The notes below the pieces were generated by a model that worked only from the letters and a program-made list of their open reading frames with translations, ran no database searches and had not been told where the DNA came from. Shown here piece after piece: positions 1-64,000 of a stretch of 64,000 nt of DNA. Where the stretch lies: IMG/VR virus record IMGVR_UViG_3300045988_184100, positions 33,784 to 97,783 of that record, one strand, 5' to 3'. Each line of letters starts with the position of its first letter. Position 1 is the stretch's first letter. The DNA is from a virus. Position numbers and translations under genes: made by a program.

Positions 1-73
1 TCCATTGACGACAGATACGACGCCATAGCTGACGACGCTGACGGTGAGAGTTCTGTTGATAGAAGGTTCCATA
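1..73 (-). CDS. 5' end of a hypothetical gene that runs off the left edge (MEPSINRTLTVSVVSYGVVSVVNG...)
   Basis: Minus-strand ATG at about position 73, preceded by AAAGGAAA Shine-Dalgarno (RC of 78-85). The ORF continues to position 1 without a stop. It lies about 100 nt downstream (minus orientation) of the left repeat array. Confidence 0.3.
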
Positions 74-172
74 TTCTTTATTTCCTTTCTTGTTTTTAAG
101 AATTTAAGAGGAATGTTTTGTCATTTCGACAAAACGCTCCACACAGCGGAGGGAAGAACTATAATTACGAAT

Positions 173-262
173 GGTAAAACCCTGTTATTTCAGGGTGGTG
201 TATACCAAAAGGAGACGCCATGAATTGGTATACAACCCTGTTATTTCCGGGTGGTGTATACC
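173..262 (-). CRISPR. CRISPR-like mini-array, copy L: 2 repeats (distal one degenerate) and one 20-nt spacer; no cas genes
   Basis: Repeat 2 (227-262) is GGTATACAACCCTGTTATTTCCGGGTGGTGTATACC. It has an 8-bp terminal inverted stem (GGTATACA/TGTATACC) and an inner ACCC/GGGT stem. Repeat 1 (173-206) is a 34-nt degenerate version. The spacer (207-226) is AAAAGGAGACGCCATGAATT. The same repeat family with different spacers recurs at 30831-30998. Strand is inferred, not proven. Confidence 0.45.
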
Positions 263-402
263 CAGCACAGGTATTCAGTTCCCAGAAAGTGCTGGTCGCC
301 ACCTCTCACATAACAAACCAGCCAACAGAGTATTCCTGCTTCCACGACGACCATGCATCTCCACAGGCGTTAATTCCGGCTATACCGTCCGTACTCGTTT
401 TT
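263..402 (-). ncRNA. Conserved structured RNA scaffold attached to the repeat array (copy L), in the omega-RNA-like position 3' of the tnpB-like gene
   Basis: This segment is about 90% identical to 30999-31137. It contains three hairpins: CAGCAC...GTGCTG, CTGGT...ACCAG and GAGTA...TACTC. Both copies are bounded by an A/T run. In minus orientation it sits between the tnpB stop (458) and the repeats. Confidence 0.4.
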
Positions 403-457
403 ATTTCCTTGGCAATGTGTGCAATCATTGCACACTTTATTTGCTCGCCACAGGGCT

Positions 458-1516
458 TTAGGCAGGATTCTGCTCGGAGGCCATGCGCTGACCTTCGGAC
501 AGCACGACCTGTGCCAGCGCCTCGTCATGCTTTGCTTCCGGTGCTACGGTGGCGGTATCTACATCCACCAGCGTGCGTCCAGCCCAGTCCGCCTTATACT
601 TTATCATACCGGTAAGTTCAGACCAGCCGGCATCGAGGATGCTTTTAGCCTGCTCATTGCCCTCAACTAAGGGCTTAACGGCCACCTTCTCAACGGCAAT
701 AAGCTGGTTTGCGTTGACAAGTTCACGGCTGATTTTATGCCGGTAGTCATTGCGCTGATTGGCAATATGCTCATGGACGCCGGCTACCTTGCGCCGCTGC
801 TTCTCGTAGTTGGCAGAGCCTTTTTTCTTACGGGATAGACGCCGCTGCTCACGGGCCAGCCGCTTTGCAGACTTGCTCAGATGCTTCGGGTTCTCATAGT
901 GAACGCCGTTGCTGTCAATAGCCAACTCCTTCAGGCCGAGACTGATGCCCACTTCGCCGTCCACAATAGGCAGCGTGTCTCGCTCTACTTTACAGCAGAC
1001 AGATGCCCAGTATTTTCCGGTAGCAGACCGAGAAATAGTGACCTCGCGGGGAGACCCTTCGATGGGGCGCCCCGTCCCTCGCCTGAGCTTGTTGATTTTC
1101 TGATACTGCCCTCCAAACGGAACTTGAATGTAATCGTCCGTCACATAGATAGTACCAGCGGTCGTAAAACTCTGGGTCGGATGGGACGCGCCCTTAAATT
1201 TGGGATAACCGGGCTTCTCCCCCGCTTTAATGCGGCGGAAGAACGCTTTTCGCGCCTCAAACAAATCAATGATGGCATATCTCTCTGCCGTACAGCCGCA
1301 GTCCGCAAGCCAAGGCCAGCGCTCCCGCATCTCCGTGAGAACCTTCATACAGTCGAAGGTCGTCATCTTCTCCTGTCGGCGCTCATAGATTTTGGAGGTT
1401 TGTTCAAGGAAATGATTCCACACAAACCGGCAGCATTTGAAAGTCTTCTCGATGATTTCGACCTGCTCATCAGTCGGGTAAATGCGATACTTAAACGCTT
1501 GAAATGTAGTTGGCAT
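458..1516 (-). CDS. tnpB: TnpB-family (IS200/IS605 OrfB) protein, 353 aa, apparently nuclease-inactivated: RuvC-I Asp replaced by Ser, RuvC-III and zinc-finger missing (TldR-like)
   Basis: The N-terminus MPTTFQAFKYRIYPTDEQ...CCRFVWN is the classic TnpB start. The RuvC-I region reads VGISLGLKELAIDSNG where canonical is GIDLG...SDG. RuvC-II is IAVEKV, so the Glu is kept. After ...GRTLVDVD the protein ends in 32 unrelated residues with no CxxC zinc finger and no D-NAA-NI motif. ATG at 1514-1516 with AAAGGA Shine-Dalgarno; the six-frame ORF extends to 1642 only through non-coding upstream. Confidence 0.8.
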   Translation of the reverse strand: MPTTFQAFKYRIYPTDEQVEIIEKTFKCCRFVWNHFLEQTSKIYERRQEKMTTFDCMKVLTEMRERWPWLADCGCTAERYAIIDLFEARKAFFRRIKAGEKPGYPKFKGASHPTQSFTTAGTIYVTDDYIQVPFGGQYQKINKLRRGTGRPIEGSPREVTISRSATGKYWASVCCKVERDTLPIVDGEVGISLGLKELAIDSNGVHYENPKHLSKSAKRLAREQRRLSRKKKGSANYEKQRRKVAGVHEHIANQRNDYRHKISRELVNANQLIAVEKVAVKPLVEGNEQAKSILDAGWSELTGMIKYKADWAGRTLVDVDTATVAPEAKHDEALAQVVLSEGQRMASEQNPA

Positions 1517-1867
1517 AGAAATCCGTCCTTTCGCAAATAGTCGGCACCTCTCGCAGCAACCATCCAGACTGCGAGAACACCGGACCCCACGCAAACAAGC
1601 ACAGCATAAAAGGCAGCACCCACGTCTGGAATACGCCAACAACCTCTGCGCTCGGCCCGCGTTTACTTATTTTTCCGGCTTCCCTTGTCCCGCGAACCAT
1701 GCAGGCGTTCGCGGAGACTTTTGCTCATCTGCTTTCGGCTACTGAAAGCGCAGAGTTTCACCCTTATCACGCCACCGCCCGCAAAACAGGTACAGGCAGC
1801 TCGCTTCTCACGCTTCAGGCGACTTTTGCGCTCGCCGATGTTGTCCGAAAAACACAGGACAAACAAG

Positions 1868-1901
1868 CAGATAAAGAAGAAGGACACACTTTACGGTGTC
1901 C
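1868..1901 (-). terminator. Intrinsic terminator of the minus-strand tRNA operon
   Basis: Hairpin GGACACCGTAAAGTGTGTCC followed by a T-rich run on the minus strand, directly 3' of tRNA-Gly. Confidence 0.4.
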
Positions 1902-1902
1902 T

Positions 1903-1979
1903 TGGAGCGGACGACGGGACTCGAACCCGCAATGACCAGCTTGGAAGGCTGGTGTCTCACCAAATTAGACGACATCCGC
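1903..1979 (-). tRNA. tRNA-Gly (anticodon UCC)
   Basis: Cloverleaf: acceptor GCGGATG/CGTCCGC, anticodon loop CTTCCAA, T-loop GGGTTCGAGTCCC, encoded CCA. Confidence 0.8.
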
Positions 1980-2014
1980 GCATATAAAAACACCACAAAA
2001 GCACATGGTTTTAA

Positions 2015-2090
2015 TGGAGCTGATGGAGGGCCTTGAACCCCCGACCTGCGGTTTACAAATCCGCCGCTCTGCCAACTGAGCTACATCAGC
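2015..2090 (-). tRNA. tRNA-Thr (anticodon UGU)
   Basis: Acceptor GCTGATG/CATCAGC, D-arm GCTCAGTTGGCAGAGC, anticodon loop TTTGTAA, encoded CCA. Confidence 0.75.
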
Positions 2091-2182
2091 ATAGTCGTGA
2101 AGCCCCCGCACAACGAGGCTGAAAGCACTTTTCAAAAGACCTGTTACACGGGGGCTTCACTTGAAGGAGAATGAGTATGGAA

Positions 2183-2258
2183 TGGAGCTGACGGTGGGGG
2201 TCGAACCCACGACCTGCGCGTTACGAGTGCGCCGCTCTGCCTACTGAGCTACACCAGC
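2183..2258 (-). tRNA. tRNA-Thr (anticodon CGU)
   Basis: Acceptor GCTGGTG/CACCAGC, anticodon loop CTCGTAA, T-loop GGGTTCGACCCCC, encoded CCA. Confidence 0.75.
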
Positions 2259-2364
2259 ATTTTGGTGGTGCTGGCAGCCTCCGCTTATCACGTGTAATCC
2301 CGTCTGCACGGAGGCCGCCAGCGCCGAAGAGAGTTGATGTCGGCGGGGTGGGTAGAACGCCGGC

Positions 2365-2443
2365 TGGCAATAGCGGCTGGAGTTGAACCAACATATCGTT
2401 ACCTGTGAGAGAGGTACGGCATTACCAGTTATGCTACGCTATC
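2365..2443 (-). tRNA. Atypical tRNA, possibly tRNA-Glu (CUC); non-standard spacing between the D stem and the anticodon stem
   Basis: Acceptor GATAGCG/CGCTATT, D-loop AACTGGTA, anticodon stem TACCT/AGGTA with loop CTCTCAC, T-arm GTTGG-TTCAACT-CCAGC, CCA. There are two nucleotides where one is expected at position 26. Confidence 0.45.
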
Positions 2444-2753
2444 ATATTGAGAGATGTTTCTGTGTCCGCTGCTCGTTAAAAAAGACGGAGGCAAAGATAG
2501 AAGCAGCGAAAACAGAAGGCGCGTCGTGCGGACTCGAACCGCCAGAACCTCCCCGCATAGAGAACAACGCGAAAGTCGAAGCAGCTCCCGCACACTTCCC
2601 TCAGGGAGCTGACTTTATTGTGCTTATGAGTGTAAATAAAGAAAGAAGAAAACGGGACGGGCAACTTAGGCGCTTATTCTTACAATCGCAAGAATATTGT
2701 CATTTTAGGTACAAGCCCTTCGAACGAGCCTTTCTTGCCCCGTCCACGCTGTT

Positions 2754-2782
2754 ATACTAACACGAACATATAAAAATGTCAA
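2754..2782 (-). promoter_or_regulatory. Sigma-A-type promoter of the tRNA operon (TTGACA-17-TAGTAT) with the conserved TTTATATGTTCGTG spacer
   Basis: RC reads TTGACATTTTTATATGTTCGTGTTAGTAT. It belongs to a family of near-identical promoters in this window. Confidence 0.5.
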
Positions 2783-2933
2783 GTCTAATTATCAGTAAAA
2801 AAAACTATACCGCGAGTTTATACGCCATGAAGCGTTCTGCACAAACTAAAGCAAGCTGTATTTTACGAAAAGTAGTTGGCAATAATAACGAATATACAAA
2901 AGAACAGGGGTTGACATCCCGTAAATTTTCTCT

Positions 2934-2963
2934 CTAATACGCTTGACAAAATTTTATGTTCGT
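2934..2963 (+). promoter_or_regulatory. Promoter of the recG operon (TTGACA-17-TTATAAT) with the same conserved spacer
   Basis: TTGACAAAATTTTATGTTCGTGTTTATAAT. A second TTGACA lies at about 2911. Confidence 0.5.
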
Positions 2964-3096
2964 GTTTATAATAAGGGTGTGTAAGCCCTCTTTATAAGAA
3001 GTAAGCAAGAAGCCTCGGTGATTTATTGCCGAGTAGTTCACGAAAAGCACCCCGACACCCTGACATTTTTCCCACCAAACGGAGGTGAGAATATAT

Positions 3097-5172
3097 ATGA
3101 AGCTATCCGTCATTGGAGTAAACGCACAAAAAGAAAAGCGTTTCGAGAAAAAAGGTATCCACTCAGCAGAAGACCTTCTGCGTTATATCCCAAAAAGCTA
3201 TAAGGACTACCGGCAGCTTGCAACGCATCTCATAGATGGTGCGGAGCAGGCTTGTCTTGTGCGTGTAGACGAAGTAAAGTCCTTCGGCCAAGAACTGCGC
3301 TATAAGGGTTCTTATGTGCAGACTTCCTCCCATGTCCCTATGATTATCGCACACTGCACTGTGCTTCCAAGCGGAGAAAAACTCGTTATTACATGGTTCC
3401 GGCAAAACTACCTCTTCCGCAAGATTTCCACTTGCACAGGGCAGGAGGTTTATGTGGCCGGAAAGGTCGGATACAGCGAGAAATACAACAACTACACCAT
3501 GACGGCACCGGAGATTTTCGAGCCTGCCTATGGGCAGGCACCGGGCATTCGTCCTGTGTACGCTCAAATCGGAGGCGTGAGCGATGCCTACCTGAGAGAA
3601 AAGATTCAGGAGGCTTCCGACAGAACTATCGGACTTATTGAAACGCTTCCCAATGATTTCCTCGACAAAAAAGGTCTTTCAAGCCTTTGGACTTCACTCA
3701 AGAAGCTGCACTTCCCCGTTTCCGAGCAGGATATTAAGGACGGGCAATCCCGACTCCTTCAGGAAGACCTCGTATATTTTGCTATGGCTAACGAATGGGC
3801 CGCACGAAAGATTTCTAAAGGTAGCCAATTCTCCGTCAAAACAAACGGCTGGATTGAAAAGATTAAGAAGTCCCTGCCCTATTCTCTCACAAAAGACCAG
3901 ATGGACGCGATTGAGAGCATGACTCAATTTGCAGCAGACGGGCATCGCATCAACGCGCTTGTGCAGGGTGATGTCGGTTGTGGAAAGAGCATCGTTGCCT
4001 TTTGCCTTATGATGACCATGGCTGAGAATGGGTATCAGGCAGCGGTGATGGCTCCAACGCTGGTGTTGGCGCGTCAGCACTACGAGGACCTCTCTGTTCT
4101 GGCGGAACCGTTTGGCGTAAGTGTTGTTTGGCTTGGCAGCGATTTGAAGACGAGCGAAAAGAAAAAAGCCTTGGCCGTCATCAAGGAAGGCAAGGCACAA
4201 CTCATTGTTGGAACACAGTCCATCATTGGAGAAGATGTGGAGTATAAAAATCTCGCCTTAACCGTAACGGATGAGGAACACAAGTTTGGCGTTGACCAGC
4301 GTACAGCGCTCATCGAAAAGGCTTCAGGCGGTGTTCATTCTATTACTATGTCTGCCACCCCCATCCCCCGCAGTTTGGCTCAGGTAATTTATGGAGATAC
4401 CGTGCAACTCCACACCATTAAAACGATGCCGGACGGACGTCTTCCGGTTATCACCGGCATTGCCACAAGTAAAGAAAAAATCTTTCGCTTCATTCTGCTG
4501 CAGAAACAAAAGGGGTATCAAACCTATGTTGTCTGTCCGCTTATTGATAGAAGCGAGAAGCTGGAAGGCGTACAGTCTGTCGAGGAAGTCAGCGCAGAAT
4601 ACCGTTCTGTTCTGGAACCGTATGGCGTCCGCATCGAAACAGTAACAGGCAAGATGGGAAAGACAGAAACAGAGGACATTCTCTCGCGCTTCAAGGATGG
4701 TCAAGTAGATGTGCTTGTCAGTACAACCGTTGTGGAGGTTGGCGTAAATGTCCCTACCGCGACAATGATGGTCATTGTAAACGCGGACCGCTTCGGGCTT
4801 TCCAGTCTGCACCAGTTGAGAGGGCGTGTAGGGCGGAGCAGCGTACAGTCCTATTGTGTGCTGGAAGCAGGCGCGGCACCCACGCCGGCTGCGATGGAGA
4901 GACTGAACGCCATGGTACAGACCAATAACGGGTTTGAAATTGCAGAGGCGGACCTCCGCATTAGAGGTGCCGGAGATTTCCTCGGCACAGAACAATCCGG
5001 ATGGAACCGATATATGACCCTTATGATGGCATACCCCGCTGAGTACGAACAGGCAAAGGAGGACGCAAAGACACTTTTGAACAGAGGAAAAGGTTCCTGC
5101 AAAATGGTCGATTCCATAATCGCGGGAGGTCAGGAGACCGACAATACCGCAAAGGAGGCATCAAGAAAATGA
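3097..5172 (+). CDS. recG: ATP-dependent DNA helicase RecG
   Basis: Motifs DEEHKFGV (DEQH box), SATPIPRSLA and LHQLRGRVGRS, length about 692 aa, with an N-terminal wedge-like region. ATG at 3097 sits 9 nt after GGAGGTGA. Confidence 0.85.
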   Translation: MKLSVIGVNAQKEKRFEKKGIHSAEDLLRYIPKSYKDYRQLATHLIDGAEQACLVRVDEVKSFGQELRYKGSYVQTSSHVPMIIAHCTVLPSGEKLVITWFRQNYLFRKISTCTGQEVYVAGKVGYSEKYNNYTMTAPEIFEPAYGQAPGIRPVYAQIGGVSDAYLREKIQEASDRTIGLIETLPNDFLDKKGLSSLWTSLKKLHFPVSEQDIKDGQSRLLQEDLVYFAMANEWAARKISKGSQFSVKTNGWIEKIKKSLPYSLTKDQMDAIESMTQFAADGHRINALVQGDVGCGKSIVAFCLMMTMAENGYQAAVMAPTLVLARQHYEDLSVLAEPFGVSVVWLGSDLKTSEKKKALAVIKEGKAQLIVGTQSIIGEDVEYKNLALTVTDEEHKFGVDQRTALIEKASGGVHSITMSATPIPRSLAQVIYGDTVQLHTIKTMPDGRLPVITGIATSKEKIFRFILLQKQKGYQTYVVCPLIDRSEKLEGVQSVEEVSAEYRSVLEPYGVRIETVTGKMGKTETEDILSRFKDGQVDVLVSTTVVEVGVNVPTATMMVIVNADRFGLSSLHQLRGRVGRSSVQSYCVLEAGAAPTPAAMERLNAMVQTNNGFEIAEADLRIRGAGDFLGTEQSGWNRYMTLMMAYPAEYEQAKEDAKTLLNRGKGSCKMVDSIIAGGQETDNTAKEASRK

Positions 5173-6137
5173 GTGCTATTTATAAAAGAACAAATCCAAC
5201 AAAGCCGGCACGAGCTGGAGACGATATAAGGTACGGAGAAAACGTCTCAACAACTGTCTATACCTCTATAGTCCTGCTCCTCCGCAAATTAAGAATTGCG
5301 GAGGATGCAGGCAACATGGCAAGAGTAAACAACATTATCACAGACACCACGCCATACAGGGCAGAAATGAAAAAGCTGCGGTTAGCCGAACAGCTTAATT
5401 GTCCAGAAGAAAAGCTGCCAGCCCTTTTATTTGATAAAACTCCCATTACAAACGGAGAAACACAGCGATTTATAGGCTGGCAGGGATTTAACTGGCAAAT
5501 CGTTTTTCGGATTCTTGCCGAGTTGGACATATCTTACGAGGAAATGATTCGATTCGGAGATAAAAACTTTCCAGCTTTCAGCAGCCTACCGCCAGATGTT
5601 CAAGAAGTCTATAATCTTGTAGATAGCTTTCCAGAAACGATAAGAGACGGATGCATAAGAGAGTCAGCTCTCGGCATGATTGATACGATGTGGATACATC
5701 AATTCTGGGATGATAAAAAACGCAGCTTATTGCTGCGCCCTTCTGCGCGAGTACAGTACGTTTTTTCCCATAGATGTTCATTTAAGCGACAGGATATTCT
5801 CGATTTGGATGAATTGATTCAGTCCGGAAAAGGCAATTTTGAATTAGATGATAAACAAAAGGATGTCATTCACGAGTTGGCGAATATCATGTTGGTGAGA
5901 CCCTCCTGCTCCACAAGCAACGAAAGAATTCTGCCGCATATAGCGGCTGCCTTTGGCGTCTCTTTACACTGGCTCATGGGGATGCCAAGCACAATGCGAC
6001 TTTATGCGAAAAACTCTACGACAGAAGATATTGTTTCCGCCTATTATTTCATGTCAACCACCTGCAAAATTGAGTTTAGAAAAGCGCTGCAAAAGTTTTC
6101 CGAAAGACTTGAACACTTTAAGGAGGAAAACAAATGA
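5169..6137 (+). CDS. Hypothetical protein with a C-terminal XRE-like helix-turn-helix (ILPHIAAAFGVSLHWLMG); overlaps the recG stop and is translationally coupled to it
   Basis: ORF with AAGGAGG Shine-Dalgarno. The HTH-like segment was seen by eye. Confidence 0.45.
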   Translation: MSAIYKRTNPTKPARAGDDIRYGENVSTTVYTSIVLLLRKLRIAEDAGNMARVNNIITDTTPYRAEMKKLRLAEQLNCPEEKLPALLFDKTPITNGETQRFIGWQGFNWQIVFRILAELDISYEEMIRFGDKNFPAFSSLPPDVQEVYNLVDSFPETIRDGCIRESALGMIDTMWIHQFWDDKKRSLLLRPSARVQYVFSHRCSFKRQDILDLDELIQSGKGNFELDDKQKDVIHELANIMLVRPSCSTSNERILPHIAAAFGVSLHWLMGMPSTMRLYAKNSTTEDIVSAYYFMSTTCKIEFRKALQKFSERLEHFKEENK

Positions 6138-7306
6138 GAAAAAAGGATAGTGCAGTCAACGCATATATCGACTGCAATAAATGGGCGACAAAACTCAATA
6201 CGCGGTTCTCTTCCGCCGAGAAGTCGGAAAAATTGAATTACAAGGAAATGCTCGGAATATATGCCGAATTCAGCGATGAGCTTACTTTGGTACGCAGGCT
6301 TGTTTCCGCGAGAGTGTACGAAGAGCTGTTTGCCATTACCAAAATGCCACGTGTCTATGGAGAATGGAATGTGAAGCAAATTGGTGCAGAAATCGGCATG
6401 GACGCAACTAAAATGTCGCGCCTCAAGGAGCCTGAGGACGGTGCGCTTACCTCTGTGGGACCGTTTGAGTTACGCATTTCGCCTCCAGCAGACGGCAAGC
6501 AGACGCGACGGCTGCCTGAAGGGTTTTATGCGTCTGTTGAAGGTCTTTACAAAACCTCATACTTTTTCCTTGACAAGTCCTGCGAAAAAGTCTTATTCGG
6601 AGATGAGTGTGCGCCCATCCACCTCCCTCATAACTACTCCTCCCTTTTCTCCCAAATCTCAGCAGTTCCGTTTTCCGATTCCTTGCGGATACAAGTTAAG
6701 ATTAAAGAAATGTGCAAGCAGTACGAGCAGTACATGGTAAGGGAAACGGCAGACGGCAAAAAGCCAGAAAACTACGTATACGCGGACAGCGCAGGTGCTC
6801 CCATTGATTTTCAGGAGCTTTATATAAAGCGGCTTAACGAGAAGATGGAAAATGACTGCTGTAATGCTTCCTCACTGTTCGGCGAAGACGCCAGTGCTCC
6901 TTTTAAGAACATGGCAATCAGATGCTTTAGCGTTCCTGTAGACACATTTGAAAAGTCAGATAGGGCAATATTCTTTGACAAGAACGGAACTCTTATGAGA
7001 CCGGAGAAGAAGTCCGGAAAGAAAGAACCAATGGGAACGACCGGCAATCTTATGATGCTGAGTATTGGCCTTGACACGGCTGTGGACTATTTCATCTCCC
7101 CTGATTATACGAAATATTCGACGCTGCTTGCTCGAACAAATGTCCCAGATAAAAGTGGAAACGAGATGGAGTTCACGCTTGATGAAGGTATGCGGTCAGC
7201 CCTTTCTTCAATCCTGATGATTTCTGACGATAACGATAGAAGTGAGGTCGTAGCGGAAGCCCTTTGCGACTGCTGGATGGCACAATACTCCGAGGAAATA
7301 AGGTAA
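6134..7306 (+). CDS. Hypothetical protein (390 aa), third gene of the recG operon
   Basis: ORF with AAGGAGG Shine-Dalgarno and ATGA overlap with the upstream stop. Confidence 0.45.
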   Translation: MRKKDSAVNAYIDCNKWATKLNTRFSSAEKSEKLNYKEMLGIYAEFSDELTLVRRLVSARVYEELFAITKMPRVYGEWNVKQIGAEIGMDATKMSRLKEPEDGALTSVGPFELRISPPADGKQTRRLPEGFYASVEGLYKTSYFFLDKSCEKVLFGDECAPIHLPHNYSSLFSQISAVPFSDSLRIQVKIKEMCKQYEQYMVRETADGKKPENYVYADSAGAPIDFQELYIKRLNEKMENDCCNASSLFGEDASAPFKNMAIRCFSVPVDTFEKSDRAIFFDKNGTLMRPEKKSGKKEPMGTTGNLMMLSIGLDTAVDYFISPDYTKYSTLLARTNVPDKSGNEMEFTLDEGMRSALSSILMISDDNDRSEVVAEALCDCWMAQYSEEIR

Positions 7307-7340
7307 AAAAAGAGGCAGGCGAAAGCCGCCTCTTTTTTCT
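7304..7340 (+). terminator. Intrinsic terminator ending the recG operon
   Basis: AGAGGCAGGCGAAAGCCGCCTCT followed by TTTTTTCT. Confidence 0.6.
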
Positions 7341-7349
7341 CTGCTATTG

Positions 7350-7484
7350 TTGACATTATAAATAATTGTGGTAGTATAATAGTATAATTACGAAGATATT
7401 TTTATAAGGAGACTTATCTCCGCTTCCAGTCACACCAAGTATTCAAGACAGTTATCCCAAGACAGGGATAGCTGTCTTTTTATA
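7350..7484 (+). promoter_or_regulatory. Island module copy 1: strong promoter (TTGACA-17-TAGTATAAT), conserved leader with a hairpin that sequesters an SD-like sequence, and an intrinsic terminator
   Basis: TTGACATTATAAATAATTGTGGTAGTATAATAGTATAATTACGAAGATATTTTTATAAGGAGACTTATCTCCG ... GACAGTTATCCC-AAGACA-GGGATAGCTGTC followed by TTTTT. Confidence 0.6.
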
Positions 7485-7527
7485 TATTTTTTTTACATTA
7501 CAACACAATAAGAAAGGAGAAAACATA

Positions 7528-7794
7528 ATGGCACAGGCAAAAATGGTTTTCAGCTATCTCGGCCCCGTTCGTGTCTATGACGACATTACCACAAATAAGT
7601 GGGGCGGGACGACTATGGCGGTTTCTGAGAAACAGGCTCGTAACAACTTGGCCCACCAGTATCGAAAACAGCGCGGATTGCTCCAGTGTGTGCCTGTCAA
7701 AATGACGGGTGAGTTGACAAGCTACAACGCACCGATAATGCCGCCGTTCAGGTCCAAGCGGAGACCTTCGTATCGCGGAGGTGAAGCGCAATGA
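7528..7794 (+). CDS. Hypothetical protein (88 aa)
   Basis: ORF with AAAGGAGAAAAC Shine-Dalgarno. Confidence 0.45.
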   Translation: MAQAKMVFSYLGPVRVYDDITTNKWGGTTMAVSEKQARNNLAHQYRKQRGLLQCVPVKMTGELTSYNAPIMPPFRSKRRPSYRGGEAQ

Positions 7795-8063
7795 TGTGGA
7801 ATGGAAAGTGGAACGGAGCAAATGCCATCGTAGTTCACACGCCGCAGAGCTTTCGGTCGTTCAAGCGAGCTATCCGTTCTCTTGGCGATGTGTGGGCTGA
7901 CTGGAATCATGTGTATTTCAGTCAGTGCAGAGATTTGTACTCCGCAGCATACCTTCCCTGCTATCCAGACAAGAGTCCCGAAGATAGCACAATCACCTAT
8001 CACTGGCTCAAGGAAACTTGGTCCAAAGAAGGTCCTCGTGCCGTAGGCATGAACATTCAATAA
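7791..8063 (+). CDS. Hypothetical protein (90 aa)
   Basis: ORF overlapping the upstream stop (ATGA). Confidence 0.4.
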   Translation: MMWNGKWNGANAIVVHTPQSFRSFKRAIRSLGDVWADWNHVYFSQCRDLYSAAYLPCYPDKSPEDSTITYHWLKETWSKEGPRAVGMNIQ

Positions 8064-8079
8064 ACGAGGAGGAGAAGCT

Positions 8080-8283
8080 ATGTCTACACCGCTGTATGAG
8101 TTAATTGAGAGAGCCGAGCGTATGGATTCCATCTACTCCGAGCGCTACACATCTTTCTCTTCTGAACAGGATAGGCGTGCGAAGCAGTGTATTGCGGAGG
8201 CTCGCGAAGCTATCGAAGAGCAGCGAAAAATCTGCGAAAGACGACGCCAGCAGGCAGCCGTAACACTGTCTCGGCAACATTGA
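8080..8283 (+). CDS. Hypothetical protein (67 aa)
   Basis: ORF with AGGAGGAG Shine-Dalgarno. Confidence 0.4.
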   Translation: MSTPLYELIERAERMDSIYSERYTSFSSEQDRRAKQCIAEAREAIEEQRKICERRRQQAAVTLSRQH

Positions 8284-8304
8284 AAAGAAAGGAGTAAATT
8301 CATT

Positions 8305-8520
8305 GTGAAAGTAAAAAAGAAAATTCGTTACGCCGGCGAATGCTGCATTTGCCACGAACCCATTGAGGTTGGCGAAGAATATGTCGAGGCACCTTACGAA
8401 AACAAACAGTGTCATATCGACTGCATGGAGACAGAGCCGCTTAAAGCGGTTCTGTCTTTTTTCGGCATTCCGTCGTGTGTAACCAATTCTGAAGGAAAGG
8501 AGACAAGAATCTATGGGTAG
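8305..8520 (+). CDS. Small Cys-rich (CxxC...C..C) protein, candidate antitoxin or partner of the downstream MazF-like gene
   Basis: GTG start after AAAGGAG. Its last 8 nt overlap the toxin gene start. Confidence 0.35.
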   Translation: MKVKKKIRYAGECCICHEPIEVGEEYVEAPYENKQCHIDCMETEPLKAVLSFFGIPSCVTNSEGKETRIYG

Positions 8521-9094
8521 AAATGGAAATATCCGCAGGGGCGATGTATTTTGGGTCAATGCGAAAGAAATCGAAATCTTTTCCCCTTGGGCCCCGGAAG
8601 GAAGTCAGTTCCGCGATAAAGACGGACATCCTTCCAATAGCTCTGTTATCAGAGGACATCGTCCCGCAATCGTTGTATCTTCGGATGACCTGAACCGCTA
8701 CAGCAGTGTAGTGGAGGTCGTATTTACAACATCATCTCCAAAGATGCAGCAGCCCTCCCATGTACTCATCACGAGCACGAGCCGCCCAAGCACAGCACTG
8801 TGCGAGCAGCCGATGGCAGTTTCTGTCAATGAGCTGGGGGCCTATATCTGCCACCTGACTGAAGCGGAGCTGGTAGACATCGACGCCGCGCTGTACTACA
8901 GCATGGGGCTGAGTGCTCGTGTGAACGACAATGATGATAATACATGGCGTGCGCGGTATGAAACCATGCACAGGGCATATTCCGAGATGCTTGTCCATGT
9001 TATGCGAATCATGGACAGCAACAACAAGCGGGCCACACCGTACCCCGCAGCCACCGTTGGAAGAAGAAAGGAGCAAGCCGAAAATGAGGGGTAA
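8513..9094 (+). CDS. MazF/PemK-family toxin-like protein with an insertion and a C-terminal extension (193 aa)
   Basis: RGDVFWV ... RPAIVVSSDDLN ... VVEVVFTTS matches the PemK/MazF core (RPxxVxS..N....V..TT). Confidence 0.5.
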   Translation: MGRNGNIRRGDVFWVNAKEIEIFSPWAPEGSQFRDKDGHPSNSSVIRGHRPAIVVSSDDLNRYSSVVEVVFTTSSPKMQQPSHVLITSTSRPSTALCEQPMAVSVNELGAYICHLTEAELVDIDAALYYSMGLSARVNDNDDNTWRARYETMHRAYSEMLVHVMRIMDSNNKRATPYPAATVGRRKEQAENEG

Positions 9095-9356
9095 TCCTAT
9101 CTTCATCGTGTTTGCCTGTGACGCTTGGAAAGCAACAGACTCTATGCGTCTGGTTTCTGCGACGACTTCCCGCGCAAAGCTGAAGGAGCTTGTGGCAACC
9201 TGCGTCGAGTCCGAGACGTTTGAGTACGGCGAAGACTCCGTAGAGGCCGCTGCGACGCAGCTCCGCAAGGACTTTGATAGCGGATTAAGTATCTACGACA
9301 TCAACAACAACCTCAGATTCGGTATTATAACCGCTGCCGAGGATGGCGAGATGTAA
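9084..9356 (+). CDS. Hypothetical protein (90 aa)
   Basis: ATG 8 nt after GAAGGAG. Overlaps the toxin gene end by 11 nt. Confidence 0.4.
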   Translation: MRGNPIFIVFACDAWKATDSMRLVSATTSRAKLKELVATCVESETFEYGEDSVEAAATQLRKDFDSGLSIYDINNNLRFGIITAAEDGEM

Positions 9357-9372
9357 GAAAGGAGATGTAAAA

Positions 9373-10332
9373 ATGGGATACACTATCATTGATGCCCGCT
9401 CTTTCATCAAGACAACTCGTGGTATCATTCCCCTTGCCTTGGGTGGCAGCAACAACTGCTCCGAGTTTATCTACGACAGGAATTTCAAGCCGCGAGAGGT
9501 TCGCGAGCGCCACTGGTTCTTGCTGGGAGGAATCAATCTTCTGGAACTTCCTGAGGACGAATTTGTGGCGAAGGTGAATACCACCTTCCCCGACACCGAT
9601 GATGAGTGCTGGAAGATGAACAGCAAGTGGGTCACTTGCTCTCAGGCACGGAAATGGTTTGCTCGCGCCGCAAAGGATGCCGCCACGCTGGAGGACATCC
9701 TCGCCGCCAATCCCGGCGTCAACGACCTGAATGTAGGGCTGATGCCCTATACGTCCGGCGACCATCTGCTGTGGAGGTATGTCAGAACAACGGATGAGCT
9801 GGAAGTCTGGCTGGATGAGGCACGGGAACTGGTAAAAGAACACAAGGACCACTACATCTTCATGTCGTTCAGCGGAACACAGCGCGGCGAGCGCCTGCGA
9901 CCTGCCAGAGCGCGGGATGTAAAGGGTCCGCTTGTAGTTCAAAAGCGCAACGCGGGCTATGTGCGTGCGTTTGATAATGTGATTGGAAGAATAACTGTGC
10001 ATTTCACAAAGGATGTCAGAGATGCCATTCACTACCCGTCTGCGGAAGCAGCTACGGCAGCAATGGGAGAGGTTATCAGCGTAATGGGACTTGAGTTCAA
10101 GACCGTAACGCGCAAGATGACGGCGCCTCGGCCCTATGTCGTTATGTGTACGGAAAAGGCATACGCAGGGAAGTATGTGAAGAAATCCGTGAAGAACAAC
10201 CTCCAGTACACGTCCTCCGTGGATGATGCTCAGAGGTTTATCAGTGAGAAAGACGCTGAGGCAAAGATTTCTTCCTTGCGAGGCAAATTTCTCAGCGCAC
10301 AGTATCTTAAACCAGTTTACGTAGAAGCGTGA
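9373..10332 (+). CDS. Hypothetical protein (319 aa)
   Basis: ATG after GAAAGGAG. The six-frame track begins at 9343. Confidence 0.45.
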   Translation: MGYTIIDARSFIKTTRGIIPLALGGSNNCSEFIYDRNFKPREVRERHWFLLGGINLLELPEDEFVAKVNTTFPDTDDECWKMNSKWVTCSQARKWFARAAKDAATLEDILAANPGVNDLNVGLMPYTSGDHLLWRYVRTTDELEVWLDEARELVKEHKDHYIFMSFSGTQRGERLRPARARDVKGPLVVQKRNAGYVRAFDNVIGRITVHFTKDVRDAIHYPSAEAATAAMGEVISVMGLEFKTVTRKMTAPRPYVVMCTEKAYAGKYVKKSVKNNLQYTSSVDDAQRFISEKDAEAKISSLRGKFLSAQYLKPVYVEA

Positions 10333-10343
10333 ACAACAAGCCT

Positions 10344-10377
10344 AAAAAAAGAGCCGCTATGCGGCTCTTTTCTTTTG
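10344..10377 (+). terminator. Intrinsic terminator
   Basis: AAAAAAAGAGCCGCTATGCGGCTCTTTTCTTTTG. Confidence 0.6.
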
Positions 10378-10388
10378 CGCCGAAACCG

Positions 10389-10525
10389 TTGACATTATAA
10401 GGAAATGTGGTAGTATAGTAGTATAATTACGAAGATATTTTTATAAGGAGCTTTGTCTCCGTTTTCAGTCACATCATCACATTCAAGGCAGTTGTTCTCT
10501 TTTGAGAACGACTGTCTTTTTATAT
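10389..10525 (+). promoter_or_regulatory. Island module copy 2: promoter, leader and terminator
   Basis: Same promoter and leader as copy 1. The terminator stem GCAGTTGTTCTC/GAGAACGACTGTC covaries with the other copies. Confidence 0.6.
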
Positions 10526-10584
10526 ATTCACTACATTTTTGTTCCCATAAGACCTTAACACAGGCTGGGAGAAAGGAGAAAAAT

Positions 10585-11337
10585 ATGGCATATATCTGTG
10601 AAAAGCCTGCTGGTTCCTGTGCGTTATGTGAGCACTATCGTTTCGATGAGGAAAAGGGACGAAAAGTGTGCTTTGCCGCTGTGGATAAGTGTGAGGCAGA
10701 AAAAAAAGCAGCCGAGCTGAAGGTCGTTGCGTCGAAATCCGGATGTGATAAGGCAGAGAACACCTGCATCTCCTGTGAGAAGTATGTGTGGGACGACAAA
10801 GTGGCGCGTTACGTGTGTCTCGAAGGCGAGGATGCAGCGAGAACTGCAACCCTTCCCAGCAGAAGATACGCGATGCTTTTTGTGAGCCACTCCCCTATCG
10901 GCGAAAGCTCTCTCGTGGATGTGTGTGCGTTGTCCTTCGACACACTGGATGAGGCTCGCGTGGGCGTTGAGTTGGTAAAGAACGCGCACACACACGTCAG
11001 CAACCAGTTCAGAGGCAGACGCGGTCTTTTCCCGTTTGCCGGTGAAATGCTCTCCGATGAGGAGTGCCGCCGTGTGTTCGGCGCAAAGGTTCTCTGTGCG
11101 TATTCCCTCTACTACACGGATGAGTACGATGCAAGCGTCAAGGCGAGAGCTTTTTCCTACCTCGCGGTAGAGGCCGAAAATGCGCGGGATGTTATCCGGC
11201 GTCTTCTGCATCACAATTTGGACTGTGGCACCTGCCAGACCTTCGTTGATGAGGGTTGCGAAACCTATCACGACTGCCCTTACCACGGCGAGTGCGCCAA
11301 GTTGGGCGATGTCTGGGTAGAAAGAAAGGCGGTGTAA
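10585..11337 (+). CDS. Cys-rich hypothetical protein (250 aa)
   Basis: ATG after the conserved CACAGGCTGGGAGAAAGGAGAAAA element. Confidence 0.45.
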   Translation: MAYICEKPAGSCALCEHYRFDEEKGRKVCFAAVDKCEAEKKAAELKVVASKSGCDKAENTCISCEKYVWDDKVARYVCLEGEDAARTATLPSRRYAMLFVSHSPIGESSLVDVCALSFDTLDEARVGVELVKNAHTHVSNQFRGRRGLFPFAGEMLSDEECRRVFGAKVLCAYSLYYTDEYDASVKARAFSYLAVEAENARDVIRRLLHHNLDCGTCQTFVDEGCETYHDCPYHGECAKLGDVWVERKAV

Positions 11338-11339
11338 GA

Positions 11340-11672
11340 ATGTTGCTTTCTGTAAAGCTGAAAAACGGACTTACCTCTCTGGCAGAACAGATGGGCATGG
11401 ACATTACCACGCACCTGAAGAACATCACAGTCAACGGACAGAAGCGCGGCTGCTCTGGCTTCGTGACTTGCGGAGAGAGTTGCGTCTATGTAACAACCGA
11501 GCACTCTTGCTATGGACCTATTTCCGACAAATCCATGTGCCGCTATGCCAAGAATACAGAGGATTTCTCCAGCAACGGTCTGAAAAACGGCTATAACCAG
11601 TTTGTGGCCGACGATTTATTGGCCGCAAAAGTCATTTCCATGCTCAAAAACGGCAAAGGCATCCCCCGCTGA
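11340..11672 (+). CDS. Hypothetical protein (110 aa)
   Basis: ATG after AGAAAGAAAGG. Abuts the upstream stop. Confidence 0.4.
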   Translation: MLLSVKLKNGLTSLAEQMGMDITTHLKNITVNGQKRGCSGFVTCGESCVYVTTEHSCYGPISDKSMCRYAKNTEDFSSNGLKNGYNQFVADDLLAAKVISMLKNGKGIPR

Positions 11673-11700
11673 GGGGGATGCCGGCAGAAAGGAGGCTCCC

Positions 11701-12252
11701 GTGAGGAAGGACTACATTAGATTTCCCGCAAGGATGAAACAGCTCGTCAGCTTCACGGGCATGACTATTGAAAACAAGGGTAACTGTTATCCTACCGACA
11801 TAGACGGACTCATTGAGTATCACGACAAGGGGTATGTTTTCTTTGAGGTGAAGCATCGTAATGCCGCAATGCCTTATGGTCAGAGACTCGCGCTGCAGCG
11901 CATGGTGGAGGATGCTTCCAGAATTGGAAAGACATCTATCGCCATCGTGTGTGAACATACGGTAGACAATCCCCTCATTCCCGTCACAGTTGCAACGTGT
12001 CGGGTCAGGGAAATCTACTATTCTAAGGAGCATCGTTGGCGGGCACCAAAATACCCCACAATGACCGTGAGACAAGCGGTAGATGGGTTTCTCTACACGC
12101 CAAGCGTTCAGCAATACAGAACGCCCTCTGGCGGCATTAGCACCCTCGTGGTGGCTCAGGTAGCGAGAGGAGGGGCTATCCCCTTCCCTCCCGCCTACCC
12201 AGCCGCACAGAGCTACGGTGCTGTGCCTGATACGCTGAGGCAGAGCAGTTGA
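11701..12252 (+). CDS. VRR-NUC-like or PD-(D/E)xK nuclease-fold protein (possible)
   Basis: DIDGLIEYHDKGYVFFEVKHRNA...QRLALQ fits the D...E-V-K...Q pattern of VRR-NUC. GTG start 5 nt after AAAGGAGG. Confidence 0.35.
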   Translation: MRKDYIRFPARMKQLVSFTGMTIENKGNCYPTDIDGLIEYHDKGYVFFEVKHRNAAMPYGQRLALQRMVEDASRIGKTSIAIVCEHTVDNPLIPVTVATCRVREIYYSKEHRWRAPKYPTMTVRQAVDGFLYTPSVQQYRTPSGGISTLVVAQVARGGAIPFPPAYPAAQSYGAVPDTLRQSS

Positions 12253-12283
12253 AATCCGCGAAAAAAAAAGAAAGGAGAACAAC

Positions 12284-12736
12284 ATGGGAAGAAACAAGGT
12301 TTTGTCCCGCGATGAGGTTGTAAAGAACCTGAAGAGACAACTCACCGAGTGTGACATTAACGACATCCCAACGGACGCAATTCGACACTTGCAGATGGCG
12401 AGAATTATCTGCGAGTGCAATTATGTGTTCCTCGATGATGTTATCGAGACTCTGGCGAATTGGCTGAAAATGGATACCGGTGAAATTCCAAAGGGTGCGA
12501 TATCGCTCCTGCAGGACGCACTGGATGCCTGTCGCGGAACCTCACCACATAAGCGGCGCAAGGTAAGCGTAGAAGGCACCGATACACCGTCAGAGGTGTT
12601 CGACGAGCTCCTGTTTCTTGGAGATGTCACCGGATTGCTCGGTGAATGGTTTGACATGGACACTCAAGACATTCCTGAGACGGCGTTGGCTGCGCTGCAT
12701 AAGGTTTACGACCTTTGTTGTCAGGAATATGAGTGA
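12284..12736 (+). CDS. Hypothetical protein (150 aa)
   Basis: ORF with GAAAGGAGAA Shine-Dalgarno. Confidence 0.45.
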   Translation: MGRNKVLSRDEVVKNLKRQLTECDINDIPTDAIRHLQMARIICECNYVFLDDVIETLANWLKMDTGEIPKGAISLLQDALDACRGTSPHKRRKVSVEGTDTPSEVFDELLFLGDVTGLLGEWFDMDTQDIPETALAALHKVYDLCCQEYE

Positions 12737-12766
12737 CCCCGCGAGGAAAAGAAAGGAGAAAAAAAT

Positions 12767-13504
12767 ATGCCCAGAAAGGAACCTTATGAGCGGCGAATCT
12801 GCCTCTCACATTGTCCTGTCAAAGAGTGCGACACAGACATCTATCGTGGCTCTCGTTGCAAGGAACTGCGCGAGAAAGCCGGCATCCATTTTGACCCCGA
12901 TGCCTTTAAGGGCAAAAAGCCTAAGCCCATTATTTTCAACGGAGAGATGGTTCGAGCCATCCGTGAGGGTCACAAGACGGTAACACGCCGTGGTGCGTTT
13001 CACTTCGCCGGCAAACGAGCGGAAGGTCTGTACCGTGACGGTGATGGGCGTCTCGTGGCAGCCTTTGCTGATACGGATGCTGTCATCCGCAGCTTTCGCG
13101 CCCCGTTTGATAAGGGCGATATCCTGTATGTCCGTGAGACGACTTGTGCCTGCGATTTCAACCGCTGGCTCTACAAGGCCGATTATTCGGATGAGGATTT
13201 GAAAAACTCCCCTGAGGTGAGTTCCCTCATTCACTGGACACCATCCATTCATATGCCCAAAGAGGCGGCACGCATTTTCCTGCGTGTGACGGATGTGCGG
13301 TTGGAACATTTGAATGACATGAAGGACGAGGACTTCACTAAGGAGGGCATCACCTGTGACAGTACCTCCGGCGAGAACACCATGTCCCTTCAGGAGAAGT
13401 TTATCGAGCTGTGGGACAGCACGATTCCCGAACACAAGGCCCTGTCCAAGTGGGACGGAAACCCGTGGGTATGGGTCATTGAGTTCGAGGAGGTGCAGTT
13501 CTGA
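12767..13504 (+). CDS. ASCH-domain protein
   Basis: IIFNGEMVRAIREGHKTVTRRG matches the ASCH core. Confidence 0.5.
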   Translation: MPRKEPYERRICLSHCPVKECDTDIYRGSRCKELREKAGIHFDPDAFKGKKPKPIIFNGEMVRAIREGHKTVTRRGAFHFAGKRAEGLYRDGDGRLVAAFADTDAVIRSFRAPFDKGDILYVRETTCACDFNRWLYKADYSDEDLKNSPEVSSLIHWTPSIHMPKEAARIFLRVTDVRLEHLNDMKDEDFTKEGITCDSTSGENTMSLQEKFIELWDSTIPEHKALSKWDGNPWVWVIEFEEVQF

Positions 13505-13803
13505 TGGCGACGGATTACCATGCAGTGATTCAGGAGAATATCCAAAAACAGAACGGCACCTACGAGTCCAATGCAAACCCGTTTGGCATCTGCGGCACCT
13601 GTGGCTGCGAGCTTGAACCGAGCTACTTCGTGGAGGAGGAAGAAATCATCCAGCATGGGGTGCGTTTCAAGACCGGTCGTATTCGGCGGGCTGTGGACTG
13701 TCTCGTTTGCCCCAACTGTCTCCGTACTGAATGTGTGGACGACAGCTTCGACGGTCCTTGGATGGATAAAGCCCAGTGGAAAAAGCTCCATGGGATGCAT
13801 TGA
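13504..13803 (+). CDS. Small zinc-ribbon protein (99 aa)
   Basis: CGTCGC ... CPNC cysteine pairs. ATG overlaps the upstream stop. Confidence 0.4.
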   Translation: MATDYHAVIQENIQKQNGTYESNANPFGICGTCGCELEPSYFVEEEEIIQHGVRFKTGRIRRAVDCLVCPNCLRTECVDDSFDGPWMDKAQWKKLHGMH

Positions 13804-13824
13804 AAAATGAAAGGAGAAAAAACA

Positions 13825-14328
13825 ATGAAAGAAATTCTGTTTCGCGGCCAGATTCGGCGGCATGGTGAGAAAGTTCGCATGGCAACCGGAGCACCCCTGC
13901 CGGGAATTTGGGTCTACGGGGGCGCCGCACGTCCCCATAACAGCCCGAAGGACTTCGCCATCATCTACACGTACTTGTCCGACACGGCTGAAAGCCGCGA
14001 TGTTTGCGGCGTCTACGCGGATACCGTTACGCAGTATACCGGTATCGACGACAAGGATGGAACCAAGGTATTCGAGGGAGACATTGTGGAGACTTTTGAG
14101 GGCTTCCACCCCACGGCTCGTTTTAACGAGCACACAGTCGTGTTCCGCAACGGTTCCTTTGGCCTGCTGGTTAGTGAGTCTTTGAAAACAAAAACGGCAG
14201 CAGAGCTGATGGACGAGGCTTACGACAACGGACATTTTGTTCCGTTTTGCAAGCTGCTCGGAACCAAAATCCGTGTTGTTGGCAACATCTTCGATGGCGT
14301 CGCTGATGAGACCGCAAGAAATGAATAA
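13825..14328 (+). CDS. YopX-family phage protein
   Basis: MKEILFRGQ ... VYGG ... DKDGTKVFEGDIV matches YopX. ATG after AAAGGAGAAAAAAC. Confidence 0.5.
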   Translation: MKEILFRGQIRRHGEKVRMATGAPLPGIWVYGGAARPHNSPKDFAIIYTYLSDTAESRDVCGVYADTVTQYTGIDDKDGTKVFEGDIVETFEGFHPTARFNEHTVVFRNGSFGLLVSESLKTKTAAELMDEAYDNGHFVPFCKLLGTKIRVVGNIFDGVADETARNE

Positions 14329-14337
14329 CTCGAATCT

Positions 14338-14371
14338 AAAAAGAAGCTCCTTTTGGGGCTTCTTTTTTTTG
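14338..14371 (+). terminator. Intrinsic terminator
   Basis: AAGAAGCTCCTTTTGGGGCTTCTTTTTTTT. Confidence 0.6.
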
Positions 14372-14382
14372 CGCCGTTTCCG

Positions 14383-14516
14383 TTGACATTATAAAGAATT
14401 GTGGTAGTATAGTAGTATAATTACGAAGATATTTTTATAAGGAGATTTATCTCCGTTTTCAGTCACATCATCATATTCAAGACAGTTGTTCTCATTTGGG
14501 AACGACTGTCTTTTTA
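14383..14516 (+). promoter_or_regulatory. Island module copy 3: promoter, leader and terminator
   Basis: TTGACATTATAAAGAATTGTGGTAGTATAGTAGTATAAT ... GACAGTTGTTC-TCATTTGG-GAACGACTGTC followed by TTTTT. Confidence 0.6.
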
Positions 14517-14553
14517 TATATTCAGAACAAATAAAAACGAAAGGAGAAAACGC

Positions 14554-14730
14554 ATGAAACAAAAGGAGCTTACCCAGTATGAGTGCGATACACACCCGTC
14601 TATCCATTATACAGGCAGCGTGCGCGGTATGAAAGCAAGCGGCTTGTGGGGAAAGAACGACGAATGTGTGCGTTGTGGTAATTATATCTACAACCTGTCT
14701 ATCACACTTGGGCCTTACAAGCAGATTTAG
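14554..14730 (+). CDS. Small protein (58 aa) with a CxxC pair; not in the ORF track because it is under 60 aa
   Basis: ATG 6 nt after GAAAGGAGAAAAC. Translated by hand as MKQKELTQYECDTHPSIHYTGSVRGMKASGLWGKNDECVRCGNYIYNLSITLGPYKQI. Confidence 0.4.
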   Translation: MKQKELTQYECDTHPSIHYTGSVRGMKASGLWGKNDECVRCGNYIYNLSITLGPYKQI

Positions 14731-14745
14731 AGAAAGGAGAATAAA

Positions 14746-15054
14746 ATGGATACATCTTCGCTGCACTTTGTTGACAGCACATTGTCTCAGTATCGGAACG
14801 AGTTGTTGTTCCACCCCCGCAAGAAGTTGCCCGCAAAAGACGTCAACGACGCTCTGAGGCGGCTGCTGGAAATAACGGGAGTACAGGGAAAGGTCAGGGA
14901 CACCCTGACTACCCACCTGAACGACAGGTGCGGATATGCCCGCGATTTGAGTAAGCCTACGCCCTCAATCGCACAGGTCATCTCCGCTATGGAATTCGCG
15001 TTGCAGTCGGTTTATGCCGACCGGCCTGTTATGGAAGGGGGTGCAAGAGCATGA
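14746..15054 (+). CDS. Hypothetical protein (102 aa)
   Basis: ORF with GAAAGGAGAATAAA Shine-Dalgarno. Confidence 0.45.
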   Translation: MDTSSLHFVDSTLSQYRNELLFHPRKKLPAKDVNDALRRLLEITGVQGKVRDTLTTHLNDRCGYARDLSKPTPSIAQVISAMEFALQSVYADRPVMEGGARA

Positions 15055-15260
15055 GTAAGCATCGCTGGACAATCGAAGAGCTGAAGAGCGTCAATGACGC
15101 TAAGTTTGCTATGGCGATTCTGATGGAGCGCCGCAGTGAGTTGTCGAATCCCTACACCCCGTTCGCACAGCGTCTCACCAGCGTCATCAATACACTGATG
15201 GACATGGCTGTGGATGGCGGGCTGACAGACGAAGAAAGGAGTAAGAACAATGGCCGCTGA
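15051..15260 (+). CDS. Hypothetical protein (69 aa)
   Basis: ORF overlapping the upstream stop. Confidence 0.35.
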   Translation: MSKHRWTIEELKSVNDAKFAMAILMERRSELSNPYTPFAQRLTSVINTLMDMAVDGGLTDEERSKNNGR

Positions 15261-15615
15261 AATGAGACTTTACCGCGTAACGGTTGTCGGCAGCAATGCC
15301 GAGAGGCAGCGTGGAAAAGTGGTGGATGAGGTCACAGTCAAGGTCGGAACCAAGTGGCTGACGGACGATAACGGTCGGCGTTACTACAAGGCACCGCTTG
15401 AGGATGCAAACCGAAACCTCTACTTCCAGCTCAACACCATGTACTGCATGGACTACCGGCTGTATCAGACAGAGCAGGCCGCCAAGGATTACCTTCGGCA
15501 AGCGGAACTGCGTGTGACGCTTTGCAGAGCCGTTGGCGACTTCGGCTTCAACGCCCCGTTGACCGTGTTGGAGAAGGTCATGGACATTCTCAAGGAAGGC
15601 GGGTGCCTGAAATGA
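15250..15615 (+). CDS. Hypothetical protein (121 aa)
   Basis: ORF overlapping the upstream stop. Confidence 0.4.
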   Translation: MAAEMRLYRVTVVGSNAERQRGKVVDEVTVKVGTKWLTDDNGRRYYKAPLEDANRNLYFQLNTMYCMDYRLYQTEQAAKDYLRQAELRVTLCRAVGDFGFNAPLTVLEKVMDILKEGGCLK

Positions 15616-16391
15616 GCACGAAAATCTTTGACGCTTGGCGCATCAATTCTACCGACATCGGAGAGTTGGTCAAGCTCGGCAACGAGATTCGGGAAGTGCA
15701 GCAGAAGTCCTTCGTGGACGCTGTCTACAACTCGCTCGATTTCTGCCAGCTCGCTATCATCTTTGCCAAAAAGTCTGTAGAGGCTGTTGAGGAGCTCAAA
15801 CCTTCGTTTGCGTCAATCGCCGCGAACGTCGTTCACAAGTGCGTTTTGATGTACGATTGGACGCCATCTTTCACGATGACGGATAACGCCAAAAGCTCTG
15901 CGGAACAGATTCTGCAGAAGGAGGCTCAGAAACGGAAGATTTCATTGACAGTAGAGCAGAAGAGAAATCTGCTCGACGTTATCACTGAAATCTACGAAAT
16001 CGTCTCCCGTGATTGGCAGGCGTCACTGCTGTTTCTCAGGGGCGATAATGGCAGTACCTACATGAAAGGGTTCAATCTCACCAGAGAAGCGGCCCATTTC
16101 ATCGACTCCCAATATCCCCGCTTTGAGTACACCGACCAGACGGAGATGAATATTTCAGACTTCAACGAGTACACACGGCAGTACATTGACGCTGCAAAGA
16201 CGGAAGAAGAGCGCTATGAGAGGCTCTTGGAGGCCCAGCACGAACGTGGAGAACTGTGGGACAAAGCATTCGCAGGCCAAAGTGTATGGCGCAATGCCGG
16301 TCTCTCCGTCTCTCTCGTGCCGGCACAGCTTCAGGAACAGTTCGTGACTATCCACTCCATCTGCAAAAAGGTGTTCGGCACCGAAGCCTAA
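15612..16391 (+). CDS. Hypothetical protein (259 aa)
   Basis: ATGA overlap with the upstream stop. Confidence 0.45.
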   Translation: MSTKIFDAWRINSTDIGELVKLGNEIREVQQKSFVDAVYNSLDFCQLAIIFAKKSVEAVEELKPSFASIAANVVHKCVLMYDWTPSFTMTDNAKSSAEQILQKEAQKRKISLTVEQKRNLLDVITEIYEIVSRDWQASLLFLRGDNGSTYMKGFNLTREAAHFIDSQYPRFEYTDQTEMNISDFNEYTRQYIDAAKTEEERYERLLEAQHERGELWDKAFAGQSVWRNAGLSVSLVPAQLQEQFVTIHSICKKVFGTEA

Positions 16392-16414
16392 CGAAAAAAG
16401 AAAGGAGAAAAATC

Positions 16415-17056
16415 ATGGAGAATAACCAAAAGAACGCTGTGGAGGTCGAGACCAGCGTTCCTGACCTGATTCCGGCCAACTACCGCGAAAAGGCAGAAAC
16501 ACTGGGCTGGGTCATCGACGAGGACAAGGTCTGTGGTGTGTTCACGTTCAGGCAGGGGTCGCCTGCCGGCGAGGACTATTCCTTCGACCTGTACGCCGAC
16601 GATGACTTCAGCGACGGTGTGGCTGCTGCTGTGCGCCGCGTCTACGAGGACTTCGACGTTGACGAGCACGTCGCTCTGTTTGCGGAGGCTTCCGTAAAGG
16701 GCACGTCAGGCGTTCCGAAGCTGTCAGTGCTTGTCGAGGACGCCAAGGAAATCAATGAGATGCTTCTCACACTCGCCGAAGCGTTTGAAGACATCGAATC
16801 TGGTACATCAGAGCGGGAGCAGAAGGTGTATACCCGCTGCTGCCCCAACTGTGGTGGCGTATCTTTCTCTGGTCATCAGGTCCTCCACATTGATGTGTTG
16901 GTTGACATCGAAACGGGAGATTTCCTCGGAAATATCAACGACGAAATCGAATCTAACATCTACGAGTCGTCTGACCCCTACGGTCCATATCACTGCATGA
17001 CCTGCGGATTTGAATGCGACAACCTTTCCGAGCTGGAAAAGAGCGAGGTGGAGTAA
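16415..17056 (+). CDS. Acidic hypothetical protein with a C-terminal zinc-ribbon (213 aa)
   Basis: ATG after AAAGGAGAAAAATC. The C-terminus has CPNCGG and CMTCGFEC. Confidence 0.45.
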   Translation: MENNQKNAVEVETSVPDLIPANYREKAETLGWVIDEDKVCGVFTFRQGSPAGEDYSFDLYADDDFSDGVAAAVRRVYEDFDVDEHVALFAEASVKGTSGVPKLSVLVEDAKEINEMLLTLAEAFEDIESGTSEREQKVYTRCCPNCGGVSFSGHQVLHIDVLVDIETGDFLGNINDEIESNIYESSDPYGPYHCMTCGFECDNLSELEKSEVE

Positions 17057-17061
17057 CTCTA

Positions 17062-17223
17062 ATGTCGATTATTCTTTACTTCGCACTTACCATTCTCGTG
17101 ATGTGCGGCATATTCCTTGGCATAAAGAGACTGGACACACAGGACCTCTTGCCGCCAATCATCTGCAGCGTTTCTGTGGGCGTTATTATGGTGGAACTGT
17201 TCGCACTTGTTCGGTGGTATTAA
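17062..17223 (+). CDS. Small membrane protein (53 aa)
   Basis: Hydrophobic ORF. Confidence 0.3.
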   Translation: MSIILYFALTILVMCGIFLGIKRLDTQDLLPPIICSVSVGVIMVELFALVRWY

Positions 17224-17237
17224 CGGAGGTGAAGGAC

Positions 17238-17414
17238 GTGTTCAAAATGCTGACGAACCCCTTGTTTATAGCCTATGTCGTTCTTATCATCGCCGCAATG
17301 GTCGTCTCAGTCATAGCCGCAAAAAAATCAGACCAGCCAGAAATGCTTCCGGCTGCCTTTGGTACTATTGCGCTCACCATTGTTTTGGTTATTGTAGCGG
17401 TCATAACCGGTTAA
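17238..17414 (+). CDS. Small membrane protein (58 aa)
   Basis: GTG start 8 nt after GGAGG. Hydrophobic. Confidence 0.3.
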   Translation: MFKMLTNPLFIAYVVLIIAAMVVSVIAAKKSDQPEMLPAAFGTIALTIVLVIVAVITG

Positions 17415-17482
17415 ATTAAAGCCAGCGGGAGGGGCGCTCTGCCTCTCCCCTGCTTAAAAAAGAAAAGGAAGGAGATATTCGA

Positions 17483-17701
17483 ATGGCATACAGCATTGCT
17501 GAAATCGCGGCCATCAAAGCGGAGTATCCCGCAGGCACAAGAATCAGACTGAAACACATGGACGAAAGCAAGTTTCCTGTGGCAGACGGCACGACCGGTA
17601 AAGTCACTTATGTGGACGATAACGGCCAGATTCATATGCGTTGGGATAATGGCCGCACGCTGCCGCTCGTTCCGGGCGTCGATGATTTCGACAAAATCTG
17701 A
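17483..17701 (+). CDS. Hypothetical protein (72 aa)
   Basis: ORF with AAGGAGATAT Shine-Dalgarno. Confidence 0.4.
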   Translation: MAYSIAEIAAIKAEYPAGTRIRLKHMDESKFPVADGTTGKVTYVDDNGQIHMRWDNGRTLPLVPGVDDFDKI

Positions 17702-17732
17702 GCTGTTTTTTCAAAAAGAAAGGAGAAAAATT

Positions 17733-18776
17733 ATGGGTAATACATCTATCAGAGCCGCTGCATCTTTCTGCAACGAGAACACGCTGGTCAAGGTCTACCG
17801 CTATAATCCTAAGTACGACAGGTTCGAGATGACCTTCGTTCCTTTCAAGGACATCCGCAAGAGCGATTCTGTGAGCGTCTTTGCCAGTGATGGGCACGAG
17901 ATGCACTTTTCCGTTCTCACAAATGCTTCTTTTAAGAAGGACGAGCGATACGGGAACGAGTGCGGTTGGTCTGTGAAAGTCACTGAGGACGGCGGCAAGA
18001 CGGAGATGGTTCTTCGTCCCACCGATTTCGCGCCCTACATCATCAGCCTTTCCGTTACCGACGAAGGAGAGTGGCGCGGCTGCCGGCTGCTTTTCGAAAG
18101 CGTCCTCAACGACACCGAAGCTATCGTCAACAATATGCGGGCGCGATTCGAGCCGCGTGTTGCGCCGGAAAACACCTGCGGGCGGCATTCCGACACAGTT
18201 GCGGCCATGGCGAAGAGAGACCTCACTCGTGAGTGGACGGAGCAGTTCGGCTTCCGGCTCATTTCGGACAGCGTAAACTTCGCCCAGTGCGGTGTGAAGG
18301 ACATTCTCTCTGAGAAGTTCTTCAATTCCCCGACCATGGAGCTGACGTTCTTCGCCTATTCCGACGGCGAGTATTCAGCGTCCCCCCTGTTCTTTGCCAA
18401 ACTGCCCGATTTGGGCGAACGGTACAACAAGCCTGAGGGACGTGCTGCAATCGCAGAACTGCTGCAGAAGCTGGACGAGATGTACGGCGACCTGCCTGAA
18501 GACACAGAAAAATGGGCACTGGAGTATCAACTTTGGGCTCGTATGCTGCTGGCAGAAGGTGCGGTCATGCTGAATCCGAAGCACCTCGACCTCCCCGACT
18601 CCAGCGCCTACGAATTCATAACGCTGGCTTTCGGTAATAAAATGCTGAAAGACAGCGGTGACGGTATTGCGTGGGCAAAGGCTGTCAAAACACCTATCAG
18701 CGTAATCGCCGAGGCGTGGGAGAATGACATGAGTGAGTCCGGCGATGAGGCTTTTACCTGCATCGTAACTGGCTGA
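17733..18776 (+). CDS. Hypothetical protein (347 aa), paralog of the next gene
   Basis: Shares SPLFFAKLP.LG ... YGDLPE.TE.W.LEYQLWARMLL.EGAVMLNP.HL with 18793-19839. Confidence 0.5.
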   Translation: MGNTSIRAAASFCNENTLVKVYRYNPKYDRFEMTFVPFKDIRKSDSVSVFASDGHEMHFSVLTNASFKKDERYGNECGWSVKVTEDGGKTEMVLRPTDFAPYIISLSVTDEGEWRGCRLLFESVLNDTEAIVNNMRARFEPRVAPENTCGRHSDTVAAMAKRDLTREWTEQFGFRLISDSVNFAQCGVKDILSEKFFNSPTMELTFFAYSDGEYSASPLFFAKLPDLGERYNKPEGRAAIAELLQKLDEMYGDLPEDTEKWALEYQLWARMLLAEGAVMLNPKHLDLPDSSAYEFITLAFGNKMLKDSGDGIAWAKAVKTPISVIAEAWENDMSESGDEAFTCIVTG

Positions 18777-18792
18777 AGTTGAAAGGAGAACC

Positions 18793-19839
18793 ATGGATAA
18801 TCTGATTTCAAACAAGCGAAAGCTGCACTGCGACGAGAACGTATTGGTCCATATCGTGCGCTACTGCCATGATACGGATGATACAGATGGCGACGGCATT
18901 AGAGAGGTGGAAATGTATGTCCCCTTCAAGTATATCTGCAAGGGTGATACCATTGATATTCCTGATAAGGACACCGACGATGCCTTCAGAACAACCGCCT
19001 ATGCTGCTGAGGACGCTTCGTATAGCGAAGCTCGTGCGGGTGGTTGGTTTGTGCCGGTCGCCTGTACTGGGCAGAAAGAGTATGTTCTGAAGCCTGATGA
19101 TTTCGCACCTTGGCTCGTGACCCTGAGTGTCGCGTTCACACACGGGTCGTCCTGCAAGCTCTTTTTCGAGTGCGTGGAACGACGCGAAGAGAAGCTGTGG
19201 GCAAACATCCGCAGAATCTTTGACGATGTACCGACGCTGCGGCATGAGCTGGGTTTCGTTGCCCTCGTCCGACATATGGCACGGAAGTACCTCACACCTG
19301 ATAGGACGGAGCCTCTTGGCTTCAGATTCCTTTCGGATGATGTTGTCTGGAGCAACTGTAAAGTGAAGGATATCCTTCCCGACCGGTTCTTCGCAGCAGC
19401 GGACATGACGCTAAGGTTTTACGCCTATGCGGAAGACGAGTATGCTGAAAGTCCCCTATTCTTCGCCAAGCTGCCGTATCTCGGTACGCATCACGGAACT
19501 CCCGCAGGCTGCGTGATTTGCGCCTCCATCCTGCGAAAGCTGGACGAGCTGTATGGCGACCTGCCGACGGAAACGTCCCGCTGGTCGCTTGAATACCAGC
19601 TCTGGGCCCGTATGCTGCTGACGGAAGGCGCAGTCATGCTGAACCCGATGCATCTGACACTCTATGAAGACGAGCATATCTTTAATTCGCTTGTCTCTTG
19701 CGATGATGCGCTGGAAGTCAGCGGTGATGCCATTGTATGGAAGAAGGCATCCGGCACTCCCAGCAACAAGATTACTGAGGCGTGGGAAATAGAGACGGAA
19801 AAGTCTGGCTGCAATGACACATTCACTTGCGCCATTTAA
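18793..19839 (+). CDS. Hypothetical protein (348 aa), paralog of the previous gene
   Basis: Same conserved C-terminal core with a divergent N-terminus. Confidence 0.5.
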   Translation: MDNLISNKRKLHCDENVLVHIVRYCHDTDDTDGDGIREVEMYVPFKYICKGDTIDIPDKDTDDAFRTTAYAAEDASYSEARAGGWFVPVACTGQKEYVLKPDDFAPWLVTLSVAFTHGSSCKLFFECVERREEKLWANIRRIFDDVPTLRHELGFVALVRHMARKYLTPDRTEPLGFRFLSDDVVWSNCKVKDILPDRFFAAADMTLRFYAYAEDEYAESPLFFAKLPYLGTHHGTPAGCVICASILRKLDELYGDLPTETSRWSLEYQLWARMLLTEGAVMLNPMHLTLYEDEHIFNSLVSCDDALEVSGDAIVWKKASGTPSNKITEAWEIETEKSGCNDTFTCAI

Positions 19840-19865
19840 GCCACGGAAAGGAGGAACAAACGAAA

Positions 19866-20507
19866 ATGCTGGATACTGCCGACATTCGCCATTTTGTAAT
19901 ACCGAAGATAAGAGAGACCATTCTGTATATCAACCGCTATGAGAAAGCGGCTGAAGCCATTGCCACAATCATCGGGATGGGTGCGTCCTTACAGGTTCGT
20001 CCGAAGTTGTCTGACCTGCCGCAAGACGCGGCGGAACTGGTTCTGCGGAAGCGCGAACTGGCTGAGTTATACGGCTTCGTCGAACAAAACTACGCCCATC
20101 TCCTGATTTCCGGTATTCTGTTCCGCAGCGACAGTGAGAGCAAACAGAAATCCATCAAAGCCTACCACGAGTTGTACTTTGCGCTGTGCGAGTATATCGT
20201 CCATGTGTCGCATTGCACGGATATACTCTACAAGGCAAAAGGACAGCATAATGACCATTTGTGGATTTGGGATGATGATGGTGCATTTAAGGCCGCTTGG
20301 ACGGTTCAGTACCATGAGGATTTCGACAACACACTCTCCGCAATGAGCCATCAGGAAAATGAACTGCTCCAGACCATTTCCAGAAGCGCCGCCGTAATGC
20401 GAGACGCCTTCGCAGCGTTTTCCTTGGATTATCGCAACGACGCTGATGGGTACGGCCAAAGGGTTCTGAAGGAGTATCAGGAGCGCATGGTTAAAAGGGA
20501 ATGTTAA
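19866..20507 (+). CDS. Hypothetical protein (213 aa)
   Basis: ATG after AAAGGAGGAACAAAC. Confidence 0.45.
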   Translation: MLDTADIRHFVIPKIRETILYINRYEKAAEAIATIIGMGASLQVRPKLSDLPQDAAELVLRKRELAELYGFVEQNYAHLLISGILFRSDSESKQKSIKAYHELYFALCEYIVHVSHCTDILYKAKGQHNDHLWIWDDDGAFKAAWTVQYHEDFDNTLSAMSHQENELLQTISRSAAVMRDAFAAFSLDYRNDADGYGQRVLKEYQERMVKREC

Positions 20508-20531
20508 TCGCAAGATAAAAAACTAAATTTC

Positions 20532-20565
20532 AAAAGAAGCTCCTTCGGGAGCTTCTTTTTTTTAC
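20532..20565 (+). terminator. Intrinsic terminator
   Basis: AAAAGAAGCTCCTTCGGGAGCTTCTTTTTTTT. Confidence 0.6.
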
Positions 20566-20574
20566 GTTGCTGCT

Positions 20575-20712
20575 GTTGACAAAATAGCGAAACGTGGTAG
20601 TATAGTAGTATAATTACGAAGATATTTTTATAAGGAGTTTTATCTCCGTTTTTCAAGTCACATCATAAATTCAGGCAATCACTACCCTCTTCGGGCAGTG
20701 ATTGTCTTTTTC
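20575..20712 (+). promoter_or_regulatory. Island module copy 4: promoter, leader and terminator
   Basis: The promoter and leader are conserved. The terminator stem has a completely different sequence (GGCAATCACTACCC/GGGCAGTGATTGTC) but the pairing is preserved. Confidence 0.6.
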
Positions 20713-20779
20713 TATATATACATTTTATTTTGGTTTCCCGTAAGTCCTTATCACAGGCTGGGAGAAAGGAGAAAACATC

Positions 20780-22645
20780 ATGGCAAACTGTGTACTCTTC
20801 CGAGGGAAGAAAGGGTTCGATATCAGTACCCTTCCGTACGGGCTGAACTCGCTTCCCAATAGAAACACAAGTACGGTGTCCAAATGGAGTGCTCCCAAGC
20901 GCCCCTCTGCAAAGGGGTATTCTACCCTTCACAACTATGCGACCAGAGCTCTTTTGGCGTATCTGGGAATTCCCAATTTTGTCGATGACTACGCTCTTTT
21001 GCAGGTTTCTGATAACCTGTGGAGCGCGGAATATCGAGACGCCACGGAATCAAGGACGTATCTTTTCACCTACAAGACGGTCATTCAAACGAATGCGCCG
21101 GCAGTAGGTAAGCTGGCGGCTGCGTCAGCGGCACCTTCCGGACAGTGGGCGGGAACCCCGTCTATTGGCTCGGAGTCGGACACTCTCGACCTGAGCGGTG
21201 CTTTCCTTGCGATGACCCCGTTCACCCTCGCAACGTATTACGGCGCACCTGAACTGGCTGTTGTCGCAAACAATGTGGAGCTCAAGCAGGTACAGACGGG
21301 CATCCTTGACCTGAGCACCAAGTACCCCGCCGACTGGGGCAACCATATGGATGAGATTCCTGATGCGAGAGACTTTCTCTACACATTCAGTGATATGTTC
21401 TACTACGGTTGTGAAGACGGAAAAATCCCTCTCAATATCCAGAACGGCAATATGGACACTCTGACCCGGCAGAAGGTAAACAGCGGAGCCTTTAACGGCA
21501 CCGTCATCGTTGGCTCCCCGACCATTATCGGTGGCACCATGGCCTCAAACGCCGGCTCGTCTGAAAAGAGCATGACCGTGAAGGATGCCAAGCTCAGATA
21601 TGCTGCATGGACAAACACACATACGTGGACGCAAGACGAAGAACTGCTGATTCCCACCTTTGACGACGACTTCAAGGTCCAGCCGGAGGTAATCGAAATC
21701 GCAGATAAAATCGTCGCAACGTCTAATATGCGCGTTCCGTTCCGCAACTTCCTGTGGCGCGGTATCACCGGTTACGGCAAGTCTACCGGTACGAAGGTGT
21801 TGGCGTGCATCCTGCACACCCCCCGTTTGGAGCTGACCTGTCATACTGATATGTTGGCAAAGGACTTGATTTCCGAGTTCGTTCCCTGCAATCCTGTGGA
21901 TGCGGCACGAGGAGAACTCCCCTCCTTTGAGGAGATTTCCTTCGACCCCGAATCTGCGTGGAACAACATGACAGGAGAAGATGGCACGGGCATTACCTCC
22001 GAGGAGTGCTTTGCAAAGTATTCCGAGCTGTTGGTTGCACGTGCCGGCTGCACTTCCCCCGTGAAGGTGGTTGAATCCGCTTTTGTGAAGGCCGTTTCTC
22101 GCGGATACATCTGCGAGATTCAGGAGGTCAGCCGAATCAAGGATTCCGGCGTTATGGTCGCGCTGAACCAGTACGATTTGCCGGGAGCTATGATTCCTCT
22201 GGTAGATGGTGGGTTTACCTATCGCCAGAAGGACGCCGTTGTGGTATTCACAGATAACGTCGGATATGCTTCCTGCCGCCCCATTGACCAGTCGGTTCTC
22301 CGTCGCTGCCGTATGATTTTCGACAGTACGGAAATTGAGAAGAAAGCCATGCTGGAGCGCATCAAGTACAACACCGGCTGGAGCCGCGACGACAGAACCC
22401 TGTACGCGCTCTACGACGTGTACGAGCAGATTCGCAGCTACTGTGCAGACAAGGAAATCACTGAGGGTTCTTGCACCATCTGCGAGCTCGAATCCCTCGT
22501 GTGCTGCGTGCAGTGCGATGACCGCTATCTGGCAAATCTTGAAAAGTATATTGACACGTGCCTCATCTCGAAATGCACGAACGACCCCGTTGAACAGAAC
22601 GAAATTCGTTCCAACGCAGCACAAGTCATCAGCAAGGTGGCATAA
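20780..22645 (+). CDS. MoxR/CobS-like AAA+ ATPase with an N-terminal extension of about 300 aa (621 aa)
   Basis: Walker A WRGITGYGKSTGTKV. Walker B and arginine-finger region YICEIQEVSRIKDSGVMVALNQ. Confidence 0.5.
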   Translation: MANCVLFRGKKGFDISTLPYGLNSLPNRNTSTVSKWSAPKRPSAKGYSTLHNYATRALLAYLGIPNFVDDYALLQVSDNLWSAEYRDATESRTYLFTYKTVIQTNAPAVGKLAAASAAPSGQWAGTPSIGSESDTLDLSGAFLAMTPFTLATYYGAPELAVVANNVELKQVQTGILDLSTKYPADWGNHMDEIPDARDFLYTFSDMFYYGCEDGKIPLNIQNGNMDTLTRQKVNSGAFNGTVIVGSPTIIGGTMASNAGSSEKSMTVKDAKLRYAAWTNTHTWTQDEELLIPTFDDDFKVQPEVIEIADKIVATSNMRVPFRNFLWRGITGYGKSTGTKVLACILHTPRLELTCHTDMLAKDLISEFVPCNPVDAARGELPSFEEISFDPESAWNNMTGEDGTGITSEECFAKYSELLVARAGCTSPVKVVESAFVKAVSRGYICEIQEVSRIKDSGVMVALNQYDLPGAMIPLVDGGFTYRQKDAVVVFTDNVGYASCRPIDQSVLRRCRMIFDSTEIEKKAMLERIKYNTGWSRDDRTLYALYDVYEQIRSYCADKEITEGSCTICELESLVCCVQCDDRYLANLEKYIDTCLISKCTNDPVEQNEIRSNAAQVISKVA

Positions 22646-22657
22646 GGGTCCGAAAGG

Positions 22658-22694
22658 AGAAAAGAGGCATGGTGCCTCTTTTCTTTCTTTTCGG
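22658..22694 (+). terminator. Intrinsic terminator
   Basis: AAAAGAGGCATGGTGCCTCTTTTCTTTCTTTTC. Confidence 0.5.
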
Positions 22695-22720
22695 ATAAGA
22701 AAGAAAGGAGAAAAAGCACC

Positions 22721-23140
22721 ATGACTCAGAACTATAACAACATCAACTTTTTCAATCGTGAAAATTACAACGCGCTCTGCGCCAAGGTCGGCGAATGCGT
22801 CAAGAAGGGTATTCCCAATGCAGATAAGCTGCTTGAGAACCTTGAAGAGCGATGCTCTGCCTTCCTCGACTATGTGAACACAGTTGATATGGGTGAGACA
22901 CGCATCATCATTGCTCACAACCGTCTTGAGGGCGAAGACCTCCGCGACGCATTGCAGACCATCGACAGGCTCCGTAAATGCTACCATGACGTTGCTTGCA
23001 ATAGCTGCAATATCATTAACCGGATGGCGGCAGCAAATGGAATCGGACCTGTTTTTACCGGAGATTCCACCGACCGCCTGCAGGTGGCAGACTTCTGCCT
23101 CGAATTTACCGTTGAAATTTTCAAGAACCGGAAAAAGTAA
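22721..23140 (+). CDS. Hypothetical protein (139 aa)
   Basis: ORF with GAAAGGAGAAAAAG Shine-Dalgarno. Confidence 0.45.
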   Translation: MTQNYNNINFFNRENYNALCAKVGECVKKGIPNADKLLENLEERCSAFLDYVNTVDMGETRIIIAHNRLEGEDLRDALQTIDRLRKCYHDVACNSCNIINRMAAANGIGPVFTGDSTDRLQVADFCLEFTVEIFKNRKK

Positions 23141-23157
23141 GAAAGGAGAGTTGACGC

Positions 23158-25380
23158 ATGGACCAGAAATCTATCTGGAGGCAAATCCGCATAGGCGCCA
23201 AGGAAATGAGCGAAAAACTCACAGATGCTGACATCTACACCAGTGAAGCATTTCGGAGTCATGTGCAGGCCACGGTCGATTCGATGACAAAAGACCTCGA
23301 CAAACACATTTCTGTCTCCCTGATGCATGACCCGAAATCTGACATCACCGCCTTAACTGATGGGAACAATCTTTATCAGAATACGGCGAATGGCGTCATA
23401 AGGTGGTATAAGCTCCCCTCCTCCCGTTTCGCAACGGTTATGGGTATCGTCTATCACGAGTTGGCCCACATTCGATTCCATGACTTCCGCGCCGATGTGC
23501 TGGCAGACAAGGAGTTGAAGGAAAACGGCACACTTTACGGACGAATGCCTGAGCCGGACGATGAAACAGAGCTGGATGAGATGAAGGAAGCTCTAAAGCA
23601 CCCTGAATACCGAGAGGTGTTCAAGTCGCTGCGAGATGAACTCATCAACTGTATCATCGACGCACACGATGAGGAGCGCATGAGCGACTACTACGGCGGC
23701 ATTGTTGCACGTGGTATTGAGATGGTAGCATCTTCCCTTCAGGGGCAGCTTCACACGCTGGAAGGCTATACGAATAACAAGAATGAGCCGCTGTCTATTA
23801 TGACAAGCCTCATTCTCCAGTTCGCACGCTTCGGTGAAATCCTCGTTGCGGATGAGCAAACGCTCTACACCAATGAGTATGCCAAGAAGCTGATGAGCCT
23901 CTCACAAGCCATTGAACTTGCCACCACTACGGATAACCCGAAGGAGCTGTATTCCCAAATCAATGTGATGCTTCTCTTTATGTGGCCTTACATTAAGGAC
24001 GCGATTGAGAAGTGTGACAAGCAGCAGAGTTCTCAGGCAGGTCAAGGCCAGCAGGGGCAGGGTAATCAGTCCGGCTCCGACCAGAACGGTCAGGGCGGGC
24101 AGCAAGGACAGCCCGCTTCCGGCGGTGGCCAAGGCAGTCAGAACCAGCAGGGCGGCGGAGGTATCTCCCAGCCCAGCACCAATGCCATTCAGCAGGTGCT
24201 CCAGCAAATTGCTCAGGGCGCACAGAATGGCGGAGGTTCTCAGATGCCTCAAAACCAGAAGGCATCCAACGTAGCCAAGCAAGCTACCAAAGATGCCCAG
24301 TCTGCCGACAAGAAGAAGGGCAAGAAAAACGACAGCGGTAGTGGTTCCGGCGGGAATGATGCCAATAAGGGCAACGTCCCCGCTGCTGTGGCCGGCAAGA
24401 GCGGCGACGGACAGGATAAAAACGGGAAGCAGGAGCAAGCCGACAGTATGTTGGCGAATGTCCTGCAGACCATTATTTCCTCCGTTGCCGGAAACATGGC
24501 CGAAGCACAGATGGAGCAGGATTTGAAGTCTCAAATCATCGCTGATGTTGACATCATGGACCGTAGCTCTACGCACAAGGGCCATAGCATCGACGTCAAA
24601 CGCGAGGTTGAAGTAACACCTTCCAACATCAAGCTCTACGGTGAAATGATGGAGGATGTGTCGCAGTATTCCAAGCGTCTGGCAAAGCTGATGCAGCAGG
24701 AGTTGAAGGACCTGCAGGACGGCGATGTCCGCAGAAACCGAATGTACGGTAGAGATATCGTTGCAAGCGAGATGTGGCGTCCGGATTGCCGGTTCTTCAG
24801 CGACACAAAGTTGCCGCAGGACCTGCCTGACATGGCCGTGGCTGTTCTCGTTGACCAGTCCGGCTCCATGTGCGGACAGCGCATGGGCGCCGCTATGAAG
24901 GCCACCATGCTCCTGCATGACTTTGCAGAGCGTGTTCATGTTCCTGTCGCTGTGTACGGTCACAATGTAACCATGCATGGTAGGGTCAACCTGTTCGTCT
25001 ACACAGACTTCCTGAAGGCCGGAAAGCGTGACAAGTACCGTCTTGCCAAGCTCTCCACTGGCGGCTGTAACCGTGACGGTGCAGCACTGGAGGTCGTTGC
25101 GAACCTGCTGAATGCGAGACCTGAGCGCACGAAGCTCCTCATTATCATTTCGGATGGCAAGCCGAATGATGATTCCTATGGTGGAGATTCTGCGGCGAAG
25201 GACATCAAAGACATCGTAGCCCGCAATCGCCGGCGCGGTGTTGAGATTGTCGCAGCAGCTATCGGCGACGACAAAGAGTACCTCAAGAAGATTTACGGCG
25301 ACCAGTTCCTTGACATTACTGACCTTTCCACCTTTCCAAAGGCAATGGTCAAAATCGTCAAGAAGCGGTTGAAGGTCTAA
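23158..25380 (+). CDS. von Willebrand factor A (VWA) domain protein with a Gln/Gly-rich low-complexity linker (740 aa), a CobT/ViaA-like partner of the AAA+ gene
   Basis: C-terminal MIDAS motif VLVDQSGSM ... TGG ... IIISDG. Residues about 290-430 are Q/G/N-rich. Confidence 0.55.
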   Translation: MDQKSIWRQIRIGAKEMSEKLTDADIYTSEAFRSHVQATVDSMTKDLDKHISVSLMHDPKSDITALTDGNNLYQNTANGVIRWYKLPSSRFATVMGIVYHELAHIRFHDFRADVLADKELKENGTLYGRMPEPDDETELDEMKEALKHPEYREVFKSLRDELINCIIDAHDEERMSDYYGGIVARGIEMVASSLQGQLHTLEGYTNNKNEPLSIMTSLILQFARFGEILVADEQTLYTNEYAKKLMSLSQAIELATTTDNPKELYSQINVMLLFMWPYIKDAIEKCDKQQSSQAGQGQQGQGNQSGSDQNGQGGQQGQPASGGGQGSQNQQGGGGISQPSTNAIQQVLQQIAQGAQNGGGSQMPQNQKASNVAKQATKDAQSADKKKGKKNDSGSGSGGNDANKGNVPAAVAGKSGDGQDKNGKQEQADSMLANVLQTIISSVAGNMAEAQMEQDLKSQIIADVDIMDRSSTHKGHSIDVKREVEVTPSNIKLYGEMMEDVSQYSKRLAKLMQQELKDLQDGDVRRNRMYGRDIVASEMWRPDCRFFSDTKLPQDLPDMAVAVLVDQSGSMCGQRMGAAMKATMLLHDFAERVHVPVAVYGHNVTMHGRVNLFVYTDFLKAGKRDKYRLAKLSTGGCNRDGAALEVVANLLNARPERTKLLIIISDGKPNDDSYGGDSAAKDIKDIVARNRRRGVEIVAAAIGDDKEYLKKIYGDQFLDITDLSTFPKAMVKIVKKRLKV

Positions 25381-25434
25381 CAACAATTAGAGAGCCACCC
25401 TTCGGGGTGGCTCTCTTAGAAAGGAGATAATACT

Positions 25435-25671
25435 ATGGATTTAGGTTACATTGCTCCCTGCCCCGTGTGTGGTGGCGAAATCAAGCTGTATTCCCACTGT
25501 GGCAAGCCAGATTGTAAGGCTGTATGTCAGAGTTGCAAAAAGGGGTTTCCGTTCCACGCAAACCTGAAGACCTATGCCGGAACAAAAATCTATGCCAGCA
25601 GTATCAGGAAGAGTGTGCGGATGTGGAATAACACGGTTTCAAAGGAAGTCATTGCCGATGAGGTTCTTTGA
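25435..25671 (+). CDS. Small zinc-ribbon protein (78 aa)
   Basis: CPVCGG ... CGKPDCKAVCQSC. Confidence 0.4.
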   Translation: MDLGYIAPCPVCGGEIKLYSHCGKPDCKAVCQSCKKGFPFHANLKTYAGTKIYASSIRKSVRMWNNTVSKEVIADEVL

Positions 25672-25765
25672 TTCTGCTTGATGCAGAAAGGAGTTGAGTT
25701 TCTGCATATAAGAATATATAATGATATGCAAAAAGAAGCCGGTATTGTAGAAAGGAGAAAACATA

Positions 25766-25975
25766 ATGACAGCCAAGCTGAAAAACGATGCGCTGAGAGT
25801 CATCAAGAGACTCCGCTGCTACGGCACAGACGCTGAAGACAACCTCGGCTGCGGCGATAAGCGGTGCAAGTACCGTGATGTGGACGGTGCCTGTAACATC
25901 AACAACATTGAAGCGGATGCTGCCGATGTGATAGAAAAATTATTGAAGGAGATTGAGAAGTATGAACATCACTGA
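25766..25975 (+). CDS. Hypothetical protein (69 aa)
   Basis: ORF with GAAAGGAGAAAACATA Shine-Dalgarno. Confidence 0.4.
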   Translation: MTAKLKNDALRVIKRLRCYGTDAEDNLGCGDKRCKYRDVDGACNINNIEADAADVIEKLLKEIEKYEHH

Positions 25976-27326
25976 TGTGGTGATGAAGTCCCGCAATGTT
26001 GAATCGTTCAACAACCTCCTCCCTGTTACATCTGTCACATCAGAGAAATCAAAGGCAGTTGCCAGTCGGAACGGATATATGGCACCCTATACAGCCGATG
26101 AACTGCGGAAGAAGTTTCATCTAACCGACGACATCATTGAGAACCTCTACTACGGCTGCGGCTTTACCCCGTTTTATTACTGGGATAAGGATAAGGTCAT
26201 ATTCCCCTGCAACAGTCTTACAATGGCAGCCGACGGTGAAGATAAAACGCCTGAAATCCGAGGGGCTGTTGAGCAACTGAAGAAGAAAATTGCCTCCGGC
26301 AACTGTAACTTCATCATCACGGCACTCAACGACCGGATGCGGATAGAATATCTGAAGAAACTCGTTGATGAGGGCTTTGATGGTGCTTACAAACTGTTCT
26401 ACAATGTCTACCCCTTTTCCGATTACGGATGCTCCGCACTCGGACGGGATGGTATACTGAAGCTCAAAAGCATGAAAACGCCGGAACAGGTTCAGGCAAC
26501 GGAGAAGGGGCTCAGGAAGTATCCTGACACACTGACGGTTTACCGTGGCGCCGGCGATGAAAGCGCAAGTCTGGAGGAAGCGTTCTCTTGGACGCTGGAC
26601 CCTGCCGTAGCCGTGTTCTTCGCCACGCGCTTTCCGTCTGACCATGCAAAGGTATATCGGGCTACAGTCGAAAAAGCCTCTGTCATTGAGTATTTCGAAG
26701 GTGTGGAGGCTGAAGTTATTGTATCTCCTGATGACATCAAGGAGGTTGAAGACTTCCCCTTCTATGGTATCGACTGGCTCAACGAGGCAGCGGATGACGG
26801 TGCGATAGACGACTTCTGGCTCTATCAGAGGACTGCTGACTATGACGCCGTTCCATTCCAGATGGCAGGCAAACTGCATGGAAAGGCTCACGCTGGACGT
26901 GTCCTATTCATGTGTATGCTGCTGGCATATATGAAGGGTCTGGACTTGGAAGACAAGGAAATTCTGATTGAGGCTGCACTGTATCACGACACAGGCAGAC
27001 GTAGCGATTCCGAGGATAATACCCACGGTGGCGAGAGCGCAAGGATGCTGCAGGAAGCATATCCTGATACGGACCCCATCACACTGTTTCTGATGGAGTA
27101 TCACTGCCGCCCCGATAAGGAAGGCTACGACTTCATCTCGGAACACTGGAGGAATAGGCAGGATGCGCTGCGCGTCAAAACACTCTTTGATATTTTCAAA
27201 GACGCTGATGGGCTTGACCGCGTCCGGCTCGGCAATTATGAGCTGGATATGTTCCAGCTCCGTACCGAAGAAGCTCGCAAGTTGCCGCAAATCGCAAAAA
27301 TAACTGAAGAGCAACTCAAATTCTAA
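25962..27326 (+). CDS. HD-domain phosphohydrolase-like protein with an N-terminal domain of unknown function (454 aa)
   Basis: H...HD signature in KAHAGRVLFMCMLLAYMK ... ALYHDTGR. ATG 10 nt after GAAGGAG. Confidence 0.45.
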   Translation: MNITDVVMKSRNVESFNNLLPVTSVTSEKSKAVASRNGYMAPYTADELRKKFHLTDDIIENLYYGCGFTPFYYWDKDKVIFPCNSLTMAADGEDKTPEIRGAVEQLKKKIASGNCNFIITALNDRMRIEYLKKLVDEGFDGAYKLFYNVYPFSDYGCSALGRDGILKLKSMKTPEQVQATEKGLRKYPDTLTVYRGAGDESASLEEAFSWTLDPAVAVFFATRFPSDHAKVYRATVEKASVIEYFEGVEAEVIVSPDDIKEVEDFPFYGIDWLNEAADDGAIDDFWLYQRTADYDAVPFQMAGKLHGKAHAGRVLFMCMLLAYMKGLDLEDKEILIEAALYHDTGRRSDSEDNTHGGESARMLQEAYPDTDPITLFLMEYHCRPDKEGYDFISEHWRNRQDALRVKTLFDIFKDADGLDRVRLGNYELDMFQLRTEEARKLPQIAKITEEQLKF

Positions 27327-27328
27327 AC

Positions 27329-27372
27329 ACAAAAGCACCTCTCTTTTGAGAGGTGCTTTTTGCTTATTTTTC
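27329..27372. terminator. Bidirectional intrinsic terminator between convergent operons
   Basis: AAAAGCACCTCTCTTTTGAGAGGTGCTTTTTGCTTATTTTT. Confidence 0.6.
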
Positions 27373-27459
27373 AAGGTTGCAACCAACTTGCGACAAATCA
27401 AACTAAATTCCAAGGAAAAAGCTAAGAGATTGGGTAAATAAGCAAAGAGAAACTCAAAC

Positions 27460-27669
27460 TCAACTTTGCGTTTTCTTTGCAGCTCCGAGAGGCTCAATGA
27501 AGCGAGTTGCCCAGTCCTCCTTACCGCAGCGCGGGCAAGGACGGTGCCAGTCGTACATGAGGTGTCCATCCACATCCACCTTATCGGTCAGTGGGGCAAC
27601 CTGCCCGCAAGCGGTACAGAAGACGATATAGCGTCGGTCGGCGCCTGCACGCTGTTTGCCGGCGGCCAT
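27460..27669 (-). CDS. Zinc-ribbon protein (69 aa), last gene of the minus-strand operon
   Basis: CTACGQ ... CPRCGKEDW. TAATG overlap with the upstream gene. Confidence 0.4.
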   Translation of the reverse strand: MAAGKQRAGADRRYIVFCTACGQVAPLTDKVDVDGHLMYDWHRPCPRCGKEDWATRFIEPLGAAKKTQS

Positions 27670-27941
27670 TAAGATGCCTCCTTAACAGCGCTGACCAGCG
27701 GGCGCTCCTCCAACATACCGACAACTGTACGCAGGGGCTCAGAACCGCCAAAAGCAGTAACGATGTGCTTGAAAGCGCTCTCAGGAACGGAGAAGCTGTC
27801 CGAGGCGCAGATGCCAACGGTCTTACCCTTCTTTGTGCCCACTGTCACGAAATCTCCGGTATGGAGCTCACATCCGTCAGGGACAGAAAACAGGAATGTC
27901 TGCGGGCACTTGGGGTGCTTAATGATGACAATGTTGCTCAT
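27669..27941 (-). CDS. Hypothetical protein (90 aa)
   Basis: ORF with translational coupling to its neighbours. Confidence 0.4.
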   Translation of the reverse strand: MSNIVIIKHPKCPQTFLFSVPDGCELHTGDFVTVGTKKGKTVGICASDSFSVPESAFKHIVTAFGGSEPLRTVVGMLEERPLVSAVKEAS

Positions 27942-27944
27942 GGT

Positions 27945-28163
27945 TTAATTTTCCTTATCCAGTTCAACGCCGCAATGGATGCAGCGGTTCAGTTTGATGG
28001 CACATTCAGGGCAGAGCGAGTCTGCCGGGGTATTAAAGCAGATGATGACTTTGCCGCATTCGAGACAATGGCTTTCGGAGAATGCGTGAAGTACGATACG
28101 GTTGAAGCACTTGGCACAATGTCTATAAGGCAACCGTGAGGTTATGGTAGGTGTAGCTTCCAT
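27945..28163 (-). CDS. Zinc-ribbon protein (72 aa, four CxxC pairs)
   Basis: CAKCF ... CLECG ... CPECA ... CIHCG. Confidence 0.4.
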   Translation of the reverse strand: MEATPTITSRLPYRHCAKCFNRIVLHAFSESHCLECGKVIICFNTPADSLCPECAIKLNRCIHCGVELDKEN

Positions 28164-30344
28164 TTAGGACGCCTCCTTCTGAGCATACCAGCTCACAAAT
28201 TTCGATACGTTGCGGGAATGAAGACTATGGACATCTTTGGCGAGCTTCCACTCGGACAGGTCTACCATCCAAGAGGGATGCTTCTCCGTAAAGCCGGGGC
28301 AAGCATGGTCAATGTATTCTTTCTCGGATGTCTCGCGCTGGCGGATGTGCTGCAGGGCCACGTTCAGGTACTTGATACCGTAGGCGTAATCCACGCACTT
28401 GCCGCCGATAATCCATCCACCGAGGTTCTTGGTATTGATGGCGTAAGTCAGCCACTCGGAGTTCATAAAAGCGAGGTTAATATATTCGTCGCGGAACACC
28501 TCGAAGTTGGAACGGGCGCGTTTCTTGCCCTCGTCATCATACCAACGGCGGTTTATGGACTCGCCCTTCTCCACAGATACGAAGAAATGCGGCTTAGGCT
28601 CCATGACAGTTTCGATGATTTCAGCGTCATCTGTGAGATTACTGCCATCGCCATATGTGGAGTAGCGAATGCCATTAAAGAAATAATAGGTGCGCTGCTC
28701 CGGTTCGTCATACTCCACCAGATTGATGGGATAGATGGCGCAGTCATCAACGGAACAGTCGTGGGTACGGTTGCGGTCTCCCCTGCCACGGTCATTCCAG
28801 TAAGGCCTATACCTGTATTCTCTCTCCGGAGTCAAAGAAAGAACGGTCAAGATACTATCACCCTTCTTTGCGTCAGGCTTGTTGCATCGCTCCACAATGT
28901 CTACAAAGCTGCCGTAGCGGTTGTCGGTCAACCAGCGGTCAGCCATGGAAAACACGACATACTCGGAGGACTTGGAGATTTTGACGCCAGCCGGCAGAGA
29001 AAGGATGTTGGAGCTATCCACCACACCCTGCAGGATATTGAACAGGAAGATTCTGGAAACCATTTCCACGACCATACTTCGTGCCTGTGAACGTTCCTCT
29101 TTGACACGCTGCTTCCGCTGGTATTCATCCTCCTGCCCGATATACTCCGTATTGACGCGGAAATCCTTGGGATTTACTTCCATAATGAAGTCATCTGTCA
29201 CATGGACTTCCTCCGGGTCAGTCCAACCGATATAGACATTTTCTCCGTTTCGGATAATGATACCGATGGTGTTCCCGTGGTAGATATTATAGCTATCCAG
29301 CATATTGCTCCACGCCTCATGTCCAAAGAAATGCTTGCCGGTCTTGCTGAGACGAACCAGTGCCACGCACTTCTCACTGGGAGCAAAGGTATCCAGCGCA
29401 ACAGGAGACGCTGCGAGAAACTCCTCGAAATACTTCAGCTTGCTTTCTTTCATGTTGTAAATGGAAGCAAGACGCCCCATCTCTTCATCGAGAAAACGGA
29501 GCTTCTGGAACAGGACGACCGGCTCCTTTTCCGGTGCGTTCCGGCCAGTGCGGATACGGGTAAAGTTGATTGTCTCACCCATGTAGCAGCGGATAGCATA
29601 AATCTGAGATTCCAACAGGTAAATCTGATTGTTCATCATTTCTACCTGTTCCTCCAGAGCCTCGCGTTTGGCGGACAGCTCTGCCATCAGTTTTTCCTTT
29701 TTCTGCTCCAAGGCTGCCATGGCACGCTCGACCTCTTCCTTGAGGGCGCGGAGTTCATCACTGGTTCCGTTCTTGGTATCTTCGATATTGGCTTTGAGGG
29801 CGTTCAGCTCCGTCTCACGGTCAGACAGGCCTTCACGCACCTGAGAGACCGAAAGAGACTCAGGCACGGATGCCGGCAGCGTCGATGAAGCACCGTGCGT
29901 TGCGAGGGCTCGCATCTCGCCCACGGACATTGCGGAATAGTCCTTGACCGGCACATACTCCGCCACCAGAGAGTCCGGCTGGTAGAGAAAGAACCTACGA
30001 CTGCCGAGGCCGACGACCATACCAATGCCCTCATAAATGCTATATACGTTGGCAGTCTGCTCATAGGTCTTACAGTAGTCGATGAACTCAGAAAGGTTCT
30101 TGAGGTAGTCCTCAATGCGTTTCCGCCACCATCTCTCATTAGTGTCACTATTATCTCGTGAGAGACTGGACAGGTCTGTGAGTCCAGAAAAGAGCGTTGC
30201 ATCGTCTCTGTCATTCTCTCTGATAATGTGGGTTTCCTCCTGTCGGGCCTTTTCAAAGCGCCATTCACGGCTTCTCGCCGCCCACTCATTCTTGTACGCC
30301 CCGATGTCATTAAAGCGCACCGTCCCCAATATGGTGTTCTTCAT
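28164..30344 (-). CDS. Large hypothetical protein (726 aa) with a central coiled-coil; no recognisable NTPase or nuclease motif
   Basis: ORF with GGTGAGGTGAAAGGA Shine-Dalgarno. Heptad-like region about residues 180-250. Confidence 0.5.
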   Translation of the reverse strand: MKNTILGTVRFNDIGAYKNEWAARSREWRFEKARQEETHIIRENDRDDATLFSGLTDLSSLSRDNSDTNERWWRKRIEDYLKNLSEFIDYCKTYEQTANVYSIYEGIGMVVGLGSRRFFLYQPDSLVAEYVPVKDYSAMSVGEMRALATHGASSTLPASVPESLSVSQVREGLSDRETELNALKANIEDTKNGTSDELRALKEEVERAMAALEQKKEKLMAELSAKREALEEQVEMMNNQIYLLESQIYAIRCYMGETINFTRIRTGRNAPEKEPVVLFQKLRFLDEEMGRLASIYNMKESKLKYFEEFLAASPVALDTFAPSEKCVALVRLSKTGKHFFGHEAWSNMLDSYNIYHGNTIGIIIRNGENVYIGWTDPEEVHVTDDFIMEVNPKDFRVNTEYIGQEDEYQRKQRVKEERSQARSMVVEMVSRIFLFNILQGVVDSSNILSLPAGVKISKSSEYVVFSMADRWLTDNRYGSFVDIVERCNKPDAKKGDSILTVLSLTPEREYRYRPYWNDRGRGDRNRTHDCSVDDCAIYPINLVEYDEPEQRTYYFFNGIRYSTYGDGSNLTDDAEIIETVMEPKPHFFVSVEKGESINRRWYDDEGKKRARSNFEVFRDEYINLAFMNSEWLTYAINTKNLGGWIIGGKCVDYAYGIKYLNVALQHIRQRETSEKEYIDHACPGFTEKHPSWMVDLSEWKLAKDVHSLHSRNVSKFVSWYAQKEAS

Positions 30345-30366
30345 GTCCTTTCACCTCACCCCAAAT

Positions 30367-30774
30367 TTAAGTTTTACAGTAGCGGATAAAGTCCTGTGCC
30401 GAGAACGGCAGATTATCGTATCCGCAGTCCTTCAAATAACGGGAGACAACAGCAGAACTCATACTGATACGTCCATCTCCCGATGCCTTCATATGCTGCA
30501 AGCAGATGTCAGCATAACCATCTACCACATCAAGGTGTTCCAGACACCACTTCTCTACGCGGCGCTTGCGGGCCGCCAGAGACCGCTGTTCGGGATGCGG
30601 CATCTTCTTGTAGGTGTATGCCTTTGCCGCCTTCTCGCGGCTTGTATAGCCGAAGCCTTGGGCATCATCCAATACCGCACCAGTCTTGGGCTGTATGACG
30701 ATGTAGCGAGGGTCATATTCAGCGGAAAGCTCCCGCGAGTAAACAACTTTGAAGTAATCAGCCATACAAAAAAT
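30367..30774 (-). CDS. Hypothetical protein (135 aa), first gene of the minus operon, 57 nt downstream of the right repeat array
   Basis: ATG (MIFCMADYF) after GGTGGAAGG. The ORF track starts at a TTG at 30804. Confidence 0.4.
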   Translation of the reverse strand: MFCMADYFKVVYSRELSAEYDPRYIVIQPKTGAVLDDAQGFGYTSREKAAKAYTYKKMPHPEQRSLAARKRRVEKWCLEHLDVVDGYADICLQHMKASGDGRISMSSAVVSRYLKDCGYDNLPFSAQDFIRYCKT

Positions 30775-30830
30775 CATCGCCCTTCCACCGATTTTGATGC
30801 TCAATGCACACGTTCGATACTCTTGACCTT

Positions 30831-30998
30831 GGTATAGAACCCTGTTATTTCTGGGTGATGTATACCTTGGGTCTCCTCATATATAACCACCGCCCCGGTA
30901 TATAACCCTGTTATTTCCGGGTGGTGTATACCGTATTCGGCAGGATTGTTCAAAACTGCAAAGGTATACAACCCTGTTGTTTCTGGGTGGTGTATACC
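30831..30998 (-). CRISPR. CRISPR-like mini-array, copy R: 3 repeats and 2 unique 30-nt spacers; orphan
   Basis: Repeats at 30831-30866, 30897-30932 and 30963-30998 belong to the same 36-nt family as copy L, with a few SNPs. Spacers are TTGGGTCTCCTCATATATAACCACCGCCCC and GTATTCGGCAGGATTGTTCAAAACTGCAAA. Confidence 0.45.
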
Positions 30999-31137
30999 CA
31001 GCACAGGTATTCAGTTCCCCAAAGTGCTGGTCGCCACCTCTCACGTGACTACCAACCAACAGAGTATTCCTGCTTCCACGACGACCATGCATCTCCACAG
31101 GCGTTAATTCCGGCTATACCGTCCGTACTTGTTTTTT
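30999..31137 (-). ncRNA. Conserved structured RNA scaffold (copy R), directly abutting the tRNA-Ser 3' CCA
   Basis: About 90% identical to 263-402. Substitutions are clustered in one internal segment (CACATAACAAACCAGCC versus CACGTGACTACCAACC). Confidence 0.4.
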
Positions 31138-31226
31138 TGGCGGAGAGAGTGGGAGTCGAACCCACGGATGCTTCCACATCGCCGGTTTTCAAGACCGGTG
31201 CCTTCAGCCGCTTGGCCATCTCTCCA
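31138..31226 (-). tRNA. tRNA-Ser (anticodon UGA), long variable arm, CCA encoded
   Basis: GGAGAGATGGCCAAGCGGCTGAAGGCACCGGTCTTGAAAACCGG ... GGGTTCGACTCCCACTCTCTCCGCCA. Confidence 0.85.
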
Positions 31227-31267
31227 TATCACCCGCCGCAGGGAGTGCCTACGGCGGGATATTGTTT

Positions 31268-32704
31268 TTACTCGGCACCGCCCTCAGTGGTAGCGGTAGG
31301 CTCAACACCGGAAGCAGATGCGGGAACTGCAACCTTACCACCGACAAAACCTGCCAGCAGGCTCCGCAGGTCGATACCCAGACCGTTCAGCATACCGTTG
31401 GAGACCTGAGTGGTAGAGGAAACGATGTCCTCAATCAGCTTCGTACTGTTACCTTCGCCGTACATGGTGATGGAATCCACATTAGTGAGAGGCGCGGCCA
31501 CGTTCTTGGCAATTTCGGGCAGTGCGTTCATAATCATCTCGACCACTGCGGCTTCACCGTACTTCTTCATGGCCTCGGCCTTACGGTCGATACCTTCCGC
31601 TTCGGCCAGAGCCTTGGCCTTGATAGCCTCGGCTTCTGCGGCACCGACGGCCTTGATACCTTCGGCAATCTGCTCCTGCTCGAAGCGCTTGGCCTCGGCT
31701 TCCTGCTTGCGGGCGTACAGCTCTGCTTCGGCCTTCTTTTCGGCAGCGTACTTATCGGCATCTGCCTTCTTGCGAATATCAGCATCCAACCGACGCTCCT
31801 GCAACGTGATTTCGCGCTCGGCCAGTTCTGCTTCCTTCTCGCGCTTCGCAATGTCGGCATCGGTAGAAGCAATATCGAGGCTCCGGCGCTGCTTCTGTTC
31901 CTCAATCTTATAGGCAGCATCGGCAGCAGCCTTCTTGATGTCGGAGGTCTCCTTCAGCTCGGCCTGCTTCACGGCCAGTTCGGTCTTACGAATAGAAATC
32001 TGTGTATCGGATGCGACCTGAGCCTCGTTCGCCTGACGAGCCGCCTCCGCCTGAGCAATCTGGATATCGCGCTCCGCTTCGGCCTTGGCGATAGAAGCAT
32101 TTTTCTGGATTTGACTCATATTATCCTGACCCAGAGCATTGATAAGGCCCTTCTCGTCGGTCACGCGCTGGATATTACAGGAGATAATCTCGATACCCAA
32201 CGCATTCATGTCAACCTGCGCCTTTGACTGGATTTCATCACCGAATTTCTTACGGTCATTGCAGATTTCCTTGAGCGTTATAGTCCCGATAATCTCTCTC
32301 ATGTTTCCCTGCAGAGAGTCCGAAATCGCCTGCTCAAAGCCACGGGCATCAGTGATGTTCAGGAAGTTCCGCATAGCCAGCTTAATGCCCTCGTCATCTG
32401 TCCTGACACGGACCTTGGCAACGGCATCCACATCAACGCCGATGAAGTCCAGTGTGGGAATGTAGCCATCGGATTTGATGTCCACGGAAATCTGACGGAC
32501 AATTAGCTTATCGACGCGCTCCAGAAACGGAACGCGAACGCCGGCACGACCAATGAGGATTTTGGGCTTCTTGCGAAGACCGGAGATGATATACGCCATA
32601 TCGGGCGGCGCCTTGATATACCCCAAAATACAGATGATGAGGACCGCAATCACGATAATTGCGGGGACGAGAACGGCCTTGTTCCCAAAGAGCAGGTCAA
32701 ACAT
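31268..32704 (-). CDS. Flotillin/SPFH (band-7) family protein, FloT/YuaG-like
   Basis: N-terminal TM helix, SPFH core, then a long Ala/Glu/Lys-rich coiled-coil (EAERDIQIAQAEAARQANEAQ...). Confidence 0.75.
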   Translation of the reverse strand: MFDLLFGNKAVLVPAIIVIAVLIICILGYIKAPPDMAYIISGLRKKPKILIGRAGVRVPFLERVDKLIVRQISVDIKSDGYIPTLDFIGVDVDAVAKVRVRTDDEGIKLAMRNFLNITDARGFEQAISDSLQGNMREIIGTITLKEICNDRKKFGDEIQSKAQVDMNALGIEIISCNIQRVTDEKGLINALGQDNMSQIQKNASIAKAEAERDIQIAQAEAARQANEAQVASDTQISIRKTELAVKQAELKETSDIKKAAADAAYKIEEQKQRRSLDIASTDADIAKREKEAELAEREITLQERRLDADIRKKADADKYAAEKKAEAELYARKQEAEAKRFEQEQIAEGIKAVGAAEAEAIKAKALAEAEGIDRKAEAMKKYGEAAVVEMIMNALPEIAKNVAAPLTNVDSITMYGEGNSTKLIEDIVSSTTQVSNGMLNGLGIDLRSLLAGFVGGKVAVPASASGVEPTATTEGGAE

Positions 32705-32731
32705 AGTTCTTTCTCCTTTATTCTTTCTAAT

Positions 32732-33523
32732 TTAGTTTTCAGCGGAGTATTCCGCGTCCGCCCAGTTGAGGCCGGTGCCGTAATCAATCTTGACACCGGG
32801 CTGCACATTATAGCAAAACACACAGAACTCAATGGTATCATCTTCCACAGAAAGGGCTTCCATCAAGACACCGTTCGCTACAAGGTTGTCGCCTTCAAAA
32901 ACGGGAGTCACACGATACAGAACGTGGTTGTTTGTTTCGTGAACATAATCAGCAATCTCGTTCTCAAACGGCAGCATACCAGTAACATTGAGGTAGCGAG
33001 TTCCGGTGATGAGGTTCTTGACATTGGCGTTCTCGCCTGTAAGCTGATAGCCCAGCAGATGACAACGATTGTAGAGGTACTTGCCATCCACGCAGTCGTA
33101 TTTGTTCAGGTGCCAGCCTGACGGCTTCACGGAACCGATAGACCCTCGTTCTTCCGTAGGCATCAGCTCTTGGCACACATTTGCGTAGGCAGTCCCGCAG
33201 CGGCCAAGGTCGTCCAACTCGGAAAACAATTCGAAAGGCTCTGTGGTTATATCAGCTTCTGTAAAAAAAGGAACATTACCGTTTACAACGATATATGGTT
33301 CCCCGTCAAATGGAGCAATGTCGTCTAACGAAAGCCGGCTCTTATAACTCCCCTCGTAGATATCAGACGCTTCTGTATACGACGGATGGTTGTCGGGGCC
33401 AAGGTTCTCTGTGAGCTGCGGAATGAGCTCTACTCCGAGAAACACAGCAAGGGCAACAAGGAAAGCGAGGAGCCCTCGCAAGGCATTCGTGCCGTTGTTT
33501 TTCTTGTTATTATTCTTTACCAT
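32732..33523 (-). CDS. Membrane-anchored DNA/RNA non-specific endonuclease (NucA/EndA-like)
   Basis: N-terminal TM helix. Motifs NRCHLLGYQLTGENANVKNLITGTRYLN...M..FE. Confidence 0.6.
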   Translation of the reverse strand: MVKNNNKKNNGTNALRGLLAFLVALAVFLGVELIPQLTENLGPDNHPSYTEASDIYEGSYKSRLSLDDIAPFDGEPYIVVNGNVPFFTEADITTEPFELFSELDDLGRCGTAYANVCQELMPTEERGSIGSVKPSGWHLNKYDCVDGKYLYNRCHLLGYQLTGENANVKNLITGTRYLNVTGMLPFENEIADYVHETNNHVLYRVTPVFEGDNLVANGVLMEALSVEDDTIEFCVFCYNVQPGVKIDYGTGLNWADAEYSAEN

Positions 33524-33565
33524 AACGCTTTCCTTTCGAGTCTTTTATGTTTCTATCTTAATTCG

Positions 33566-33594
33566 ACTATAACACGAATATAAAATAATGTCAA
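33566..33594 (-). promoter_or_regulatory. Promoter (TTGACA-17-TATAGT) with the conserved TTTATATTCGTG spacer, driving the nuclease, flotillin and tRNA-Ser direction
   Basis: RC reads TTGACATTATTTTATATTCGTGTTATAGT. Confidence 0.5.
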
Positions 33595-33614
33595 GTCTGC
33601 ATGGTGCTTTTCGC

Positions 33615-33643
33615 TTGACATTATGTTCGAATATGGTAATATA
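33615..33643 (+). promoter_or_regulatory. Divergent promoter (TTGACA-17-TAATAT)
   Basis: TTGACATTATGTTCGAATATGGTAATAT. Confidence 0.4.
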
Positions 33644-33721
33644 GAAAATGTAGAAAAGCAAGTCCCGCCACGGTCTTTAGGGAATGTGGCTGTGGCGGGA
33701 ACCTGCTAACGGAGGTATTTT

Positions 33722-33955
33722 ATGCTTGAAAAACTTGTCAATATTTTTGAACGTATCAAAGTTTGGGTATTGACCCTTACCCCCGCACAAATCGCGAGTC
33801 TGCTGATTCTCATTGCCGCACTGTATGCGGCGCGGAAAGTAGTGAAAAAGGGACTGTCTGTTGTATTGACCATTCTGGCTGTTCTGGCCGGACTCTATTT
33901 CCTCGTACCGAGCATCTTCTACACTGTTCTCGGTTGGCTCACGAGCATCATTTAA
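33722..33955 (+). CDS. Small membrane protein (77 aa)
   Basis: ORF with GGAGG Shine-Dalgarno. Two predicted TM helices. Confidence 0.4.
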   Translation: MLEKLVNIFERIKVWVLTLTPAQIASLLILIAALYAARKVVKKGLSVVLTILAVLAGLYFLVPSIFYTVLGWLTSII

Positions 33956-34010
33956 CCTACTAAACCCACTGAGGCTGTCAACTACGCCTCCACACTGAAA
34001 GGACAAAACT

Positions 34011-34442
34011 ATGAATCACTATGAAACTCTTCGCCTGCTTTGGATTGTAGGCCGAACCGTTGCCACCTGCATACTTCTTGCCTTTATTCTTAAAAAGGCC
34101 AAGTATCCCATTTGGGCGGGGCTTATCCCCGTGTATAACATCATTTGCCTATTCTATTCCGTTTTTGGGAACCTTCGCTATATATGGCTGATGCTCATAC
34201 CGGGTGTAAACCTCATCATGTGGATTATCATATGGGTGAAGTTCATACCTATGCTTGGCGTCGAATATCAAGGTCGCACCAGCTACCACACCCCTAAACT
34301 TTTTATTTGGATGATTTTCTTTCAGCTCATCGTCCTTGCAATTCTGGCTTTTGACGCCACAGAGTACAAGGGCGAATTCCCCGGACCGAACCCATTCTTA
34401 AAAAAACCTGTTTCAGCCAAGGCTGATGAGACTGTAGGTTGA
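34011..34442 (+). CDS. Membrane protein (143 aa)
   Basis: ORF with AAAGGA Shine-Dalgarno. Multiple TM helices. Confidence 0.4.
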   Translation: MNHYETLRLLWIVGRTVATCILLAFILKKAKYPIWAGLIPVYNIICLFYSVFGNLRYIWLMLIPGVNLIMWIIIWVKFIPMLGVEYQGRTSYHTPKLFIWMIFFQLIVLAILAFDATEYKGEFPGPNPFLKKPVSAKADETVG

Positions 34443-34459
34443 TAGAATTGGAGAGTTGT

Positions 34460-34915
34460 ATGAACAATCAAATTGGACTCAAAGAAGCGTGGGAACAGTT
34501 GCTGGCGTATGACCCTGCTGTCTGGATAGGAGTTTTTACTGCTATCGTTGTTTTTGCTATTGAAATCGTTTTATACAAAAAAGGAATCATTTTTTCGAGC
34601 GGCGAGAAAAAAATAGCGAAGGCAAAAGAAAGCGGGCATATGCTTTCTGCAACACAGGTAAAATGTCGTTATCACGAAAAGAGCTCTGGTGCAAGAAATT
34701 ATGTAGCCACATACGAATATGAGCTTGATGGCTTGCACACAAAAACGGTTGTGACTTCAAATAGTATGCCGCCTTTGAAAATTACTCTCTACTACGATAA
34801 CGGCAAAGTCTTTTCAGAAGCTGATGTAAGTTCAAGCCCATCAAAACTTCTTATGTATATTATCCCAATTATCGCTGCAATAGCGGTGATGAAAGCATTG
34901 GGATTTGAGGGCTAA
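34460..34915 (+). CDS. Membrane-anchored hypothetical protein (151 aa)
   Basis: ATG after GGAGAG. One TM helix. Confidence 0.4.
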   Translation: MNNQIGLKEAWEQLLAYDPAVWIGVFTAIVVFAIEIVLYKKGIIFSSGEKKIAKAKESGHMLSATQVKCRYHEKSSGARNYVATYEYELDGLHTKTVVTSNSMPPLKITLYYDNGKVFSEADVSSSPSKLLMYIIPIIAAIAVMKALGFEG

Positions 34916-34939
34916 ACAGAGAAAGGAAGATGATGCCCT

Positions 34940-36433
34940 ATGGCGAGAGATAACACATGGACTTTCACTGCTGAGGAAGTCGCACAAATCAAAAAGCTGC
35001 CTAAGCGCCAGTTTAAGCTGGGTGCTGGGAATATCTGTACCGGATATTTCGATGACGCCAATAGTCGCTTCTACGAGTGCAGGGAGGACGGAGAGCTGAC
35101 TGGCCGCGTTGGTAGCGCAAAGAAGCAGACGACTATCGTTGTTCCCGCTGCAAACGGCGGCGACGACGCGCCCCCTTCCGCACCTGAGAAAAAGGAAGCC
35201 TCTCGGAGCACGGAATCCCCCACTCACAGCACCGACACGCCCAGCTCAGGCACGGCAGAAACCCCCGACTGGCGCGAGCTCAAGCGGCAGGAGGAAGAAC
35301 GGCTGAAGGCCGAGAGGCTGCGGGAAAAGGAGCAGAAAAAGCAGCAGAAGCGCAAACCGGCGGAAAAGAACGTATCCGCAAGTGATGCGGCAGGAACAAG
35401 CATGGTCCCTGTAAGTAAAGGGAAGCGGTTTCTGAAAAAGGTCGTTTATCCTGCTGCAGCTATCATTGCCGGTGCCGCTATTGTCTTCTGCGTCTACACC
35501 ACGCTGGCCAACCGCTCTGCACCTATCGGGTTTCAGTACCCCACGACGCTCCAGCGTTCTGATGGAACGACAGTTTCCACGTCCTACGTTCATGGAGATA
35601 GCGTGCAGGTGATTCAGGTCACAGACGATATACTGCCGGGAACGCAGTTCTCTAAGGATAATCTTGCCGTAGCAACCATTCCTGCCGACGTCTACAACTG
35701 CGCTGTGGCCATTGGCTCCAAGCTGTGTAATGTGGACATGGCATCCACTGTGGTGGGGAAATACGCGACTGAATATATCGGCGCCGGTCAAATTCTCCGC
35801 ATCGACCAGTTCAGTGTAAACAGCACAGGAGGAACATCAGTTGCCGTCAACCCTTGGCTGGCCGCTGATGAGGAAGATGTGCGAGATTATCTGTGGGAAA
35901 CGGATACCAGCTTCCTCATGTTTGGACGCGAGGCTGTCATTACCATCAATCGCACAGTGGACGACAACAACCCCGCGTTGCGCGAGGAACTCTATGCGGA
36001 TGACCCCACTATCGAGTACACCATCAGCGATAAGGACGAGCATAACCGGAGGCATGAAACCATTAAGCTGAATGCGGTGGTAAGTGACCTCCTGAACGCC
36101 GACGGAACGCTGCTGTTTGATGTCTATGCCAAGCTGGGAGCAATCCCGCAGGGCGAGTTGACACAGTATGTGAAGAACCATGTTAGCATCGCAAAAATGG
36201 TTCCCTCCATTGTAAGATTCCGTATGACAGAAAAGGCTGCAACCGTGTATGACGCAGCCATGGTCACTGGTGCAGATGCAACACTTACCAGCGGTACGGT
36301 TACGACCGTGGAGCTGCTGGAGGAGCTGGAAGCAAACACTCCCGAACGCGCCGCACAGCTCAACATCTGCCAATTTGTAGACCGCGTGCTCTGCGGTGAT
36401 ACCGCACCTCAGAACACGAACCCCGTACAGTAA
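34940..36433 (+). CDS. Membrane-anchored protein with a charged low-complexity N-terminus and a large extracytoplasmic domain (497 aa)
   Basis: TM helix VVYPAAAIIAGAAIVFCVYTTLA after a K/E/P-rich region. Confidence 0.45.
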   Translation: MARDNTWTFTAEEVAQIKKLPKRQFKLGAGNICTGYFDDANSRFYECREDGELTGRVGSAKKQTTIVVPAANGGDDAPPSAPEKKEASRSTESPTHSTDTPSSGTAETPDWRELKRQEEERLKAERLREKEQKKQQKRKPAEKNVSASDAAGTSMVPVSKGKRFLKKVVYPAAAIIAGAAIVFCVYTTLANRSAPIGFQYPTTLQRSDGTTVSTSYVHGDSVQVIQVTDDILPGTQFSKDNLAVATIPADVYNCAVAIGSKLCNVDMASTVVGKYATEYIGAGQILRIDQFSVNSTGGTSVAVNPWLAADEEDVRDYLWETDTSFLMFGREAVITINRTVDDNNPALREELYADDPTIEYTISDKDEHNRRHETIKLNAVVSDLLNADGTLLFDVYAKLGAIPQGELTQYVKNHVSIAKMVPSIVRFRMTEKAATVYDAAMVTGADATLTSGTVTTVELLEELEANTPERAAQLNICQFVDRVLCGDTAPQNTNPVQ

Positions 36434-36456
36434 AAATCCGTAAGGAGGAATCCTAT

Positions 36457-37143
36457 ATGAAGAAGTTCATCGCATTGACTCTGGCCGTGCTTATGGCTCT
36501 GACCATTGTGGGCTGTGGAAAGAAAGATAAAGATGAGGACACCGGCGAACCTCAGTACAACCTCGAAAATCCCGAACCCATCCCCGACGGTGAAGAGGAC
36601 TCCCAAGGATATATCGGGGATGGCAAGTACCGCAACGACATCAAGTTGAGCTGTACGCTGGAATCCGGCTATGAGGTCACGCTGGGTATGGGCGACAAGG
36701 ATGCCGGCGTCAACGCCATCTACTTGAATCCCACCTGCAACGACCCCAACGGTGCGGCGTTCTATATCAAGTGCGAGCGTACGACATATCCCCTATACTT
36801 TATGCCGGAAGAATACGCAACCGTCAAGCGGCAAGATTTTTACACAATGGATACCAACAGTATTGCAGCCTTTACTTGGTATGACGATGTGCTGGGAATT
36901 GACGCGACCTACCGCGATGTAAATAAATTCGGTGTTGCGTGGCAGGACTCCATTCTTGTGGATGGATATAACGGCAATGAAACGCTGACAATCCGCGTAT
37001 GTGATAAGGCTACGGGCGAAGACCTTGGCAGCTTTATCGCACACATCAACTACGACAAGGCAGCGGATGTTTACTATCTCGCAGATATGAGCGCGGTCAT
37101 CGAAGGTGCCGATACTGAGACAGATACCGCACTCGCTAACTAA
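36457..37143 (+). CDS. Lipoprotein (228 aa)
   Basis: Signal peptide with lipobox: MKKFIALTLAVLMALTIVGCGKK. Confidence 0.5.
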   Translation: MKKFIALTLAVLMALTIVGCGKKDKDEDTGEPQYNLENPEPIPDGEEDSQGYIGDGKYRNDIKLSCTLESGYEVTLGMGDKDAGVNAIYLNPTCNDPNGAAFYIKCERTTYPLYFMPEEYATVKRQDFYTMDTNSIAAFTWYDDVLGIDATYRDVNKFGVAWQDSILVDGYNGNETLTIRVCDKATGEDLGSFIAHINYDKAADVYYLADMSAVIEGADTETDTALAN

Positions 37144-37167
37144 AAAAAAGAAAAGGAGAGAAAAACC

Positions 37168-37614
37168 ATGCCCGCAATTATCAGTGACTCAAAGCAGCAG
37201 CAGGCACTCCAGCAGGTCTCAGACGGACTGAAAGCAGTCGCAGACATCAATACGATGTTAGATATCGCTGCGAAGGATAACGCCTTTACGGTATCGGCAA
37301 AAAGCCGTAAAAAGCCTGCTATCGTTGTAGATGAACAGGCCGCGACACGCATCCAGTCCGCCATGAAAAATTTCCGCGAAAAAATGGTCAAGAAAATCCG
37401 CGATACCGCTGAAAGGCAGCGTATTGCACTGTCCGAGGAGGATGAGGCTATTCTCAACTGGGGCGTGACCCCTGTTGCAGCGGAAGCCACAGAAGACGAG
37501 GACAGCGATGATGGCCTTGTGAACGAGGCCAATACGCCGGAAAACGCCTTTACTCCGGAAGAGTCTGAACCTCAGGAGGATGCAGAAATCGGAAGGCCCT
37601 TCTTTTTCAATTAA
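37168..37614 (+). CDS. Hypothetical acidic protein (148 aa)
   Basis: ORF with AAAAGGAGAG Shine-Dalgarno. Confidence 0.4.
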   Translation: MPAIISDSKQQQALQQVSDGLKAVADINTMLDIAAKDNAFTVSAKSRKKPAIVVDEQAATRIQSAMKNFREKMVKKIRDTAERQRIALSEEDEAILNWGVTPVAAEATEDEDSDDGLVNEANTPENAFTPEESEPQEDAEIGRPFFFN

Positions 37615-37629
37615 CTCTCACAACACGAA

Positions 37630-37697
37630 AGAGGTCTTGCCACAAGGCAAGGCCTCTTCTAAACGCAAAAAAGCCGGCCCGTAGGCCGGCTTTTTTC
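37630..37697. terminator. Tandem, bidirectional intrinsic terminators
   Basis: AGAGGTCTTGCCACAAGGCAAGGCCTCT and AAAAAAGCCGGCCCGTAGGCCGGCTTTTTT. Confidence 0.6.
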
Positions 37698-38229
37698 ACT
37701 TTTCCGAAGAAAGCTCCGACTTGACCTCTTCTGTGTCCTTCGCATCGGAAGGCACATAGATTTCTTTGTAGGCCAAGCAATGAGTATTATCTCTTGCACG
37801 AACATAGATGGTGTACTTAAAGCCGGGATACAGGTCCTTGTTCTTGCGGTCAGGAAGATTAAACACATGGGCCTCTTGACCTTCGTCTTCCCCTGTTACA
37901 AAAACCACCTCTTTGCTGTCCCGTGGCCATGACCGAGACCGCACAGAGCGGCACAAAGCAATATGACACACGATGTCCCCATTCTGCCATTCTGTTCGCA
38001 AGTGTAGGGCAGAATAGACAACATATCCTGCCAGCAAGAGGATAACGCCGGCAAAGGGAAGCATTGCCTTCAATTCGGACTTCTGCAGGCAAAGCGTTGC
38101 AATGAGGATAACCACAATGGCACCGGCCATCAAGATTCCCTTCATCGTGAGGCGCTGCAGAGCTTCAGGATAATCGCGAGTATCGGCGACGATATCGCTC
38201 TGGAGGTCAGGCTCAGATTTATTCACCAC
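37696..38229 (-). CDS. Membrane protein (177 aa from the GTG start; the ORF track extends to 38277)
   Basis: GTG 5 nt after GGAGGTGG. Two TM helices. Confidence 0.35.
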   Translation of the reverse strand: MVNKSEPDLQSDIVADTRDYPEALQRLTMKGILMAGAIVVILIATLCLQKSELKAMLPFAGVILLLAGYVVYSALHLRTEWQNGDIVCHIALCRSVRSRSWPRDSKEVVFVTGEDEGQEAHVFNLPDRKNKDLYPGFKYTIYVRARDNTHCLAYKEIYVPSDAKDTEEVKSELSSEK

Positions 38230-38878
38230 AAGAACCACCTCCAGTTGCAGAGAAAGAAGGTTTGATACGGCGTCCACGGAAAAAGAGCCGCGAGTTCGCT
38301 TCGCGTCCGGTTACTGAGCCGATGACCAATGCCATTTCATCCGATGTTGCCACACCTGTGGCCATATTTCCGGACGCAACAGCCACCTCCATCAGCTTGT
38401 CTGCGGGAACGTCAATTACTGCGGCTACCGCAGCAGCACGAGCCTTCGGCATCTCCTTGTAAGGGTATGTGGAAAAAATATACTGTGCGAGTCCCTGAAC
38501 GCCAGCCATCTGTTCCAGATAATCAAGCGTAACTCCCTCCCTGTTCAGATAATCCGCAATGAGAGGATAACCCTCGCTGAAATACCACGAATGAGCGCCA
38601 CGGATATTGTTGCAAAGCATCACAACATCCGCAACAGGAATGCCCGTTGTCTCTGAAGCGGCGGATATGGGCGCATCCTTATTCGCGACAAAAAAACCGA
38701 CCACAGACCTTACCTGCTCTTCATTCAGTGCGGGACGAGGATACCTTTTGGCCTTATCATTAGGAAAAGGAATCTTCTGCAGATGCAGATACACCTGCTG
38801 CCGGGAAATGCCAAAGGTATCAGCAATTTCCTGCACAGAGTAGCCGTTCCACCGCATCAGCGCAATATACGTCGCCAT
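38219..38878 (-). CDS. Protein with an N-terminal helix-turn-helix resembling sigma-70 region 4 (219 aa)
   Basis: NGYSVQEIADTFGISRQQVYLHLQKI. ATG after GGGGTGAG. Confidence 0.4.
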   Translation of the reverse strand: MATYIALMRWNGYSVQEIADTFGISRQQVYLHLQKIPFPNDKAKRYPRPALNEEQVRSVVGFFVANKDAPISAASETTGIPVADVVMLCNNIRGAHSWYFSEGYPLIADYLNREGVTLDYLEQMAGVQGLAQYIFSTYPYKEMPKARAAAVAAVIDVPADKLMEVAVASGNMATGVATSDEMALVIGSVTGREANSRLFFRGRRIKPSFSATGGGSCGE

Positions 38879-38921
38879 GCGCTCACCCCATTGTGCGTTT
38901 TCAGACTTTGTTGTTGTAGCG

Positions 38922-39468
38922 TCAAACAAACCAAATCGCCTCCTTTAAGTAGTCGCCGGCTTCGTAGAAGAAATTGATGGTACAAAGAACTGCGACACAC
39001 GCCAAGACAAAAGAAAATGCGTGACCAGCAGCACTGTCCGTCTTTATACCGAATATCCAGAAGCGATGGGATATCGGCCAAAGCAAAGGAACGCCGGCTT
39101 TATTGAAAAGGTCGAGCAAAATATGAGTTGCTCCACCAATCACAAACGCAAGGATATAGGTCAACCATTCAGCACCCAAAAGCAGCTTCAAGGCCGCGTA
39201 CAGTGCCGCCCAAATGAAGGGCGCATGGGTAATACCCCTATGCCCAAAAAGAGCATTTACGGCAGCGGACACGTGTCTATTGCGTCGTCCCGCTCTGCTG
39301 CGCGGAAGGTCTATGTCAGGCGCGAGGGAGCCCGCCATGGACAGTCCAACCACTCCGACACACGGAAGAATGCCGTCCGGCGCCGGAAGGCCAAATGCTC
39401 CGAAGATTTGTGCCTGCACAAGAAGTAATCCTGCCGTGTATCCGGCAAAAGTATGGGTTCGCCCGTCC
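38922..39468 (-). CDS. YdjM-family (DUF457) membrane-bound metal-dependent hydrolase
   Basis: Motifs LAPDIDLP, FGHRGITHA and HILLDLFNKAGVPLLWP match E. coli YdjM. TTG start 5 nt after GGAGGTG. Confidence 0.55.
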
Positions 39469-39563
39469 AATGGTTCACCTCCTAATGTTTTGAACGGGGT
39501 ATAGCACAATAACAAGATTCTTGTTATTTATCTCGGAAATTACAGGTAAATAACAAGCATCTT

Positions 39564-39575
39564 GAACAAATGTTC
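39564..39575. promoter_or_regulatory. Cheo-type LexA/SOS box GAACAAATGTTC upstream of the ydjM-like gene
   Basis: Matches the GAAC-N4-GTTC consensus. YdjM is SOS-regulated in E. coli. An adjacent 11-bp inverted repeat CTTGTTATTTA ... TAAATAACAAG sits at 39521-39558. Confidence 0.4.
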
Positions 39576-39648
39576 TGGTACATCTTTGTTAAATAGAACA
39601 CTTGTACTATACCATAGACTATGTTAAAATGTCAACTATGATGCAGCA

Positions 39649-41964
39649 TCACCGATGTCCAGAGCGCCGACTCCGCGAAGAACCACGCGACGTACTGCGA
39701 CTACCGGAACGACCACCACCAGAGCGCGAGGAGGCTCCTGCGGGTTTGGTGCTGTTGAACTGAAGTGTAAAGTTCGGGCCCCAATCACTGCGCTGACTGT
39801 CATCCATCACAAGGTCTGCCGCAAATGTACCGCCGTCCTTCTTGGTCAGCTTCGTCTTGTGGGCAGGCTTTCCGGCGAGGAAGTTTTTAACATCCTTCTC
39901 TGTGAATGTGATGTGCTGGAACAGGGTCGGTTTTGGCTTTTTCCAGATGGTAAACTTACATCCACTCTTCCAGTTGGAACAACCAAAGCCCATTTTCCCC
40001 TCTATGATGTTCCCACCACAGCGAGGACACACTCCTATCGGCGTGAATCCCTTCCTTGTCGGGACAATATTGGGGTCCACTTTAGGATGCGGTTGCTGCA
40101 GGAAATCTTTGAGCATAGCCAGAACGTTTTGTTCCAGCTTCTCCGGCGTCGCCTTCCCCTCATGTATCTCCTCTTGGATGACCCACCACAAGGCGGTGAG
40201 GTCCGGTCCACGAAGGGAATCGGGGAGAATGCGATACAGCTCGCGTCCAAGTGGAGTGGAAATAAGGGACTTCCCCTTTTCCTGCAAGAACCCTCTTGAA
40301 ATGAGACCGGAGATTATCTGGTCCCGTGTTGCGCTGGTGCCGATAGCCCCGTTATTCTCTTCCACGTCGGCATCTTTCTTCAGCAGAGTGCTCTTGATGA
40401 ATGGGTCGGTAACATACTTGGCAATACGGCTCATATCCTTCGCCAGCGTGTACTGTGTATAACGAGGAGGGGGATTTGTTTCCTTCTCTAAGACCTGAGC
40501 GTCGGAAACAAAGGCATCGTAGCTGCCGGCGGGTATCATACTCAACGCAGTGGGCGTATCTACACCTTCGCGCATCATCACGAGATAACCGGGTTTCAGA
40601 ACACCAGTGCTGGACGCCTCTAAAGTGGCGCCGTCCGGCAGCGGGACGACCAGCCTTGTTGTTTCCTTCTCAGCGGGCGGAAAGAATTGGATAAGATAAT
40701 ACTTACAAATGGCAAGATATACGTTTCGTTCCCGCTCTGTCATCTTGTTGAGGTCGAGACTCACATTTTGAGGAATGATGCCAAAATGGGCTTCAATTTT
40801 AGAATCGTCGAAGCACCGCCCCTTCGTCTTGAAGTCCATACCAAGAATAGGGTTGAAATTTCCCTTTCCTACCGTGTTTATGTTTGCGATAACGGTACGG
40901 GAGGTGGCGGGAGCTTCCGCAAAGTAGTTTTCGGGGAGATATCGCACCTGAGTACGGTTATATGTAATGGCGTTGTAGTTATCGCGTAAAGACTGCGTGA
41001 TTTCCATGGTGTCGTCCAGCTTGTAGCCGAAACTCTTCAAACAGTAGCCCTGCAATTCCAGCATATCAAACGGCAAAGGCGGTTGTTCTTTGGAAATCTT
41101 TTTTGTAACGGCAGCCCCAGAGAACTGTTTTCCGGAAATCATCGCAGACTTGCTCTCCGCGTAAGGTCTTTCCAAGATAAGCCCATCAGTCAGATGAGGG
41201 TCATCTTTCTTCGGCCTGTACTTCGTCTCAACGACCTTACCCTCAACAGAAGTCTTCGCTGAGACCTCATAGTATTTTGTTTTTACGTGGTTTTCGATAA
41301 GCATATCACGCTCAACCACAAGCCCAAGGGTAGGAGACTGCACACGTCCAACTGTCAGCGAAGCATTGTTGACCAGCGAATAATACCGGCTCATATTAAC
41401 GCCAACCATCAGGTCCGCAACGCTGCGGGCATAGGCTGACCAGCCCATGTTCTCAAAGGAACGGTTGTCTTTAAGATTATTGAGCGCACGCCGCAACGCC
41501 GGAATAGATGTGTCACCTGTCGCCAGACGGTAGACAGGCCCACGATAGTGATGCCAGCGAAGCAGTTCATCAATAAGGAGCTGCCCCTCTTCATCAGGGT
41601 CGCCGGCATGGATAACACAGCTACACTGTTTCAGCAGCTCGCCGATGCGGGCAACGCGCTCATTGGGGTTCACTCCCCTGCCATTGTATTCTTTGATTTT
41701 GGTCTGCCAGTTAGGGAAGTAAATGGGTAGTGCAGACAAATCCCACTTACCAAGAGCGGCATCGTAATCCTCAGGTTCTTTCAAAGACAAAAGGTGTCCC
41801 TGTGAACACACGATGACGTAATCGCCCTTTACGGTCGCTCCACGGTCAGAACGTGCCGTGCCGGGGATAGCTTGAGCAATCAAATCGCCAAGCTGTTTTT
41901 TCTCAGCAAGTATTAGTTTAATGTGGAAACACGACCTTTCACAGCAGGTGTTAAAAGCTCCCAA
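39649..41964 (-). CDS. topB: DNA topoisomerase III (type IA) with C-terminal zinc ribbons and a Gly/Ser/Arg-rich tail
   Basis: N-terminal IKLILAEKKQLGDLIAQAIPG (Toprim), central Topo IA core, C-terminal GVCPRCGGNIIEGKMGFGCSNWKSGC. The start codon is uncertain: either the TTG at 41964 or a later codon. Confidence 0.75.
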   Translation of the reverse strand: MGAFNTCCERSCFHIKLILAEKKQLGDLIAQAIPGTARSDRGATVKGDYVIVCSQGHLLSLKEPEDYDAALGKWDLSALPIYFPNWQTKIKEYNGRGVNPNERVARIGELLKQCSCVIHAGDPDEEGQLLIDELLRWHHYRGPVYRLATGDTSIPALRRALNNLKDNRSFENMGWSAYARSVADLMVGVNMSRYYSLVNNASLTVGRVQSPTLGLVVERDMLIENHVKTKYYEVSAKTSVEGKVVETKYRPKKDDPHLTDGLILERPYAESKSAMISGKQFSGAAVTKKISKEQPPLPFDMLELQGYCLKSFGYKLDDTMEITQSLRDNYNAITYNRTQVRYLPENYFAEAPATSRTVIANINTVGKGNFNPILGMDFKTKGRCFDDSKIEAHFGIIPQNVSLDLNKMTERERNVYLAICKYYLIQFFPPAEKETTRLVVPLPDGATLEASSTGVLKPGYLVMMREGVDTPTALSMIPAGSYDAFVSDAQVLEKETNPPPRYTQYTLAKDMSRIAKYVTDPFIKSTLLKKDADVEENNGAIGTSATRDQIISGLISRGFLQEKGKSLISTPLGRELYRILPDSLRGPDLTALWWVIQEEIHEGKATPEKLEQNVLAMLKDFLQQPHPKVDPNIVPTRKGFTPIGVCPRCGGNIIEGKMGFGCSNWKSGCKFTIWKKPKPTLFQHITFTEKDVKNFLAGKPAHKTKLTKKDGGTFAADLVMDDSQRSDWGPNFTLQFNSTKPAGASSRSGGGRSGSRSTSRGSSRSRRSGHR

Positions 41965-41994
41965 AAGGGCTTATTTCTTCGATTTCATATTAGC

Positions 41995-42024
41995 ACGAAC
42001 ATAAAGTAATGTCAAGTACACGGA
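41995..42024 (-). promoter_or_regulatory. topB promoter (TTGACA-17-TAATAT) with the conserved TTTATGTTCGTG spacer
   Basis: RC reads TTGACATTACTTTATGTTCGTGCTAATAT. Confidence 0.5.
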
Positions 42025-42521
42025 GCGTAAAAAGGGTGGCTCATGTGCCAAAATCATTCAAGTCGTAAGGGAGAAAAGCAAAACGTCTAAAAACGTAAAA
42101 TTTGGTAAGAATATCTACATTTAGCACAAAAATGAGCAGAATCCTTTAACAAATGATTAAAAGATGTTACACGAAACTGTAACATCCCACAAATTAACAC
42201 AGCTTATATTAGGAATAATGTCAACACGAAAGACATGATTGTTCCAATTTTCACAAGTCGTAAACTTGACAAAATTATGTAATCGTGGTAGAGTGATATT
42301 GAATATGGAACATAAGCGCTGGCAGACGACTTTCACTGCCGCAGGAAGCACTTACTCCACTTTTGCGGCATAGAAGCAGCGGCTTGTCAGCGCTATTTCC
42401 ATGTACTCTTGCCAGCCCAATACGCGGGAGCAATATCTCGAATGGCGAACAAAACACGCCACCGTCATCGTTTTCAAAGGTAGAAAGGAAAAAGTAGCAG
42501 CGTAGAAGGAGGTCACGGGAA

Positions 42522-43088
42522 ATGCAACGAAAACACAACAGTAGAATCTATGAGCACGGAACCAGCAACGAAGAAAAACAGAACAAGAAAGATAACGACG
42601 ACCTCATTGATGACGTTTGCCAATTCACAGGCAGCACAAGCGACGCTGTCCGGAAGTCTGTAGAAATGGCAGTCAACGACCCTCTTTCCCTTATGGATGT
42701 GATGATATCTATAATGGAGTTTGGAGGGGACGACCCCGAAACAGCGAAGCGGCTTCTCGACATGGCAGAGCTTCGCCTCAAGACCCTTGTGAAGCAGCAC
42801 GAAATTTACGGCACCCGTGCGCCGCACGACCTTGTCCCCGAAGAGCAGAGTCTCTGTCGGGCTTTCTCTCCCCGCGAGGTGCTGCGGATGTGGTTGTTTA
42901 GGCGCGAAAATGTCATTGTTACCCCTATCGCCAGTATCTACGAATCCATGTCCGACATGATTACGGATATCTGTGATGAGAATAAGTGGGGCAGGGCAAA
43001 GGGAGAGGAATTCATCCAGCGTGAATATGCGAACCACTATCAGTTTATTGATAGTATTGGGCTTATCGTGTACGAGCTGGACGCATAG
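42522..43088 (+). CDS. Hypothetical protein (188 aa)
   Basis: ORF with AGAAGGAGG Shine-Dalgarno. Confidence 0.45.
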   Translation: MQRKHNSRIYEHGTSNEEKQNKKDNDDLIDDVCQFTGSTSDAVRKSVEMAVNDPLSLMDVMISIMEFGGDDPETAKRLLDMAELRLKTLVKQHEIYGTRAPHDLVPEEQSLCRAFSPREVLRMWLFRRENVIVTPIASIYESMSDMITDICDENKWGRAKGEEFIQREYANHYQFIDSIGLIVYELDA

Positions 43089-43130
43089 CAACCTGCAAAG
43101 ACAAATACATTTCAAAATTAAAATTTCTCA

Positions 43131-43197
43131 GGAAGCAGCCCAAGGGTTGCTTCCTTTTTTGAAAAAAAGACCGATGGGCTCACCACCGGTCTTTTTC
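43131..43197. terminator. Two hairpin terminators between convergent genes
   Basis: GGAAGCAGCCCAAGGGTTGCTTCC followed by TTTTTT. GACCGATGGGCTCACCACCGGTC followed by TTTTT. Confidence 0.5.
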
Positions 43198-43199
43198 GC

Positions 43200-44711
43200 T
43201 TATCCATTTGTGTTCTCAGCTTCCTTTTGCTTCAAGCGAAGAACTCTGCGGATGAATGGCTTTACATAGGTTTCATCAGGCGCGAGGGAGTACCCAAGAG
43301 CCTCCGCGTACTCCACCGCCTCACGGGACGGCGTTCTCCCCTCGCCCACCTTTCGGATAAAGCCCTGAATGGCTCTGGGAGCCTCCTCATAGGCTTCGTC
43401 GCCCTTACGGGTGTATCCACCCCTGCCTGCCATCTCCACGCCGTCGTAGGCGTTCCTGAGGCGTCCTCCGCGACCGTAGTAGCTTATGGATACCTCATCG
43501 AATTTCCGGACGCCCTTATTGTCGAGGGACAGATACTTGACATGGCTGCTTAGTTGCGACAGCAGTTCTGGGCCTTTGCGCGTTACGGCACAGGCGTAGA
43601 GAGTTAAAACGAGCCGCCTTATGTTCCCGTAGATGACTCTGTCCTCTGAATCGAGGAAAACCGAAAAGAAGAACCCTGTCTTAGTATCATAGTACCCGCT
43701 CAAGTCTCCCTCACAGGTGTCCAGACGGTAAAGCATATAGATGGAATCGCCGTATAGAGTTTCCTTGAGCAAGACCTTCCGGATAATGTCTTTGTCGCTT
43801 GTAAACTCAAACACTGCGCCGTTGGCAGGAAGCGTTGAACTTCGTTTCGTCCGCAACAGCTCATGCATTTCATCAGGCAGCATCGGAGGCAGCGCAACAA
43901 CGGAAAAGAACTTATTTGCGATGGCAGAAAAGCGATGCTGCGGAAGTATGTCGAAGGTGTATTCATTGATGAGCGCAGCCATACCCGCTATTTGGTTGGA
44001 AAAAATCCTGTCTACCTGCGTGTAGCGCTCCAAATCCTCCTTATTTTGGATGTAGCCATATCCCCACTTGCTATAGATTTCCTTGATTTGGGCATCCAAC
44101 TCCATGGGGGAACGAACCTTTCCATCAAGATTCCGGCGCTCCAACTCAAAAGCAGGCTTATCCAAGAAGGGGTAGGTATCTTCCATGACCAACAGTTCGC
44201 CGGTCGTTTTCAAACCGCAGACGACTTTGGTTAAGTCGAACTTATCGGGACGCAGGTATTCCGTCTGCTGAAGGAGGATACTGAAGTAACAGTACACCAC
44301 ATCAATGTTGATGTTAGATTGTTTTTCTTCCTTCGCGGTAAAAAGAAGGCGAGATGCAGCCATGAGAAAATCAAAGAACAGGGCGTATTCGGATTCGTTC
44401 TTGATTCTCTTGGCCATGGAATTGAAAAAGCTGTGAAGGCCCTTGATAAACTTGTCAGGGTTGGCACCGGCCAACTCCACCTGAGACTCATACAGACGAG
44501 AGAACTCCTTGCTATCTATATCACTACAAAAGAAGTACAGCGAAGAAGATAACTCAGTAAAAGGAATATTTTGCAGTGTACTCACAGTTACGATTGCAGT
44601 GTTCATCGTTCTCCGCTGCAATATGTTTGCTGGCCCATAACCGCTGCCGTTTTTCCGGTCGAACCAGTTGCTCCACTTTTTCAAGAGCGCGTAATCGGCA
44701 TCCATCGGCAT
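43200..44711 (-). CDS. Hypothetical protein (503 aa)
   Basis: ORF with GAGGAG Shine-Dalgarno. Confidence 0.45.
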   Translation of the reverse strand: MPMDADYALLKKWSNWFDRKNGSGYGPANILQRRTMNTAIVTVSTLQNIPFTELSSSLYFFCSDIDSKEFSRLYESQVELAGANPDKFIKGLHSFFNSMAKRIKNESEYALFFDFLMAASRLLFTAKEEKQSNINIDVVYCYFSILLQQTEYLRPDKFDLTKVVCGLKTTGELLVMEDTYPFLDKPAFELERRNLDGKVRSPMELDAQIKEIYSKWGYGYIQNKEDLERYTQVDRIFSNQIAGMAALINEYTFDILPQHRFSAIANKFFSVVALPPMLPDEMHELLRTKRSSTLPANGAVFEFTSDKDIIRKVLLKETLYGDSIYMLYRLDTCEGDLSGYYDTKTGFFFSVFLDSEDRVIYGNIRRLVLTLYACAVTRKGPELLSQLSSHVKYLSLDNKGVRKFDEVSISYYGRGGRLRNAYDGVEMAGRGGYTRKGDEAYEEAPRAIQGFIRKVGEGRTPSREAVEYAEALGYSLAPDETYVKPFIRRVLRLKQKEAENTNG

Positions 44712-44821
44712 TTGAAAACTCCTCTTCTTTGTTTTTTAATTATTCTACCATGTGAGAAGTCGGAAAACCAGCGTGTTTTGCGAAAACTTTTTTATCCCAA
44801 AAGTCATCCGCGATAAAGAGT

Positions 44822-45553
44822 CTACCTATTTTCAAATCTTATGAGCTCAGAAGCGCTCTCAAGATATGTTTTAACAGCGCCTTCCACTTCGTTCACATAC
44901 TCTGCTTGACACGGAACGAACACAACATAAAGCTCACATCCTGCCCGAACAGCGTCACACACAGCGACAGAAGCTGCAGCCTTGCACGAAAGATGAGCAT
45001 ACGCCCGTGAGCAGCACGCTCCGACGGAGGACGAACCAATGAAAACCGCATTGAGACAACGATTCAATTCATCCACCTCCGCAATCACATACACACCTGA
45101 ACAGAAGACATATTTATATCCAAACAAAGCTCCATTGGAACACGCATTCATCCCCCTCCGGCTGGGCGCGGAATCCCAATCACGCAGAAAGTCTTTACGT
45201 GAAATTGGAACACTTCCCACTACATTTGCCTCAATTTCAAGACGACGCTTCTTGGCGAAAACTGCACCGCCTATTTCGAAAGAAAGACAACAAAGCAGAA
45301 GTGCTACAGTTATAAGCCCTATCCATACCTTCATCCAATTATCCTTTAAGAACTGACCCGCCGCATTCATGGGCTTTTCTAAGAAATCAAACCATCCATA
45401 GCAGTCGGCCAAAAGGATAAGTAGAATTCCAGCGAGAATAACTACAGTCAGCACGAAAATACGCGGGAGGACGCTCGTTTTATCCTCGACCTTGTTCCCA
45501 TTGTTGTCGTAACCCGCCTCGTTTTGTTTTGCTTTTTTCCCCATTTTTTTCAC
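44822..45553 (-). CDS. Membrane protein (243 aa)
   Basis: ORF with AAAGGTGA Shine-Dalgarno. TM helices. Confidence 0.4.
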   Translation of the reverse strand: MKKMGKKAKQNEAGYDNNGNKVEDKTSVLPRIFVLTVVILAGILLILLADCYGWFDFLEKPMNAAGQFLKDNWMKVWIGLITVALLLCCLSFEIGGAVFAKKRRLEIEANVVGSVPISRKDFLRDWDSAPSRRGMNACSNGALFGYKYVFCSGVYVIAEVDELNRCLNAVFIGSSSVGACCSRAYAHLSCKAAASVAVCDAVRAGCELYVVFVPCQAEYVNEVEGAVKTYLESASELIRFENR

Positions 45554-45640
45554 CTTTTTGTATTGTTGAAAGAGGAGAGGACCTTCCCTCTCCTCTTTTT
45601 AGATAAAGCGTTTTTAACTCTCCTGCCGGAGGTCAAAATC

Positions 45641-45979
45641 TCAGCTAAATACTGATGCCGTGTCAACAGCGGAGTACCATCCACCAACTACACTGGAAAT
45701 CAGTGCGCCGGAAAGGATGGTGCCGAGGATACTCAGACCGACTGCCACGCAGAATCCAATCAGTGCCCACTTCCCCACCGCCTTCGCCTTAATGGGGGTC
45801 GAATTCTGCCACGACAGATACAGAATCAGGCCAACCAGTGGGATGAGGAATGACAGGATGTTCAGACCGGTAGAAGGCTTGTCCACCTCGACATTCTTGC
45901 TCGCCACGGCGCAGCCGCAGAAAGGACAGACAACAGCGTTATCAGAGACCTCTTTGCCACAATTATTACAGTATTTCAT
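45641..45979 (-). CDS. Zinc-ribbon plus transmembrane protein (112 aa)
   Basis: MKYCNNCGKEVSDNAVVCPFCGC followed by two TM helices. ATG after AAAGGAA. Confidence 0.4.
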   Translation of the reverse strand: MKYCNNCGKEVSDNAVVCPFCGCAVASKNVEVDKPSTGLNILSFLIPLVGLILYLSWQNSTPIKAKAVGKWALIGFCVAVGLSILGTILSGALISSVVGGWYSAVDTASVFS

Positions 45980-46024
45980 TTCCTTTTCTCTCTTTCCGGG
46001 GAGGTGCTCTCCCCTACTGTTATA

Positions 46025-46065
46025 TTTGTAAAAGCAGAGGGCGCAGGCACAAGGTCTGCGCCCCC
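46025..46065 (-). terminator. Intrinsic terminator of the giant adhesin gene
   Basis: GGGCGCAGACCTTGTGCCTGCGCCC followed by a T-rich run on the minus strand. Confidence 0.45.
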
Positions 46066-46105
46066 TGCATTCACTTTGGGGTTTACTCACCACATGATGA
46101 GCTGC

Positions 46106-49100
46106 TTACTCGGCGCCATACTCCTTCTTGCGGCGGAACATGAACACCGCAGTGCCGCAGCAAGCAATGGCACTGAACGTACCCAGCATGGCCCACAGGC
46201 CGATGCCCTCATCGCCAGTCTGGACACTGTCGCGGAAATACACCGTCTGGGCACCGTCCATCAGGTCGTTGTGGGTAGCAATGACATTACCCGCCTCAGC
46301 ACGACCCTCATACAGAGTCTCGAATACCACGAGCGCATGGTCCTTCAGCTTGGATGCGTCGAACTTGAACGTAACATTCACAGCCCCGTTGGAGGACTTG
46401 GGCGTAAAGGTCGTGGTAGCCGTTACCAGATTCCCCTTATTGTCCTTGAGGGCAACACCGGAATCCTTATCCATCAGCGTACCAACCAGCACGTAGGTCT
46501 TGCCCACAGTCAGGCCGGTATAGTTGACGGTGTCCACGATTTTCACGTTCTTACCAGCAACGGAGTTCTTCTTCTCCTTGCCATCGAAGGTAGCGGTGGT
46601 GGAAATGCTCGGACCGGAATAGGTCGGGATGCGCTTGATGGTCACAGTCTGGTCAACATCGTTGATGTCGGCGTGAGTCGCGACCGTAGTACCATTGCGG
46701 GTCAGGGTCTCGAACACGACCAGCGTCTTACCGCCCAGAATGGATGCATCAAACACGAAACTCACATCCACAGTACCGTCAGAGGATTTGGCCTCGAACT
46801 CGGTAGTGGCGGTGATTTCCTTGTTGTTGCGGCCCAGAACAGGCTCACCTGTCGCCTTGTCCATCAGCTTACCGATTACGGTGTACTTATTGCCGGCAAT
46901 CAGGCCCTTATAGGACACGGTATCGACCAGCTCGACCTTGCTGTAGGCCCAGAATTCCTTCTTGCCATCAGCCGCGTTCTTAGCGGTGGTCTTGATTTCA
47001 GGGCTGTTGACAGTCACGGTCTGGTCAACATCGTTGATGTCGGCATGAACTGCGATTTCAATGTCCTTGTACTGCAGGGACTCGAATACAACGATAGACT
47101 GGCCACGCAGCAGAGATGCATCGAGCACGAAGAACACGTCAACGGTGCCATTGGACGCCTCAGCGGTGAAAGTAACGGAGGAGGTAATTTCCTTTCCGTC
47201 CTTATCCTTCAGTGGCTCGTTGGTAGCCTTGTTCATCAGCTTACCGGAAACAGTGTACTTCTCGCCAGCAATCAGGCCCTTATAGGACACGGTATCCTTG
47301 ATTTCAGCGCGGGCTTCGGGGTCGAGGGTCTTGCCGTTGGTGGCGTTGTTCACGGCCTTTGTACCGATTTCGGGAACGCCGATGGTGACGGTCTGCCCCT
47401 CATCGTTGATATCCTCGTGACTCACAAACACGGGTTTATTGGAGTCGCCGGGAACAATCTCGTTGCCCAGATACACACGCTCGAATACCACCAGAGACTT
47501 GCCGGCCAGCTTGGAAGCGTCAAAGACGAACTTCACATCCACCGTACCAGTGGCAGCTTCGGGAGTGAACACCTTGTAAGAGGTAACGGGGTCGCCGTTG
47601 GCATCGGTAACAGGCTTGCCGGTGGCCTTATCCATCAGCGTACCGATAGCGATGAACTCCTTACCCACGGGCATATTCTCGTAGGAGATGGTATCCACCA
47701 GAATCACATCAGCCAGAGGCATGAACTCCTTGCCTCCAACAGCGTTCTTGGCCGTGGTGCCAATCTTGGGATTCAGGATTACAACGGTCTGGTCAACATC
47801 GTTGATGTCAGCATGGGTAGCAACGACACGGTTGCCGCGCTTCAGGTCCTCGAAAACAACGATGGACTCGCCACCCAGCAGAGACGCATCAAAGGTGAAC
47901 TCCAGCTCCACAAAGCCAGTGAAGTCGGCCTCAGCCTTGAAGGTCTTAGAGGCGGTAATGCGATTACCCTCGGCGTCCAGCAGAGGCTCGCCGGTGGACT
48001 TAACCACCAGATATCCCTCGACCGTATAGGTCTTGTTGGGGATAACGTCGGTGCATTCCACCTTATCGACGATAGTGACGGTGGTGGACGGAACGATTTC
48101 CTTGTTGCCGTCCTTGTCGGTTGCAGTAGTCTTGACCTTGGGAGTCACCGCCTCGTCCTCGGCGATGATATTCACAGTCACCAGACCGGTCTCGGCATCC
48201 AGAGAAATGGTATCGGGCGTAACGCTGAAGGTAATCGGGGTATCCATCAGCTCATAACCCTTCGGGGGTACGATTTCGACCAGATGATAGTTCTCGCCGT
48301 AAGGCAGAACCAGCGGGGTCACAAAATAACCCTCATCATTGGTCTCGAATGTATCAATATAAGTTACCGTGGGGTAAGTGACCTTCTGGGACACCTTGTT
48401 CCCGTCAGGGTCGTAAATCTGGAACTTCGCGCCGCCCCAAGGAATGACCTCGCCGTCAAGCTCATCGACCTTCACAACGCGCAGGTACGCGGTAATAGGT
48501 CCGTTGTTGACAGCCAAGTCGTGATGGTCGTGGTCAACCTCGCCAACCAGAACGGTGAACTCAGGCGCGAGCCCCGCACCCTTATCGCCGGCCTTGGTCT
48601 GATGCACCACATAGGTGCCGTAGGGCAGCTCGATAGACTTGCCGCTGTAACCCAAGTCGTTGGTCGTCAGGATACCGCGCTCGTCATCCTTAGCGTCCTC
48701 GTAAGAGCCGGCGGACTGCAGCCAATACTTGAACTCTGCACCGCCCTCGAACTTAGCGGGACCGGAGGTTCCGTCGGAGATGAACTTGGTGATGGCGAAT
48801 GTGCCGCGATTGATGACCTCGACAGAGGTAATCTGGGGAGCAACGTTGTGTTCGATACGGTAGTTCTCCGGCTCGGCGCCAACGTGATACACGCCCTCAT
48901 CAATCTGATAGCCAGTGGGCGCCTTGATTTCACGGATGGTGTAATCATAGCCGCAGATGTACTCGTCAGTGGTAAACTTGCCGTCGCTGCCGATAACGTA
49001 CTCCTTCACCAGCTCGTCACCCTTATAGAGACCGTACACAGCACCCTCAAAGACACCATCGCCGCGAGGGATGTTGCCAGTCTCGGCGTCCGTCTTCTCC

Positions 49101-51856
49101 ACAGTGACCTTCCACTTCTTCAGTACGTTGGTCACAGCGGTGTCGGTAACTTTCTGGAACTCCACAACGAGACCTGTCTGCACGGCAGGAATAACATACT
49201 TCACCGCCGTATCGACTTCCTCCAGCGTGTAGTTGTTGCCAATCAGGACATCCTTGAAGATGGCAATACCGTCAGCGTTGGTGGTAGCAGTCAGGTCAAC
49301 AGCATCGCCGGAGATGGCAGTTCCATGCAGCCGGAAGGTAATGCCCTCGACCATGCCGTCCTCAGAGGTCTTGGTAACGCGCAGGTCGCCGCGCTTGAGC
49401 TTGTTGTAGACATTCACGGGGGTGGTGTTATCCAGAGTAACCTTCACGCCGTTTGTCACAGCGGGAACGATATACTTGGCAGCCGTGTTCACTTCCTCAA
49501 CGCTGTAGTTGTTGCCAATCAGAACGTTGTTGAAGGTGGCAACTCCGGCGTCATTGGTCACGGCGGTCATATCCACCGTCTCGCCGTTGATAGCAGTACC
49601 GGACAGACGGAACGTGATACCAGCGGCCTTGCCGTCCTCGGAGGTCTTCTTAACCTCAACGGCGCCGCGAGCCAGCTTATTATGGAAGTTCAAGCTGGTG
49701 GTGTTGTTGAGCGTGACGGTCACATTGCTCTGGACAGCGGGAACAACGTACCGCTCGGCGGTGTTGATTTCCTGTACGGTATAGTTATTACCGATAAGGA
49801 TTTCTCTGAACATGACGACACCGTTCTCGTCGGTAGAAGCAGTTTCATTGACTGCTGCACCGGAGATAGACGTACCGGTCAGCCGGAAGGTCATGCCTGC
49901 CACGAAGCCATCCTCGGAGGTCTTCGTGATTTTCAGATTGCCGCGAGCCAGCTTGTTCTCAAACTGAGCGGGGGTGCTGGTGTTGTACTCAACCACCACG
50001 CCAGCCTGCACCGCAGGAACAACATACTTCGCTGCGGTGTTGATTTCCTCCAGCTTATAGTTGTTGCCCACAGGAACATTATTGAAGGTAGCCACGCCGT
50101 TGGCATCCGTAACAGCCGTCATGTTGACAGCCGTACCTGCTGCGGAAGTGCCGGACAGACGGAAGGTGTGACCAGCAATCTGACCATCCTCTGAGGTCTT
50201 AGTCACCTTTACGGCGCCCTTCTTCAGCACGTTGCTGAAGTTCACCGTCTTAAAATCGCCGATTGCGATGTTTACGGACTGGGGCTGCGTCGGGATGTAG
50301 TTGTCAGGTGTATTCTCCGTTACGGTATAAGTACCGGGCTGCAAATCGGTAATGGCAATCTTACCGTTTGCACCAGTGGTCACAGTCTTGCTGTAACCGT
50401 TGGGGCCCGTGACCGTGAAACTCACGCCGCCTACTTTGCCATCCTCGGAGGTCTTGGCAATGTTCAAATCACCGGTGGTTTTCGTGACCTTGGCGCGGAC
50501 GTAGGCAGTAACGGGGTCGGGTCGCCCGTTCAGCGCAACACAATTCTGCTTGCCTCCACCCGCGACGAGGAGATAAGCATTGATGCTGTCGGGGTCAATC
50601 GCATTTCCCTCGGAAGGGCGAGATACAATCCCGTTCAACATACTCTTCGCAGCTTCCGGAGTGGCTGTAATTGTCAGATTGTTTCCACTTTGGAAGGTGC
50701 TCACACCAGACAGACTGAACTCAAAGTCTTCAAAATTTCTCAAGACTCTGTTTGTATCTGTTCTTGTAGCCGTCCACGAAGTACCATCCCACGTGAGTTC
50801 GATATCCTTCGATGTGTTGTATGGATATGCAACAGCAAAGCTGGGGATGGTGCTCTGCTGGTTAATCTTTTCCCAGATATAATCATGTGCTGCCTTAATA
50901 GGTTCTGCAACAGAGGCGTCATAGGAATGGCCGGGACCCACAAACAGGTCACTCAAGTCACTGTAGCCGCCAACAATTTCCCAGATAACCTCTTGTGTGG
51001 CACACCACGCATAAGTGCCGTTGCCGGCATACCAAAGCAACGTCGAGTCGTCTACCCCACCGTAGCCATAGGCAAGTGCGAGGCGGACTCGGTTGTTCTC
51101 CCAATAACTGCTGGCATCAACGGAGGTTCCGGAGCCGGGGGCATTCTTATGAGGCTCAATACAGTAAGCAGGCTGGCCGTTGAAGTATTTCACAACGGCA
51201 CTGGAGTAGGGGGCAAACTCGGCCATCCACTTGCTGTTATAACTCATGTCATCACCGGTCGTAATGGTTCCGGAGGAACGAGCGGGGGCTCTCATTGCAC
51301 TGATAGCTCTGGGTGCGTTCTGCGCTGACCCATAAAGGACGGAAACGCTCACAGGAGTTTCCTCTCCAGCATAAGGGTCACGAAGTCCATCCTCTGCCGA
51401 GGGGTCTTCTCCTGCCTCCTTACTCTCTTCCTTTTTCGCCTCTGCGGGCTCTCCATTCTTTACCTCGTCAGAAGAGGATGATGTCTCCGCCTTGTCAGGC
51501 TTTTCAGACATATCGGGCTTCTGCTCCGCTTCTGTCCCCACATTGGTCTTTGCGTCTCCCGCAACATCCTTGGCATCAGCTTTGCCGCCATTTTCCGTTG
51601 AAGGCGTTTCCGCATCGCCAACGCTGTTGCCAGTACCCGCAACATCGGTGCCCTTGTCGTCCGCCGATTCGCCAGTGGGCAGCGCATCGGCATCCTCGGC
51701 GCTTGGCGTATCTGCCGTCTGCTCGACAACTGTACTGACGACGGAAGTGTTGCCTTCACCCGCATCGTCGGCATACACAGAGGTCGGAAGCATTCCGACC
51801 ACCATCACCAGTGTCAACAGCATTGCAACAACGCCACGCATCTTCTTGTGTTTCAT
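46106..51856 (-). CDS. Giant sortase-anchored surface adhesin (1916 aa): signal peptide, acidic region, adhesive N-domain, SpaA/CnaB-like domains, about 9 Thr-Gln ester-bond Ig-like stalk repeats, C-terminal sorting signal
   Basis: MKHKKMRGVVAMLLTLVMVVGML signal. Repeated KTSEDG...ATTDANGVATF modules. Repeated H-x-D-x-x-D-x-x-Q-T-V motifs (for example ATHADINDVDQTVT). C-terminal VQTGDEG, hydrophobic segment, RRKKEY. Confidence 0.75.
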   Translation of the reverse strand: MKHKKMRGVVAMLLTLVMVVGMLPTSVYADDAGEGNTSVVSTVVEQTADTPSAEDADALPTGESADDKGTDVAGTGNSVGDAETPSTENGGKADAKDVAGDAKTNVGTEAEQKPDMSEKPDKAETSSSSDEVKNGEPAEAKKEESKEAGEDPSAEDGLRDPYAGEETPVSVSVLYGSAQNAPRAISAMRAPARSSGTITTGDDMSYNSKWMAEFAPYSSAVVKYFNGQPAYCIEPHKNAPGSGTSVDASSYWENNRVRLALAYGYGGVDDSTLLWYAGNGTYAWCATQEVIWEIVGGYSDLSDLFVGPGHSYDASVAEPIKAAHDYIWEKINQQSTIPSFAVAYPYNTSKDIELTWDGTSWTATRTDTNRVLRNFEDFEFSLSGVSTFQSGNNLTITATPEAAKSMLNGIVSRPSEGNAIDPDSINAYLLVAGGGKQNCVALNGRPDPVTAYVRAKVTKTTGDLNIAKTSEDGKVGGVSFTVTGPNGYSKTVTTGANGKIAITDLQPGTYTVTENTPDNYIPTQPQSVNIAIGDFKTVNFSNVLKKGAVKVTKTSEDGQIAGHTFRLSGTSAAGTAVNMTAVTDANGVATFNNVPVGNNYKLEEINTAAKYVVPAVQAGVVVEYNTSTPAQFENKLARGNLKITKTSEDGFVAGMTFRLTGTSISGAAVNETASTDENGVVMFREILIGNNYTVQEINTAERYVVPAVQSNVTVTLNNTTSLNFHNKLARGAVEVKKTSEDGKAAGITFRLSGTAINGETVDMTAVTNDAGVATFNNVLIGNNYSVEEVNTAAKYIVPAVTNGVKVTLDNTTPVNVYNKLKRGDLRVTKTSEDGMVEGITFRLHGTAISGDAVDLTATTNADGIAIFKDVLIGNNYTLEEVDTAVKYVIPAVQTGLVVEFQKVTDTAVTNVLKKWKVTVEKTDAETGNIPRGDGVFEGAVYGLYKGDELVKEYVIGSDGKFTTDEYICGYDYTIREIKAPTGYQIDEGVYHVGAEPENYRIEHNVAPQITSVEVINRGTFAITKFISDGTSGPAKFEGGAEFKYWLQSAGSYEDAKDDERGILTTNDLGYSGKSIELPYGTYVVHQTKAGDKGAGLAPEFTVLVGEVDHDHHDLAVNNGPITAYLRVVKVDELDGEVIPWGGAKFQIYDPDGNKVSQKVTYPTVTYIDTFETNDEGYFVTPLVLPYGENYHLVEIVPPKGYELMDTPITFSVTPDTISLDAETGLVTVNIIAEDEAVTPKVKTTATDKDGNKEIVPSTTVTIVDKVECTDVIPNKTYTVEGYLVVKSTGEPLLDAEGNRITASKTFKAEADFTGFVELEFTFDASLLGGESIVVFEDLKRGNRVVATHADINDVDQTVVILNPKIGTTAKNAVGGKEFMPLADVILVDTISYENMPVGKEFIAIGTLMDKATGKPVTDANGDPVTSYKVFTPEAATGTVDVKFVFDASKLAGKSLVVFERVYLGNEIVPGDSNKPVFVSHEDINDEGQTVTIGVPEIGTKAVNNATNGKTLDPEARAEIKDTVSYKGLIAGEKYTVSGKLMNKATNEPLKDKDGKEITSSVTFTAEASNGTVDVFFVLDASLLRGQSIVVFESLQYKDIEIAVHADINDVDQTVTVNSPEIKTTAKNAADGKKEFWAYSKVELVDTVSYKGLIAGNKYTVIGKLMDKATGEPVLGRNNKEITATTEFEAKSSDGTVDVSFVFDASILGGKTLVVFETLTRNGTTVATHADINDVDQTVTIKRIPTYSGPSISTTATFDGKEKKNSVAGKNVKIVDTVNYTGLTVGKTYVLVGTLMDKDSGVALKDNKGNLVTATTTFTPKSSNGAVNVTFKFDASKLKDHALVVFETLYEGRAEAGNVIATHNDLMDGAQTVYFRDSVQTGDEGIGLWAMLGTFSAIACCGTAVFMFRRKKEYGAE
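50489..50700. repeat. Near-identical DNA tract shared by the two adhesin paralogs (matches 63710-63920), consistent with recent gene conversion
   Basis: A 66-nt perfect identity (ACCTTGGCGCGGACGTAGGCAGTAACGGGGTCGGGTCGCCCGTTCAGCGCAACACAATTCTGCTT) is followed by about 140 nt with only scattered mismatches. Confidence 0.6.
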
Positions 51857-52059
51857 GGTATTTGTCTCCTTTCAATGAAAGTATTTAGAGAAAATCAACC
51901 GCCGCTATATTTATCCATTTCTTTTTATTGCCAATTTTGAAATGAAAAACACTCGGAGGCGGATTACCCTCCATGTTTTTATGGTAGCATAATCGAGCAT
52001 ATTGTCAACACACCTAAGAGCACAATTTTGCCAAAGAATTAAACAGGTTGTTCAAAACA

Positions 52060-52101
52060 AGAAAAGCAACAAAAAAAGAACAGCGACTAAGGTCGCTGTT
52101 C
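52060..52101 (-). terminator. Intrinsic terminator
   Basis: GAACAGCGACCTTAGTCGCTGTTC followed by TTTTTTTGTTGC on the minus strand. Confidence 0.5.
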
Positions 52102-52124
52102 TCTGTTACGATTTAACAAATATG

Positions 52125-53324
52125 TTACGCTGCGTAATAAACATAGAATTCGTGATGACCAGCCGAGGCATCCCATCTCGCAACACAGTTTACGGCAGCA
52201 GCCCATCCCTCAACTTCTGGAGTCCATCGTCCGTTTTCTGCAGATACTCTCTTTACTGCATCAACCATTTCTTTAATAGCTGCATTCGCTTGAGCTTGAC
52301 TCCAGTCAGAGTAATCTTCCTCGAAGTAAATAGGTGTCATATAGCTGGGGCAACCGTCCCAGATATCAAAACCGAGGCTCTTTGCATACTCATTTCCTGC
52401 ACGCATCACTTCAGCACAGTCAATGTTCGCTTTAGTAGGCTTGGCGGGCTCAGAAGGCGTGGTGGGAGCCGTGGAACCACCACCCGTGGAACCGGTAGAG
52501 CCGGTGTTTCCAGTGTTACCAGAACCAGAGTTACCCGTATTGCCGGTATTGCCAGCGTTGCCAGTGTTCCCAGTGTTGCCACCAGAGGGGTTTTCGGGGG
52601 TGGTAATCTGCTTGTTGCTCTGGTAGTATGCCCACGCCTCATCAGCGGTGCGGCCACCGGCGGCCTTCTTGGAGCCTGCACCCCACTGACCGTCCGCGCT
52701 TACGCCGTACCAGCGCTGGAGCTCCTTCACCTGTGCGGTGGTCAGAGAACCGTTATCGTAGCTGGGCGTTGCGGGTTTCTGGGGCTCCGGCTTAACCTCA
52801 GGCTTCGTTTCGGGCTTGGTCTCAGGCTTCGTGGTGTCCTGCTTGTTGTCAGCGGGCTTCTGAGTTTCCTGCTTGGCATCATCCTTCTTGGTCTCGTCCT
52901 TCTTAGTGTTATCCACCTTGGTGTCCGTCTTCTGTGCGTCGGACTTGTTCTCGCCATCGGGCTTCGCAGTATCCTCAGGCTTCTGAGTATCTGCCTCGGA
53001 TGCGTCGGTCTTGTTCTCCGCATCCTTTTCCTCGGACTTCTCGTAAGCCGTGATGTCCGCCGCCTTGACGACCACCACGCCCTGCGTGTCCACCACATTG
53101 CCTTCGTCGTCCAGCGTGTAGTCGGTCACGGCGTTGCCGTCCTTATCCACCAGAACCTTCTCTCCGGTCTCAGTCGTCTGTACGTAGCAGCCGATGTCCT
53201 CTCCGGTCTTGGTCTCCTCGTCAGTCTTGTTGCCGCAGGCCATCAAACTCATGGTCATCACCAGAGCCAGCAGCAGGGCGATAAAATTCTTCATCTTTTT
53301 CATAGTTCTTGTCCTTTCATTCAT
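52125..53324 (-). CDS. Lipoprotein with K/T/P-rich linkers, a peptidoglycan-binding-like segment, a (GNT)n low-complexity tract and a C-terminal domain of unknown function (399 aa)
   Basis: MKKMKNFIALLLALVMTMSLMACG lipobox. LQRWYGVSADGQWG resembles PG_binding_1. Tandem 9-bp DNA repeats at about 52490-52600. Confidence 0.5.
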   Translation of the reverse strand: MNERTRTMKKMKNFIALLLALVMTMSLMACGNKTDEETKTGEDIGCYVQTTETGEKVLVDKDGNAVTDYTLDDEGNVVDTQGVVVVKAADITAYEKSEEKDAENKTDASEADTQKPEDTAKPDGENKSDAQKTDTKVDNTKKDETKKDDAKQETQKPADNKQDTTKPETKPETKPEVKPEPQKPATPSYDNGSLTTAQVKELQRWYGVSADGQWGAGSKKAAGGRTADEAWAYYQSNKQITTPENPSGGNTGNTGNAGNTGNTGNSGSGNTGNTGSTGSTGGGSTAPTTPSEPAKPTKANIDCAEVMRAGNEYAKSLGFDIWDGCPSYMTPIYFEEDYSDWSQAQANAAIKEMVDAVKRVSAENGRWTPEVEGWAAAVNCVARWDASAGHHEFYVYYAA

Positions 53325-53412
53325 TTCAAAATTTGCTCAGGGAATGTAATTAAATAATAGACCGTGACGAGGTTTAAGCTGTGGAAAACTTGACATTATT
53401 TTTGATGTGCTT

Positions 53413-53441
53413 ACAATAGCACGATTATAAAAAAATGTCAA
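53413..53441 (-). promoter_or_regulatory. Promoter (TTGACA-17-TATTGT) with the conserved spacer family
   Basis: RC reads TTGACATTTTTTTATAATCGTGCTATTGT. Confidence 0.4.
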
Positions 53442-53577
53442 GTGTGGTTTTTGGAAAATTTTTCGTTTTCTCATCTTAAACCACAAAGCCTTGTGCCTCG
53501 CAAAGACGGAAACCCCTTATATTGCAACGGTTTTGCACGCTTCCCTTCCTTCTGTTTTCAATCAAATAATTTTTTCA

Positions 53578-53612
53578 AAAAAAATAGACCGGAGCCAAAA
53601 CTCCGGTCTATT
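53578..53612 (-). terminator. Intrinsic terminator of the second giant adhesin gene
   Basis: AGACCGGAGTTTTGGCTCCGGTCT followed by ATTTTTTTT on the minus strand. Confidence 0.5.
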
Positions 53613-53632
53613 TAATACCTTTGGTCCTACGT

Positions 53633-56600
53633 TTACTTATTTTTCTTTCTTCTCTTGACGTTGCTCACTACAACGACAATAATTGCAGTTCCCAAGGCAA
53701 TCGAGCCCAAAGAGACATACTTGCCGACGCCAGCGTCTCCAGTCTTGGGAGATGCGGTAACAGTCACAGTCTGTCCAGCATCATTGATGTCAGTATGGCT
53801 CAGGTACGGAGTCCCGTCCACACTTCCTCCGACATATAACTCCTCAAACACGACAATCTTCGCACCCTTGATGTTCGACGCAGCGAAGGAGAATTTCATG
53901 TCGATGGAGCCATCGGAGGCCTTCGGGGTAAATGTCAGCTTGGAGGTTACTTCCCTGCCGCCCGCATCGCGCAGAGCTTCCCCCGTCTGAGCATCCATCA
54001 ACCTGCCAACCAAGGTGTAATTCTGACCAACAGCCAACCCAGAATAACTCACGGTATCTACGACCACAAGGCGAGAGGCATAACCGCTGGACTTTGAGCC
54101 ATTGGCAAATGTCGCCGTAGTTCCCATGGTAGGACCGCTATAATGGATGCGGTCAACAGTAACCGTTTGTTTCTCGTCCATTATGTCAGCGTGAGTAGCG
54201 ACACTCATGTTGTTGTAGAGGAGCTCCTCGTACACAACGAGAGTTTTCCCCGCAACGGAACGAGCACCAAACACAAAGGAAACCGTCGTTGTTCCTTCGG
54301 CCTTTTCAGGCGTAAAGGTCGCAGTAGCGGTCAAGGGCTTTTTGTCCTTGTCCGTGATGGGTTTACCTTCGACCCAATTCCCAACAAATTTAACCTTTTC
54401 TACCAGAGTCCCGACCAAGGTGTACTCGTGACCGGGGATAAGTCCCTCATAGGTCACAGTGTCTACCAGCTCGGCTTTCTCATACGGAGAGAACGTCTTC
54501 TTCCCCGTAGAAGCATTGGCAGCAGAGGTCTTGATAGCAGGATTCGCAAAGGAAACGGTCTGTGCGGTGTCTTCCAAGTCCTCGTGAGTTGCCAAAGCCG
54601 TTTCATCTCCCTCGTTGTAATAGAGATACTCAAATACAACAATATCCTTGCCAGCGAGCGAACTCCCATCGAACTCAAACAAGACTTCAACAGAACCGAA
54701 GAGGTTGTCAGGAGTAAAGAATGTGGATGCAACAACAGAGTTGCCGTCCTTATCCTTCAAGGATTCTCCAGTAGATTTATCCATCAGCTTACCAACAAGT
54801 GTATACTTGTGAGCAGTTGAGAGATGGTCGTATTTTACAGAATCAGTCAAAACGACCTTCTCTGTGGGGTCAACCAGCTTTTCCCCATCGACTTTGTTTG
54901 TTGCGATGGTTTCAACAATGACGGGATTCTTAATCTCGACAGACTGGTTTTCGTCGTTGATATCACGGTGAGCGGCGACGACAGTCTCTCCGTAGTACAA
55001 GTCCTCAAAAACGACCAGAGTGCGCCCAAAGAAATCGCGTGCATCGAATTTGAACTCGACTACCACAGAACCGTTCTCGCCCTCAGGCGTGAACACTTTT
55101 TCAGCGGTGATAGACTTCCCTGATGCGACCTCCACCGGTTTGCCCGTGGACTTATCCATCAGGGTGCCAACGACCTTGTACGTATGTCCAGCAATGATGC
55201 CTTCGTAGTCCACAGTATCCTTCAGGATAACCTCGCTGGCGGGCTCAAACACCTTCGTGCCGTCAGCAGCATTTTCAGCGCAGGTCTTGATGGAAGATTT
55301 TACCACGGTCACAGTCTGGTCAGCATCCTCAATATCCTTGTGCGCCGCCACAGGTGCCTCGTCACCAGCAGTAAAGAACAGTTCCTCGAACACCACGATA
55401 TCGCGTCCCTTCGCGGCAGAAGCGTCGAAAGCGATAGCCGCAACAGCCGAGCCAGCAGTGCTTTCAGGCGTGAACTGCATCTCCGAAACGACGGGTTTGC
55501 CGTTATTCAGAACAGGCTCGCCAGTAGTTTTATCAACCAAGCTGCTTCTCAGTGTGTAGGCGTGTCCAGTAGACAGGTGACGATATACCACAGTATCATT
55601 GATGGTAGAAGTTTCAGAGGCATCAATGAACTTTCCTCCATCCACTGCGCTCAAAGCAACAGTCCGTACGATTTCAGGGTTGTGAACCGTAGTAGTCTGC
55701 TCCTCATCATTGATATCCTCATGGGACGCAATGACAGTTCCGTTGAAGAGTAGCTTCTCGAACGCCACGATGGTTTTGCCATACAACTCAGTTGCAGCGA
55801 AGGGGAATTCAACATCCACCGTGCCGCAGGGAGCATCAGGAGTAAACTCCACAGAAGAAGCCACGATACTTCCCGCAGTATCCTTGATGGGCTTGCCGGT
55901 TCCCTTATCCATCAGAGTTCCGGTCACGGTGTATCTATGTCCCACAATGAGATTGTTGTAAAACACGGTATCCTTCAGCGTAACCGTCTGGTCCGGTTCA
56001 AAGACCTTGCCATTATCTTCTTTGTTCACGGCAACAGTCCTTACTTCAGGGCTTGTTACAGAAACGGTCTGTTTTCCATCGTCGATATCCCTATGGACGG
56101 CGACCGGTTCAGTATCTTCGGAGTTGAAATAAATTTCCTCAAACACAACAATGTCTTTGCCCTTCAAGAAGGAAGCAGTGAAAACAAACTGCATATCCGC
56201 AGAACCGCTCGCCTCCACAGGCGTAAAGGACTGTTCAGACACAACCTCTGTGCCGCCATTTTTGATAGGCTCGCCCGTTTCCTTGTTCATTAACGTACCG
56301 CGTAAGGTGTATTCGTGGCCAGCAGACAGATGTTCATACGTAACAGTGTCGGTGATTTTCACATTGTCTGCGGGGTCAATCAGCTTACCGCCTCCAAGAG
56401 TTCCAACCGCCGTTGTGCCAGTGATGTTAGGCGCATAAACCGTCACCGTCTGTTCCCTGTCGTTGATATTTTCGTGAGAAGCAATCTCAGTGTCATTACA
56501 GAAAATCTTCTCGAAAACAACAATGTCTTTCCCGTACAACTCTGTGGCCGCAAAGGTAAACTCAACATCAACACTTCCGCCAGCAGCCTTCGCCTTAAAG

Positions 56601-59600
56601 GTCTTTTCAGCGGTAATCGTCTCGCCACTTTCATCGACCACAGGATTGCCAGTTGCCTTATCCATCAGCGTCCCGGAAACCTTATAAGTGTGACCCTCAA
56701 TCAGTCCAGAGAAAGAAACTGTATCGAGGATTGTAACTCTCTTATCCGGCTCAAGCATCTTACTTCCATCGACCTTATTGGAGGCAACAGTCTTCACCTT
56801 AGGATTGGAAACAGTAACAGTCTGGCCGACATCTCCAAGGTCCTTATGTGCTGCCGCAGCAATCGTTTGATTTTCGTAAAACAACTCCTCGAAAACAACA
56901 ATTTTCTTCCCCTGCAGCCCAGATGCATCGAAGACGAATTCCATGTCGATAGAGCCTTCCGCTTTCTTCGCTGTGAAGGATTTTTCAACTACAATAGGTT
57001 TATTGTTTAGCAAAACGGGTTCTCCGGAGGACTGGAAAACAAGTGTTCCACGCAACTTGAAATCGTGTTTTATAGGTAGATGTGCATACTTTACAGTATC
57101 CTTGATAACCACATTTCTGGCTGCATCAATGTACTTGCTGCCGCCCTCACCGTTCACGGCGGTCGTATTGGTCAGTTCAGGATTATAGAATGTTGCCGAC
57201 TGGTCAACATCGTTAATGTCCTCATGCTTGGCAATAATGTGACCGCCGTAGGAAACGGTTTCAAAGGCTACGACCGTTTTACCGAACAGCTCAGAAGAGT
57301 CGAATGTAAAATAGACATCCACAGACCCATCCATGGACTTGGGAACGAATACTGTTCTCCCTGAAATCTCGCCATTTCCGCCAACAAGAACACGTCCAGT
57401 AGCTTTGTCCATCAAGTGCCCCTCGGCGACATAGGTGTGACCGGGGATGAGGTTGTGATAAGTAACGGTATCTACCAAAACCGTAGACAGAGAAGAAACA
57501 AAGAACTGGTTCTTATCAGGACTTGCCTTCATGGTAGTTCCGATGCTCGGCTCCATTACCGTAACGGTTTGAGCTTCGTCACGAAGGTCTTTGTGTGTCG
57601 CACAAGGAGCAGCGTCCGTTTCGTTAAAGAACAGTTCCTCAAACACAACTACATTTTTACCAGCAAGGAGAGATGCATCCAATGCGAAAGTCACGTCCAC
57701 ATCACCAGACGTACGCTTCGGAGTGAATTTCACCCGTGTTGCAGTGCCGGGAATTTCCTCACCAGTTCCTCCATTCATCAATCGCCCCACTAAGGTGTAC
57801 TCGTGACCGGGAGTTACATGGGAATAGGAAACGGTGTCTGTTATAGAGGTTTCCTTCGCCGCATCAAGCATCTTACCCTTGCCATCCGTATTCACAGCCC
57901 TTGTCGAGATGCTGGGAACATTGATTGTTACGGTCTGACTTCTGTCGTCAAGGTCCCTATGCTCCGCAATTACCGTTCCGTTAAACACGAGTTCCTCAAA
58001 CACAACCAGAGATTTTCCGTAGAGCTGCGAAGCGTCAAAAACAAACTCCACCTTAACCTTGCCGGCAGCACTGCGAGCTATAAATGATGTTGTTCCGGTA
58101 ACGGGGTTGCCATCCGTATTCAGAACCGGCGTACCGGTCTTTTTATCCATCAGGACACCATTTACCGTGTACTCATGTCCCTTGCACAGACCCTCATAAC
58201 TCACGGTATCTACCAGTCTGACAGCGCTCTTAGGGTCAAAGAACTTGGAGTTATCTTCCGCATTCTTCGCACTGGTCTTAATAGCTGGTGTGCTGAAGGT
58301 CAGGCTCTGTTTCAGGTCGGAAATGTCCGTATGCGTCCCTGCGGGAATTTCATCGCCCTCGTTGAAGTACAGATACTCAAAAACAACGAGCGTCTTCCCT
58401 GCCATATTGCTGGCGTCAAATGTAAACTCGACGTTGACCGCCCCCGCGACCCGCTGCGGCGTGAATACGGTTTTGCCGGCAATCTCGTCACCCTTCGCAT
58501 CCAGCAAAGGAAGCCCTGTCATTTTATCCATCAGCTTACCTACAACGGTATATTCATGGTCAGGGGTTAAGTGGCGATAATAAACAGTGTCCACAATATG
58601 CGTTCCCTTGGCAGGGTCAATCAGGTTTGTATCGCCGTCATTATTCAGAGCCTTTGTACTCAGCGCAGGAGCGAAGAACACAGCCTCCTGTTTCTCGTCA
58701 GCGAGGTCTTTGTGCTCGGCAATAACTGTGTTGTGGTAATACAGGGACTCGAAGGCAATGACACTCTGACCATACAGGATAGAGGCGTTTAGCGTGAATT
58801 TAACATCAACATTTCCATCCTTGGTCGTCGGAACGAAGTCTGCCTCACCGGACACCAAATTTCCATTACCGTCGCGGATAACATCGCCGGTGTCTTTGGA
58901 AACGAGATTGCCCTTCACCTTGTACCTGTGACCGGGTACGAGGTCTGTATAGGTCACAGTATCCGTAATGGTAATTTCATTCAGCGGCTCGAAATAGTTA
59001 TTCAGAGAGATGCTCTCATTGATGGTCGTGTGAATTGTAGGAGCGTTCACGACAACTGTCTGCCCTTCATCGCCGATATCCTTATGGATGGCACAAGGTG
59101 TGCTGTCAGATGCACGGAAATACAGCTCTTCGTACACAACAAGGGAATCTCCATCAAGACCAGAAGCATCAAATGTAAAGACCATTTCGGTGCTGCCCTT
59201 AGACGCAGACGGCGTAAATGTGTTCGTCACCGTTACAGTGCGTCCACCAGAAACAACAGCCTCACCTGTTCGCTTATTCATCACTGTACCGATGATAGTG
59301 TACTCCTGCCCTATGGTAAGATGTTCGTAAGCAATCGTATCCTTAATGACAACATTTTTCGCAGGGTCAATAAACTTACCCGTACCCTCACCATCAATAG
59401 CGGTAGTGCCAATCTTCGGGCTGTAGACATTCACGGTCTGCTCGGCATCTGCTTCATCTTCGTGGACGGTAAGGACAACACCCCTGTAAGACAGTTTTTC
59501 AAACACGACCAGAGTATGTCCATACAGTTCCGAAGCATCAAAAACGAACTCGACATCCACAGTACCGGCCTTCGCCGTGGGCGTAAATCTTGTTGTGCCG

Positions 59601-62600
59601 GTAATTTCATTTCCGGCAGCATCCTTCACAAACTCGCCTGTCGTTTTATCAAACACCTTTCCGGTCAACAGATAGGTGTGCCCCTCAACGACCTTTTCAT
59701 ACGCAACAGAGTCCCTGACCTTCACCATGTACTGCGGGTCAAGGAATTTAGTTCCGTCTTCGGCGTTGGTTGCATGAGTGGTAATCTCAGGCGCCTCGAC
59801 TGTTACGGTCTGTTCCGCGTCCTCAATGTCCTCGTGCGTTGCAACGGGGATATCGCTGCTGATGGCAACATGATAGAGTTTCTCGAACGCGACAAGCTGC
59901 ACACCCGCAATCTCAGTTGCATCGAAGGTGAAGGTAACATCTACCGAGCCTTCCGTTGTCGCCGGAGTAAAGGTTGTCGTTCCGACAATGTATGTTCCGT
60001 TATCGTCCTTTGCCGGCTGCTGCGTGTCCCTATCCATCATCTGCCCCTTCAAAACGTACTTATGTCCGGGAGTGAGATGCTTATAGGACACCGTATCCAC
60101 GATAGATACGCCGATGGAGGGGTCAACAACCTTCACATTTCCATCAGGGTTGACGGCGGAAGTTTTAATTTCGGGTGCGAAGAAGGATACGGTCTGGTCC
60201 GCGTCCGAAATGCTCTTGTGGGTTGCCACCTCTACACCGTCACGATGCAGCGTATCATATACAACTACAGCATCTCCAGCAATAAGAGAAGCATCGAATG
60301 TAAAGGACAGCACGGTGGACCCCTCAAAGTTGTTGCCGCCAACAAAGGTATTCGTAGCAGTTATCCTGTGACCGGCGCCATCCAGAAGAGGCTCGCCAGT
60401 AGACTTCAAAACCAGATAACCATTCACCGTATAGGTTTTGCCGGGAATGACATCGGTACAGGACACCGTATCCTTAATTGTCACAGATGTCAGGGGTTCC
60501 ATGGTTTTCTCCCCCGCCTCGCCCTTAGCTACAGTCTTGATTTGAGGCGTTACAGGCACATCTGTCATCTTCACGACAACGACCTTTTCCCCGTCATTCA
60601 TGGTTGTACTTTCAAAATCAACATTGAATATAACGGGAGTGGAGTTCAAGCGATAGCCACGAGGAGCTTTGGTTTCCACCAGCTTATAGCCGCGACCAAA
60701 AGGAAGTTCTTCGGGGGTTATCAAATTTCCGTCATTATCCGTCCTAAATGTATCAATGTTTTTAGCCCCAGCCTTGAGGGACACAAGAGTTCCATCTGGG
60801 TCGTATATCTGGAACTCAGCTCCGCTGTAAGGAACTTGAACATTGTCCATTGCGTCCTGTTTTACCACTCGAACAGAAGCATAATAAGGACGGTCATTAA
60901 GCACATAGAAATAAGTTTTCCCATTCTCGGAAATAGTCACCTCAAAGCCAAAAAGCATATCTGCGTGTTCAAAATGCTTTGTCTGCTCGATAACATATGT
61001 GCCGTAAGGCAGCGCCTTGGTTGTCGCATACCCGTCCTCGTCCACAACAATGTGGTCTCTATCGGTGGTCTTCGCAGCAGCGTAGCTTCCTGCCGCCTTC
61101 AGGTAGACATCGAACTCAGCGCCAACTTCGGGTGTGACCTTTCCGGTCGGGAGGGATTCCTCGACGCCGGTAGGACCGACATCCGAGTGCTTGAAAATCT
61201 TAATGTAGCCCTTGATGACCTTTTCTGTTACGCCCAAATCGGGGGCTGCATTGATTTCGATGACGTAGTTCTTCGCCTCAGCGCCTACTTGATATACACT
61301 GTCATCCAGCAGATAGCCGACGGACGGAACAATTTCCTTGATGGTCCAATTATCGCCGCAAACATAGACGTCCGTAGCAAACTTTCCATTCGCATCAGTG
61401 GTGTACTGTTTCACCAGTTCGTCGCCATTATACAGGCCATAAACGGCGCCCTGCAAGGTGGCGTTGCCCTGCGCTGTCGTCGTCTCGATATCGCGCTTTG
61501 TAACGGTCACAGACCACTTCTTCAGCACATTATGAACAGAAACAGTTGTGGTCTTGTCCAGCTTTACATTGATGCCGCCCTTTACTGCAGGAATGACATA
61601 CCGTGCAGCGGTGTCAACTTCCTCCAGCGCGTAGTTGTAACCCACAAGAACATTATTGAAGGTTGCAATACCGGAAGCATTCGTCACAGCCATCATGTCT
61701 ACGCGCTGACCCTGTGCAGAAGTACCTGTCAGGTGGAACTTGATGCCCTCAACGATACCGTCTTCAGAGGTCTTGGTCACACTCACTGTACCGCGAGCCA
61801 ACTTATTATGCACATTGGCGTTCGTAGTTTTATTCAGCGTTACATTTATGCCAGAAACGACATCCGGTACGATATACTTTTCGGCGGTGCCAACTTCCCG
61901 AACGGAATAGTTCTCGCCAATCAGGACGTCAGAGAAGGTTGCCACGCCTTTGGCGTTGGTGGTCGCGGTCATATCCACCGCGTCACCATTACCTGCCGTG
62001 CCGGTCAATCGGAACTTGATGCCGGAAACCAGCCCGTCCTCAGCAGTCTTCGTAACAGTAACCGTTCCGCGAGCCAGCTTGTTGTAAACCGAAGCCTCCG
62101 TGGTTTTCCCCACAGTGATTGTAATACCGTTCTGCACCGCAGGGACAACATAGCGGGCAGCCGTATCAACCTCCGTTAGAACGTAGCTGTTGCCCACCAG
62201 CACATTCTTGAACTCAGCAATGCCCACTGCATTGGTAGTCGCATCCAGAGACACCGCAGCTCCAGATGTAGAGGTGCCTTCCAGATGGAACTTCACGCCG
62301 GACACGAATCCGTCTTCAGACGTCTTGGTAACGCGAAGACTTCCACGCGCAAGGTCATTGTGGAAGGACAGCTTCGTAGTGTCGTTGACCCTCACGGTAA
62401 CGCCATCCTGCACATCCGGAACAACGTAGCGGGTAGGGGTGCTGGACTCCTGTACTGTGTACCTTGTCCCAATGGGCACATTGGAGAAGGTCGCAACGCC
62501 CTGAGCGTCCGTCTTTGCCGTCATGCTGACGGTCGTCCCCGCGTCAGAAGTACCTGTCAGCGTAAATGAAAGATTGCTCACAACGCCGTCTTCGGATGTC

Positions 62601-64000
62601 TTCGTCACCTGAACGACACCTACCTTGAGCCTATTCTGGACAGATACAGAGGATTTACGATTGATGGTCACTGTAACATTGACGGGATTCACGGCCTGAT
62701 AATAGGCTGGCACGTTGACTTCCGACACTATGTAGCTTCCAATAAGGACGTTCGAGAATGTCGCAACACCGGAGGCATTGGTCACAGCATACAGGTCAAC
62801 AGCGGTGCCGTCGATGGATGTTCCCTGCAAGCGGAACTTCACATTGGCAACTTTCCCGTCCTCAGAAGACTTCGTAACTTGAACCGAACCACGCGCCAAC
62901 TTGTTGCTGACAGTCGCCCGCACAGTCGAGTTATACTGCACCGTGACATTCTGCGCGGACACGGGGGCGTACTGCCTACCTGTATTTACTTCCGTCAGCG
63001 TATATGTACCGACAAGCACATTGGAGAACGTGGCCACGCCGCTGGCGTTGGTTGTTTCAGTAAGGTTTACTGTCTGGCCAGACAAAGACGTGCCCTTCAG
63101 ATTAAATTGGACTCCGCTTACTTTTCCATCTTCGGAGGTCTTTGTGACAGTCACGTTGCCGCGAGCCAATTTATTTTCGAATGTTTTGGTTACAGACGTA
63201 TTAGGCGTCGAAAGCGTAAACGTCTGGCTGGCAGGGGCTACATATCTTCTGGGCGTATTTACCTCGGCAAGAACATAGTTGGAACCCAAGGGGACATTGG
63301 AGAACGTAGCCTTGCCGTTCGCATCTGTGGTCGCAGACAGATTTACAGTATCTCCCGCGTAAGACGTTCCCTTCAGTGTAAAGGTGAACCCTTGCAGAAC
63401 TCCATCTTCCGATGTCTTCGTTACCTGCACGGTACACCGAGACACTTTGTTCTGGAAGGAGACACTCGCCGTACCTCCAATCGTAACTGTCGCAGTCTGA
63501 ACCCGATTCACAGCATAGTATCCTAACGGCGAAGTTTCTGTAATCGTGTAAGTTCCGGGCTGCAGGTCTGTAATGCTGATTTTGCCGGATGCATTTGTCT
63601 TAAAGAGTCGGTTATACCCATTCGGCCCAGTTACAGTAAAACTAACGTTGGAAATGTTTTTCCCATTTTCAGACGTTTTTGAGATGTTCAGATTACCGGT
63701 TGTTTGCGTAACCTTGGCGCGGACGTAGGCAGTAACGGGGTCGGGTCGCCCGTTCAGCGCAACACAATTCTGCTTTCCTCCACCCGCGACGAGGAGATAA
63801 GCATTGATGCTGTCGGGGTTAATCGTATTGCCCTCGGAAGGGCGAGATACAATCCCGTTCAGCATACTCTTCGCAGCTTCCGGTGTGGCTGTAATTGTAA
63901 GAGTGTTTCCGCTCTGAGAGGTGCTAACACCGGGAAGGGAAAACTTGAAGCGTCTAAAATTTCTCAAGACGCTGTTTGTATCTGTCCTTGTAGCCGTCCA
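53633..64000 (-). CDS. Second giant sortase-anchored adhesin, over 3450 aa, paralog of 46106-51856; the N-terminus lies beyond the window end
   Basis: The reading frame stays open upstream of the ORF-track TTG at 63967 (WTATRTDTNSVLRNF...). More than 20 Thr-Gln ester-type repeats (H.D..D..QT). C-terminal SPKTGDAG, hydrophobic helix, KRRKKNK sorting signal. Confidence 0.75.
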   Translation of the reverse strand, partial: WTATRTDTNSVLRNFRRFKFSLPGVSTSQSGNTLTITATPEAAKSMLNGIVSRPSEGNTINPDSINAYLLVAGGGKQNCVALNGRPDPVTAYVRAKVTQTTGNLNISKTSENGKNISNVSFTVTGPNGYNRLFKTNASGKISITDLQPGTYTITETSPLGYYAVNRVQTATVTIGGTASVSFQNKVSRCTVQVTKTSEDGVLQGFTFTLKGTSYAGDTVNLSATTDANGKATFSNVPLGSNYVLAEVNTPRRYVAPASQTFTLSTPNTSVTKTFENKLARGNVTVTKTSEDGKVSGVQFNLKGTSLSGQTVNLTETTNASGVATFSNVLVGTYTLTEVNTGRQYAPVSAQNVTVQYNSTVRATVSNKLARGSVQVTKSSEDGKVANVKFRLQGTSIDGTAVDLYAVTNASGVATFSNVLIGSYIVSEVNVPAYYQAVNPVNVTVTINRKSSVSVQNRLKVGVVQVTKTSEDGVVSNLSFTLTGTSDAGTTVSMTAKTDAQGVATFSNVPIGTRYTVQESSTPTRYVVPDVQDGVTVRVNDTTKLSFHNDLARGSLRVTKTSEDGFVSGVKFHLEGTSTSGAAVSLDATTNAVGIAEFKNVLVGNSYVLTEVDTAARYVVPAVQNGITITVGKTTEASVYNKLARGTVTVTKTAEDGLVSGIKFRLTGTAGNGDAVDMTATTNAKGVATFSDVLIGENYSVREVGTAEKYIVPDVVSGINVTLNKTTNANVHNKLARGTVSVTKTSEDGIVEGIKFHLTGTSAQGQRVDMMAVTNASGIATFNNVLVGYNYALEEVDTAARYVIPAVKGGINVKLDKTTTVSVHNVLKKWSVTVTKRDIETTTAQGNATLQGAVYGLYNGDELVKQYTTDANGKFATDVYVCGDNWTIKEIVPSVGYLLDDSVYQVGAEAKNYVIEINAAPDLGVTEKVIKGYIKIFKHSDVGPTGVEESLPTGKVTPEVGAEFDVYLKAAGSYAAAKTTDRDHIVVDEDGYATTKALPYGTYVIEQTKHFEHADMLFGFEVTISENGKTYFYVLNDRPYYASVRVVKQDAMDNVQVPYSGAEFQIYDPDGTLVSLKAGAKNIDTFRTDNDGNLITPEELPFGRGYKLVETKAPRGYRLNSTPVIFNVDFESTTMNDGEKVVVVKMTDVPVTPQIKTVAKGEAGEKTMEPLTSVTIKDTVSCTDVIPGKTYTVNGYLVLKSTGEPLLDGAGHRITATNTFVGGNNFEGSTVLSFTFDASLIAGDAVVVYDTLHRDGVEVATHKSISDADQTVSFFAPEIKTSAVNPDGNVKVVDPSIGVSIVDTVSYKHLTPGHKYVLKGQMMDRDTQQPAKDDNGTYIVGTTTFTPATTEGSVDVTFTFDATEIAGVQLVAFEKLYHVAISSDIPVATHEDIEDAEQTVTVEAPEITTHATNAEDGTKFLDPQYMVKVRDSVAYEKVVEGHTYLLTGKVFDKTTGEFVKDAAGNEITGTTRFTPTAKAGTVDVEFVFDASELYGHTLVVFEKLSYRGVVLTVHEDEADAEQTVNVYSPKIGTTAIDGEGTGKFIDPAKNVVIKDTIAYEHLTIGQEYTIIGTVMNKRTGEAVVSGGRTVTVTNTFTPSASKGSTEMVFTFDASGLDGDSLVVYEELYFRASDSTPCAIHKDIGDEGQTVVVNAPTIHTTINESISLNNYFEPLNEITITDTVTYTDLVPGHRYKVKGNLVSKDTGDVIRDGNGNLVSGEADFVPTTKDGNVDVKFTLNASILYGQSVIAFESLYYHNTVIAEHKDLADEKQEAVFFAPALSTKALNNDGDTNLIDPAKGTHIVDTVYYRHLTPDHEYTVVGKLMDKMTGLPLLDAKGDEIAGKTVFTPQRVAGAVNVEFTFDASNMAGKTLVVFEYLYFNEGDEIPAGTHTDISDLKQSLTFSTPAIKTSAKNAEDNSKFFDPKSAVRLVDTVSYEGLCKGHEYTVNGVLMDKKTGTPVLNTDGNPVTGTTSFIARSAAGKVKVEFVFDASQLYGKSLVVFEELVFNGTVIAEHRDLDDRSQTVTINVPSISTRAVNTDGKGKMLDAAKETSITDTVSYSHVTPGHEYTLVGRLMNGGTGEEIPGTATRVKFTPKRTSGDVDVTFALDASLLAGKNVVVFEELFFNETDAAPCATHKDLRDEAQTVTVMEPSIGTTMKASPDKNQFFVSSLSTVLVDTVTYHNLIPGHTYVAEGHLMDKATGRVLVGGNGEISGRTVFVPKSMDGSVDVYFTFDSSELFGKTVVAFETVSYGGHIIAKHEDINDVDQSATFYNPELTNTTAVNGEGGSKYIDAARNVVIKDTVKYAHLPIKHDFKLRGTLVFQSSGEPVLLNNKPIVVEKSFTAKKAEGSIDMEFVFDASGLQGKKIVVFEELFYENQTIAAAAHKDLGDVGQTVTVSNPKVKTVASNKVDGSKMLEPDKRVTILDTVSFSGLIEGHTYKVSGTLMDKATGNPVVDESGETITAEKTFKAKAAGGSVDVEFTFAATELYGKDIVVFEKIFCNDTEIASHENINDREQTVTVYAPNITGTTAVGTLGGGKLIDPADNVKITDTVTYEHLSAGHEYTLRGTLMNKETGEPIKNGGTEVVSEQSFTPVEASGSADMQFVFTASFLKGKDIVVFEEIYFNSEDTEPVAVHRDIDDGKQTVSVTSPEVRTVAVNKEDNGKVFEPDQTVTLKDTVFYNNLIVGHRYTVTGTLMDKGTGKPIKDTAGSIVASSVEFTPDAPCGTVDVEFPFAATELYGKTIVAFEKLLFNGTVIASHEDINDEEQTTTVHNPEIVRTVALSAVDGGKFIDASETSTINDTVVYRHLSTGHAYTLRSSLVDKTTGEPVLNNGKPVVSEMQFTPESTAGSAVAAIAFDASAAKGRDIVVFEELFFTAGDEAPVAAHKDIEDADQTVTVVKSSIKTCAENAADGTKVFEPASEVILKDTVDYEGIIAGHTYKVVGTLMDKSTGKPVEVASGKSITAEKVFTPEGENGSVVVEFKFDARDFFGRTLVVFEDLYYGETVVAAHRDINDENQSVEIKNPVIVETIATNKVDGEKLVDPTEKVVLTDSVKYDHLSTAHKYTLVGKLMDKSTGESLKDKDGNSVVASTFFTPDNLFGSVEVLFEFDGSSLAGKDIVVFEYLYYNEGDETALATHEDLEDTAQTVSFANPAIKTSAANASTGKKTFSPYEKAELVDTVTYEGLIPGHEYTLVGTLVEKVKFVGNWVEGKPITDKDKKPLTATATFTPEKAEGTTTVSFVFGARSVAGKTLVVYEELLYNNMSVATHADIMDEKQTVTVDRIHYSGPTMGTTATFANGSKSSGYASRLVVVDTVSYSGLAVGQNYTLVGRLMDAQTGEALRDAGGREVTSKLTFTPKASDGSIDMKFSFAASNIKGAKIVVFEELYVGGSVDGTPYLSHTDINDAGQTVTVTASPKTGDAGVGKYVSLGSIALGTAIIVVVVSNVKRRKKNK

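Follow-up and report, generated by a model that had tools for sequence, protein, structure and literature searches.

A human-gut mobile element that looks like a minimal TnpB-derived RNA-guided system, halfway from transposon guide RNAs to type V CRISPR

The window, a stretch of 64,000 nucleotides of viral DNA, is part of a large human-gut mobile element, and this element looks like a minimal TnpB-derived RNA-guided system that stands halfway from the guide RNAs of transposons to type V CRISPR. Contigs related to the window extend up to ~134-190 kb. Each element carries a single gene for a presumably nuclease-dead TnpB homologue (dTnpB), as against 3-7 units in which an omega-RNA-like scaffold is followed directly by a short repeat-spacer array; the majority of these units have no tnpB gene adjoining. 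Two of them lie in the window (unit 1, 171-402, minus strand; unit 2, 30831-31136). Taking all lines of evidence together, we consider it rather probable that the element is equipped with a minimal RNA-guided system for DNA binding that derives from TnpB.

Scaffold-array units and the strand of their RNA

Read on the minus strand, unit 1 consists of a 135-nt structured scaffold, a 36-nt hairpin repeat, a 20-nt spacer and a degenerate terminal repeat (Table 1). Searching for the repeat pattern with up to three mismatches returned 4 matches, compared with 0 in 100 shuffles. The initial annotation of this DNA had described a scaffold with repeat-spacer-repeat beside a tnpB-family gene, and all of these features are found where it placed them, with two corrections: the distal repeat is not truncated but has its full 36 nt, of which the 9 at the scaffold-distal end are degenerate, and the scaffold, reported to carry three hairpins, forms four of them as well as a closing helix. 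The same scaffold and repeat family with other spacers was also said to recur 30 kb away, as is indeed the case in unit 2, whose scaffold is 94-98% identical to that of unit 1. The arrangement of tRNA-Ser followed by a scaffold-array unit appears again in three further loci (L014, L028 and L040). In Rfam searches of the window the gathering score was reached by tRNAs only, and a permissive scan of 100-520 produced noise; a known RNA family was therefore rejected as an identity for the scaffold or the array.

Table 1. Coordinates of the features in the window (position 1 is its first nucleotide)
Feature	Position	Strand	Remarks
Terminator-like hairpin and T-run	137-151	-	19 nt past the terminal repeat in sense direction
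Terminal repeat, unit 1	171-206	-	full 36 nt; last 9 nt (sense orientation) degenerate
Spacer, unit 1, AAAAGGAGACGCCATGAATT	207-226	-	20 nt; RNA sense AATTCATGGCGTCTCCTTTT
Full repeat 1, GGTATACAACCCTGTTATTTCCGGGTGGTGTATACC	227-262	-	36-nt hairpin abutting the scaffold; outer stem 8 bp, inner stem 3-4 bp
Omega-RNA-like scaffold, unit 1	263-402	-	covariance model R1 match 263-395, 145.9 bits
Perfect 8-bp hairpin, GTGTGCAATGATTGCACAC	417-435		between dTnpB stop codon and scaffold
dTnpB open reading frame	458-1516	-	352 aa; stop codon 458-460
Promoter-like site TTGACA-17-TG-TAGTAT	2754-2782	-	conserved; 4-copy motif (family D16)
Array, unit 2	30831-30998	-	repeats 30963-30998, 30897-30932, 30831-30866
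Spacers, unit 2	30933-30962, 30867-30896	-	two spacers of 30 nt each among three repeats
Omega-RNA-like scaffold, unit 2	30999-31136	-	R1 match 155.5 bits; tnpB gene not nearby
tRNA-Ser(UGA)	31138-31225	-	conserved scaffold sequence of unit 2 starts ~8 nt from the tRNA 3' end
Promoter-like site TTGACA-17-TG-TATAGT	33566-33594	-	conserved

The covariance-model search that had been proposed for the scaffold was run with model R1 and recovered further scaffold copies as well as omega-RNA homologues. In ~40 TnpB relatives (36-53% identity; E 1e-5 to 0.1), R1 matched the gene strand right behind the stop codon, with starts within ~30 nt of it, and a match with E = 1e-8 was obtained in a second dead TnpB clade. 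The omega-RNAs of the active relatives were missed by a sequence-only profile (nhmmer) and detected by the covariance model. Because R1 matches lie 3' of so many tnpB genes and on their strand, the scaffold is, by covariance-model homology, a homologue of the omega-RNAs of dTnpB's own TnpB clade, which bears out its earlier description as omega-RNA-like. As in TnpB/omega-RNA loci, the scaffold beside dTnpB shares the strand of the gene and comes after its 3' end. Some strains additionally harbor an active 372-aa TnpB insertion element (L003 2373-3751) with a homologous omega-RNA and insertion-element boundaries. Scaffold relics without repeats were observed at L014 4268-4416 and also upstream of dTnpB in L101-L107.

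The strand of the RNA, which had been left undetermined, can be assigned from the consensus fold and from pair counts. Besides the closing helix, the fold has four hairpins, one of them with the loop GUGAGAG, and its consensus energy is -44.0 kcal/mol for the sense strand versus -16.4 kcal/mol for the antisense strand. Among paired cells, 98.2% are standard pairs on the sense strand, compared with 73.6% for the same helices on the other strand; G·U accounts for 237 of the 939 paired cells, which the complement cannot pair, and one scaffold helix shows compensatory changes. On this comparative evidence, the sense strand of the scaffold-array RNA is the minus strand. A functional plus-strand RNA, running from the array through the antisense scaffold to a terminator and acting as an antisense or decoy, appears very improbable. 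Such a transcript would be bracketed by a plus-strand promoter-like site at 138-165 (10/12 matches) and by the 417-435 hairpin, which in the window is a good intrinsic terminator on the plus strand only. However, promoter-like matches near unit 1 are at chance level (2 found versus 1.3 expected), the hairpin is found in both orientations at other loci, with its T-tail in the sense direction in the 87% lineage and after some arrays, and the antisense fold is weak, a quarter of the conserved pairs being G·U that turn into A·C mismatches there. The omega-RNA homology and the polarity of spacer acquisition likewise favor the minus strand.

No promoter was found immediately upstream of the scaffolds. 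The conserved promoter-like site at 2754-2782 lies upstream of a tRNA cluster, dTnpB and unit 1, and the one at 33566-33594 upstream of a nuclease gene, a flotillin gene, tRNA-Ser and unit 2, in both cases on the same strand as these genes. Several units lie after a terminator, so their transcription would need read-through or processing. We infer that a scaffold-array transcript exists and serves dTnpB. A possible pseudoknot between scaffold nucleotides 10-15 (GGUAUA) and either the repeat 3' end (UAUACC) or the AAUACC of the scaffold is unproven; its cells are 99-100% paired, with changes to G·U only and no compensatory change.

Arrays, spacer turnover and targets

Viral and human-gut metagenome sequences yielded 145 arrays of this type in ~80 loci. 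The scaffold 3' motif stands directly before the array in 129 of the 139 evaluable cases, the remainder being parsing fragments or chance matches. Near-identical 36-nt direct repeats are separated by unique spacers of constant length, with 67 of the 94 unique spacers being exactly 30 nt long. Comparison of strains at the same locus (L036 versus L022, L024 versus L018) revealed common distal spacers and extra scaffold-proximal ones, indicating polarized addition at one end; certain strains have zero spacers. The most degenerate repeat is the last one, and distal repeats and spacers decay. With a modal spacer length of 30 nt, polarized acquisition and foreign protospacers, the repeats behave as a genuine CRISPR-type array, as the initial annotation had suggested from the repeats and their variable spacers. 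It had also named a condition under which that reading would fall, namely that the unit is a REP/BIME-type palindrome or an IS end; this identity was rejected, as no copy was found apart from a scaffold and the copies are parted by spacers that are always unique.

The 20-nt spacer of unit 1 is present at 207-226, as described, but is probably a 5'-truncated 30-mer; four other short spacers are demonstrable truncations of 30-nt spacers. On the opposite strand it overlaps a 30-nt spacer of the diverged lineage L102, so that both were captured from the same foreign target. We infer from the overlapping spacers that this common target comprises the ribosome-binding site and ATG of a gene. Spacers that overlap on opposite strands or with a 2-nt offset show that the same targets were captured independently.

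Database searches with the spacers, which had been called for earlier, gave matches among foreign elements and none among PLSDB plasmids. The gut element MT835962.1 is matched by three spacers at 29/30, 29/30 and 31/31 and by a fourth, weakly, at 23/30; the three strong protospacers lie within 1.3 kb of integrase and Xis genes. One spacer matches the serine-recombinase gene of MT839899.1. Spacers derived from foreign elements are thus found, as expected of a CRISPR array. A scan of IMG/VR with five spacer-derived patterns returned the arrays themselves and one partial match of 22/30 in L039, and no relatives of the targeted integrase were found in IMG/VR. In type V systems the PAM lies 5' on the non-target strand, at the protospacer end proximal to the repeat. 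Protospacer position -1 is G here in 7 of 9 cases and +1 is G in 5 of 8, and a G also precedes all 4 truncated derivatives; with database matches for ~6 of roughly 100 spacers, the candidate TAM rests on few cases.

None of the spacers matches within 706 kb of element sequence, and self-targeting or regulatory guides were rejected on this ground. The broader idea that dTnpB and its RNAs form a TldR-type regulator, controlling genes of the element or host instead of foreign DNA, is distinctly improbable. It draws on the TldR hallmarks of dTnpB and on a related dead clade (P0022, P0026) whose single scaffold comes with a short guide and a terminator and with no repeats. In spacer-free strains, moreover, the dTnpB-proximal unit consists of a scaffold and a lone repeat, followed by a 19-nt flank that is fixed and by a terminator; in addition, a ribosome-binding site and start codon fall within two inferred targets. 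However, the matches that do exist fall in unrelated integrative elements, and near-identical strains differ in their spacers, which is unexpected for a fixed regulatory guide and adds to the lack of matches within the element.

No cas1, cas2 or other cas genes were detected by Pfam in five batches covering 50 ORFs from the window and the array neighborhoods, the elements being partly sampled; the neighborhoods scanned thus hold no CRISPR-Cas adaptation module (cas1 and cas2), in agreement with what had been noted from the window. This raises the alternative of hijacker mini-arrays that use a host Cas effector and Cas1-Cas2, in which case the scaffold would be a leader and dTnpB an unrelated neighbor. 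Polarized acquisition and uniform 30-nt spacers are typical of Cas1-Cas2 and yet occur in an element in which no cas genes were found, dTnpB does not adjoin most units, and virus-borne mini-arrays directed against competitors are well known (PMC11656645). The defining feature of such mini-arrays is, however, a repeat identical to that of the host. An exact-pattern scan for the repeat core in the 185,579 species genomes of GTDB gave 1 chance-like match, and in metagenomes the core was found in scaffold-fused mini-arrays of 1-9 repeats only, with no long host array; derivation of the mini-array from a host array was rejected on the basis of these scans. In addition, the supposed leader is a structured RNA with conserved G·U-rich helices, homologous to the omega-RNAs of dTnpB's own clade, and the linkage of dTnpB, scaffold and array holds across dS > 1. 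We therefore regard hijacking of a host system as quite unlikely and retain the reading of a TnpB-derived system with its own guide RNAs.

How many spacers of an array are used depends on how guides are loaded. If only the cis-fused scaffold loads a guide, spacers past the first would be unusable; use of all spacers would require a scaffold that acts in trans, in the manner of a tracrRNA. Decay gradients of repeats and spacers are suggestive of use of the first spacer only and are confounded by repeat sub-families.

The dTnpB protein

The tnpB-family ORF that had been recognized beside the array is confirmed as such, and alignment A1 adds a feature that had been missed, as it indicates that the homologue is nuclease-dead. 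The RuvC-I motif of dTnpB reads GISLGL, with the catalytic Asp changed to Ser, and ~28 aa of the zinc finger are lost in frame by a clean and conserved deletion. Pfam assigns the domains HTH_OrfB_IS605 and OrfB_IS605, with the first 24 positions only of the TNB zinc-finger domain. The protein keeps the RuvC-III-like tail KHDEALAQVVL, and the RuvC-II Glu and the RuvC-III-like Asp are still present, so the loss of nuclease activity is deduced from one catalytic substitution together with the loss of the zinc finger. With neither an intact RuvC D-E-D triad nor a zinc finger, dTnpB lacks the attributes of an active TnpB nuclease, and we take it to be a nuclease-dead TnpB homologue. According to an AF2 model (pLDDT 85.6), whose best PDB match is ISDra2 TnpB (8EXA, TM 0.82), dTnpB keeps the predicted TnpB fold.

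Across the full 352 codons, comparison with the 87% lineage yielded a dN/dS of 0.07 at a dS of ~1.15, a ratio at which dTnpB is to be regarded as under strong purifying selection. Linkage of gene, scaffold and array is preserved across dS > 1, and the inactivating catalytic-site changes are conserved together with the protein. dTnpB is 51% identical to an active TnpB; each element has it once, at a fixed locus, with neither TnpA nor transposon ends, and in the sub-lineage L104-L107 the array downstream is absent. As in type V systems, a single TnpB-derived gene for a RuvC-like effector has an array downstream. A tnpB pseudogene was rejected as an identity for dTnpB because of the dN/dS of 0.07 and the conserved in-frame deletion. 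The same values bear on the reading of the locus as debris, that is, decayed right ends of the IS605 family (solo omega-RNA regions) and a palindrome spread by recombination beside a tnpB pseudogene. The ORF without a zinc finger, the repeat-less scaffold relics and the decay of distal repeats and spacers would fit such debris. Selection over the full length of the gene and the clean, conserved, in-frame nature of the deletion speak against it, as do the compensatory and G·U-preserving scaffold changes, the uniform 30-nt spacers, their polarized gain and the foreign protospacers, so that the reading is largely refuted and hardly credible.

Proposed mechanism and relation to known systems

Most likely, the system serves mobile elements in their conflicts with one another and interferes by binding DNA, in a TldR-like or type V-like manner. 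One dTnpB gene and 3-7 dispersed RNA genes, all read on the dTnpB strand, would make up the system, each RNA gene comprising a ~135-nt omega-RNA scaffold cis-fused to a short array in which hairpin repeats of 36 nt alternate with spacers of 30 nt. The units would be co-transcribed with upstream genes or tRNAs, and the scaffold-repeat RNA would be bound by dTnpB. The spacer after the repeat 3' end (…UAUACC) would serve as the guide, a role that in TnpB falls to the flank behind the omega-RNA 3' end. Such a complex would recognize double-stranded DNA beside a 5' TAM, probably ending in G, and, like Cas12m, Cas12c and TldR, would leave the DNA uncut but keep competing elements from being transcribed or replicated. 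New spacers would be inserted in trans by an integrase, either of the host or from an unsampled part of the element. A bolder version, which we hold to be unlikely though worth stating, is that spacers are integrated on the scaffold-fused omega-RNA with no dedicated Cas1-Cas2, by an unrecognized element enzyme or a borrowed host integrase, and that only the scaffold-adjacent spacer is loaded, giving a 352-aa multiplexed adaptive CRISPRi-like system. Loading of only that spacer would explain why 3-7 complete units exist instead of one long array.

Close conceptual relatives of this system, namely TldR, TranC and plasmid-borne dead type V effectors, are already published. TldRs are TnpB-like nuclease-dead repressors with a single fixed guide of 9-16 nt against a host or neighboring promoter beside a TAM (Wiegand et al., bioRxiv 10.1101/2023.11.30.569447; 10.64898/2026.09.22.753285); the fliC-, oppF- and csrA-associated ones are gene regulators, and some are prophage-carried. 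Like them, dTnpB is no longer transposon-borne, has a guide-RNA scaffold just downstream on the same strand and presumably binds DNA without cutting. In contrast to the one short promoter-directed guide of TldRs, the dTnpB scaffold is followed by repeats and 30-nt spacers that vary between strains, match foreign elements and not the element itself, and are spread over 3-7 units per element; the word 'array' is absent from the 2026 TldR paper (10.64898/2026.09.22.753285).

Among type V variants, dead effectors with no adaptation genes include V-M/Cas12m, V-C, V-O, V-P and Cas12b3 as well as the V-U groups (Altae-Tran et al. 2023, PMC10691335; PMC12669027). They share with the present system a TnpB-derived effector, an array downstream of the effector gene and the absence of cas1/cas2. 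They are also enriched on plasmids and prophages, paralleling the mobile carriage seen here, and interfere in conflicts by binding or by blocking transcription. Unlike their effectors, dTnpB has 352 aa with neither a REC expansion nor a zinc finger and is 51% identical to an active TnpB; moreover, a full omega-RNA scaffold is cis-fused to the first repeat of each array, and the arrays are dispersed rather than gathered at one locus.

TranCs are described as transposon-CRISPR intermediates (Jin et al., Cell 2025, 188:6283, as cited in PMC13565253) and as DNA endonucleases (10.1101/2025.09.28.678669), and a review states that their guide is split into tracrRNA and crRNA. As far as these accounts go, TranCs likewise combine a TnpB-like protein with CRISPR arrays and illustrate how an omega-RNA gave way to a tracrRNA plus a crRNA; a single right-end RNA guides them as well. 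They differ from the present system in that dTnpB appears catalytically inactivated and that scaffold and array are unsplit, again as judged against those accounts. dTnpB is also distant from LaTranC (E = 3e-12 over the RuvC part; TM 0.67). Its best match in both structure and sequence is the canonical IS200/IS605 TnpB (ISDra2, PDB 8H1J, 8EXA; E = 1e-49, TM 0.82), where the scaffold likewise lies at the gene 3' end on the same strand and the guide is expected 3' of the scaffold. Unlike that protein, dTnpB, with one copy per element, lacks TnpA, transposon ends, the catalytic Asp and the zinc finger, and the guide position is filled by a repeat-spacer array instead of a single flank-derived guide.

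Short anti-competitor arrays with no adaptation genes are also known from virus-borne mini-arrays and from type IV-A3 plasmid systems, which acquire spacers in trans (PMC11656645; bioRxiv 10.1101/2023.06.23.546257). However, virus-borne mini-arrays copy the host repeat, and no host array with the present repeat was found; type IV systems depend on class 1 effectors of several subunits, whereas the effector here is a TnpB derivative.

The view already put forward in the initial annotation, that the RNA is an intermediate between TnpB omega-RNAs and type V arrays, is supported by the omega-RNA homology, the array behavior and the absence of cas1/cas2 from the scanned neighborhoods. If confirmed, the element would be a natural example of the step from a transposon guide RNA to a CRISPR array, visible at a stage at which the array has not yet parted from the full omega-RNA scaffold and the effector remains TnpB-sized and 51% identical to an active TnpB. 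It makes spacer gain by arrays that lack cas1 or cas2 testable. It would add a TnpB-level player to the RNA-guided warfare among gut mobile elements, in which competitors' genes for integrase, excisionase and recombinase are the targets known to date. A predicted programmable DNA binder of 352 aa whose guides naturally come as an array may also be of interest to tool builders.

Scaffold-array units: strand, probable transcription and homology to omega-RNAs

The repeat, spacer, conserved segment, hairpin and tnpB stop codon were all found as the initial annotation had placed them. At three or fewer mismatches the repeat has four matches in the window and none in 100 shuffles. The scaffold of unit 2, the second scaffold fused to a repeat-spacer array, is 94–98% identical to that of unit 1 (repeat families D14, D15 and D17), and starts about 8 nt beyond a minus-strand tRNA-Ser gene, counted from that gene's 3' end, with no tnpB gene in the vicinity. 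The five tRNA genes form two groups directly upstream of scaffold units.

Features of the window and of related loci (L-numbers); unit 1 coordinates are on the plus strand
Feature	Position	Strand	Remark
Unit 1, degenerate 36-nt repeat	171-206		
Unit 1, spacer	207-226		AAAAGGAGACGCCATGAATT
Unit 1, full 36-nt repeat	227-262		GGTATACAACCCTGTTATTTCCGGGTGGTGTATACC
Unit 1, conserved segment (scaffold)	263-402		
8-bp hairpin	417-435		between conserved segment and tnpB-family stop codon
Stop codon of tnpB-family ORF	458-460	minus	
dTnpB ORF	458-1516	minus	352 aa
tRNA genes	1903-2443, 31138-31225	minus	Gly-UCC, Thr-UGU, Thr-CGU, Glu-CUC, Ser-UGA
Empty site of L003 insertion	2542-2549		
Promoter-like motif	2752-2799, 33564-33611, 41985-42032, 53411-53458	minus	four copies
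MazF/PemK-family toxin gene	8513-9094		Pfam E = 4e-16
Unit 2	30831-31136		3 repeats at 66-nt spacing, two 30-nt spacers, scaffold
Giant ORFs	46106-51856, 53633-63967	minus	1916 and 3444 aa
Protospacers	MT835962.1 694-724, 1747-1776, 1898-1927		31/31, 29/30, 29/30
Fourth, weaker protospacer	MT835962.1 1331-1350		23/30
Short-form scaffold	MT835962.1 (L085) 2059-2147	minus	R1 E = 5e-10
Active-looking TnpB in insertion-like element	L003 2373-3751		
Second nuclease-dead clade	L037 1364-1474; L038 2386-2499		P0022, P0026
Short scaffold relic	L104 1401-1506; L101-L107, L111, L119 ~1401-1465		87% lineages
ORF following dTnpB	L104 2761 onward		
Diverged repeat-less scaffold copy	L014 4268-4416, L028, L040 ~380-480		

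The scaffold is read on the minus strand. Standard pairs fill 98.2% of the cells in its predicted helices versus 73.6% with the same helices on the other strand, the structure having been predicted on the same alignment used for counting; G·U accounts for 237 of 939 paired cells, a change on one side of a pair nearly always keeps it paired as G·U, and the GUGAGAG-loop hairpin carries compensatory changes at three pairs. An antisense unit with a plus-strand transcript could draw on a plus-strand promoter-like site at 138-165 and use the hairpin at 417-435 as a plus-strand terminator, but the fold data argue against it, as the RNAalifold consensus is weak for the complement (−16.4 kcal/mol, compared with −44.0 kcal/mol for the minus-strand reading). 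On the minus strand, a copy of a conserved promoter-like motif (family D16) precedes each unit, and tRNA genes stand between motif and unit; the RNA 5' end could thus plausibly arise by co-transcription with the tRNAs and subsequent tRNA processing. The motif (TTGACA, 17 nt including TG, TAnnnT) reads as a strong minus-strand promoter, and its copies precede the tRNA cluster with dTnpB, a nuclease-flotillin-tRNA-Ser group and a topoisomerase gene.

A covariance model of the scaffold (R1), built from 17 scaffolds and searched in 58 loci with TnpB relatives, gave 46 matches, every one on the gene strand. In about 40 cases the match starts no more than a few tens of nucleotides from the stop codon, the relatives concerned being 36–53% identical (E 1e-5 to 0.1); because chance cannot put some 40 weak matches at one position on one strand, the scaffold is homologous to the omega-RNAs of these relatives, in line with the omega-RNA-like scaffold that had been read 3' of the tnpB-family gene. 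The 36-nt repeat was found in none of the loci of active TnpB relatives. In some strains, the same element carries an active-looking 372-aa TnpB (51% identical to dTnpB, the putatively nuclease-dead homologue in the window) within a ~1.37-kb insertion absent from the window. The region 3' of this gene shares TACGG…GCCGnAAnTTACGCCTGTGGAGA, GAAGCAGGAAT and the GTGAGAG-loop hairpin with the scaffold, and the omega-RNA of this gene is a homologue of the dead system's scaffold. The site GGTTCTGG flanks the insertion on both sides, and the protein looks active (GIDVGL motif, two CxxC motifs, HDRDINAA).

R1 also matches the loci of a second nuclease-dead TnpB clade (E = 1e-8). Its proteins are C-terminally truncated at 320–321 aa. 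They come with a single short scaffold that leads, through a short flank, to a terminator; repeats are absent, as in the classical TldR-like layout.

A putatively nuclease-dead TnpB under selection

Pfam recognizes HTH_OrfB_IS605 and OrfB_IS605 in dTnpB, together with the TNB zinc-finger domain, of which just positions 1–24 are covered. Alignment with relatives reveals GISLGL at RuvC-I in place of the G(I/L)D(V/M)GL of active relatives, a retained RuvC-II Glu, and an in-frame loss of about 28 residues with the CxxC…CxxC zinc finger, beyond which the tail KHDEALAQVVLSEG can still be aligned to the RuvC-III helix DRDENAAKNILTEG. The TldR paper reports that cleavage is lost when any one D-E-D triad residue is mutated and that the C-terminal zinc-finger/RuvC part is missing from many TldRs, and on these grounds we infer that dTnpB is nuclease-dead. 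The three nearest database clusters (99, 87 and 79% identity) share its 348–352-aa form; the next nearest relatives, at about 50% identity, are ordinary 370-aa TnpBs with a zinc finger. A decaying tnpB pseudogene is ruled out by a dN/dS of 0.07 (dS ~1.15) against the lineage whose dTnpB is 87% identical, which indicates a protein under selection. The AlphaFold2 model (pLDDT 85.6, pTM 0.77) superposes best on ISDra2 TnpB (8EXA; TM 0.82; E = 7e-27), followed by ISFba1 TnpB, LaTranC and Cas12f, and ISDra2 TnpB is also the nearest natural solved protein by sequence (E = 1e-49, residues 6–322).

Array turnover, spacer targets and the host element

An exact scan for the repeat core returned 32 loci in IMG/VR contigs of 31–172 kb and another 44 in contigs (at most 134 kb) of human-gut metagenomes, with only one chance-like match in 185,579 species-representative genomes. 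The 706 kb collected hold 145 arrays of 1–9 repeats each; the scaffold 3' motif directly precedes the array in 129 of 139 evaluable cases, and the other 10 are parsing fragments, locus edges or chance matches. The sampled parts of each element contain 3–7 distinct scaffold-array units against one dTnpB gene, and two further diverged units, behind non-tnpB genes, adjoin the left side of the window (L005). Scaffold and repeats lie about 60 nt downstream of every dTnpB gene in the 99–100% and 87–88% lineages, except in a chimeric sub-lineage (L104-L107), where the next ORF starts MDMVYVLNKDGKPLMATTRGG…GIDPGRTNIG and looks like an IscB/IsrB-type N-terminus. In 87% lineages a short scaffold relic stands directly upstream of the dTnpB start codon. 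Some strains have, downstream of the array of the tRNA-Ser unit, a diverged repeat-less scaffold copy preceded by a GTGTGCAATGATTGCACAC hairpin, which may be a relic of another unit.

The variable, CRISPR-style spacers described initially do turn over from strain to strain. The 94 unique spacers include 67 with a length of exactly 30 nt and 6 of 31 nt; short ones (20, 24 and 25 nt) are 5'-truncated forms of 30-nt spacers from other strains, and the most degenerate repeat is the last. At the dTnpB-adjacent locus, some near-identical strains have no spacer; L022 has both spacers of L036 (cttcgct… and cgtgagg…) plus two further ones on the scaffold side, L024 and L018 likewise differ in scaffold-side spacers, and the scaffold-distal spacers and degenerate repeats are common to the strains compared. 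CRISPR adaptation at the leader-proximal end would be expected to give this polarity, the scaffold taking the place of the leader.

The database search suggested for the spacers found no match in PLSDB plasmids, and none to the element itself in 706 kb. In INPHARED, three spacers from three different strains match MT835962.1, an unrelated human-gut element, in which all four protospacers fall within tyrosine-integrase and Xis-like genes, one of them across the start codon and ribosome-binding site of Xis. A serine-recombinase gene of MT839899.1 is matched by a further spacer (29/30). In the 87% lineage a 30-nt spacer covers part of the same sequence as the window's 20-nt spacer, on the other strand; the two together rebuild the target AAAAGGAGACGCCATGAATTCCGTTTTACTCGACCG, a ribosome-binding site with ATG. 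Two more spacer pairs overlap, with a 2-nt offset or on opposite strands. Such overlaps imply that the same foreign sites were captured in independent events from either strand, a pattern that fits targeting of DNA rather than RNA. A 5' TAM is suggested by G at the base 5' of the protospacer, on the repeat-proximal side, in 7 of 9 cases, although G is also common at +1 (5/8); G precedes all four truncated spacer derivatives, and the insertion site of the active TnpB relative also ends …CTGG. MT835962.1 itself has a short-form scaffold immediately upstream of the xis-int module; behind this scaffold come 11 nt and a terminator hairpin, and the first 5 kb of MT835962.1 contain no TnpB-like gene.

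Genes of the host element encode a RecG-like helicase, TopB-type topoisomerase, VWA protein, MazF, flotillin, non-specific nuclease, YopX, sortase, SHIRT-repeat adhesins, DNA methylase, TraI_2-like protein and serine recombinase, alongside the five tRNAs. IMG/VR lists the element as viral; its gene content looks at least equally like that of a conjugative element. A Pfam scan of 50 ORFs from the window and from array neighbourhoods found no Cas family, consistent with the absence of cas1/cas2 noted at the outset. The giant ORFs consist of many diverged tandem units of ~276 and ~375 nt (families D1-D12), and a related element protein with SHIRT domains and a nearby sortase-like gene suggest that they encode cell-wall-anchored adhesins.

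Relation to known systems and proposed mechanism

In its proposed way of working the system resembles dead type V and TldR systems, yet it lacks defining features of each named family. It differs from canonical OMEGA in having no transposon, a mutated active site and arrays in the guide position; from TldRs, with their one fixed promoter guide, in having arrays whose 30-nt spacers vary and are directed at foreign DNA; from TranC in its inactivated protein, unsplit scaffold and distant kinship to LaTranC; and from hijacker mini-arrays in that genome and metagenome scans found no host array with this repeat. It is new relative to the named families compared here but is not a new category, since Altae-Tran et al. 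2023 anticipated that arrays could arise independently out of omega-RNA segments, as well as inactivated TnpBs and 'omega-RNA arrays'.

We propose that dTnpB would bind the scaffold-repeat RNA. At the boundary of the transposon the ancestral omega-RNA terminates in …GAAUAUCC, the scaffold retains …GAAUACC and all repeats end …GUAUACC; each of these ends is complementary to an invariant GGUAUA at scaffold nt 10–15. In type V tracrRNAs and omega-RNAs, a similar pseudoknot involves the nucleotides that immediately precede the guide; the candidate pairing here is compatible in 99–100% of cells, with zero compensatory changes. Only the spacer behind the scaffold-fused repeat might serve as guide, which would explain the several complete units per element; alternatively, the scaffold might also work in trans on downstream repeat-spacer units. 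The adjoining spacer would guide dTnpB to competitor DNA, which would be bound and not cut, and by analogy with Cas12m, Cas12c and TldRs this binding may silence or block integrase/excision modules and other genes.

Follow-up and report, generated by a model that had tools for sequence, protein, structure and literature searches.

Organization of the locus

The window analysed here is a stretch of 64,000 nucleotides from a viral record of IMG/VR (IMGVR_UViG_3300045988_184100, positions 33,784 to 97,783). Close to its left end, the minus strand carries a tldR-like gene (458-1516) coding for a 352-aa TnpB homologue, probably nuclease-dead as judged from profile matches and alignment. It is followed on the same strand by a 140-nt guide-RNA scaffold (263-402), which homology and a consensus fold point to as derived from an omega-RNA, and by a small repeat-spacer array. 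A perfect hairpin, GTGTGCAATCATTGCACAC, lies between gene and scaffold (412-435) and scores as a terminator on the plus strand.

The left array consists of a 20-nt spacer, sp003 (207-226, minus strand), bracketed by two copies of a 36-nt hairpin repeat. The scaffold-proximal copy (227-262, minus strand; GGTATACACCACCCGGAAATAACAGGGTTGTATACC) continues the scaffold as its last stem-loop, while the terminal copy (171-206, minus strand; GGTATACACCACCCTGAAATAACAGGGTTTTACC(AT)) is degenerate, with its last stem broken, recalling the old end of a CRISPR array. Beyond the array, at 137-151, is a terminator-like hairpin, reading CTCCGCTGTGTGGAG and then CGTTTTGTCG on the minus strand. The spacer itself is AAAAGGAGACGCCATGAATT in the window, with AAAGGAGA at 208-215, then CGCC, then ATG at 220-222; the corresponding guide RNA would be 5'-AAUUCAUGGCGUCUCCUUUU-3'. 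As this array holds one spacer only, sp003 is also the scaffold-adjacent guide.

The repeat occurs five times in the window, two copies in the left array and three in a second one, against a chance expectation of 0. The second array (30831-30998, minus strand) has two 30-nt spacers (30867-30896 and 30933-30962) and is joined to a second scaffold copy (30999-31136, minus strand), about 94% identical to the first and with no adjoining tldR gene. This scaffold starts 2 nt past the 3' end of a tRNA-Ser(UGA) gene predicted by ARAGORN (31138-31225, minus strand), a junction which recurs in the related locus L045; the tRNA could give the second module its promoter and an RNase-made 5' end. No targets of the two 30-nt spacers were found among the related IMG/VR loci, in the IMG/VR scan or on the metagenome target contigs.

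In addition, the window encodes two giant adhesins with T-Q ester, SpaA and thioester domains, a topoisomerase III, a RecG-like helicase and tRNAs, and PHROG searches of it found no virion structural genes. In IMG/VR the contigs related to the carrier are entered as viral. Candidates for the nature of the carrier are a huge phage, a phage-plasmid and a conjugative megaplasmid.

The TnpB-derived protein

The 352-aa protein scores 256 bits against the NCBIfam model guided_TnpB (cut-off 100), matches Pfam OrfB_IS605 (PF01385) and HTH_OrfB_IS605 (PF12323), and aligns with ISDra2 TnpB (8H1J) at E = 1e-49; its score for PF07282 is under the cut-off. In the alignment with canonical relatives and ISDra2 TnpB, RuvC-I reads GISLG instead of GIDVG, the catalytic-position Asp being replaced by Ser, and the CxxC...CxxC zinc finger is deleted whole. 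The RuvC-II Glu is kept, and KHDEALA aligns to DRDENAA, so that the RuvC-III Asp is possibly kept as well. Both the RuvC-I Ser and the loss of the zinc finger are common to all four members of the clade (the 352-aa protein and P0001-P0003). The three closest homologues show 99%, 87% and 79% identity, and the nearest canonical relatives, at about 51-53% identity, retain the RuvC-I Asp and the zinc finger. By this alignment the protein is a member of the TnpB family lacking an intact RuvC D-E-D triad and the zinc finger, and it is probably nuclease-dead; the RuvC-II Glu and the possible RuvC-III Asp may leave room for residual or altered catalysis.

Furthermore, no tnpA was found beside the tldR-like gene in the window, L001 or L002, and the gene occupies one conserved neighbourhood that is not a transposon context. 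Neither PLSDB nor the GenBank phages hold a close relative of the protein, all matches there being below 60% identity. Its match to LaTranC (PDB 9JFO) is weak and local (E 3e-12, residues 237-320).

The scaffold RNA and its strand

Omega-RNAs are encoded in the DNA just 3' of tnpB, and the scaffold aligns with precisely such DNA next to the canonical tnpB genes P0005, P0007 and P0010, in gene orientation. The core common to the scaffold and these 3' flanks is GAATTnACGCCTGyGGAG...GAAGCAGGAA. No Rfam family matches the scaffold.

The fold was studied in 41 distinct sequences of the scaffold plus first repeat taken from related loci, of which 26 were aligned to obtain a consensus. On the tldR strand (minus strand of the window) the consensus fold reaches -37.1 kcal/mol, against -11.4 kcal/mol on the opposite strand. 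In the former, 98.2% of the pair cells are paired, a value that falls to at most 53% when the partners are slid. G-U pairs account for 277 of the 1221 pair cells, and the same cells become A-C on the opposite strand. Variation on one side only is seen at 21 pairs, nearly all of them kept through G-U, and compensatory changes are found at three pairs.

The homology of the scaffold in tnpB orientation, the strand bias of its fold and the terminator-like hairpin on the minus strand all argue for a minus-strand transcript. Judged from these features, the RNA most likely runs from the scaffold through the repeat and the guide AAUUCAUGGCGUCUCCUUUU to the terminal hairpin, with both ends predicted. 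The earlier proposal that an RNA from this strand would place the guide antisense to a translation-initiation region is thereby supported as the most likely arrangement. That the RNA is of minus-strand origin and serves the adjacent 352-aa protein can be regarded as very probable.

Array turnover among related contigs

Scanning of IMG/VR gave about 29 contigs, up to 192 kb long, which encode the same protein at 87-100% identity. Each carries two to four scaffold-plus-array modules, some of them without a gene of their own, and in all the loci examined the first module comes immediately 3' of the tldR gene. The existence of many short arrays, each with its own scaffold, suggests that linkage in cis matters.

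The first arrays differ even between loci that share a 99-100% identical protein and the same trailer, holding 0, 1 or 2 spacers. The first array is empty, with the terminal degenerate repeat only, in L007, L008, L014 and L027; it contains sp003 in the window, L004 and L006, sp000 and sp003 in L001, sp057 in L025, and sp010 together with sp011 in L005. The extra spacer unit adjoins the scaffold, and the last repeat is degenerate. The guide position is, then, a CRISPR-like mini-array that gains and loses spacers. Cas1, Cas2 and Cas4 had no match among the 38 ORFs of the window, and many type V subtypes are without adaptation genes (PMC10691335).

A first extraction gave 61 unique spacers and a later one 74, mostly of 30 nt, between repeats of 36 nt. 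With its 20 nt, sp003 is one of the short ones; others are truncated copies of 30-nt spacers (sp014/sp029 and sp032/sp019). It stands at the trailer end of the arrays of L001, L004 and L006, is identical in every carrier holding it and is absent from near-identical relatives. Since close relatives lack it, sp003 is dispensable. Moreover, spacer sp042 of L019 overlaps sp003 by 14 nt in the opposite orientation, each extending past the other, which indicates that both came from one longer source sequence.

The target: an excisionase-integrase operon of another element

The source of sp003 was found in metagenomes, scanned with the spacer plus flanking bases that exclude arrays. The 20-mer is present in 19 contigs, 12 of which share one locus, at least five of them being labelled human gut. 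In these 12 contigs sp003 matches, at 20 of 20 positions, the Shine-Dalgarno sequence (SD) and ATG of an 80-aa gene (MNSVLLDRRDSAKYLGISVSNLDRL...) belonging to Pfam HTH_17, the excisionase-type helix-turn-helix family. A 404-aa tyrosine integrase lies directly downstream, and the two genes are referred to here as xis and int. The other seven contigs carry the 20-mer at unrelated gene starts from four sequence families, which no other spacer matches; SD-ATG 20-mers thus recur by chance.

What validates the match to the xis start is that independent spacers from other arrays fall in the same place. Eight of the 74 unique spacers, sp003 and seven from sister arrays, lie within the same 360 bp, and all spacer matches are in one integrative element. 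In coordinates of L049, and with the strand given as that of the guide-sense sequence, the protospacers are those of sp011 (516-530, minus, 15/16), sp049 (556-574, plus, 19/19), sp057 (669-698, minus, 30/30), sp023 (669-698, minus, 29/30), sp010 (757-788, minus, 30/32), sp018 (795-824, minus, 29/30), sp003 (841-860, minus, 20/20) and sp042 (847-876, plus, 29/30). Three of the eight are short and stand at the trailer end in three different array lineages, namely sp003 (20 nt), sp049 (19 nt) and sp011 (16 nt). It is almost certain that sp003 derives from, and matches, the start of xis.

The tiled region is the leader of the operon. A predicted promoter, TTGACT-17-TGnTATTTT (471-499), lies just upstream of it, and relative to this promoter the spacers extend from about +10 to codon 8, with sp011 and sp049 just past the predicted transcription start. 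The leader also has a predicted antisense promoter (836-808) and a minus-strand terminator (763-736), which are overlapped by sp018 and sp010; in all, three sister guides overlap these antisense elements. The net effect on xis could for this reason be of either sign, and indirect. Furthermore, an upstream UCAUGGUUUCUC in the leader, similar to the guide, pairs with the SD and AUG of xis and so hides them, and the leader carries two tandem copies of the 5' domain of the scaffold. Rfam has no family matching the leader.

The sequence-only reading had asked whether matches would be accompanied by a conserved adjacent motif. A G is present at -1 in six of six protospacers with an intact 5' end, the flank in the array itself being C; resting on six protospacers, its role as an adjacent motif can be given only tentatively.

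The target sequence is found neither in the window, allowing up to three mismatches, nor in any related IMG/VR contig, and an exact scan of IMG/VR with sp003 returned two arrays and no protospacer. Since the target is absent from the carrier, the guide is directed at another element and self-regulation is not implied. Other searches gave less. Four further spacers scanned in IMG/VR led to more arrays only, and a 20-mer joining sp003 to sp042 found nothing in IMG/VR. Its four matches in GTDB genomes, none extending past the 20-mer, were put down to chance. A 22-mer version of the junction found nothing in metagenomes, because sp042 differs from the target by one base, and a 36-nt composite of sp003 and sp042 gave only insignificant partial matches to GenBank phages and PLSDB plasmids. 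The target integrase was found in one IMG/VR contig, at the contig end and without the xis leader. In the target element, regulator, leader, xis and int form a conserved module, with variable cargo of giant surface proteins (Pfam) next to it.

Resemblance of the spacer to gene starts

The resemblance of sp003 to a ribosome-binding site with its start codon, from which the sequence-only reading set out, is real, AAAGGAGA-CGCC-ATG being copied from the true start of a gene that another element carries. The stereotyped gene starts it reported for the accessory island exist as well: from 7.5 to 25.8 kb, more than 20 ORFs open with GAAAGGAG(A)..ATG, and this interval holds 18 of the 20 AAAGGAGA sites of the plus strand. 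The link it drew between the two does not hold. No gene start of the island (7.3-27.3 kb) was matched by the spacer, the best reaching 12-13 of 20 positions, all in the generic Shine-Dalgarno part; as had been noted by eye, the window contains no 20/20 match, and no second copy within three mismatches was found either. A phage or island gene had been suggested as the source, and the search for near-matches in mobile elements, proposed as the check, returned the exact xis match: the gene start in a mobile element was borne out, and the island of the window was not.

Gene starts are not what the system looks for in general. The pattern GGAG-N4-10-ATG, on either strand, is present in 0.9% of the 20-mers of the window and 0.6% of random 20-mers; among the 61 unique spacers it occurs once, with about 1.2 expected from random window-like DNA, so that SD-ATG sequences are at chance level and not enriched. 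Targeting of translation starts is not general to the system, and the clustering of spacers concerns the regulatory region of one operon.

Proposed mechanism and alternative explanations

The mechanism that we infer begins with the dead TnpB derivative, which would load an RNA of scaffold, repeat and guide made from the minus strand of 171-402. In its origin, the last hairpin of an omega-RNA-like scaffold would have become the repeat, and the single guide slot a small CRISPR-like array. Without cutting DNA, the ribonucleoprotein would recognize the xis-int leader of an element residing in the same cell by a short 5' motif and by base pairing over 16-20 nt, the guide being complementary to the coding strand and the mRNA at the SD and start codon of xis. 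Once bound, it would block RNA polymerase on xis-int or perturb the antisense control of the operon. Lying some 350 nt downstream of the predicted promoter, the sp003 site would serve as an elongation roadblock, and the sister guides would act likewise along the promoter-proximal leader. The effect, and presumably the pay-off for the carrier, would be that a rival element sharing the cell is hampered in its excision or integration.

The same array, which behaves as an immune array, could instead belong to an interference system that destroys its target, the nuclease site having been kept or rebuilt, or another nuclease recruited, as in type V CRISPR. The retained RuvC-II Glu and the Asp aligned with the RuvC-III motif would fit such a system, and rearranged yet active RuvC sites are known in the TnpB/Cas12 family (PMC10691335). 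Against it, the change of the RuvC-I Asp to Ser together with the loss of the whole zinc finger is the decay pattern of TldRs. Moreover, a nuclease gains nothing from tiling and would have no reason to take eight of 74 spacers from one 360-bp regulatory stretch, whereas such a concentration points to a binder that needs a promoter-proximal seat. Cleavage of the target is considered unlikely. The sequence-only reading had also preferred silencing to cleavage, on the ground that the spacer looks like a ribosome-binding site; the preference stands because of the dead nuclease and the tiling, and the ground originally given for it does not.

Could sp003 be a decaying relic, an old and truncated trailer-end spacer without function, whose resemblance to a ribosome-binding site is an accident of its source? 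Its place beside the degenerate repeat, its 20 nt instead of 30 and its absence from near-identical relatives agree with this, as do the truncated copies among the other short spacers and the fact that only one of 61 spacers resembles a gene start. On the other side, it keeps 20/20 identity to the target in 12 contigs and is identical in the window, L001, L004 and L006; it is scaffold-adjacent and the sole guide of the left array in the window. Its length falls within the working guide length of TnpB, 16-20 nt, and the same 360 bp are also matched by sp049 (19 nt) and sp011 (16 nt), the short spacers at the trailer end in two other lineages. A functionless relic is accordingly considered unlikely.

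A further possibility is a plus-strand RNA made for a Cas effector of the host, that is, a viral mini-array or natural single-guide RNA, the TnpB relative being incidental. Its order would be a 20-nt guide, the hairpin repeat, a 140-nt tail and a T-run, and the plus strand does offer a promoter-like site (TCCACA-16-TATAAT, 138-165), a T-run at about 396-402 and a terminator at 417-435. The 36-nt repeat with a 30-nt spacer has type II geometry, no adaptation genes were found in the window, and phage-encoded single-guide RNAs for Cas9 exist (bioRxiv 10.64898/2026.06.01.729453). However, on this strand the fold falls to -11.4 kcal/mol, about a quarter of the pair cells becoming A-C mismatches; the tail shows homology, in tnpB orientation, to the omega-RNA regions of TnpB, and no locus examined departs from the placement of the first module immediately 3' of the tldR gene. 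The promoter-like sequence, besides, belongs to the trailer type of the window, and the other trailer type differs there. Such an RNA seems very improbable.

Equally improbable is an action at the RNA level, in which the guide, with or without protein, would pair with the SD and AUG of the xis mRNA and block translation or trigger decay. The guide is perfectly antisense to both, five of the seven leader protospacers are antisense to the xis transcript, and the natural leader already masks SD and AUG by means of an upstream sequence similar to the guide. Yet five of seven is indistinguishable from chance, sp042 and sp049 are in sense orientation and unable to pair with the mRNA, and the conserved 5' flanking G fits an adjacent motif at the DNA level. 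To our knowledge, TnpB-family proteins target DNA. Finally, that SD and ATG are the working start of a plus-strand ORF (220-615, 131 aa) can practically be dismissed in spite of the ORF and its strong SD at the right distance, since it runs antisense through the scaffold into the tldR gene and the whole of its start falls within sp003, in whose place sister loci with near-identical flanks have no spacer or a different one.

Repression by the RNA-guided, catalytically decayed protein therefore stays as the preferred reading. That the outcome is repression rather than cleavage is probable, and the full model, an RNA-guided repressor with an adaptive array acting in a conflict between mobile elements, is somewhat less so while still being favoured. 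A bolder version is rather doubtful: a natural, adaptive CRISPRi built on a TnpB-sized protein, by which a very large mobile element would lock a rival through silencing of its excision-integration leader, while the scaffold-like domains of the rival leader may sense, sponge or hijack the protein. If true, it would amount to a two-sided arms race of RNA mimicry between carrier and rival element.

Significance and comparison with known systems

TldRs have been known as repressors with fixed guides and Cas12 proteins as nucleases guided by arrays, and the locus joins both in one small system. It combines an ordinary-sized, probably dead TnpB, a full omega-RNA scaffold fused to an array and visible spacer turnover, an arrangement of which no description was found in the literature searched, and a natural target has been identified that is regulatory rather than random. 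The locus offers a concrete intermediate for how omega-RNAs became CRISPR arrays and suggests that RNA-guided repression can be adaptive, beyond hard-wired guides, and that mobile elements of the human gut contend over the excision-integration switch of integrative elements. With 352 aa, a guide RNA of about 200 nt and 20-nt targeting, it would also be an attractive compact scaffold for CRISPRi.

Among known systems, the TldRs, nuclease-dead repressors resembling TnpB, come first; in those described, a promoter of the host (fliC, oppA) is recognized by a single invariable guide some 16 nt long, and arrays are unmentioned (Wiegand et al., bioRxiv 10.1101/2023.11.30.569447; 10.64898/2026.09.22.753285). 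The present protein is likewise TnpB-sized, with a decayed RuvC site and a reduced C-terminus, and is found on a mobile element and not in a transposon; its putative guide RNA has an omega-RNA-like scaffold and is encoded immediately 3' of the gene, on the same strand, and the guides match promoter-proximal DNA of a specific operon. What sets the locus apart from TldRs is that its guide slot is occupied by a repeat-spacer array whose content changes between near-identical carriers. Each genome has two to four scaffold-array modules, not all of them with a gene, and what is targeted belongs to another mobile element, namely the leader and start of its xis-int operon.

For Cas12m (type V-M), silencing of mobile elements without cleavage has been reported, and the uncharacterised groups V-U24, V-U43 and V-U44 have altered RuvC sites (Altae-Tran et al. 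2023, PMC10691335). The locus shares with Cas12m and the V-U groups a TnpB-derived effector with a degraded catalytic site, an array downstream of it and the lack of adaptation genes among the 38 ORFs of the window. A typical Cas12m is larger than 352 aa, and the protein described here, in contrast to it, is still 51-53% identical to ordinary TnpBs, with the zinc finger deleted. Moreover, instead of a separate tracrRNA or a simple crRNA, the locus has the full omega-RNA scaffold joined in cis to the first repeat.

More broadly, the locus resembles type V CRISPR-Cas in having an effector of TnpB/Cas12 type next to a repeat-spacer array whose spacers vary between near-identical loci, but, unlike in most type V systems, the alignment does not indicate an active RuvC nuclease. 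Types V-K and V-M, which are exceptions in this respect, are still classed as type V. Its architecture, between an omega-RNA and a CRISPR array, is also like that of TranC and other early intermediates from TnpB to Cas12; as far as is known, TranC proteins are active nucleases, and the sequence relation to LaTranC is, by contrast, weak and local.

Finally, the matching of RNA-guided spacers of one mobile element to another mobile element recalls the nuclease-free type IV CRISPR systems that plasmids use in conflicts between elements, and which act by binding and not by cutting, as well as the CRISPR system of phage ICP1 directed against the satellite PLE. The effector families are unrelated, and, unlike in those systems, the spacers described here concentrate on one regulatory region for excision and integration.

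Gene starts and the leader of the targeted xis gene

Translation initiation regions are strikingly uniform in one part of the window: between positions 7500 and 25800, more than 20 plus-strand genes begin with a near-identical GAAAGGAG(A)-N-ATG start, and this uniformity is far stronger there than elsewhere in the window. The 20-mer formed by the spacer, which corresponds to the Shine-Dalgarno sequence (SD) and ATG of the targeted excisionase-like gene (xis), is also found at unrelated gene starts in the environmental contigs L050, L052, L056, L061, L063, L065 and L066. An exact 20-nt SD-ATG match is therefore no evidence of targeting when taken alone.

The xis leader of L049, a metagenome contig with the target locus, has further features of its own. 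Two tandem homologues of the 5' domain of the carrier scaffold, the guide-RNA part derived from an omega-RNA, lie at 552-622 and 659-708 in the orientation of xis (nhmmer E ~1e-6 each), and such tandem copies are likewise present in L051, L053, L057 and others. The scaffold-like copies of the L049 leader also coincide with the matches of two spacers of the array family, sp049 and sp057, which fall within the copies or at their margin. A decoy, a sensor and an IS relic are all possible roles or origins for these copies. Downstream, the leader at 736-860 is predicted to fold (z = -3.4) with the xis SD and AUG paired with an upstream UCAUGGUUUCUC. A short antisense RNA from this leader is suggested by a predicted promoter antisense to xis (836-808), together with a strong terminator on the minus strand (763-736).

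Scaffold and array organization

A second scaffold, with no tldR gene alongside, is found together with a tRNA-Ser(UGA) gene on the minus strand of the window (30999-31225), the scaffold starting 2 nt past the tRNA 3' end; the same junction occurs in the related locus L045. The tRNA may act both as promoter source for this scaffold and as a 3'-processing site setting its 5' end. The tldR-like gene is itself directly preceded by four clustered tRNA genes (Gly, Thr, Thr, Glu; 1903-2443) that share its strand.

Array structure varies among carriers. In L001 (12651-13038), two inverted scaffold copies flank one array, each directed into it, and the contig ends there; since the repeats are near-palindromic, guides could be produced from both strands. 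Spacers sp004, sp006, sp007, sp008 and sp009 (14-30 nt), belonging to the second and third modules (L004 12751-12960 and 14262-14332), are kept in most carriers, being the same in 12-16 loci, and look like fixed guides; a target search for these spacers found none.

TnpB relatives and nature of the carrier

Among the TnpB homologues compared, P0003 (L002 10001-11047) is a mosaic, with residues ~38-175 identical to the canonical TnpB P0011 and both ends of the nuclease-dead clade type, which implies that the tldR-like gene has recombined with an active tnpB. P0022 and P0026 (~320 aa) form a second group lacking the zinc finger and RuvC-III region, in which RRDD replaces the GIDxG RuvC-I motif, and are possibly another nuclease-dead lineage.

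Regarding gene content, one of the 38 window ORFs scanned matches the PADLOC model of DpdF (E = 8e-55), from the Dpd DNA-modification defence system. The window also encodes a topoisomerase III (39649-41964) and two giant adhesins of 1916 and 3444 aa (46106-51856 and 53633-63967) that are rich in T-Q ester, SpaA and thioester domains. A search of the 64 kb for virion genes found none. Relatives of the carrier sit in IMG/VR, yet it appears closer to a conjugative element than to a phage.

Follow-up and report, generated by a model that had tools for sequence, protein, structure and literature searches.

In a stretch of 64,000 nucleotides of viral DNA (positions 33,784 to 97,783 of IMG/VR record IMGVR_UViG_3300045988_184100; hereafter the window), four closely similar promoters are each separated from their first gene by a transcription terminator. 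Why should a near-consensus promoter be followed so soon by a signal to stop? The reading favoured here, to which a probability of roughly 0.4 is assigned, is that each module is a portable cis-regulatory gate, which would stop transcription by default and would have to be read through for the expression of about 35 genes of the window. The elements carrying these modules are uncultured; most come from gut metagenomes, and their expression signals are of the Firmicutes type.

Anatomy of the four modules

The original prediction placed modules at 7350-7484, 10389-10525, 14383-14516 and 20575-20712, and all four were found there on the plus strand, on which all features given below for the window also lie. 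The promoter of module 1 (7350-7388) has the -35 hexamer TTGACA at 7350-7355, a TG-extended -10 hexamer TAGTAT at 7372-7377 and a second hexamer, TATAAT, at 7383-7388, which is the probable start region. The promoters of modules 2, 3 and 4 occupy 10389-10427 (-35 at 10389-10394, -10 at 10411-10416, second hexamer at 10422-10427), 14383-14421 (14383-14388, 14405-14410 and 14416-14421) and 20576-20614 (20576-20581, 20598-20603 and 20609-20614) respectively. The spacer between the -35 and -10 hexamers, predicted at 17 nt, is 16 nt long (TTGACA-16-TAGTAT, with the extension TGgTAGTAT).

Each promoter is followed by a leader of about 75 nt, whose 5' part (AUAAUUACGAAGAU...) carries GAAG 14 nt past the -10 hexamer. 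The leader of module 1 (7389-7444) consists of the invariant ACGAAGATATTTTTATAA and then a C/A-rich spacer, and contains a small GGAGA/UCUCC hairpin at 7408-7421; the leaders of modules 2 to 4 lie at 10428-10484, 14422-14478 and 20615-20672, with the hairpin at 10447-10460, 14441-14454 and 20634-20647. This hairpin is single, has a UUUA or NUUURU loop and does not overlap the terminator. Both it and the 5' part of the leader are invariant within the lineage, where its stem shows no covariation; between lineages the stem covaries. The predicted folds (MFE and centroid) contain the small hairpin and the terminator only, with no mutually exclusive antiterminator fold in the leaders, and downstream of the leader AAGGAG there is no conserved start codon, only module 2 having a TTG. 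A classical attenuator, riboswitch or T-box was rejected on the absence of both an alternative fold and a conserved leader-peptide start codon.

The leader terminators lie at 7445-7483, 10485-10523, 14479-14517 and 20673-20712. Those of modules 1, 2 and 3 have stems of 14 bp (7445-7478), 15 bp (10485-10518) and 15 bp (14479-14512), each with a U tail; in module 4 the inner stem is wholly different (GGCAAUCACUACCC/GGGCAGUGAUUGUC) and the pairing is retained. The 11-14 bp first given for these stems becomes 14-15 bp with the AAG:CUU at the base included. The first genes start at 7528, 10585, 14554 and 20780. A post-terminator hairpin, P3, is found in module 2 at 10543-10570 (UUCCCAUAAGACCU..AGGCUGGGAG), directly 5' of the Shine-Dalgarno (SD) sequence, and in module 4 at 20734-20765.

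As predicted, the terminator of the previous unit precedes every module: an end-of-unit terminator of bidirectional type at 7305-7339 before module 1, and equivalent ones at about 10344-10378, about 14338-14373 and 20532-20559 before modules 2, 3 and 4. The four putatively gated units (7528-10332, 10585-14328, 14554-20507 and 20780-25380) hold about 35 genes, whose products include MazF-like, YopX, DUF4314 and DUF3232 proteins and an AAA+/VWA pair. From 7350 to about 25400, the modules are the only high-scoring plus-strand promoter matches (10/12, with TG extension); the remaining matches reach 9/12, have no TG extension and are about as numerous as in shuffled sequence. Apart from the modules, no consensus promoter is available to the downstream genes. 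Minus-strand promoter-like sites were found neither in the modules nor adjoining them, and countertranscript-driven attenuation of the pIP501/pT181 type was rejected on that ground.

Terminator pairing, copy number and spread

To judge from sequence, the leader terminators are intrinsic (Rho-independent) terminators, with a hairpin, a U tract and pairing under selection. In all of the approximately 109 copies the hairpin is perfect, of 14-15 bp, with a free energy of -19 to -23 kcal/mol and a U5-7 tail, which reads UUU(UU)AUAUAU in the four modules of the window; the fold z-scores of these four are -4.9 to -5.8. The compensatory covariation originally noted between the stems is real: among 20 distinct copies, 8 of the 15 pairs in the terminator helix have changed on both sides. 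Paired cells make up 96% of this helix, compared with 49-61% when the partners are slid, and the covariation score of 0.354 (0.231 in shuffles) was reached by 0 of 500 shuffles. G.U wobbles in the helices are consistent only with a plus-strand RNA. Simple duplication with identical terminators is not what is seen, since the stems differ and covary. These results support the modules as RNA-level leader/terminator units under selection, which are neither chance occurrences nor simple duplications.

The 41-mer core GTAGTATARTAGTATAATTACGAAGATATTTTTATAAGGAG has four exact matches in the window and none in 100 shuffles, and no fifth copy was detected in the window by nhmmer or a covariance model. 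A covariance-model search of the kind originally suggested shows that the family is present elsewhere. At least 109 copies of the cassette were found, on 20 IMG/VR contigs, with a maximum of 12 on any one contig; the original observation holds, on a larger scale than first described. All copies are co-directional with their genes and head at least 12 unrelated first genes, an SD and an open reading frame follow 38-100 nt past the terminator at every copy, and no stand-alone copy without them is among the copies found. In an alignment of 30 distinct copies (about 10 paralog classes), the segment that begins at the -10 and runs as far as the 5' arm of the 5' hairpin takes up 43 columns, of which two, in the -10 region, are variable; variation is otherwise found in the -35/-10 spacer, the hairpin loop, the leader spacer and the terminator stem. 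The cassette-bearing elements include a case of a chimeric module and one in which an entire unit has been lost.

What appears decisive, on comparison of the sequences, is that the architecture is conserved while the sequence has been turned over. Of 23 related metagenomic lineages, with a marker protein only 32-42% identical, 17-20 have it upstream of orthologous genes (an AAA gene and a gene for 414 aa). The order kept is a consensus promoter, GAAG 13-16 nt past the -10, the 5' hairpin, one or two long terminators and an SD. The terminator stems reach 12-24 bp in these lineages, a tandem pair is frequent, and minimal leaders of only about 60 nt occur in lineages L151 and L153. Beyond GAAG and structure, the 5' sequence is not conserved; the covariance model from the window lineage nevertheless detects several distant lineages (E about 1e-5 to 0.1). 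In a lineage with an 85% identical marker protein, two paralogs share the derived GAATTATAAT, GCT, AAAGGAG and a shorter loop, so that the core seems to evolve in concert, like the cis sites of a co-evolving factor.

A proposed default stop and its rivals

In the proposed gate, host sigma-A RNA polymerase would initiate at the near-consensus promoter, transcribe the leader with its GAAG and small 5' hairpin, and then run into the very strong intrinsic terminator. The default outcome would be release of an RNA of about 100 nt, with the operon left off. Operon expression would need read-through of the leader terminator, and a single trans-acting factor is proposed to bring this about at every module at once. 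Its target would be the lineage-specific leader, as RNA or as DNA of the same sequence, and it would act either by rendering the polymerase resistant to terminators or by preventing the hairpin from forming. All operons of an array, 12 or more, would make up a single regulon, under a logic resembling that of lambda N/nut or of LoaP and its leader hairpin. Three points here are inferences: efficient termination in vivo, its conditional nature and the existence of a dedicated factor. The gate is probably opened in trans by a lineage-specific factor, and it looks like a new switch family.

Several points argue for this gate. A cis role is favoured by the co-directional copies, the SD and open reading frame at 38-100 nt and the variety of first genes. 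The invariant stretch from the -10 to the hairpin, amid variable flanks, reads as the signature of a recognition site. Because no alternative fold is predicted and minimal leaders are so short, the leader is unlikely to sense a ligand or to work by attenuation, and a factor in trans would be needed. Also, terminators that are strong and often tandem would be wasteful if merely leaky, which favours a default stop. Against the gate, the leader has little structure relative to put, EAR, canT and conAn2. Stems of 15 bp render terminators resistant to antitermination by conAn of pLS20 (PMC10325885), a length that the leader terminators have. The strong end terminator of each unit fits awkwardly with fully processive antitermination. 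The invariant core spans the -10 region and the start site, and could thus be a DNA operator or be kept for promoter strength.

The lack of a candidate factor in family or phmmer searches also counts against the gate, and bears out the original remark that no N-, Q- or LoaP-like factor is evident. A scan of the window at Rfam gathering thresholds returned tRNAs only, and an E-value scan of module 2 gave a best score of 19.5 bits, against thresholds of 39-141. The NusG/KOW, Q, N, ANTAR, CAT/PRD, HutP and TRAP families had no match among 47 window proteins and precomputed annotations, and PF02357/PF00467 (NGN+KOW) are absent among the window genes. None of 5840 open reading frames matched NusG, RfaH or lambda N in phmmer searches; N proteins are too divergent for the lambda N result to exclude an analogue. 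No boxA resembling CGCUCUUA was seen in the four leaders. On these results the lambda N/nut type was rejected, as were NusG paralogue systems (RfaH/ops, LoaP), with no NGN+KOW match among the element reading frames searched; a paralogue could still be encoded by the host. ANTAR-regulated terminators were likewise rejected, there being a single hairpin, no hexaloop A1/G4 pair, no terminator overlap and no ANTAR protein.

A constitutive attenuator, sibling small RNAs and a repressor regulon remain live as rivals. The first, a constitutive attenuator, insulator or mRNA-leader cassette, is improbable rather than implausible: a fixed large fraction of the transcripts of a very strong promoter would be stopped, giving low, insulated expression without a dedicated factor, and the polypurine GAAG/AAGGAG with the 5' hairpin would be a 5' stabiliser or a standard translation leader. 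The empty factor searches are as this reading expects, the units are insulated at both ends, and the conserved P3 just 5' of the SD makes the read-through mRNAs look designed. Polypurine and SD-like 5' stabilisers, namely STAB-SD and the SP82 polypurine stabiliser, are described as established in Bacillus and offer a precedent (PMC3997798). The AAGGAG in the small hairpin, which the original prediction had singled out as SD-like, is indeed present in the window lineage, but it is lineage-specific and not conserved in other lineages, and so is no feature of the family. Between the predicted 5' end and the 5' hairpin lie 7-10 nt, rather a long distance for protection from a 5'-exonuclease. Moreover, with one or two perfect terminators of 12-24 bp behind each of the 12 or more consensus promoters of an element, over 90-99% of initiations would be wasted.

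Somewhat less probable is the reading in which the RNA of about 100 nt is a multicopy trans-acting small RNA with a conserved 5' seed, the genes being expressed through incidental read-through. A strong promoter and terminator, 45 invariant nt at the 5' end and a variable 3' part are a typical layout for such RNAs, and up to 12 copies per element would mean a very high dosage. Yet every copy is co-oriented 38-100 nt 5' of an otherwise promoterless SD and open reading frame, and between lineages the would-be seed is not kept, save for GAAG and structure. No complementary target of at least 13 nt was found in the window (the longest outside the modules is 12 nt), nor was there an Rfam match.

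Fewer odds still are given to a repressor regulon of establishment or early genes, in which a single Reg576-like repressor encoded by the element would bind the core as its DNA operator, expression would be transient after entry into a new cell and the terminator would merely dampen it. The plasmid p576 offers a precedent: repeated heptamers common to four of its establishment-gene promoters are the targets of a single RHH repressor (PMC6294495). The gene content is establishment- or early-like (Lar-like, MazF and YopX; in related lineages SSB, ParA, methylase, YqaJ and RecD2), a GTAGTATA direct repeat overlaps the -10, and the core includes non-transcribed bases. Against this, the repeat is lost in variants and in the 85% lineage, the core is without dyad symmetry, the hairpin covariation with its G.U tolerance points to constraint on RNA, and the strong terminators of every lineage would be left unexplained.

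Loading of a Q-like protein at a sigma-dependent promoter-proximal pause, as at lambda pR'-tR' (6S RNA), is very unlikely. It rests on the second hexamer, which had been taken as one of two overlapping -10 hexamers. TATAAT does follow TAGTAT, at about -1 to +5 and 11 nt from the start of the first hexamer, in about 108 of 109 copies, and it is kept in the 85% lineage despite changed preceding bases; a -10-like element is likewise required in the Q21-like BrrG system (bioRxiv 10.1101/2024.11.20.624540). But elsewhere only (C/T)AT(C/A)NT is found, as CATCAT, CATCAA or CATATT, which fit a CA start site better. Such a sequence fits a transcription start, with an RNA 5' end of AUCAU..., at least as well as a sigma-dependent pause element, which weakens the reading as two overlapping -10 hexamers. 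Lambda Q binds in the -35/-10 spacer, which is variable here, and no Q family match was found. A single-strand DNA promoter or priming site (Frpo/ssi-like) in conjugative entry is barely credible: the co-directional array resembles a plasmid leading region (PMC11541004), but the promoter is a normal double-strand consensus and lies outside any hairpin in the fold of the template strand as single-stranded DNA (z -1.8).

Comparison with known systems

The lambda N/nut system likewise has a linear motif and then a small lineage-specific hairpin near the transcript 5' end, with terminators downstream, and there too one factor would serve several units through a cis site that evolves with presumed factor specificity. 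It differs in its N protein and boxA, in having two sites rather than 4 to at least 12 per element, and in that here the terminator follows directly past the site, before any gene, with an end terminator for each unit. LoaP, a NusG paralogue, reportedly acts through a leader hairpin and leader terminators in antibiotic operons of Bacillus. The order of promoter, leader with a small required hairpin, intrinsic terminator(s) and operon is shared, as is the Firmicutes setting; the present modules form a multicopy regulon in a mobile element, with no NusG/KOW protein in the window or related DNA searched. In Enterococcus, the EutV/ANTAR regulon has several terminators within a single locus, opened by one RNA-binding protein. 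The proposed gate would similarly co-regulate the leader terminators of one gene cluster in trans, without the dual hexaloop (A1/G4), a terminator-overlapping hairpin or an ANTAR protein.

Lambda Q at pR'-tR' (6S RNA) and BrrG of the Bartonella GTA share with the modules a strong constitutive promoter, a -10-like hexamer at the transcript start and, under the proposed gate, a short terminated RNA until an antiterminator acts, whereas here the DNA between the -35 and -10 holds no conserved site, the hexamer is not kept across lineages and no Q-like protein was found. The conAn (pLS20), canT (Tn916), put and EAR systems also belong to Gram-positive mobile elements that gate operons by termination and antitermination, with terminators doubling as insulators. 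Their RNAs are structured and 65-600 nt long, with a single one per operon, far upstream of the terminators (PMC8191782; PMC11658703), whereas the present leader is short, poorly structured, repeated many-fold and followed by its own terminator 25 nt downstream.

Reg576/p576 resembles the present array in its near-identical sigma-A promoters before small co-directional operons of early or establishment type in a Firmicutes mobile element, but control there is through DNA heptamer operators and a repressor, with no leader terminator (PMC6294495). Finally, the promoter-early stem-loop cassettes (PeSLs) of T4-type phages are also repeated promoter/terminator cassettes before variable accessory genes and serve as recombination points. 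In PeSLs the stem-loop comes before the promoter and terminates the upstream gene (PMC4122927), whereas in the present modules an extra terminator stands between the promoter and the gene.

Four modules and the units behind them

Four cassettes, each made up of a promoter, a conserved leader and a terminator (modules 1–4), were found at 7350, 10389, 14383 and 20576, where the original prediction had placed them, and all lie on the + strand. The 41-nt core GTAGTATARTAGTATAATTACGAAGATATTTTTATAAGGAG occurs exactly four times in the window and in none of 100 shuffles. A fifth copy was found in the window neither by an nhmmer profile nor by R1, a covariance model built from the window's lineage. 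The promoter spacer had been given as 17 nt; a consensus scan instead gives TTGACA, 16 nt and TAGTAT with a TG extension. A perfect TATAAT starts 11 nt past this first -10 hexamer. The predicted transcript fold contains a small GGAGA/UCUCC hairpin and a perfect terminator hairpin of 14–15 bp (AAGACAG...CUGUCUU), which is followed by UUUAUAUAU. The terminator hairpin has a dG of -19 to -23 kcal/mol, with fold z-scores of about -5. No competing antiterminator fold was present among the predicted leader folds. This anatomy is directly established.

Each module is preceded by the terminator of the previous unit, as had been noticed earlier. The gene sets behind the modules (units 1–4) extend over 7528-10332, 10585-14328, 14554-20507 and 20780-25380. 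Modules 1–4 are the only high-scoring + strand promoter matches in the consensus scan from 7350 to about 25400, and thus about 35 genes depend on passing the leader terminators.

Several additional features were considered in and around the modules. A long stem is not a special mark of the leader terminators, since the unit-end terminators are also long once A:U extensions are counted. A leader peptide was rejected because no start codon is conserved, and a promoter located within the terminator or beyond it because the -35-like hexamers are not conserved between copies. An antisense promoter in the modules was rejected on the promoter scan. No RNA trans-complementary to the leader was found in the window. 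A 12-mer leader match at position 160 proved unrelated, being a -10 plus TTACGAA beside the TnpB end. A third conserved element, the hairpin P3, separates the leader terminator from the Shine-Dalgarno sequence (SD) at 10543-10570 and 20734-20765, and also in related contigs (L118:100-140, L152 and L151). Its outer stem is (U)CCC/GGG(A); inside this come a UAAG internal loop and a lineage-specific inner stem (CCU/AGG, CCUGC/GCAGG or GCCCUG/CAGGGC). P3 is found in most, but not all, paralogue classes.

The cassette family within and beyond the lineage

The exact core 33-mer occurs 92 times across 20 IMG/VR contigs, with 1 to 12 copies per contig, spaced 1.4–20 kb apart and always co-directional within a contig. 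When variants are counted there are at least 109 copies, and in every one of them an SD and ORF follow 38–100 nt past the terminator, a strict placement in cis that is directly established. The first ORFs belong to at least 12 unrelated families, which indicates a portable cassette rather than a component of some duplicated gene. An alignment of 30 distinct copies has 43 columns between the -10 and the 5' arm of the small hairpin, and all but two of these are invariant. The two exceptions lie in the -10 region. Variants of this region retain both hexamers and alter the bases between them. The -35/-10 spacer, hairpin loop, spacer and terminator stem are variable.

The covariation of the terminator stems that had been described from the four copies also holds in the larger set. 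Among 20 distinct copies, both-sided changes occur in 8 of 15 pairs of the terminator helix, and 96% of its cells are paired, versus 49–61% with slid partners; the covariation score was reached by none of 500 shuffles. G.U intermediates are compatible with + strand RNA only, and RNA-level selection on both hairpins is directly established. Covariation alone proves only selection on the hairpin, as for any real terminator. The decisive evidence is the conservation of the architecture in other lineages.

A chimeric module (L053:7452-7651, - strand; contig IMGVR_UViG_3300045988_182106) joins a promoter and leader (hairpin plus spacer) of the module 2 type to a terminator and gene of the module 3 type. 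The module spacing here is 3040 and 5940 nt, versus 3039, 3994 and 6192 nt for modules 1–4. The chimera and the matching absence of the 3,994-bp unit 2 from one contig indicate that unit 2 was deleted by inter-module recombination. The cassettes therefore double as recombination points.

The exact 33-mer has no match in GTDB species representatives, and Megablast of 7300-21000 against phage and plasmid collections gave none. A 17-mer scan of viral contigs returned only new same-lineage copies and chance matches in SD contexts. The Rfam search suggested with the original prediction was also run, and no Rfam family matches the module.

In other lineages, the AAA gene that follows module 4 has homologues with identities of 85%, 69% and 32–42%. 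In the 85% lineage, both modules seen share the derived changes GAATTATAAT, GCT, AAAGGAG and a shorter loop, which indicates that the core evolves in concert across paralogues. Four iteron- or operator-like copies of TCCCGACTAAA, spaced exactly 34 bp, also sit just upstream of a module's -35 in this lineage (L116:3148-3260); they are absent from the window and all other loci examined.

Two distant lineages, L119 and L123, were examined in 20-kb stretches. Both are co-directional arrays, with a consensus promoter once more at the head of the operons; L123 encodes SSB, ParA, a DNA methylase, YqaJ and RecD2. The conserved 5' stretch reads AUAUGAAGUUUAG... in L119 and AACGAGGAUUU... in L123. Hairpin pairing in L119 is kept although the paralogue sequences differ (AGAAAUAGU/ACUGUUUCU, AGAGAAUGUGG/CUGUAUUCUCU and AAGCAAUA/UAUUGUUU). 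In both lineages the hairpin is followed by a spacer and a long terminator, of which L123 has two in tandem, the second with a 20-bp stem. The module is retained before orthologous genes in the window's lineage, L119 and L123. The low-GC L119 lineage also carries a repeat, TTTTACCGCCATTTACTTATGAAAAGGTAGAAA, at ~3535, ~7755 and ~17545, after unit-end terminators and near genes for IS200/IS605 Y1 transposase and TnpB.

Aligned AAA proteins were used to scan metagenomes more widely, which yielded 80 loci in 23 upstream-sequence clusters. Promoter and leader terminator are both present in 17 of the 23 clusters; in three the terminator is present and the promoter falls outside the range, and three lack the terminator. 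A purine motif (GAAG, GGAA or GAGG) stands 13–16 nt past the -10 in 27 of 28 modules, as counted by a permissive regular expression and not as a rigorous statistic. Across lineages the first hairpin has this motif at its base on the 5' side, and terminator stems measure 12–24 bp. A covariance model had been proposed for finding the family elsewhere, and R1 does pick up several distant lineages, at E values of about 1e-5 to 0.1. The deep conservation of the architecture is thus directly established.

A tblastn search of plasmids and phages with the AAA protein gave remote matches only. The chromosomal AAA-VWA homologue of E. oxidoreducens (L121) is without a module. In a Lachnospiraceae-type chromosomal AAA-VWA operon (L122:9780-9880), a consensus promoter stands directly before GGAAGCCGUA...UACGGCUUCUUUUUU and the leader hairpin is simpler (GGAAG...CUUCUUUUUU). 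This leader possibly represents the cassette in a minimal or ancestral state.

The element and its second promoter class

The element is largely dark matter: phage and plasmid collections gave no nucleotide match, and a protein-based scan of GTDB species representatives revealed no close relative. A PHROGs search with 10 larger proteins returned almost nothing. One window protein matched 1252 metagenome-collection blocks, on contigs up to 281 kb, and many of the record titles name human gut. The window encodes TnpB, a RecG-like helicase, MazF, YopX, DUF4314, an AAA+/VWA pair, an HD protein, topoisomerase IA, SPFH and an NS-type endonuclease, as well as an HTH protein (38219-38929) and small basic proteins such as that of 7528-7794. 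Five tRNA genes (Gly-TCC, Thr-TGT, Thr-CGT, Glu-CTC and Ser-TGA; 1903-2443 and 31138-31225, - strand) are located inside this apparent mobile element. Two giant adhesins of 1916 and at least 3444 aa (46106-51856 and 53633-63967, - strand) contain 5 and 18 T-Q ester-bond domains, SpaA domains and a thioester domain. Genes for RecD2, YqaJ, a large serine recombinase, a methylase and a PBECR4 nuclease occur on related pieces, and a LexA-DBD protein is encoded at L063:12002-12418. Although IMG/VR classes it as viral, the gene content looks like that of a large conjugative element at least as much as that of a virus. The abstracts and searched passages of the HiBC megaplasmid and GuFi phage papers contain no evident link to the element.

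Past the 3' end of the TnpB (IS605 OrfB) gene (458-1642, - strand) are two copies of ACCCTGTTATTTC(A/C)GGGTGGTGTATACC (150-265), which are probably omega-RNA or a transposon end. An IscB-like ORF with the N-terminus MTMVYVQNKDGKPLMP was seen in related contigs (L014:7144-8628). Small proteins of the window include several double zinc-ribbon proteins and a weak NCBIfam match to the Lar restriction-alleviation family (E 0.006), which, as a guess from its CPVCGG motif, is the ORF at 25435-25671. There are hints of anti-defence content in or beside the gated units.

A second promoter class consists of TTGACA, a W-rich stretch, TATGTTCGTG, N and TAnnnT, in near-identical copies without a leader terminator. 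These promoters, at 2753 (-), ~2950 (+), 41986 (-), 42266 (+) and 53412 (-), serve the tRNA cluster, the RecG operon, the topoisomerase operon, a 188-aa gene and the adhesin operon. The presence of this plain class alongside the modules indicates that the element has two promoter regimes.

Proposed control of termination and comparison with known systems

The leader terminators are inferred to function efficiently, and passage through them may be regulated. The best explanation, with a probability of roughly 40%, is read-through activated in trans, which would follow an N/nut-like or LoaP-like logic. This reading is favoured because the stop signals are very strong throughout, many of them in double form, because the leaders lack the length and structure that a self-contained switch would need and have no alternative fold, and because the core acts like a recognition site, being invariant within an element and diverging in concert between elements. 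Three points count against it: the searches revealed no factor, every unit carries its own end terminator, and terminators with stems of about 15 bp are resistant to the conAn system at least (PMC10325885). The polarity might also be reversed, with a factor of the element enforcing termination after establishment.

Among other explanations, a constitutive attenuator plus a 5' stabiliser leader is unlikely. That the terminated leaders are sibling sRNAs is rather less probable, and a repressor regulon of the Reg576 type, with a terminator that would only dampen expression, is more doubtful still. A Q-like mechanism with the second TATAAT as a sigma-dependent pause is highly improbable: of the two overlapping -10s originally described, the TATAAT hexamer is present, but the equivalent hexamer in other lineages is CATCAT, CATATT and similar, which fits a CA start site and weakens a pause or -10 reading. 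A single-strand promoter model was rejected on the ssDNA fold, and a countertranscript model was disfavoured on the promoter scan.

A broader and more tentative proposal is a new trans-acting termination-control system. A protein or RNA factor unrelated to N, Q, NusG paralogues or ANTAR would open, or with reversed polarity close, at least a dozen identical leader terminators simultaneously and so switch the whole accessory or early array of widespread large gut Clostridia elements. The conserved 5' end, GAAG-based hairpin and long terminator would then constitute a new cis-regulatory RNA family.

If conditional, the cassette is a compact regulon-wide switch of ~150 bp in very common uncultured gut mobile elements. 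It would account for the silencing and later joint release of dozens of accessory, anti-defence-like and recombination genes, and would suggest that Firmicutes, in which few antitermination or termination factors are known, have a new one. The cassette also provides a sequence and structure signature for finding such elements and their operon boundaries, and could serve Clostridia as a tight expression part. Being a 150-bp repeat in at least 12 copies, it probably causes breaks in assemblies and gene shuffling mediated by the modules.

No antitermination factor was recognised among the proteins searched and no candidate regulator stood out, the same outcome as the earlier remark that no N/Q/LoaP-like factor is evident. 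The original observation is confirmed and substantially extended, and its interpretation is partly supported. A leader terminator gating an operon is of a well-known general kind. The modules do not appear to belong to the N, Q, NusG-paralogue, ANTAR, conAn/canT/put/EAR, Frpo or PeSL families, each judged, as far as the sequence allows, by at least one defining feature. The combination is new: a short leader without an Rfam match and with no recognisable factor is present in four to at least 12 identical copies per element, before every operon of a one-directional array, and its layout, not its sequence, is kept across many lineages of very common uncultured gut elements.
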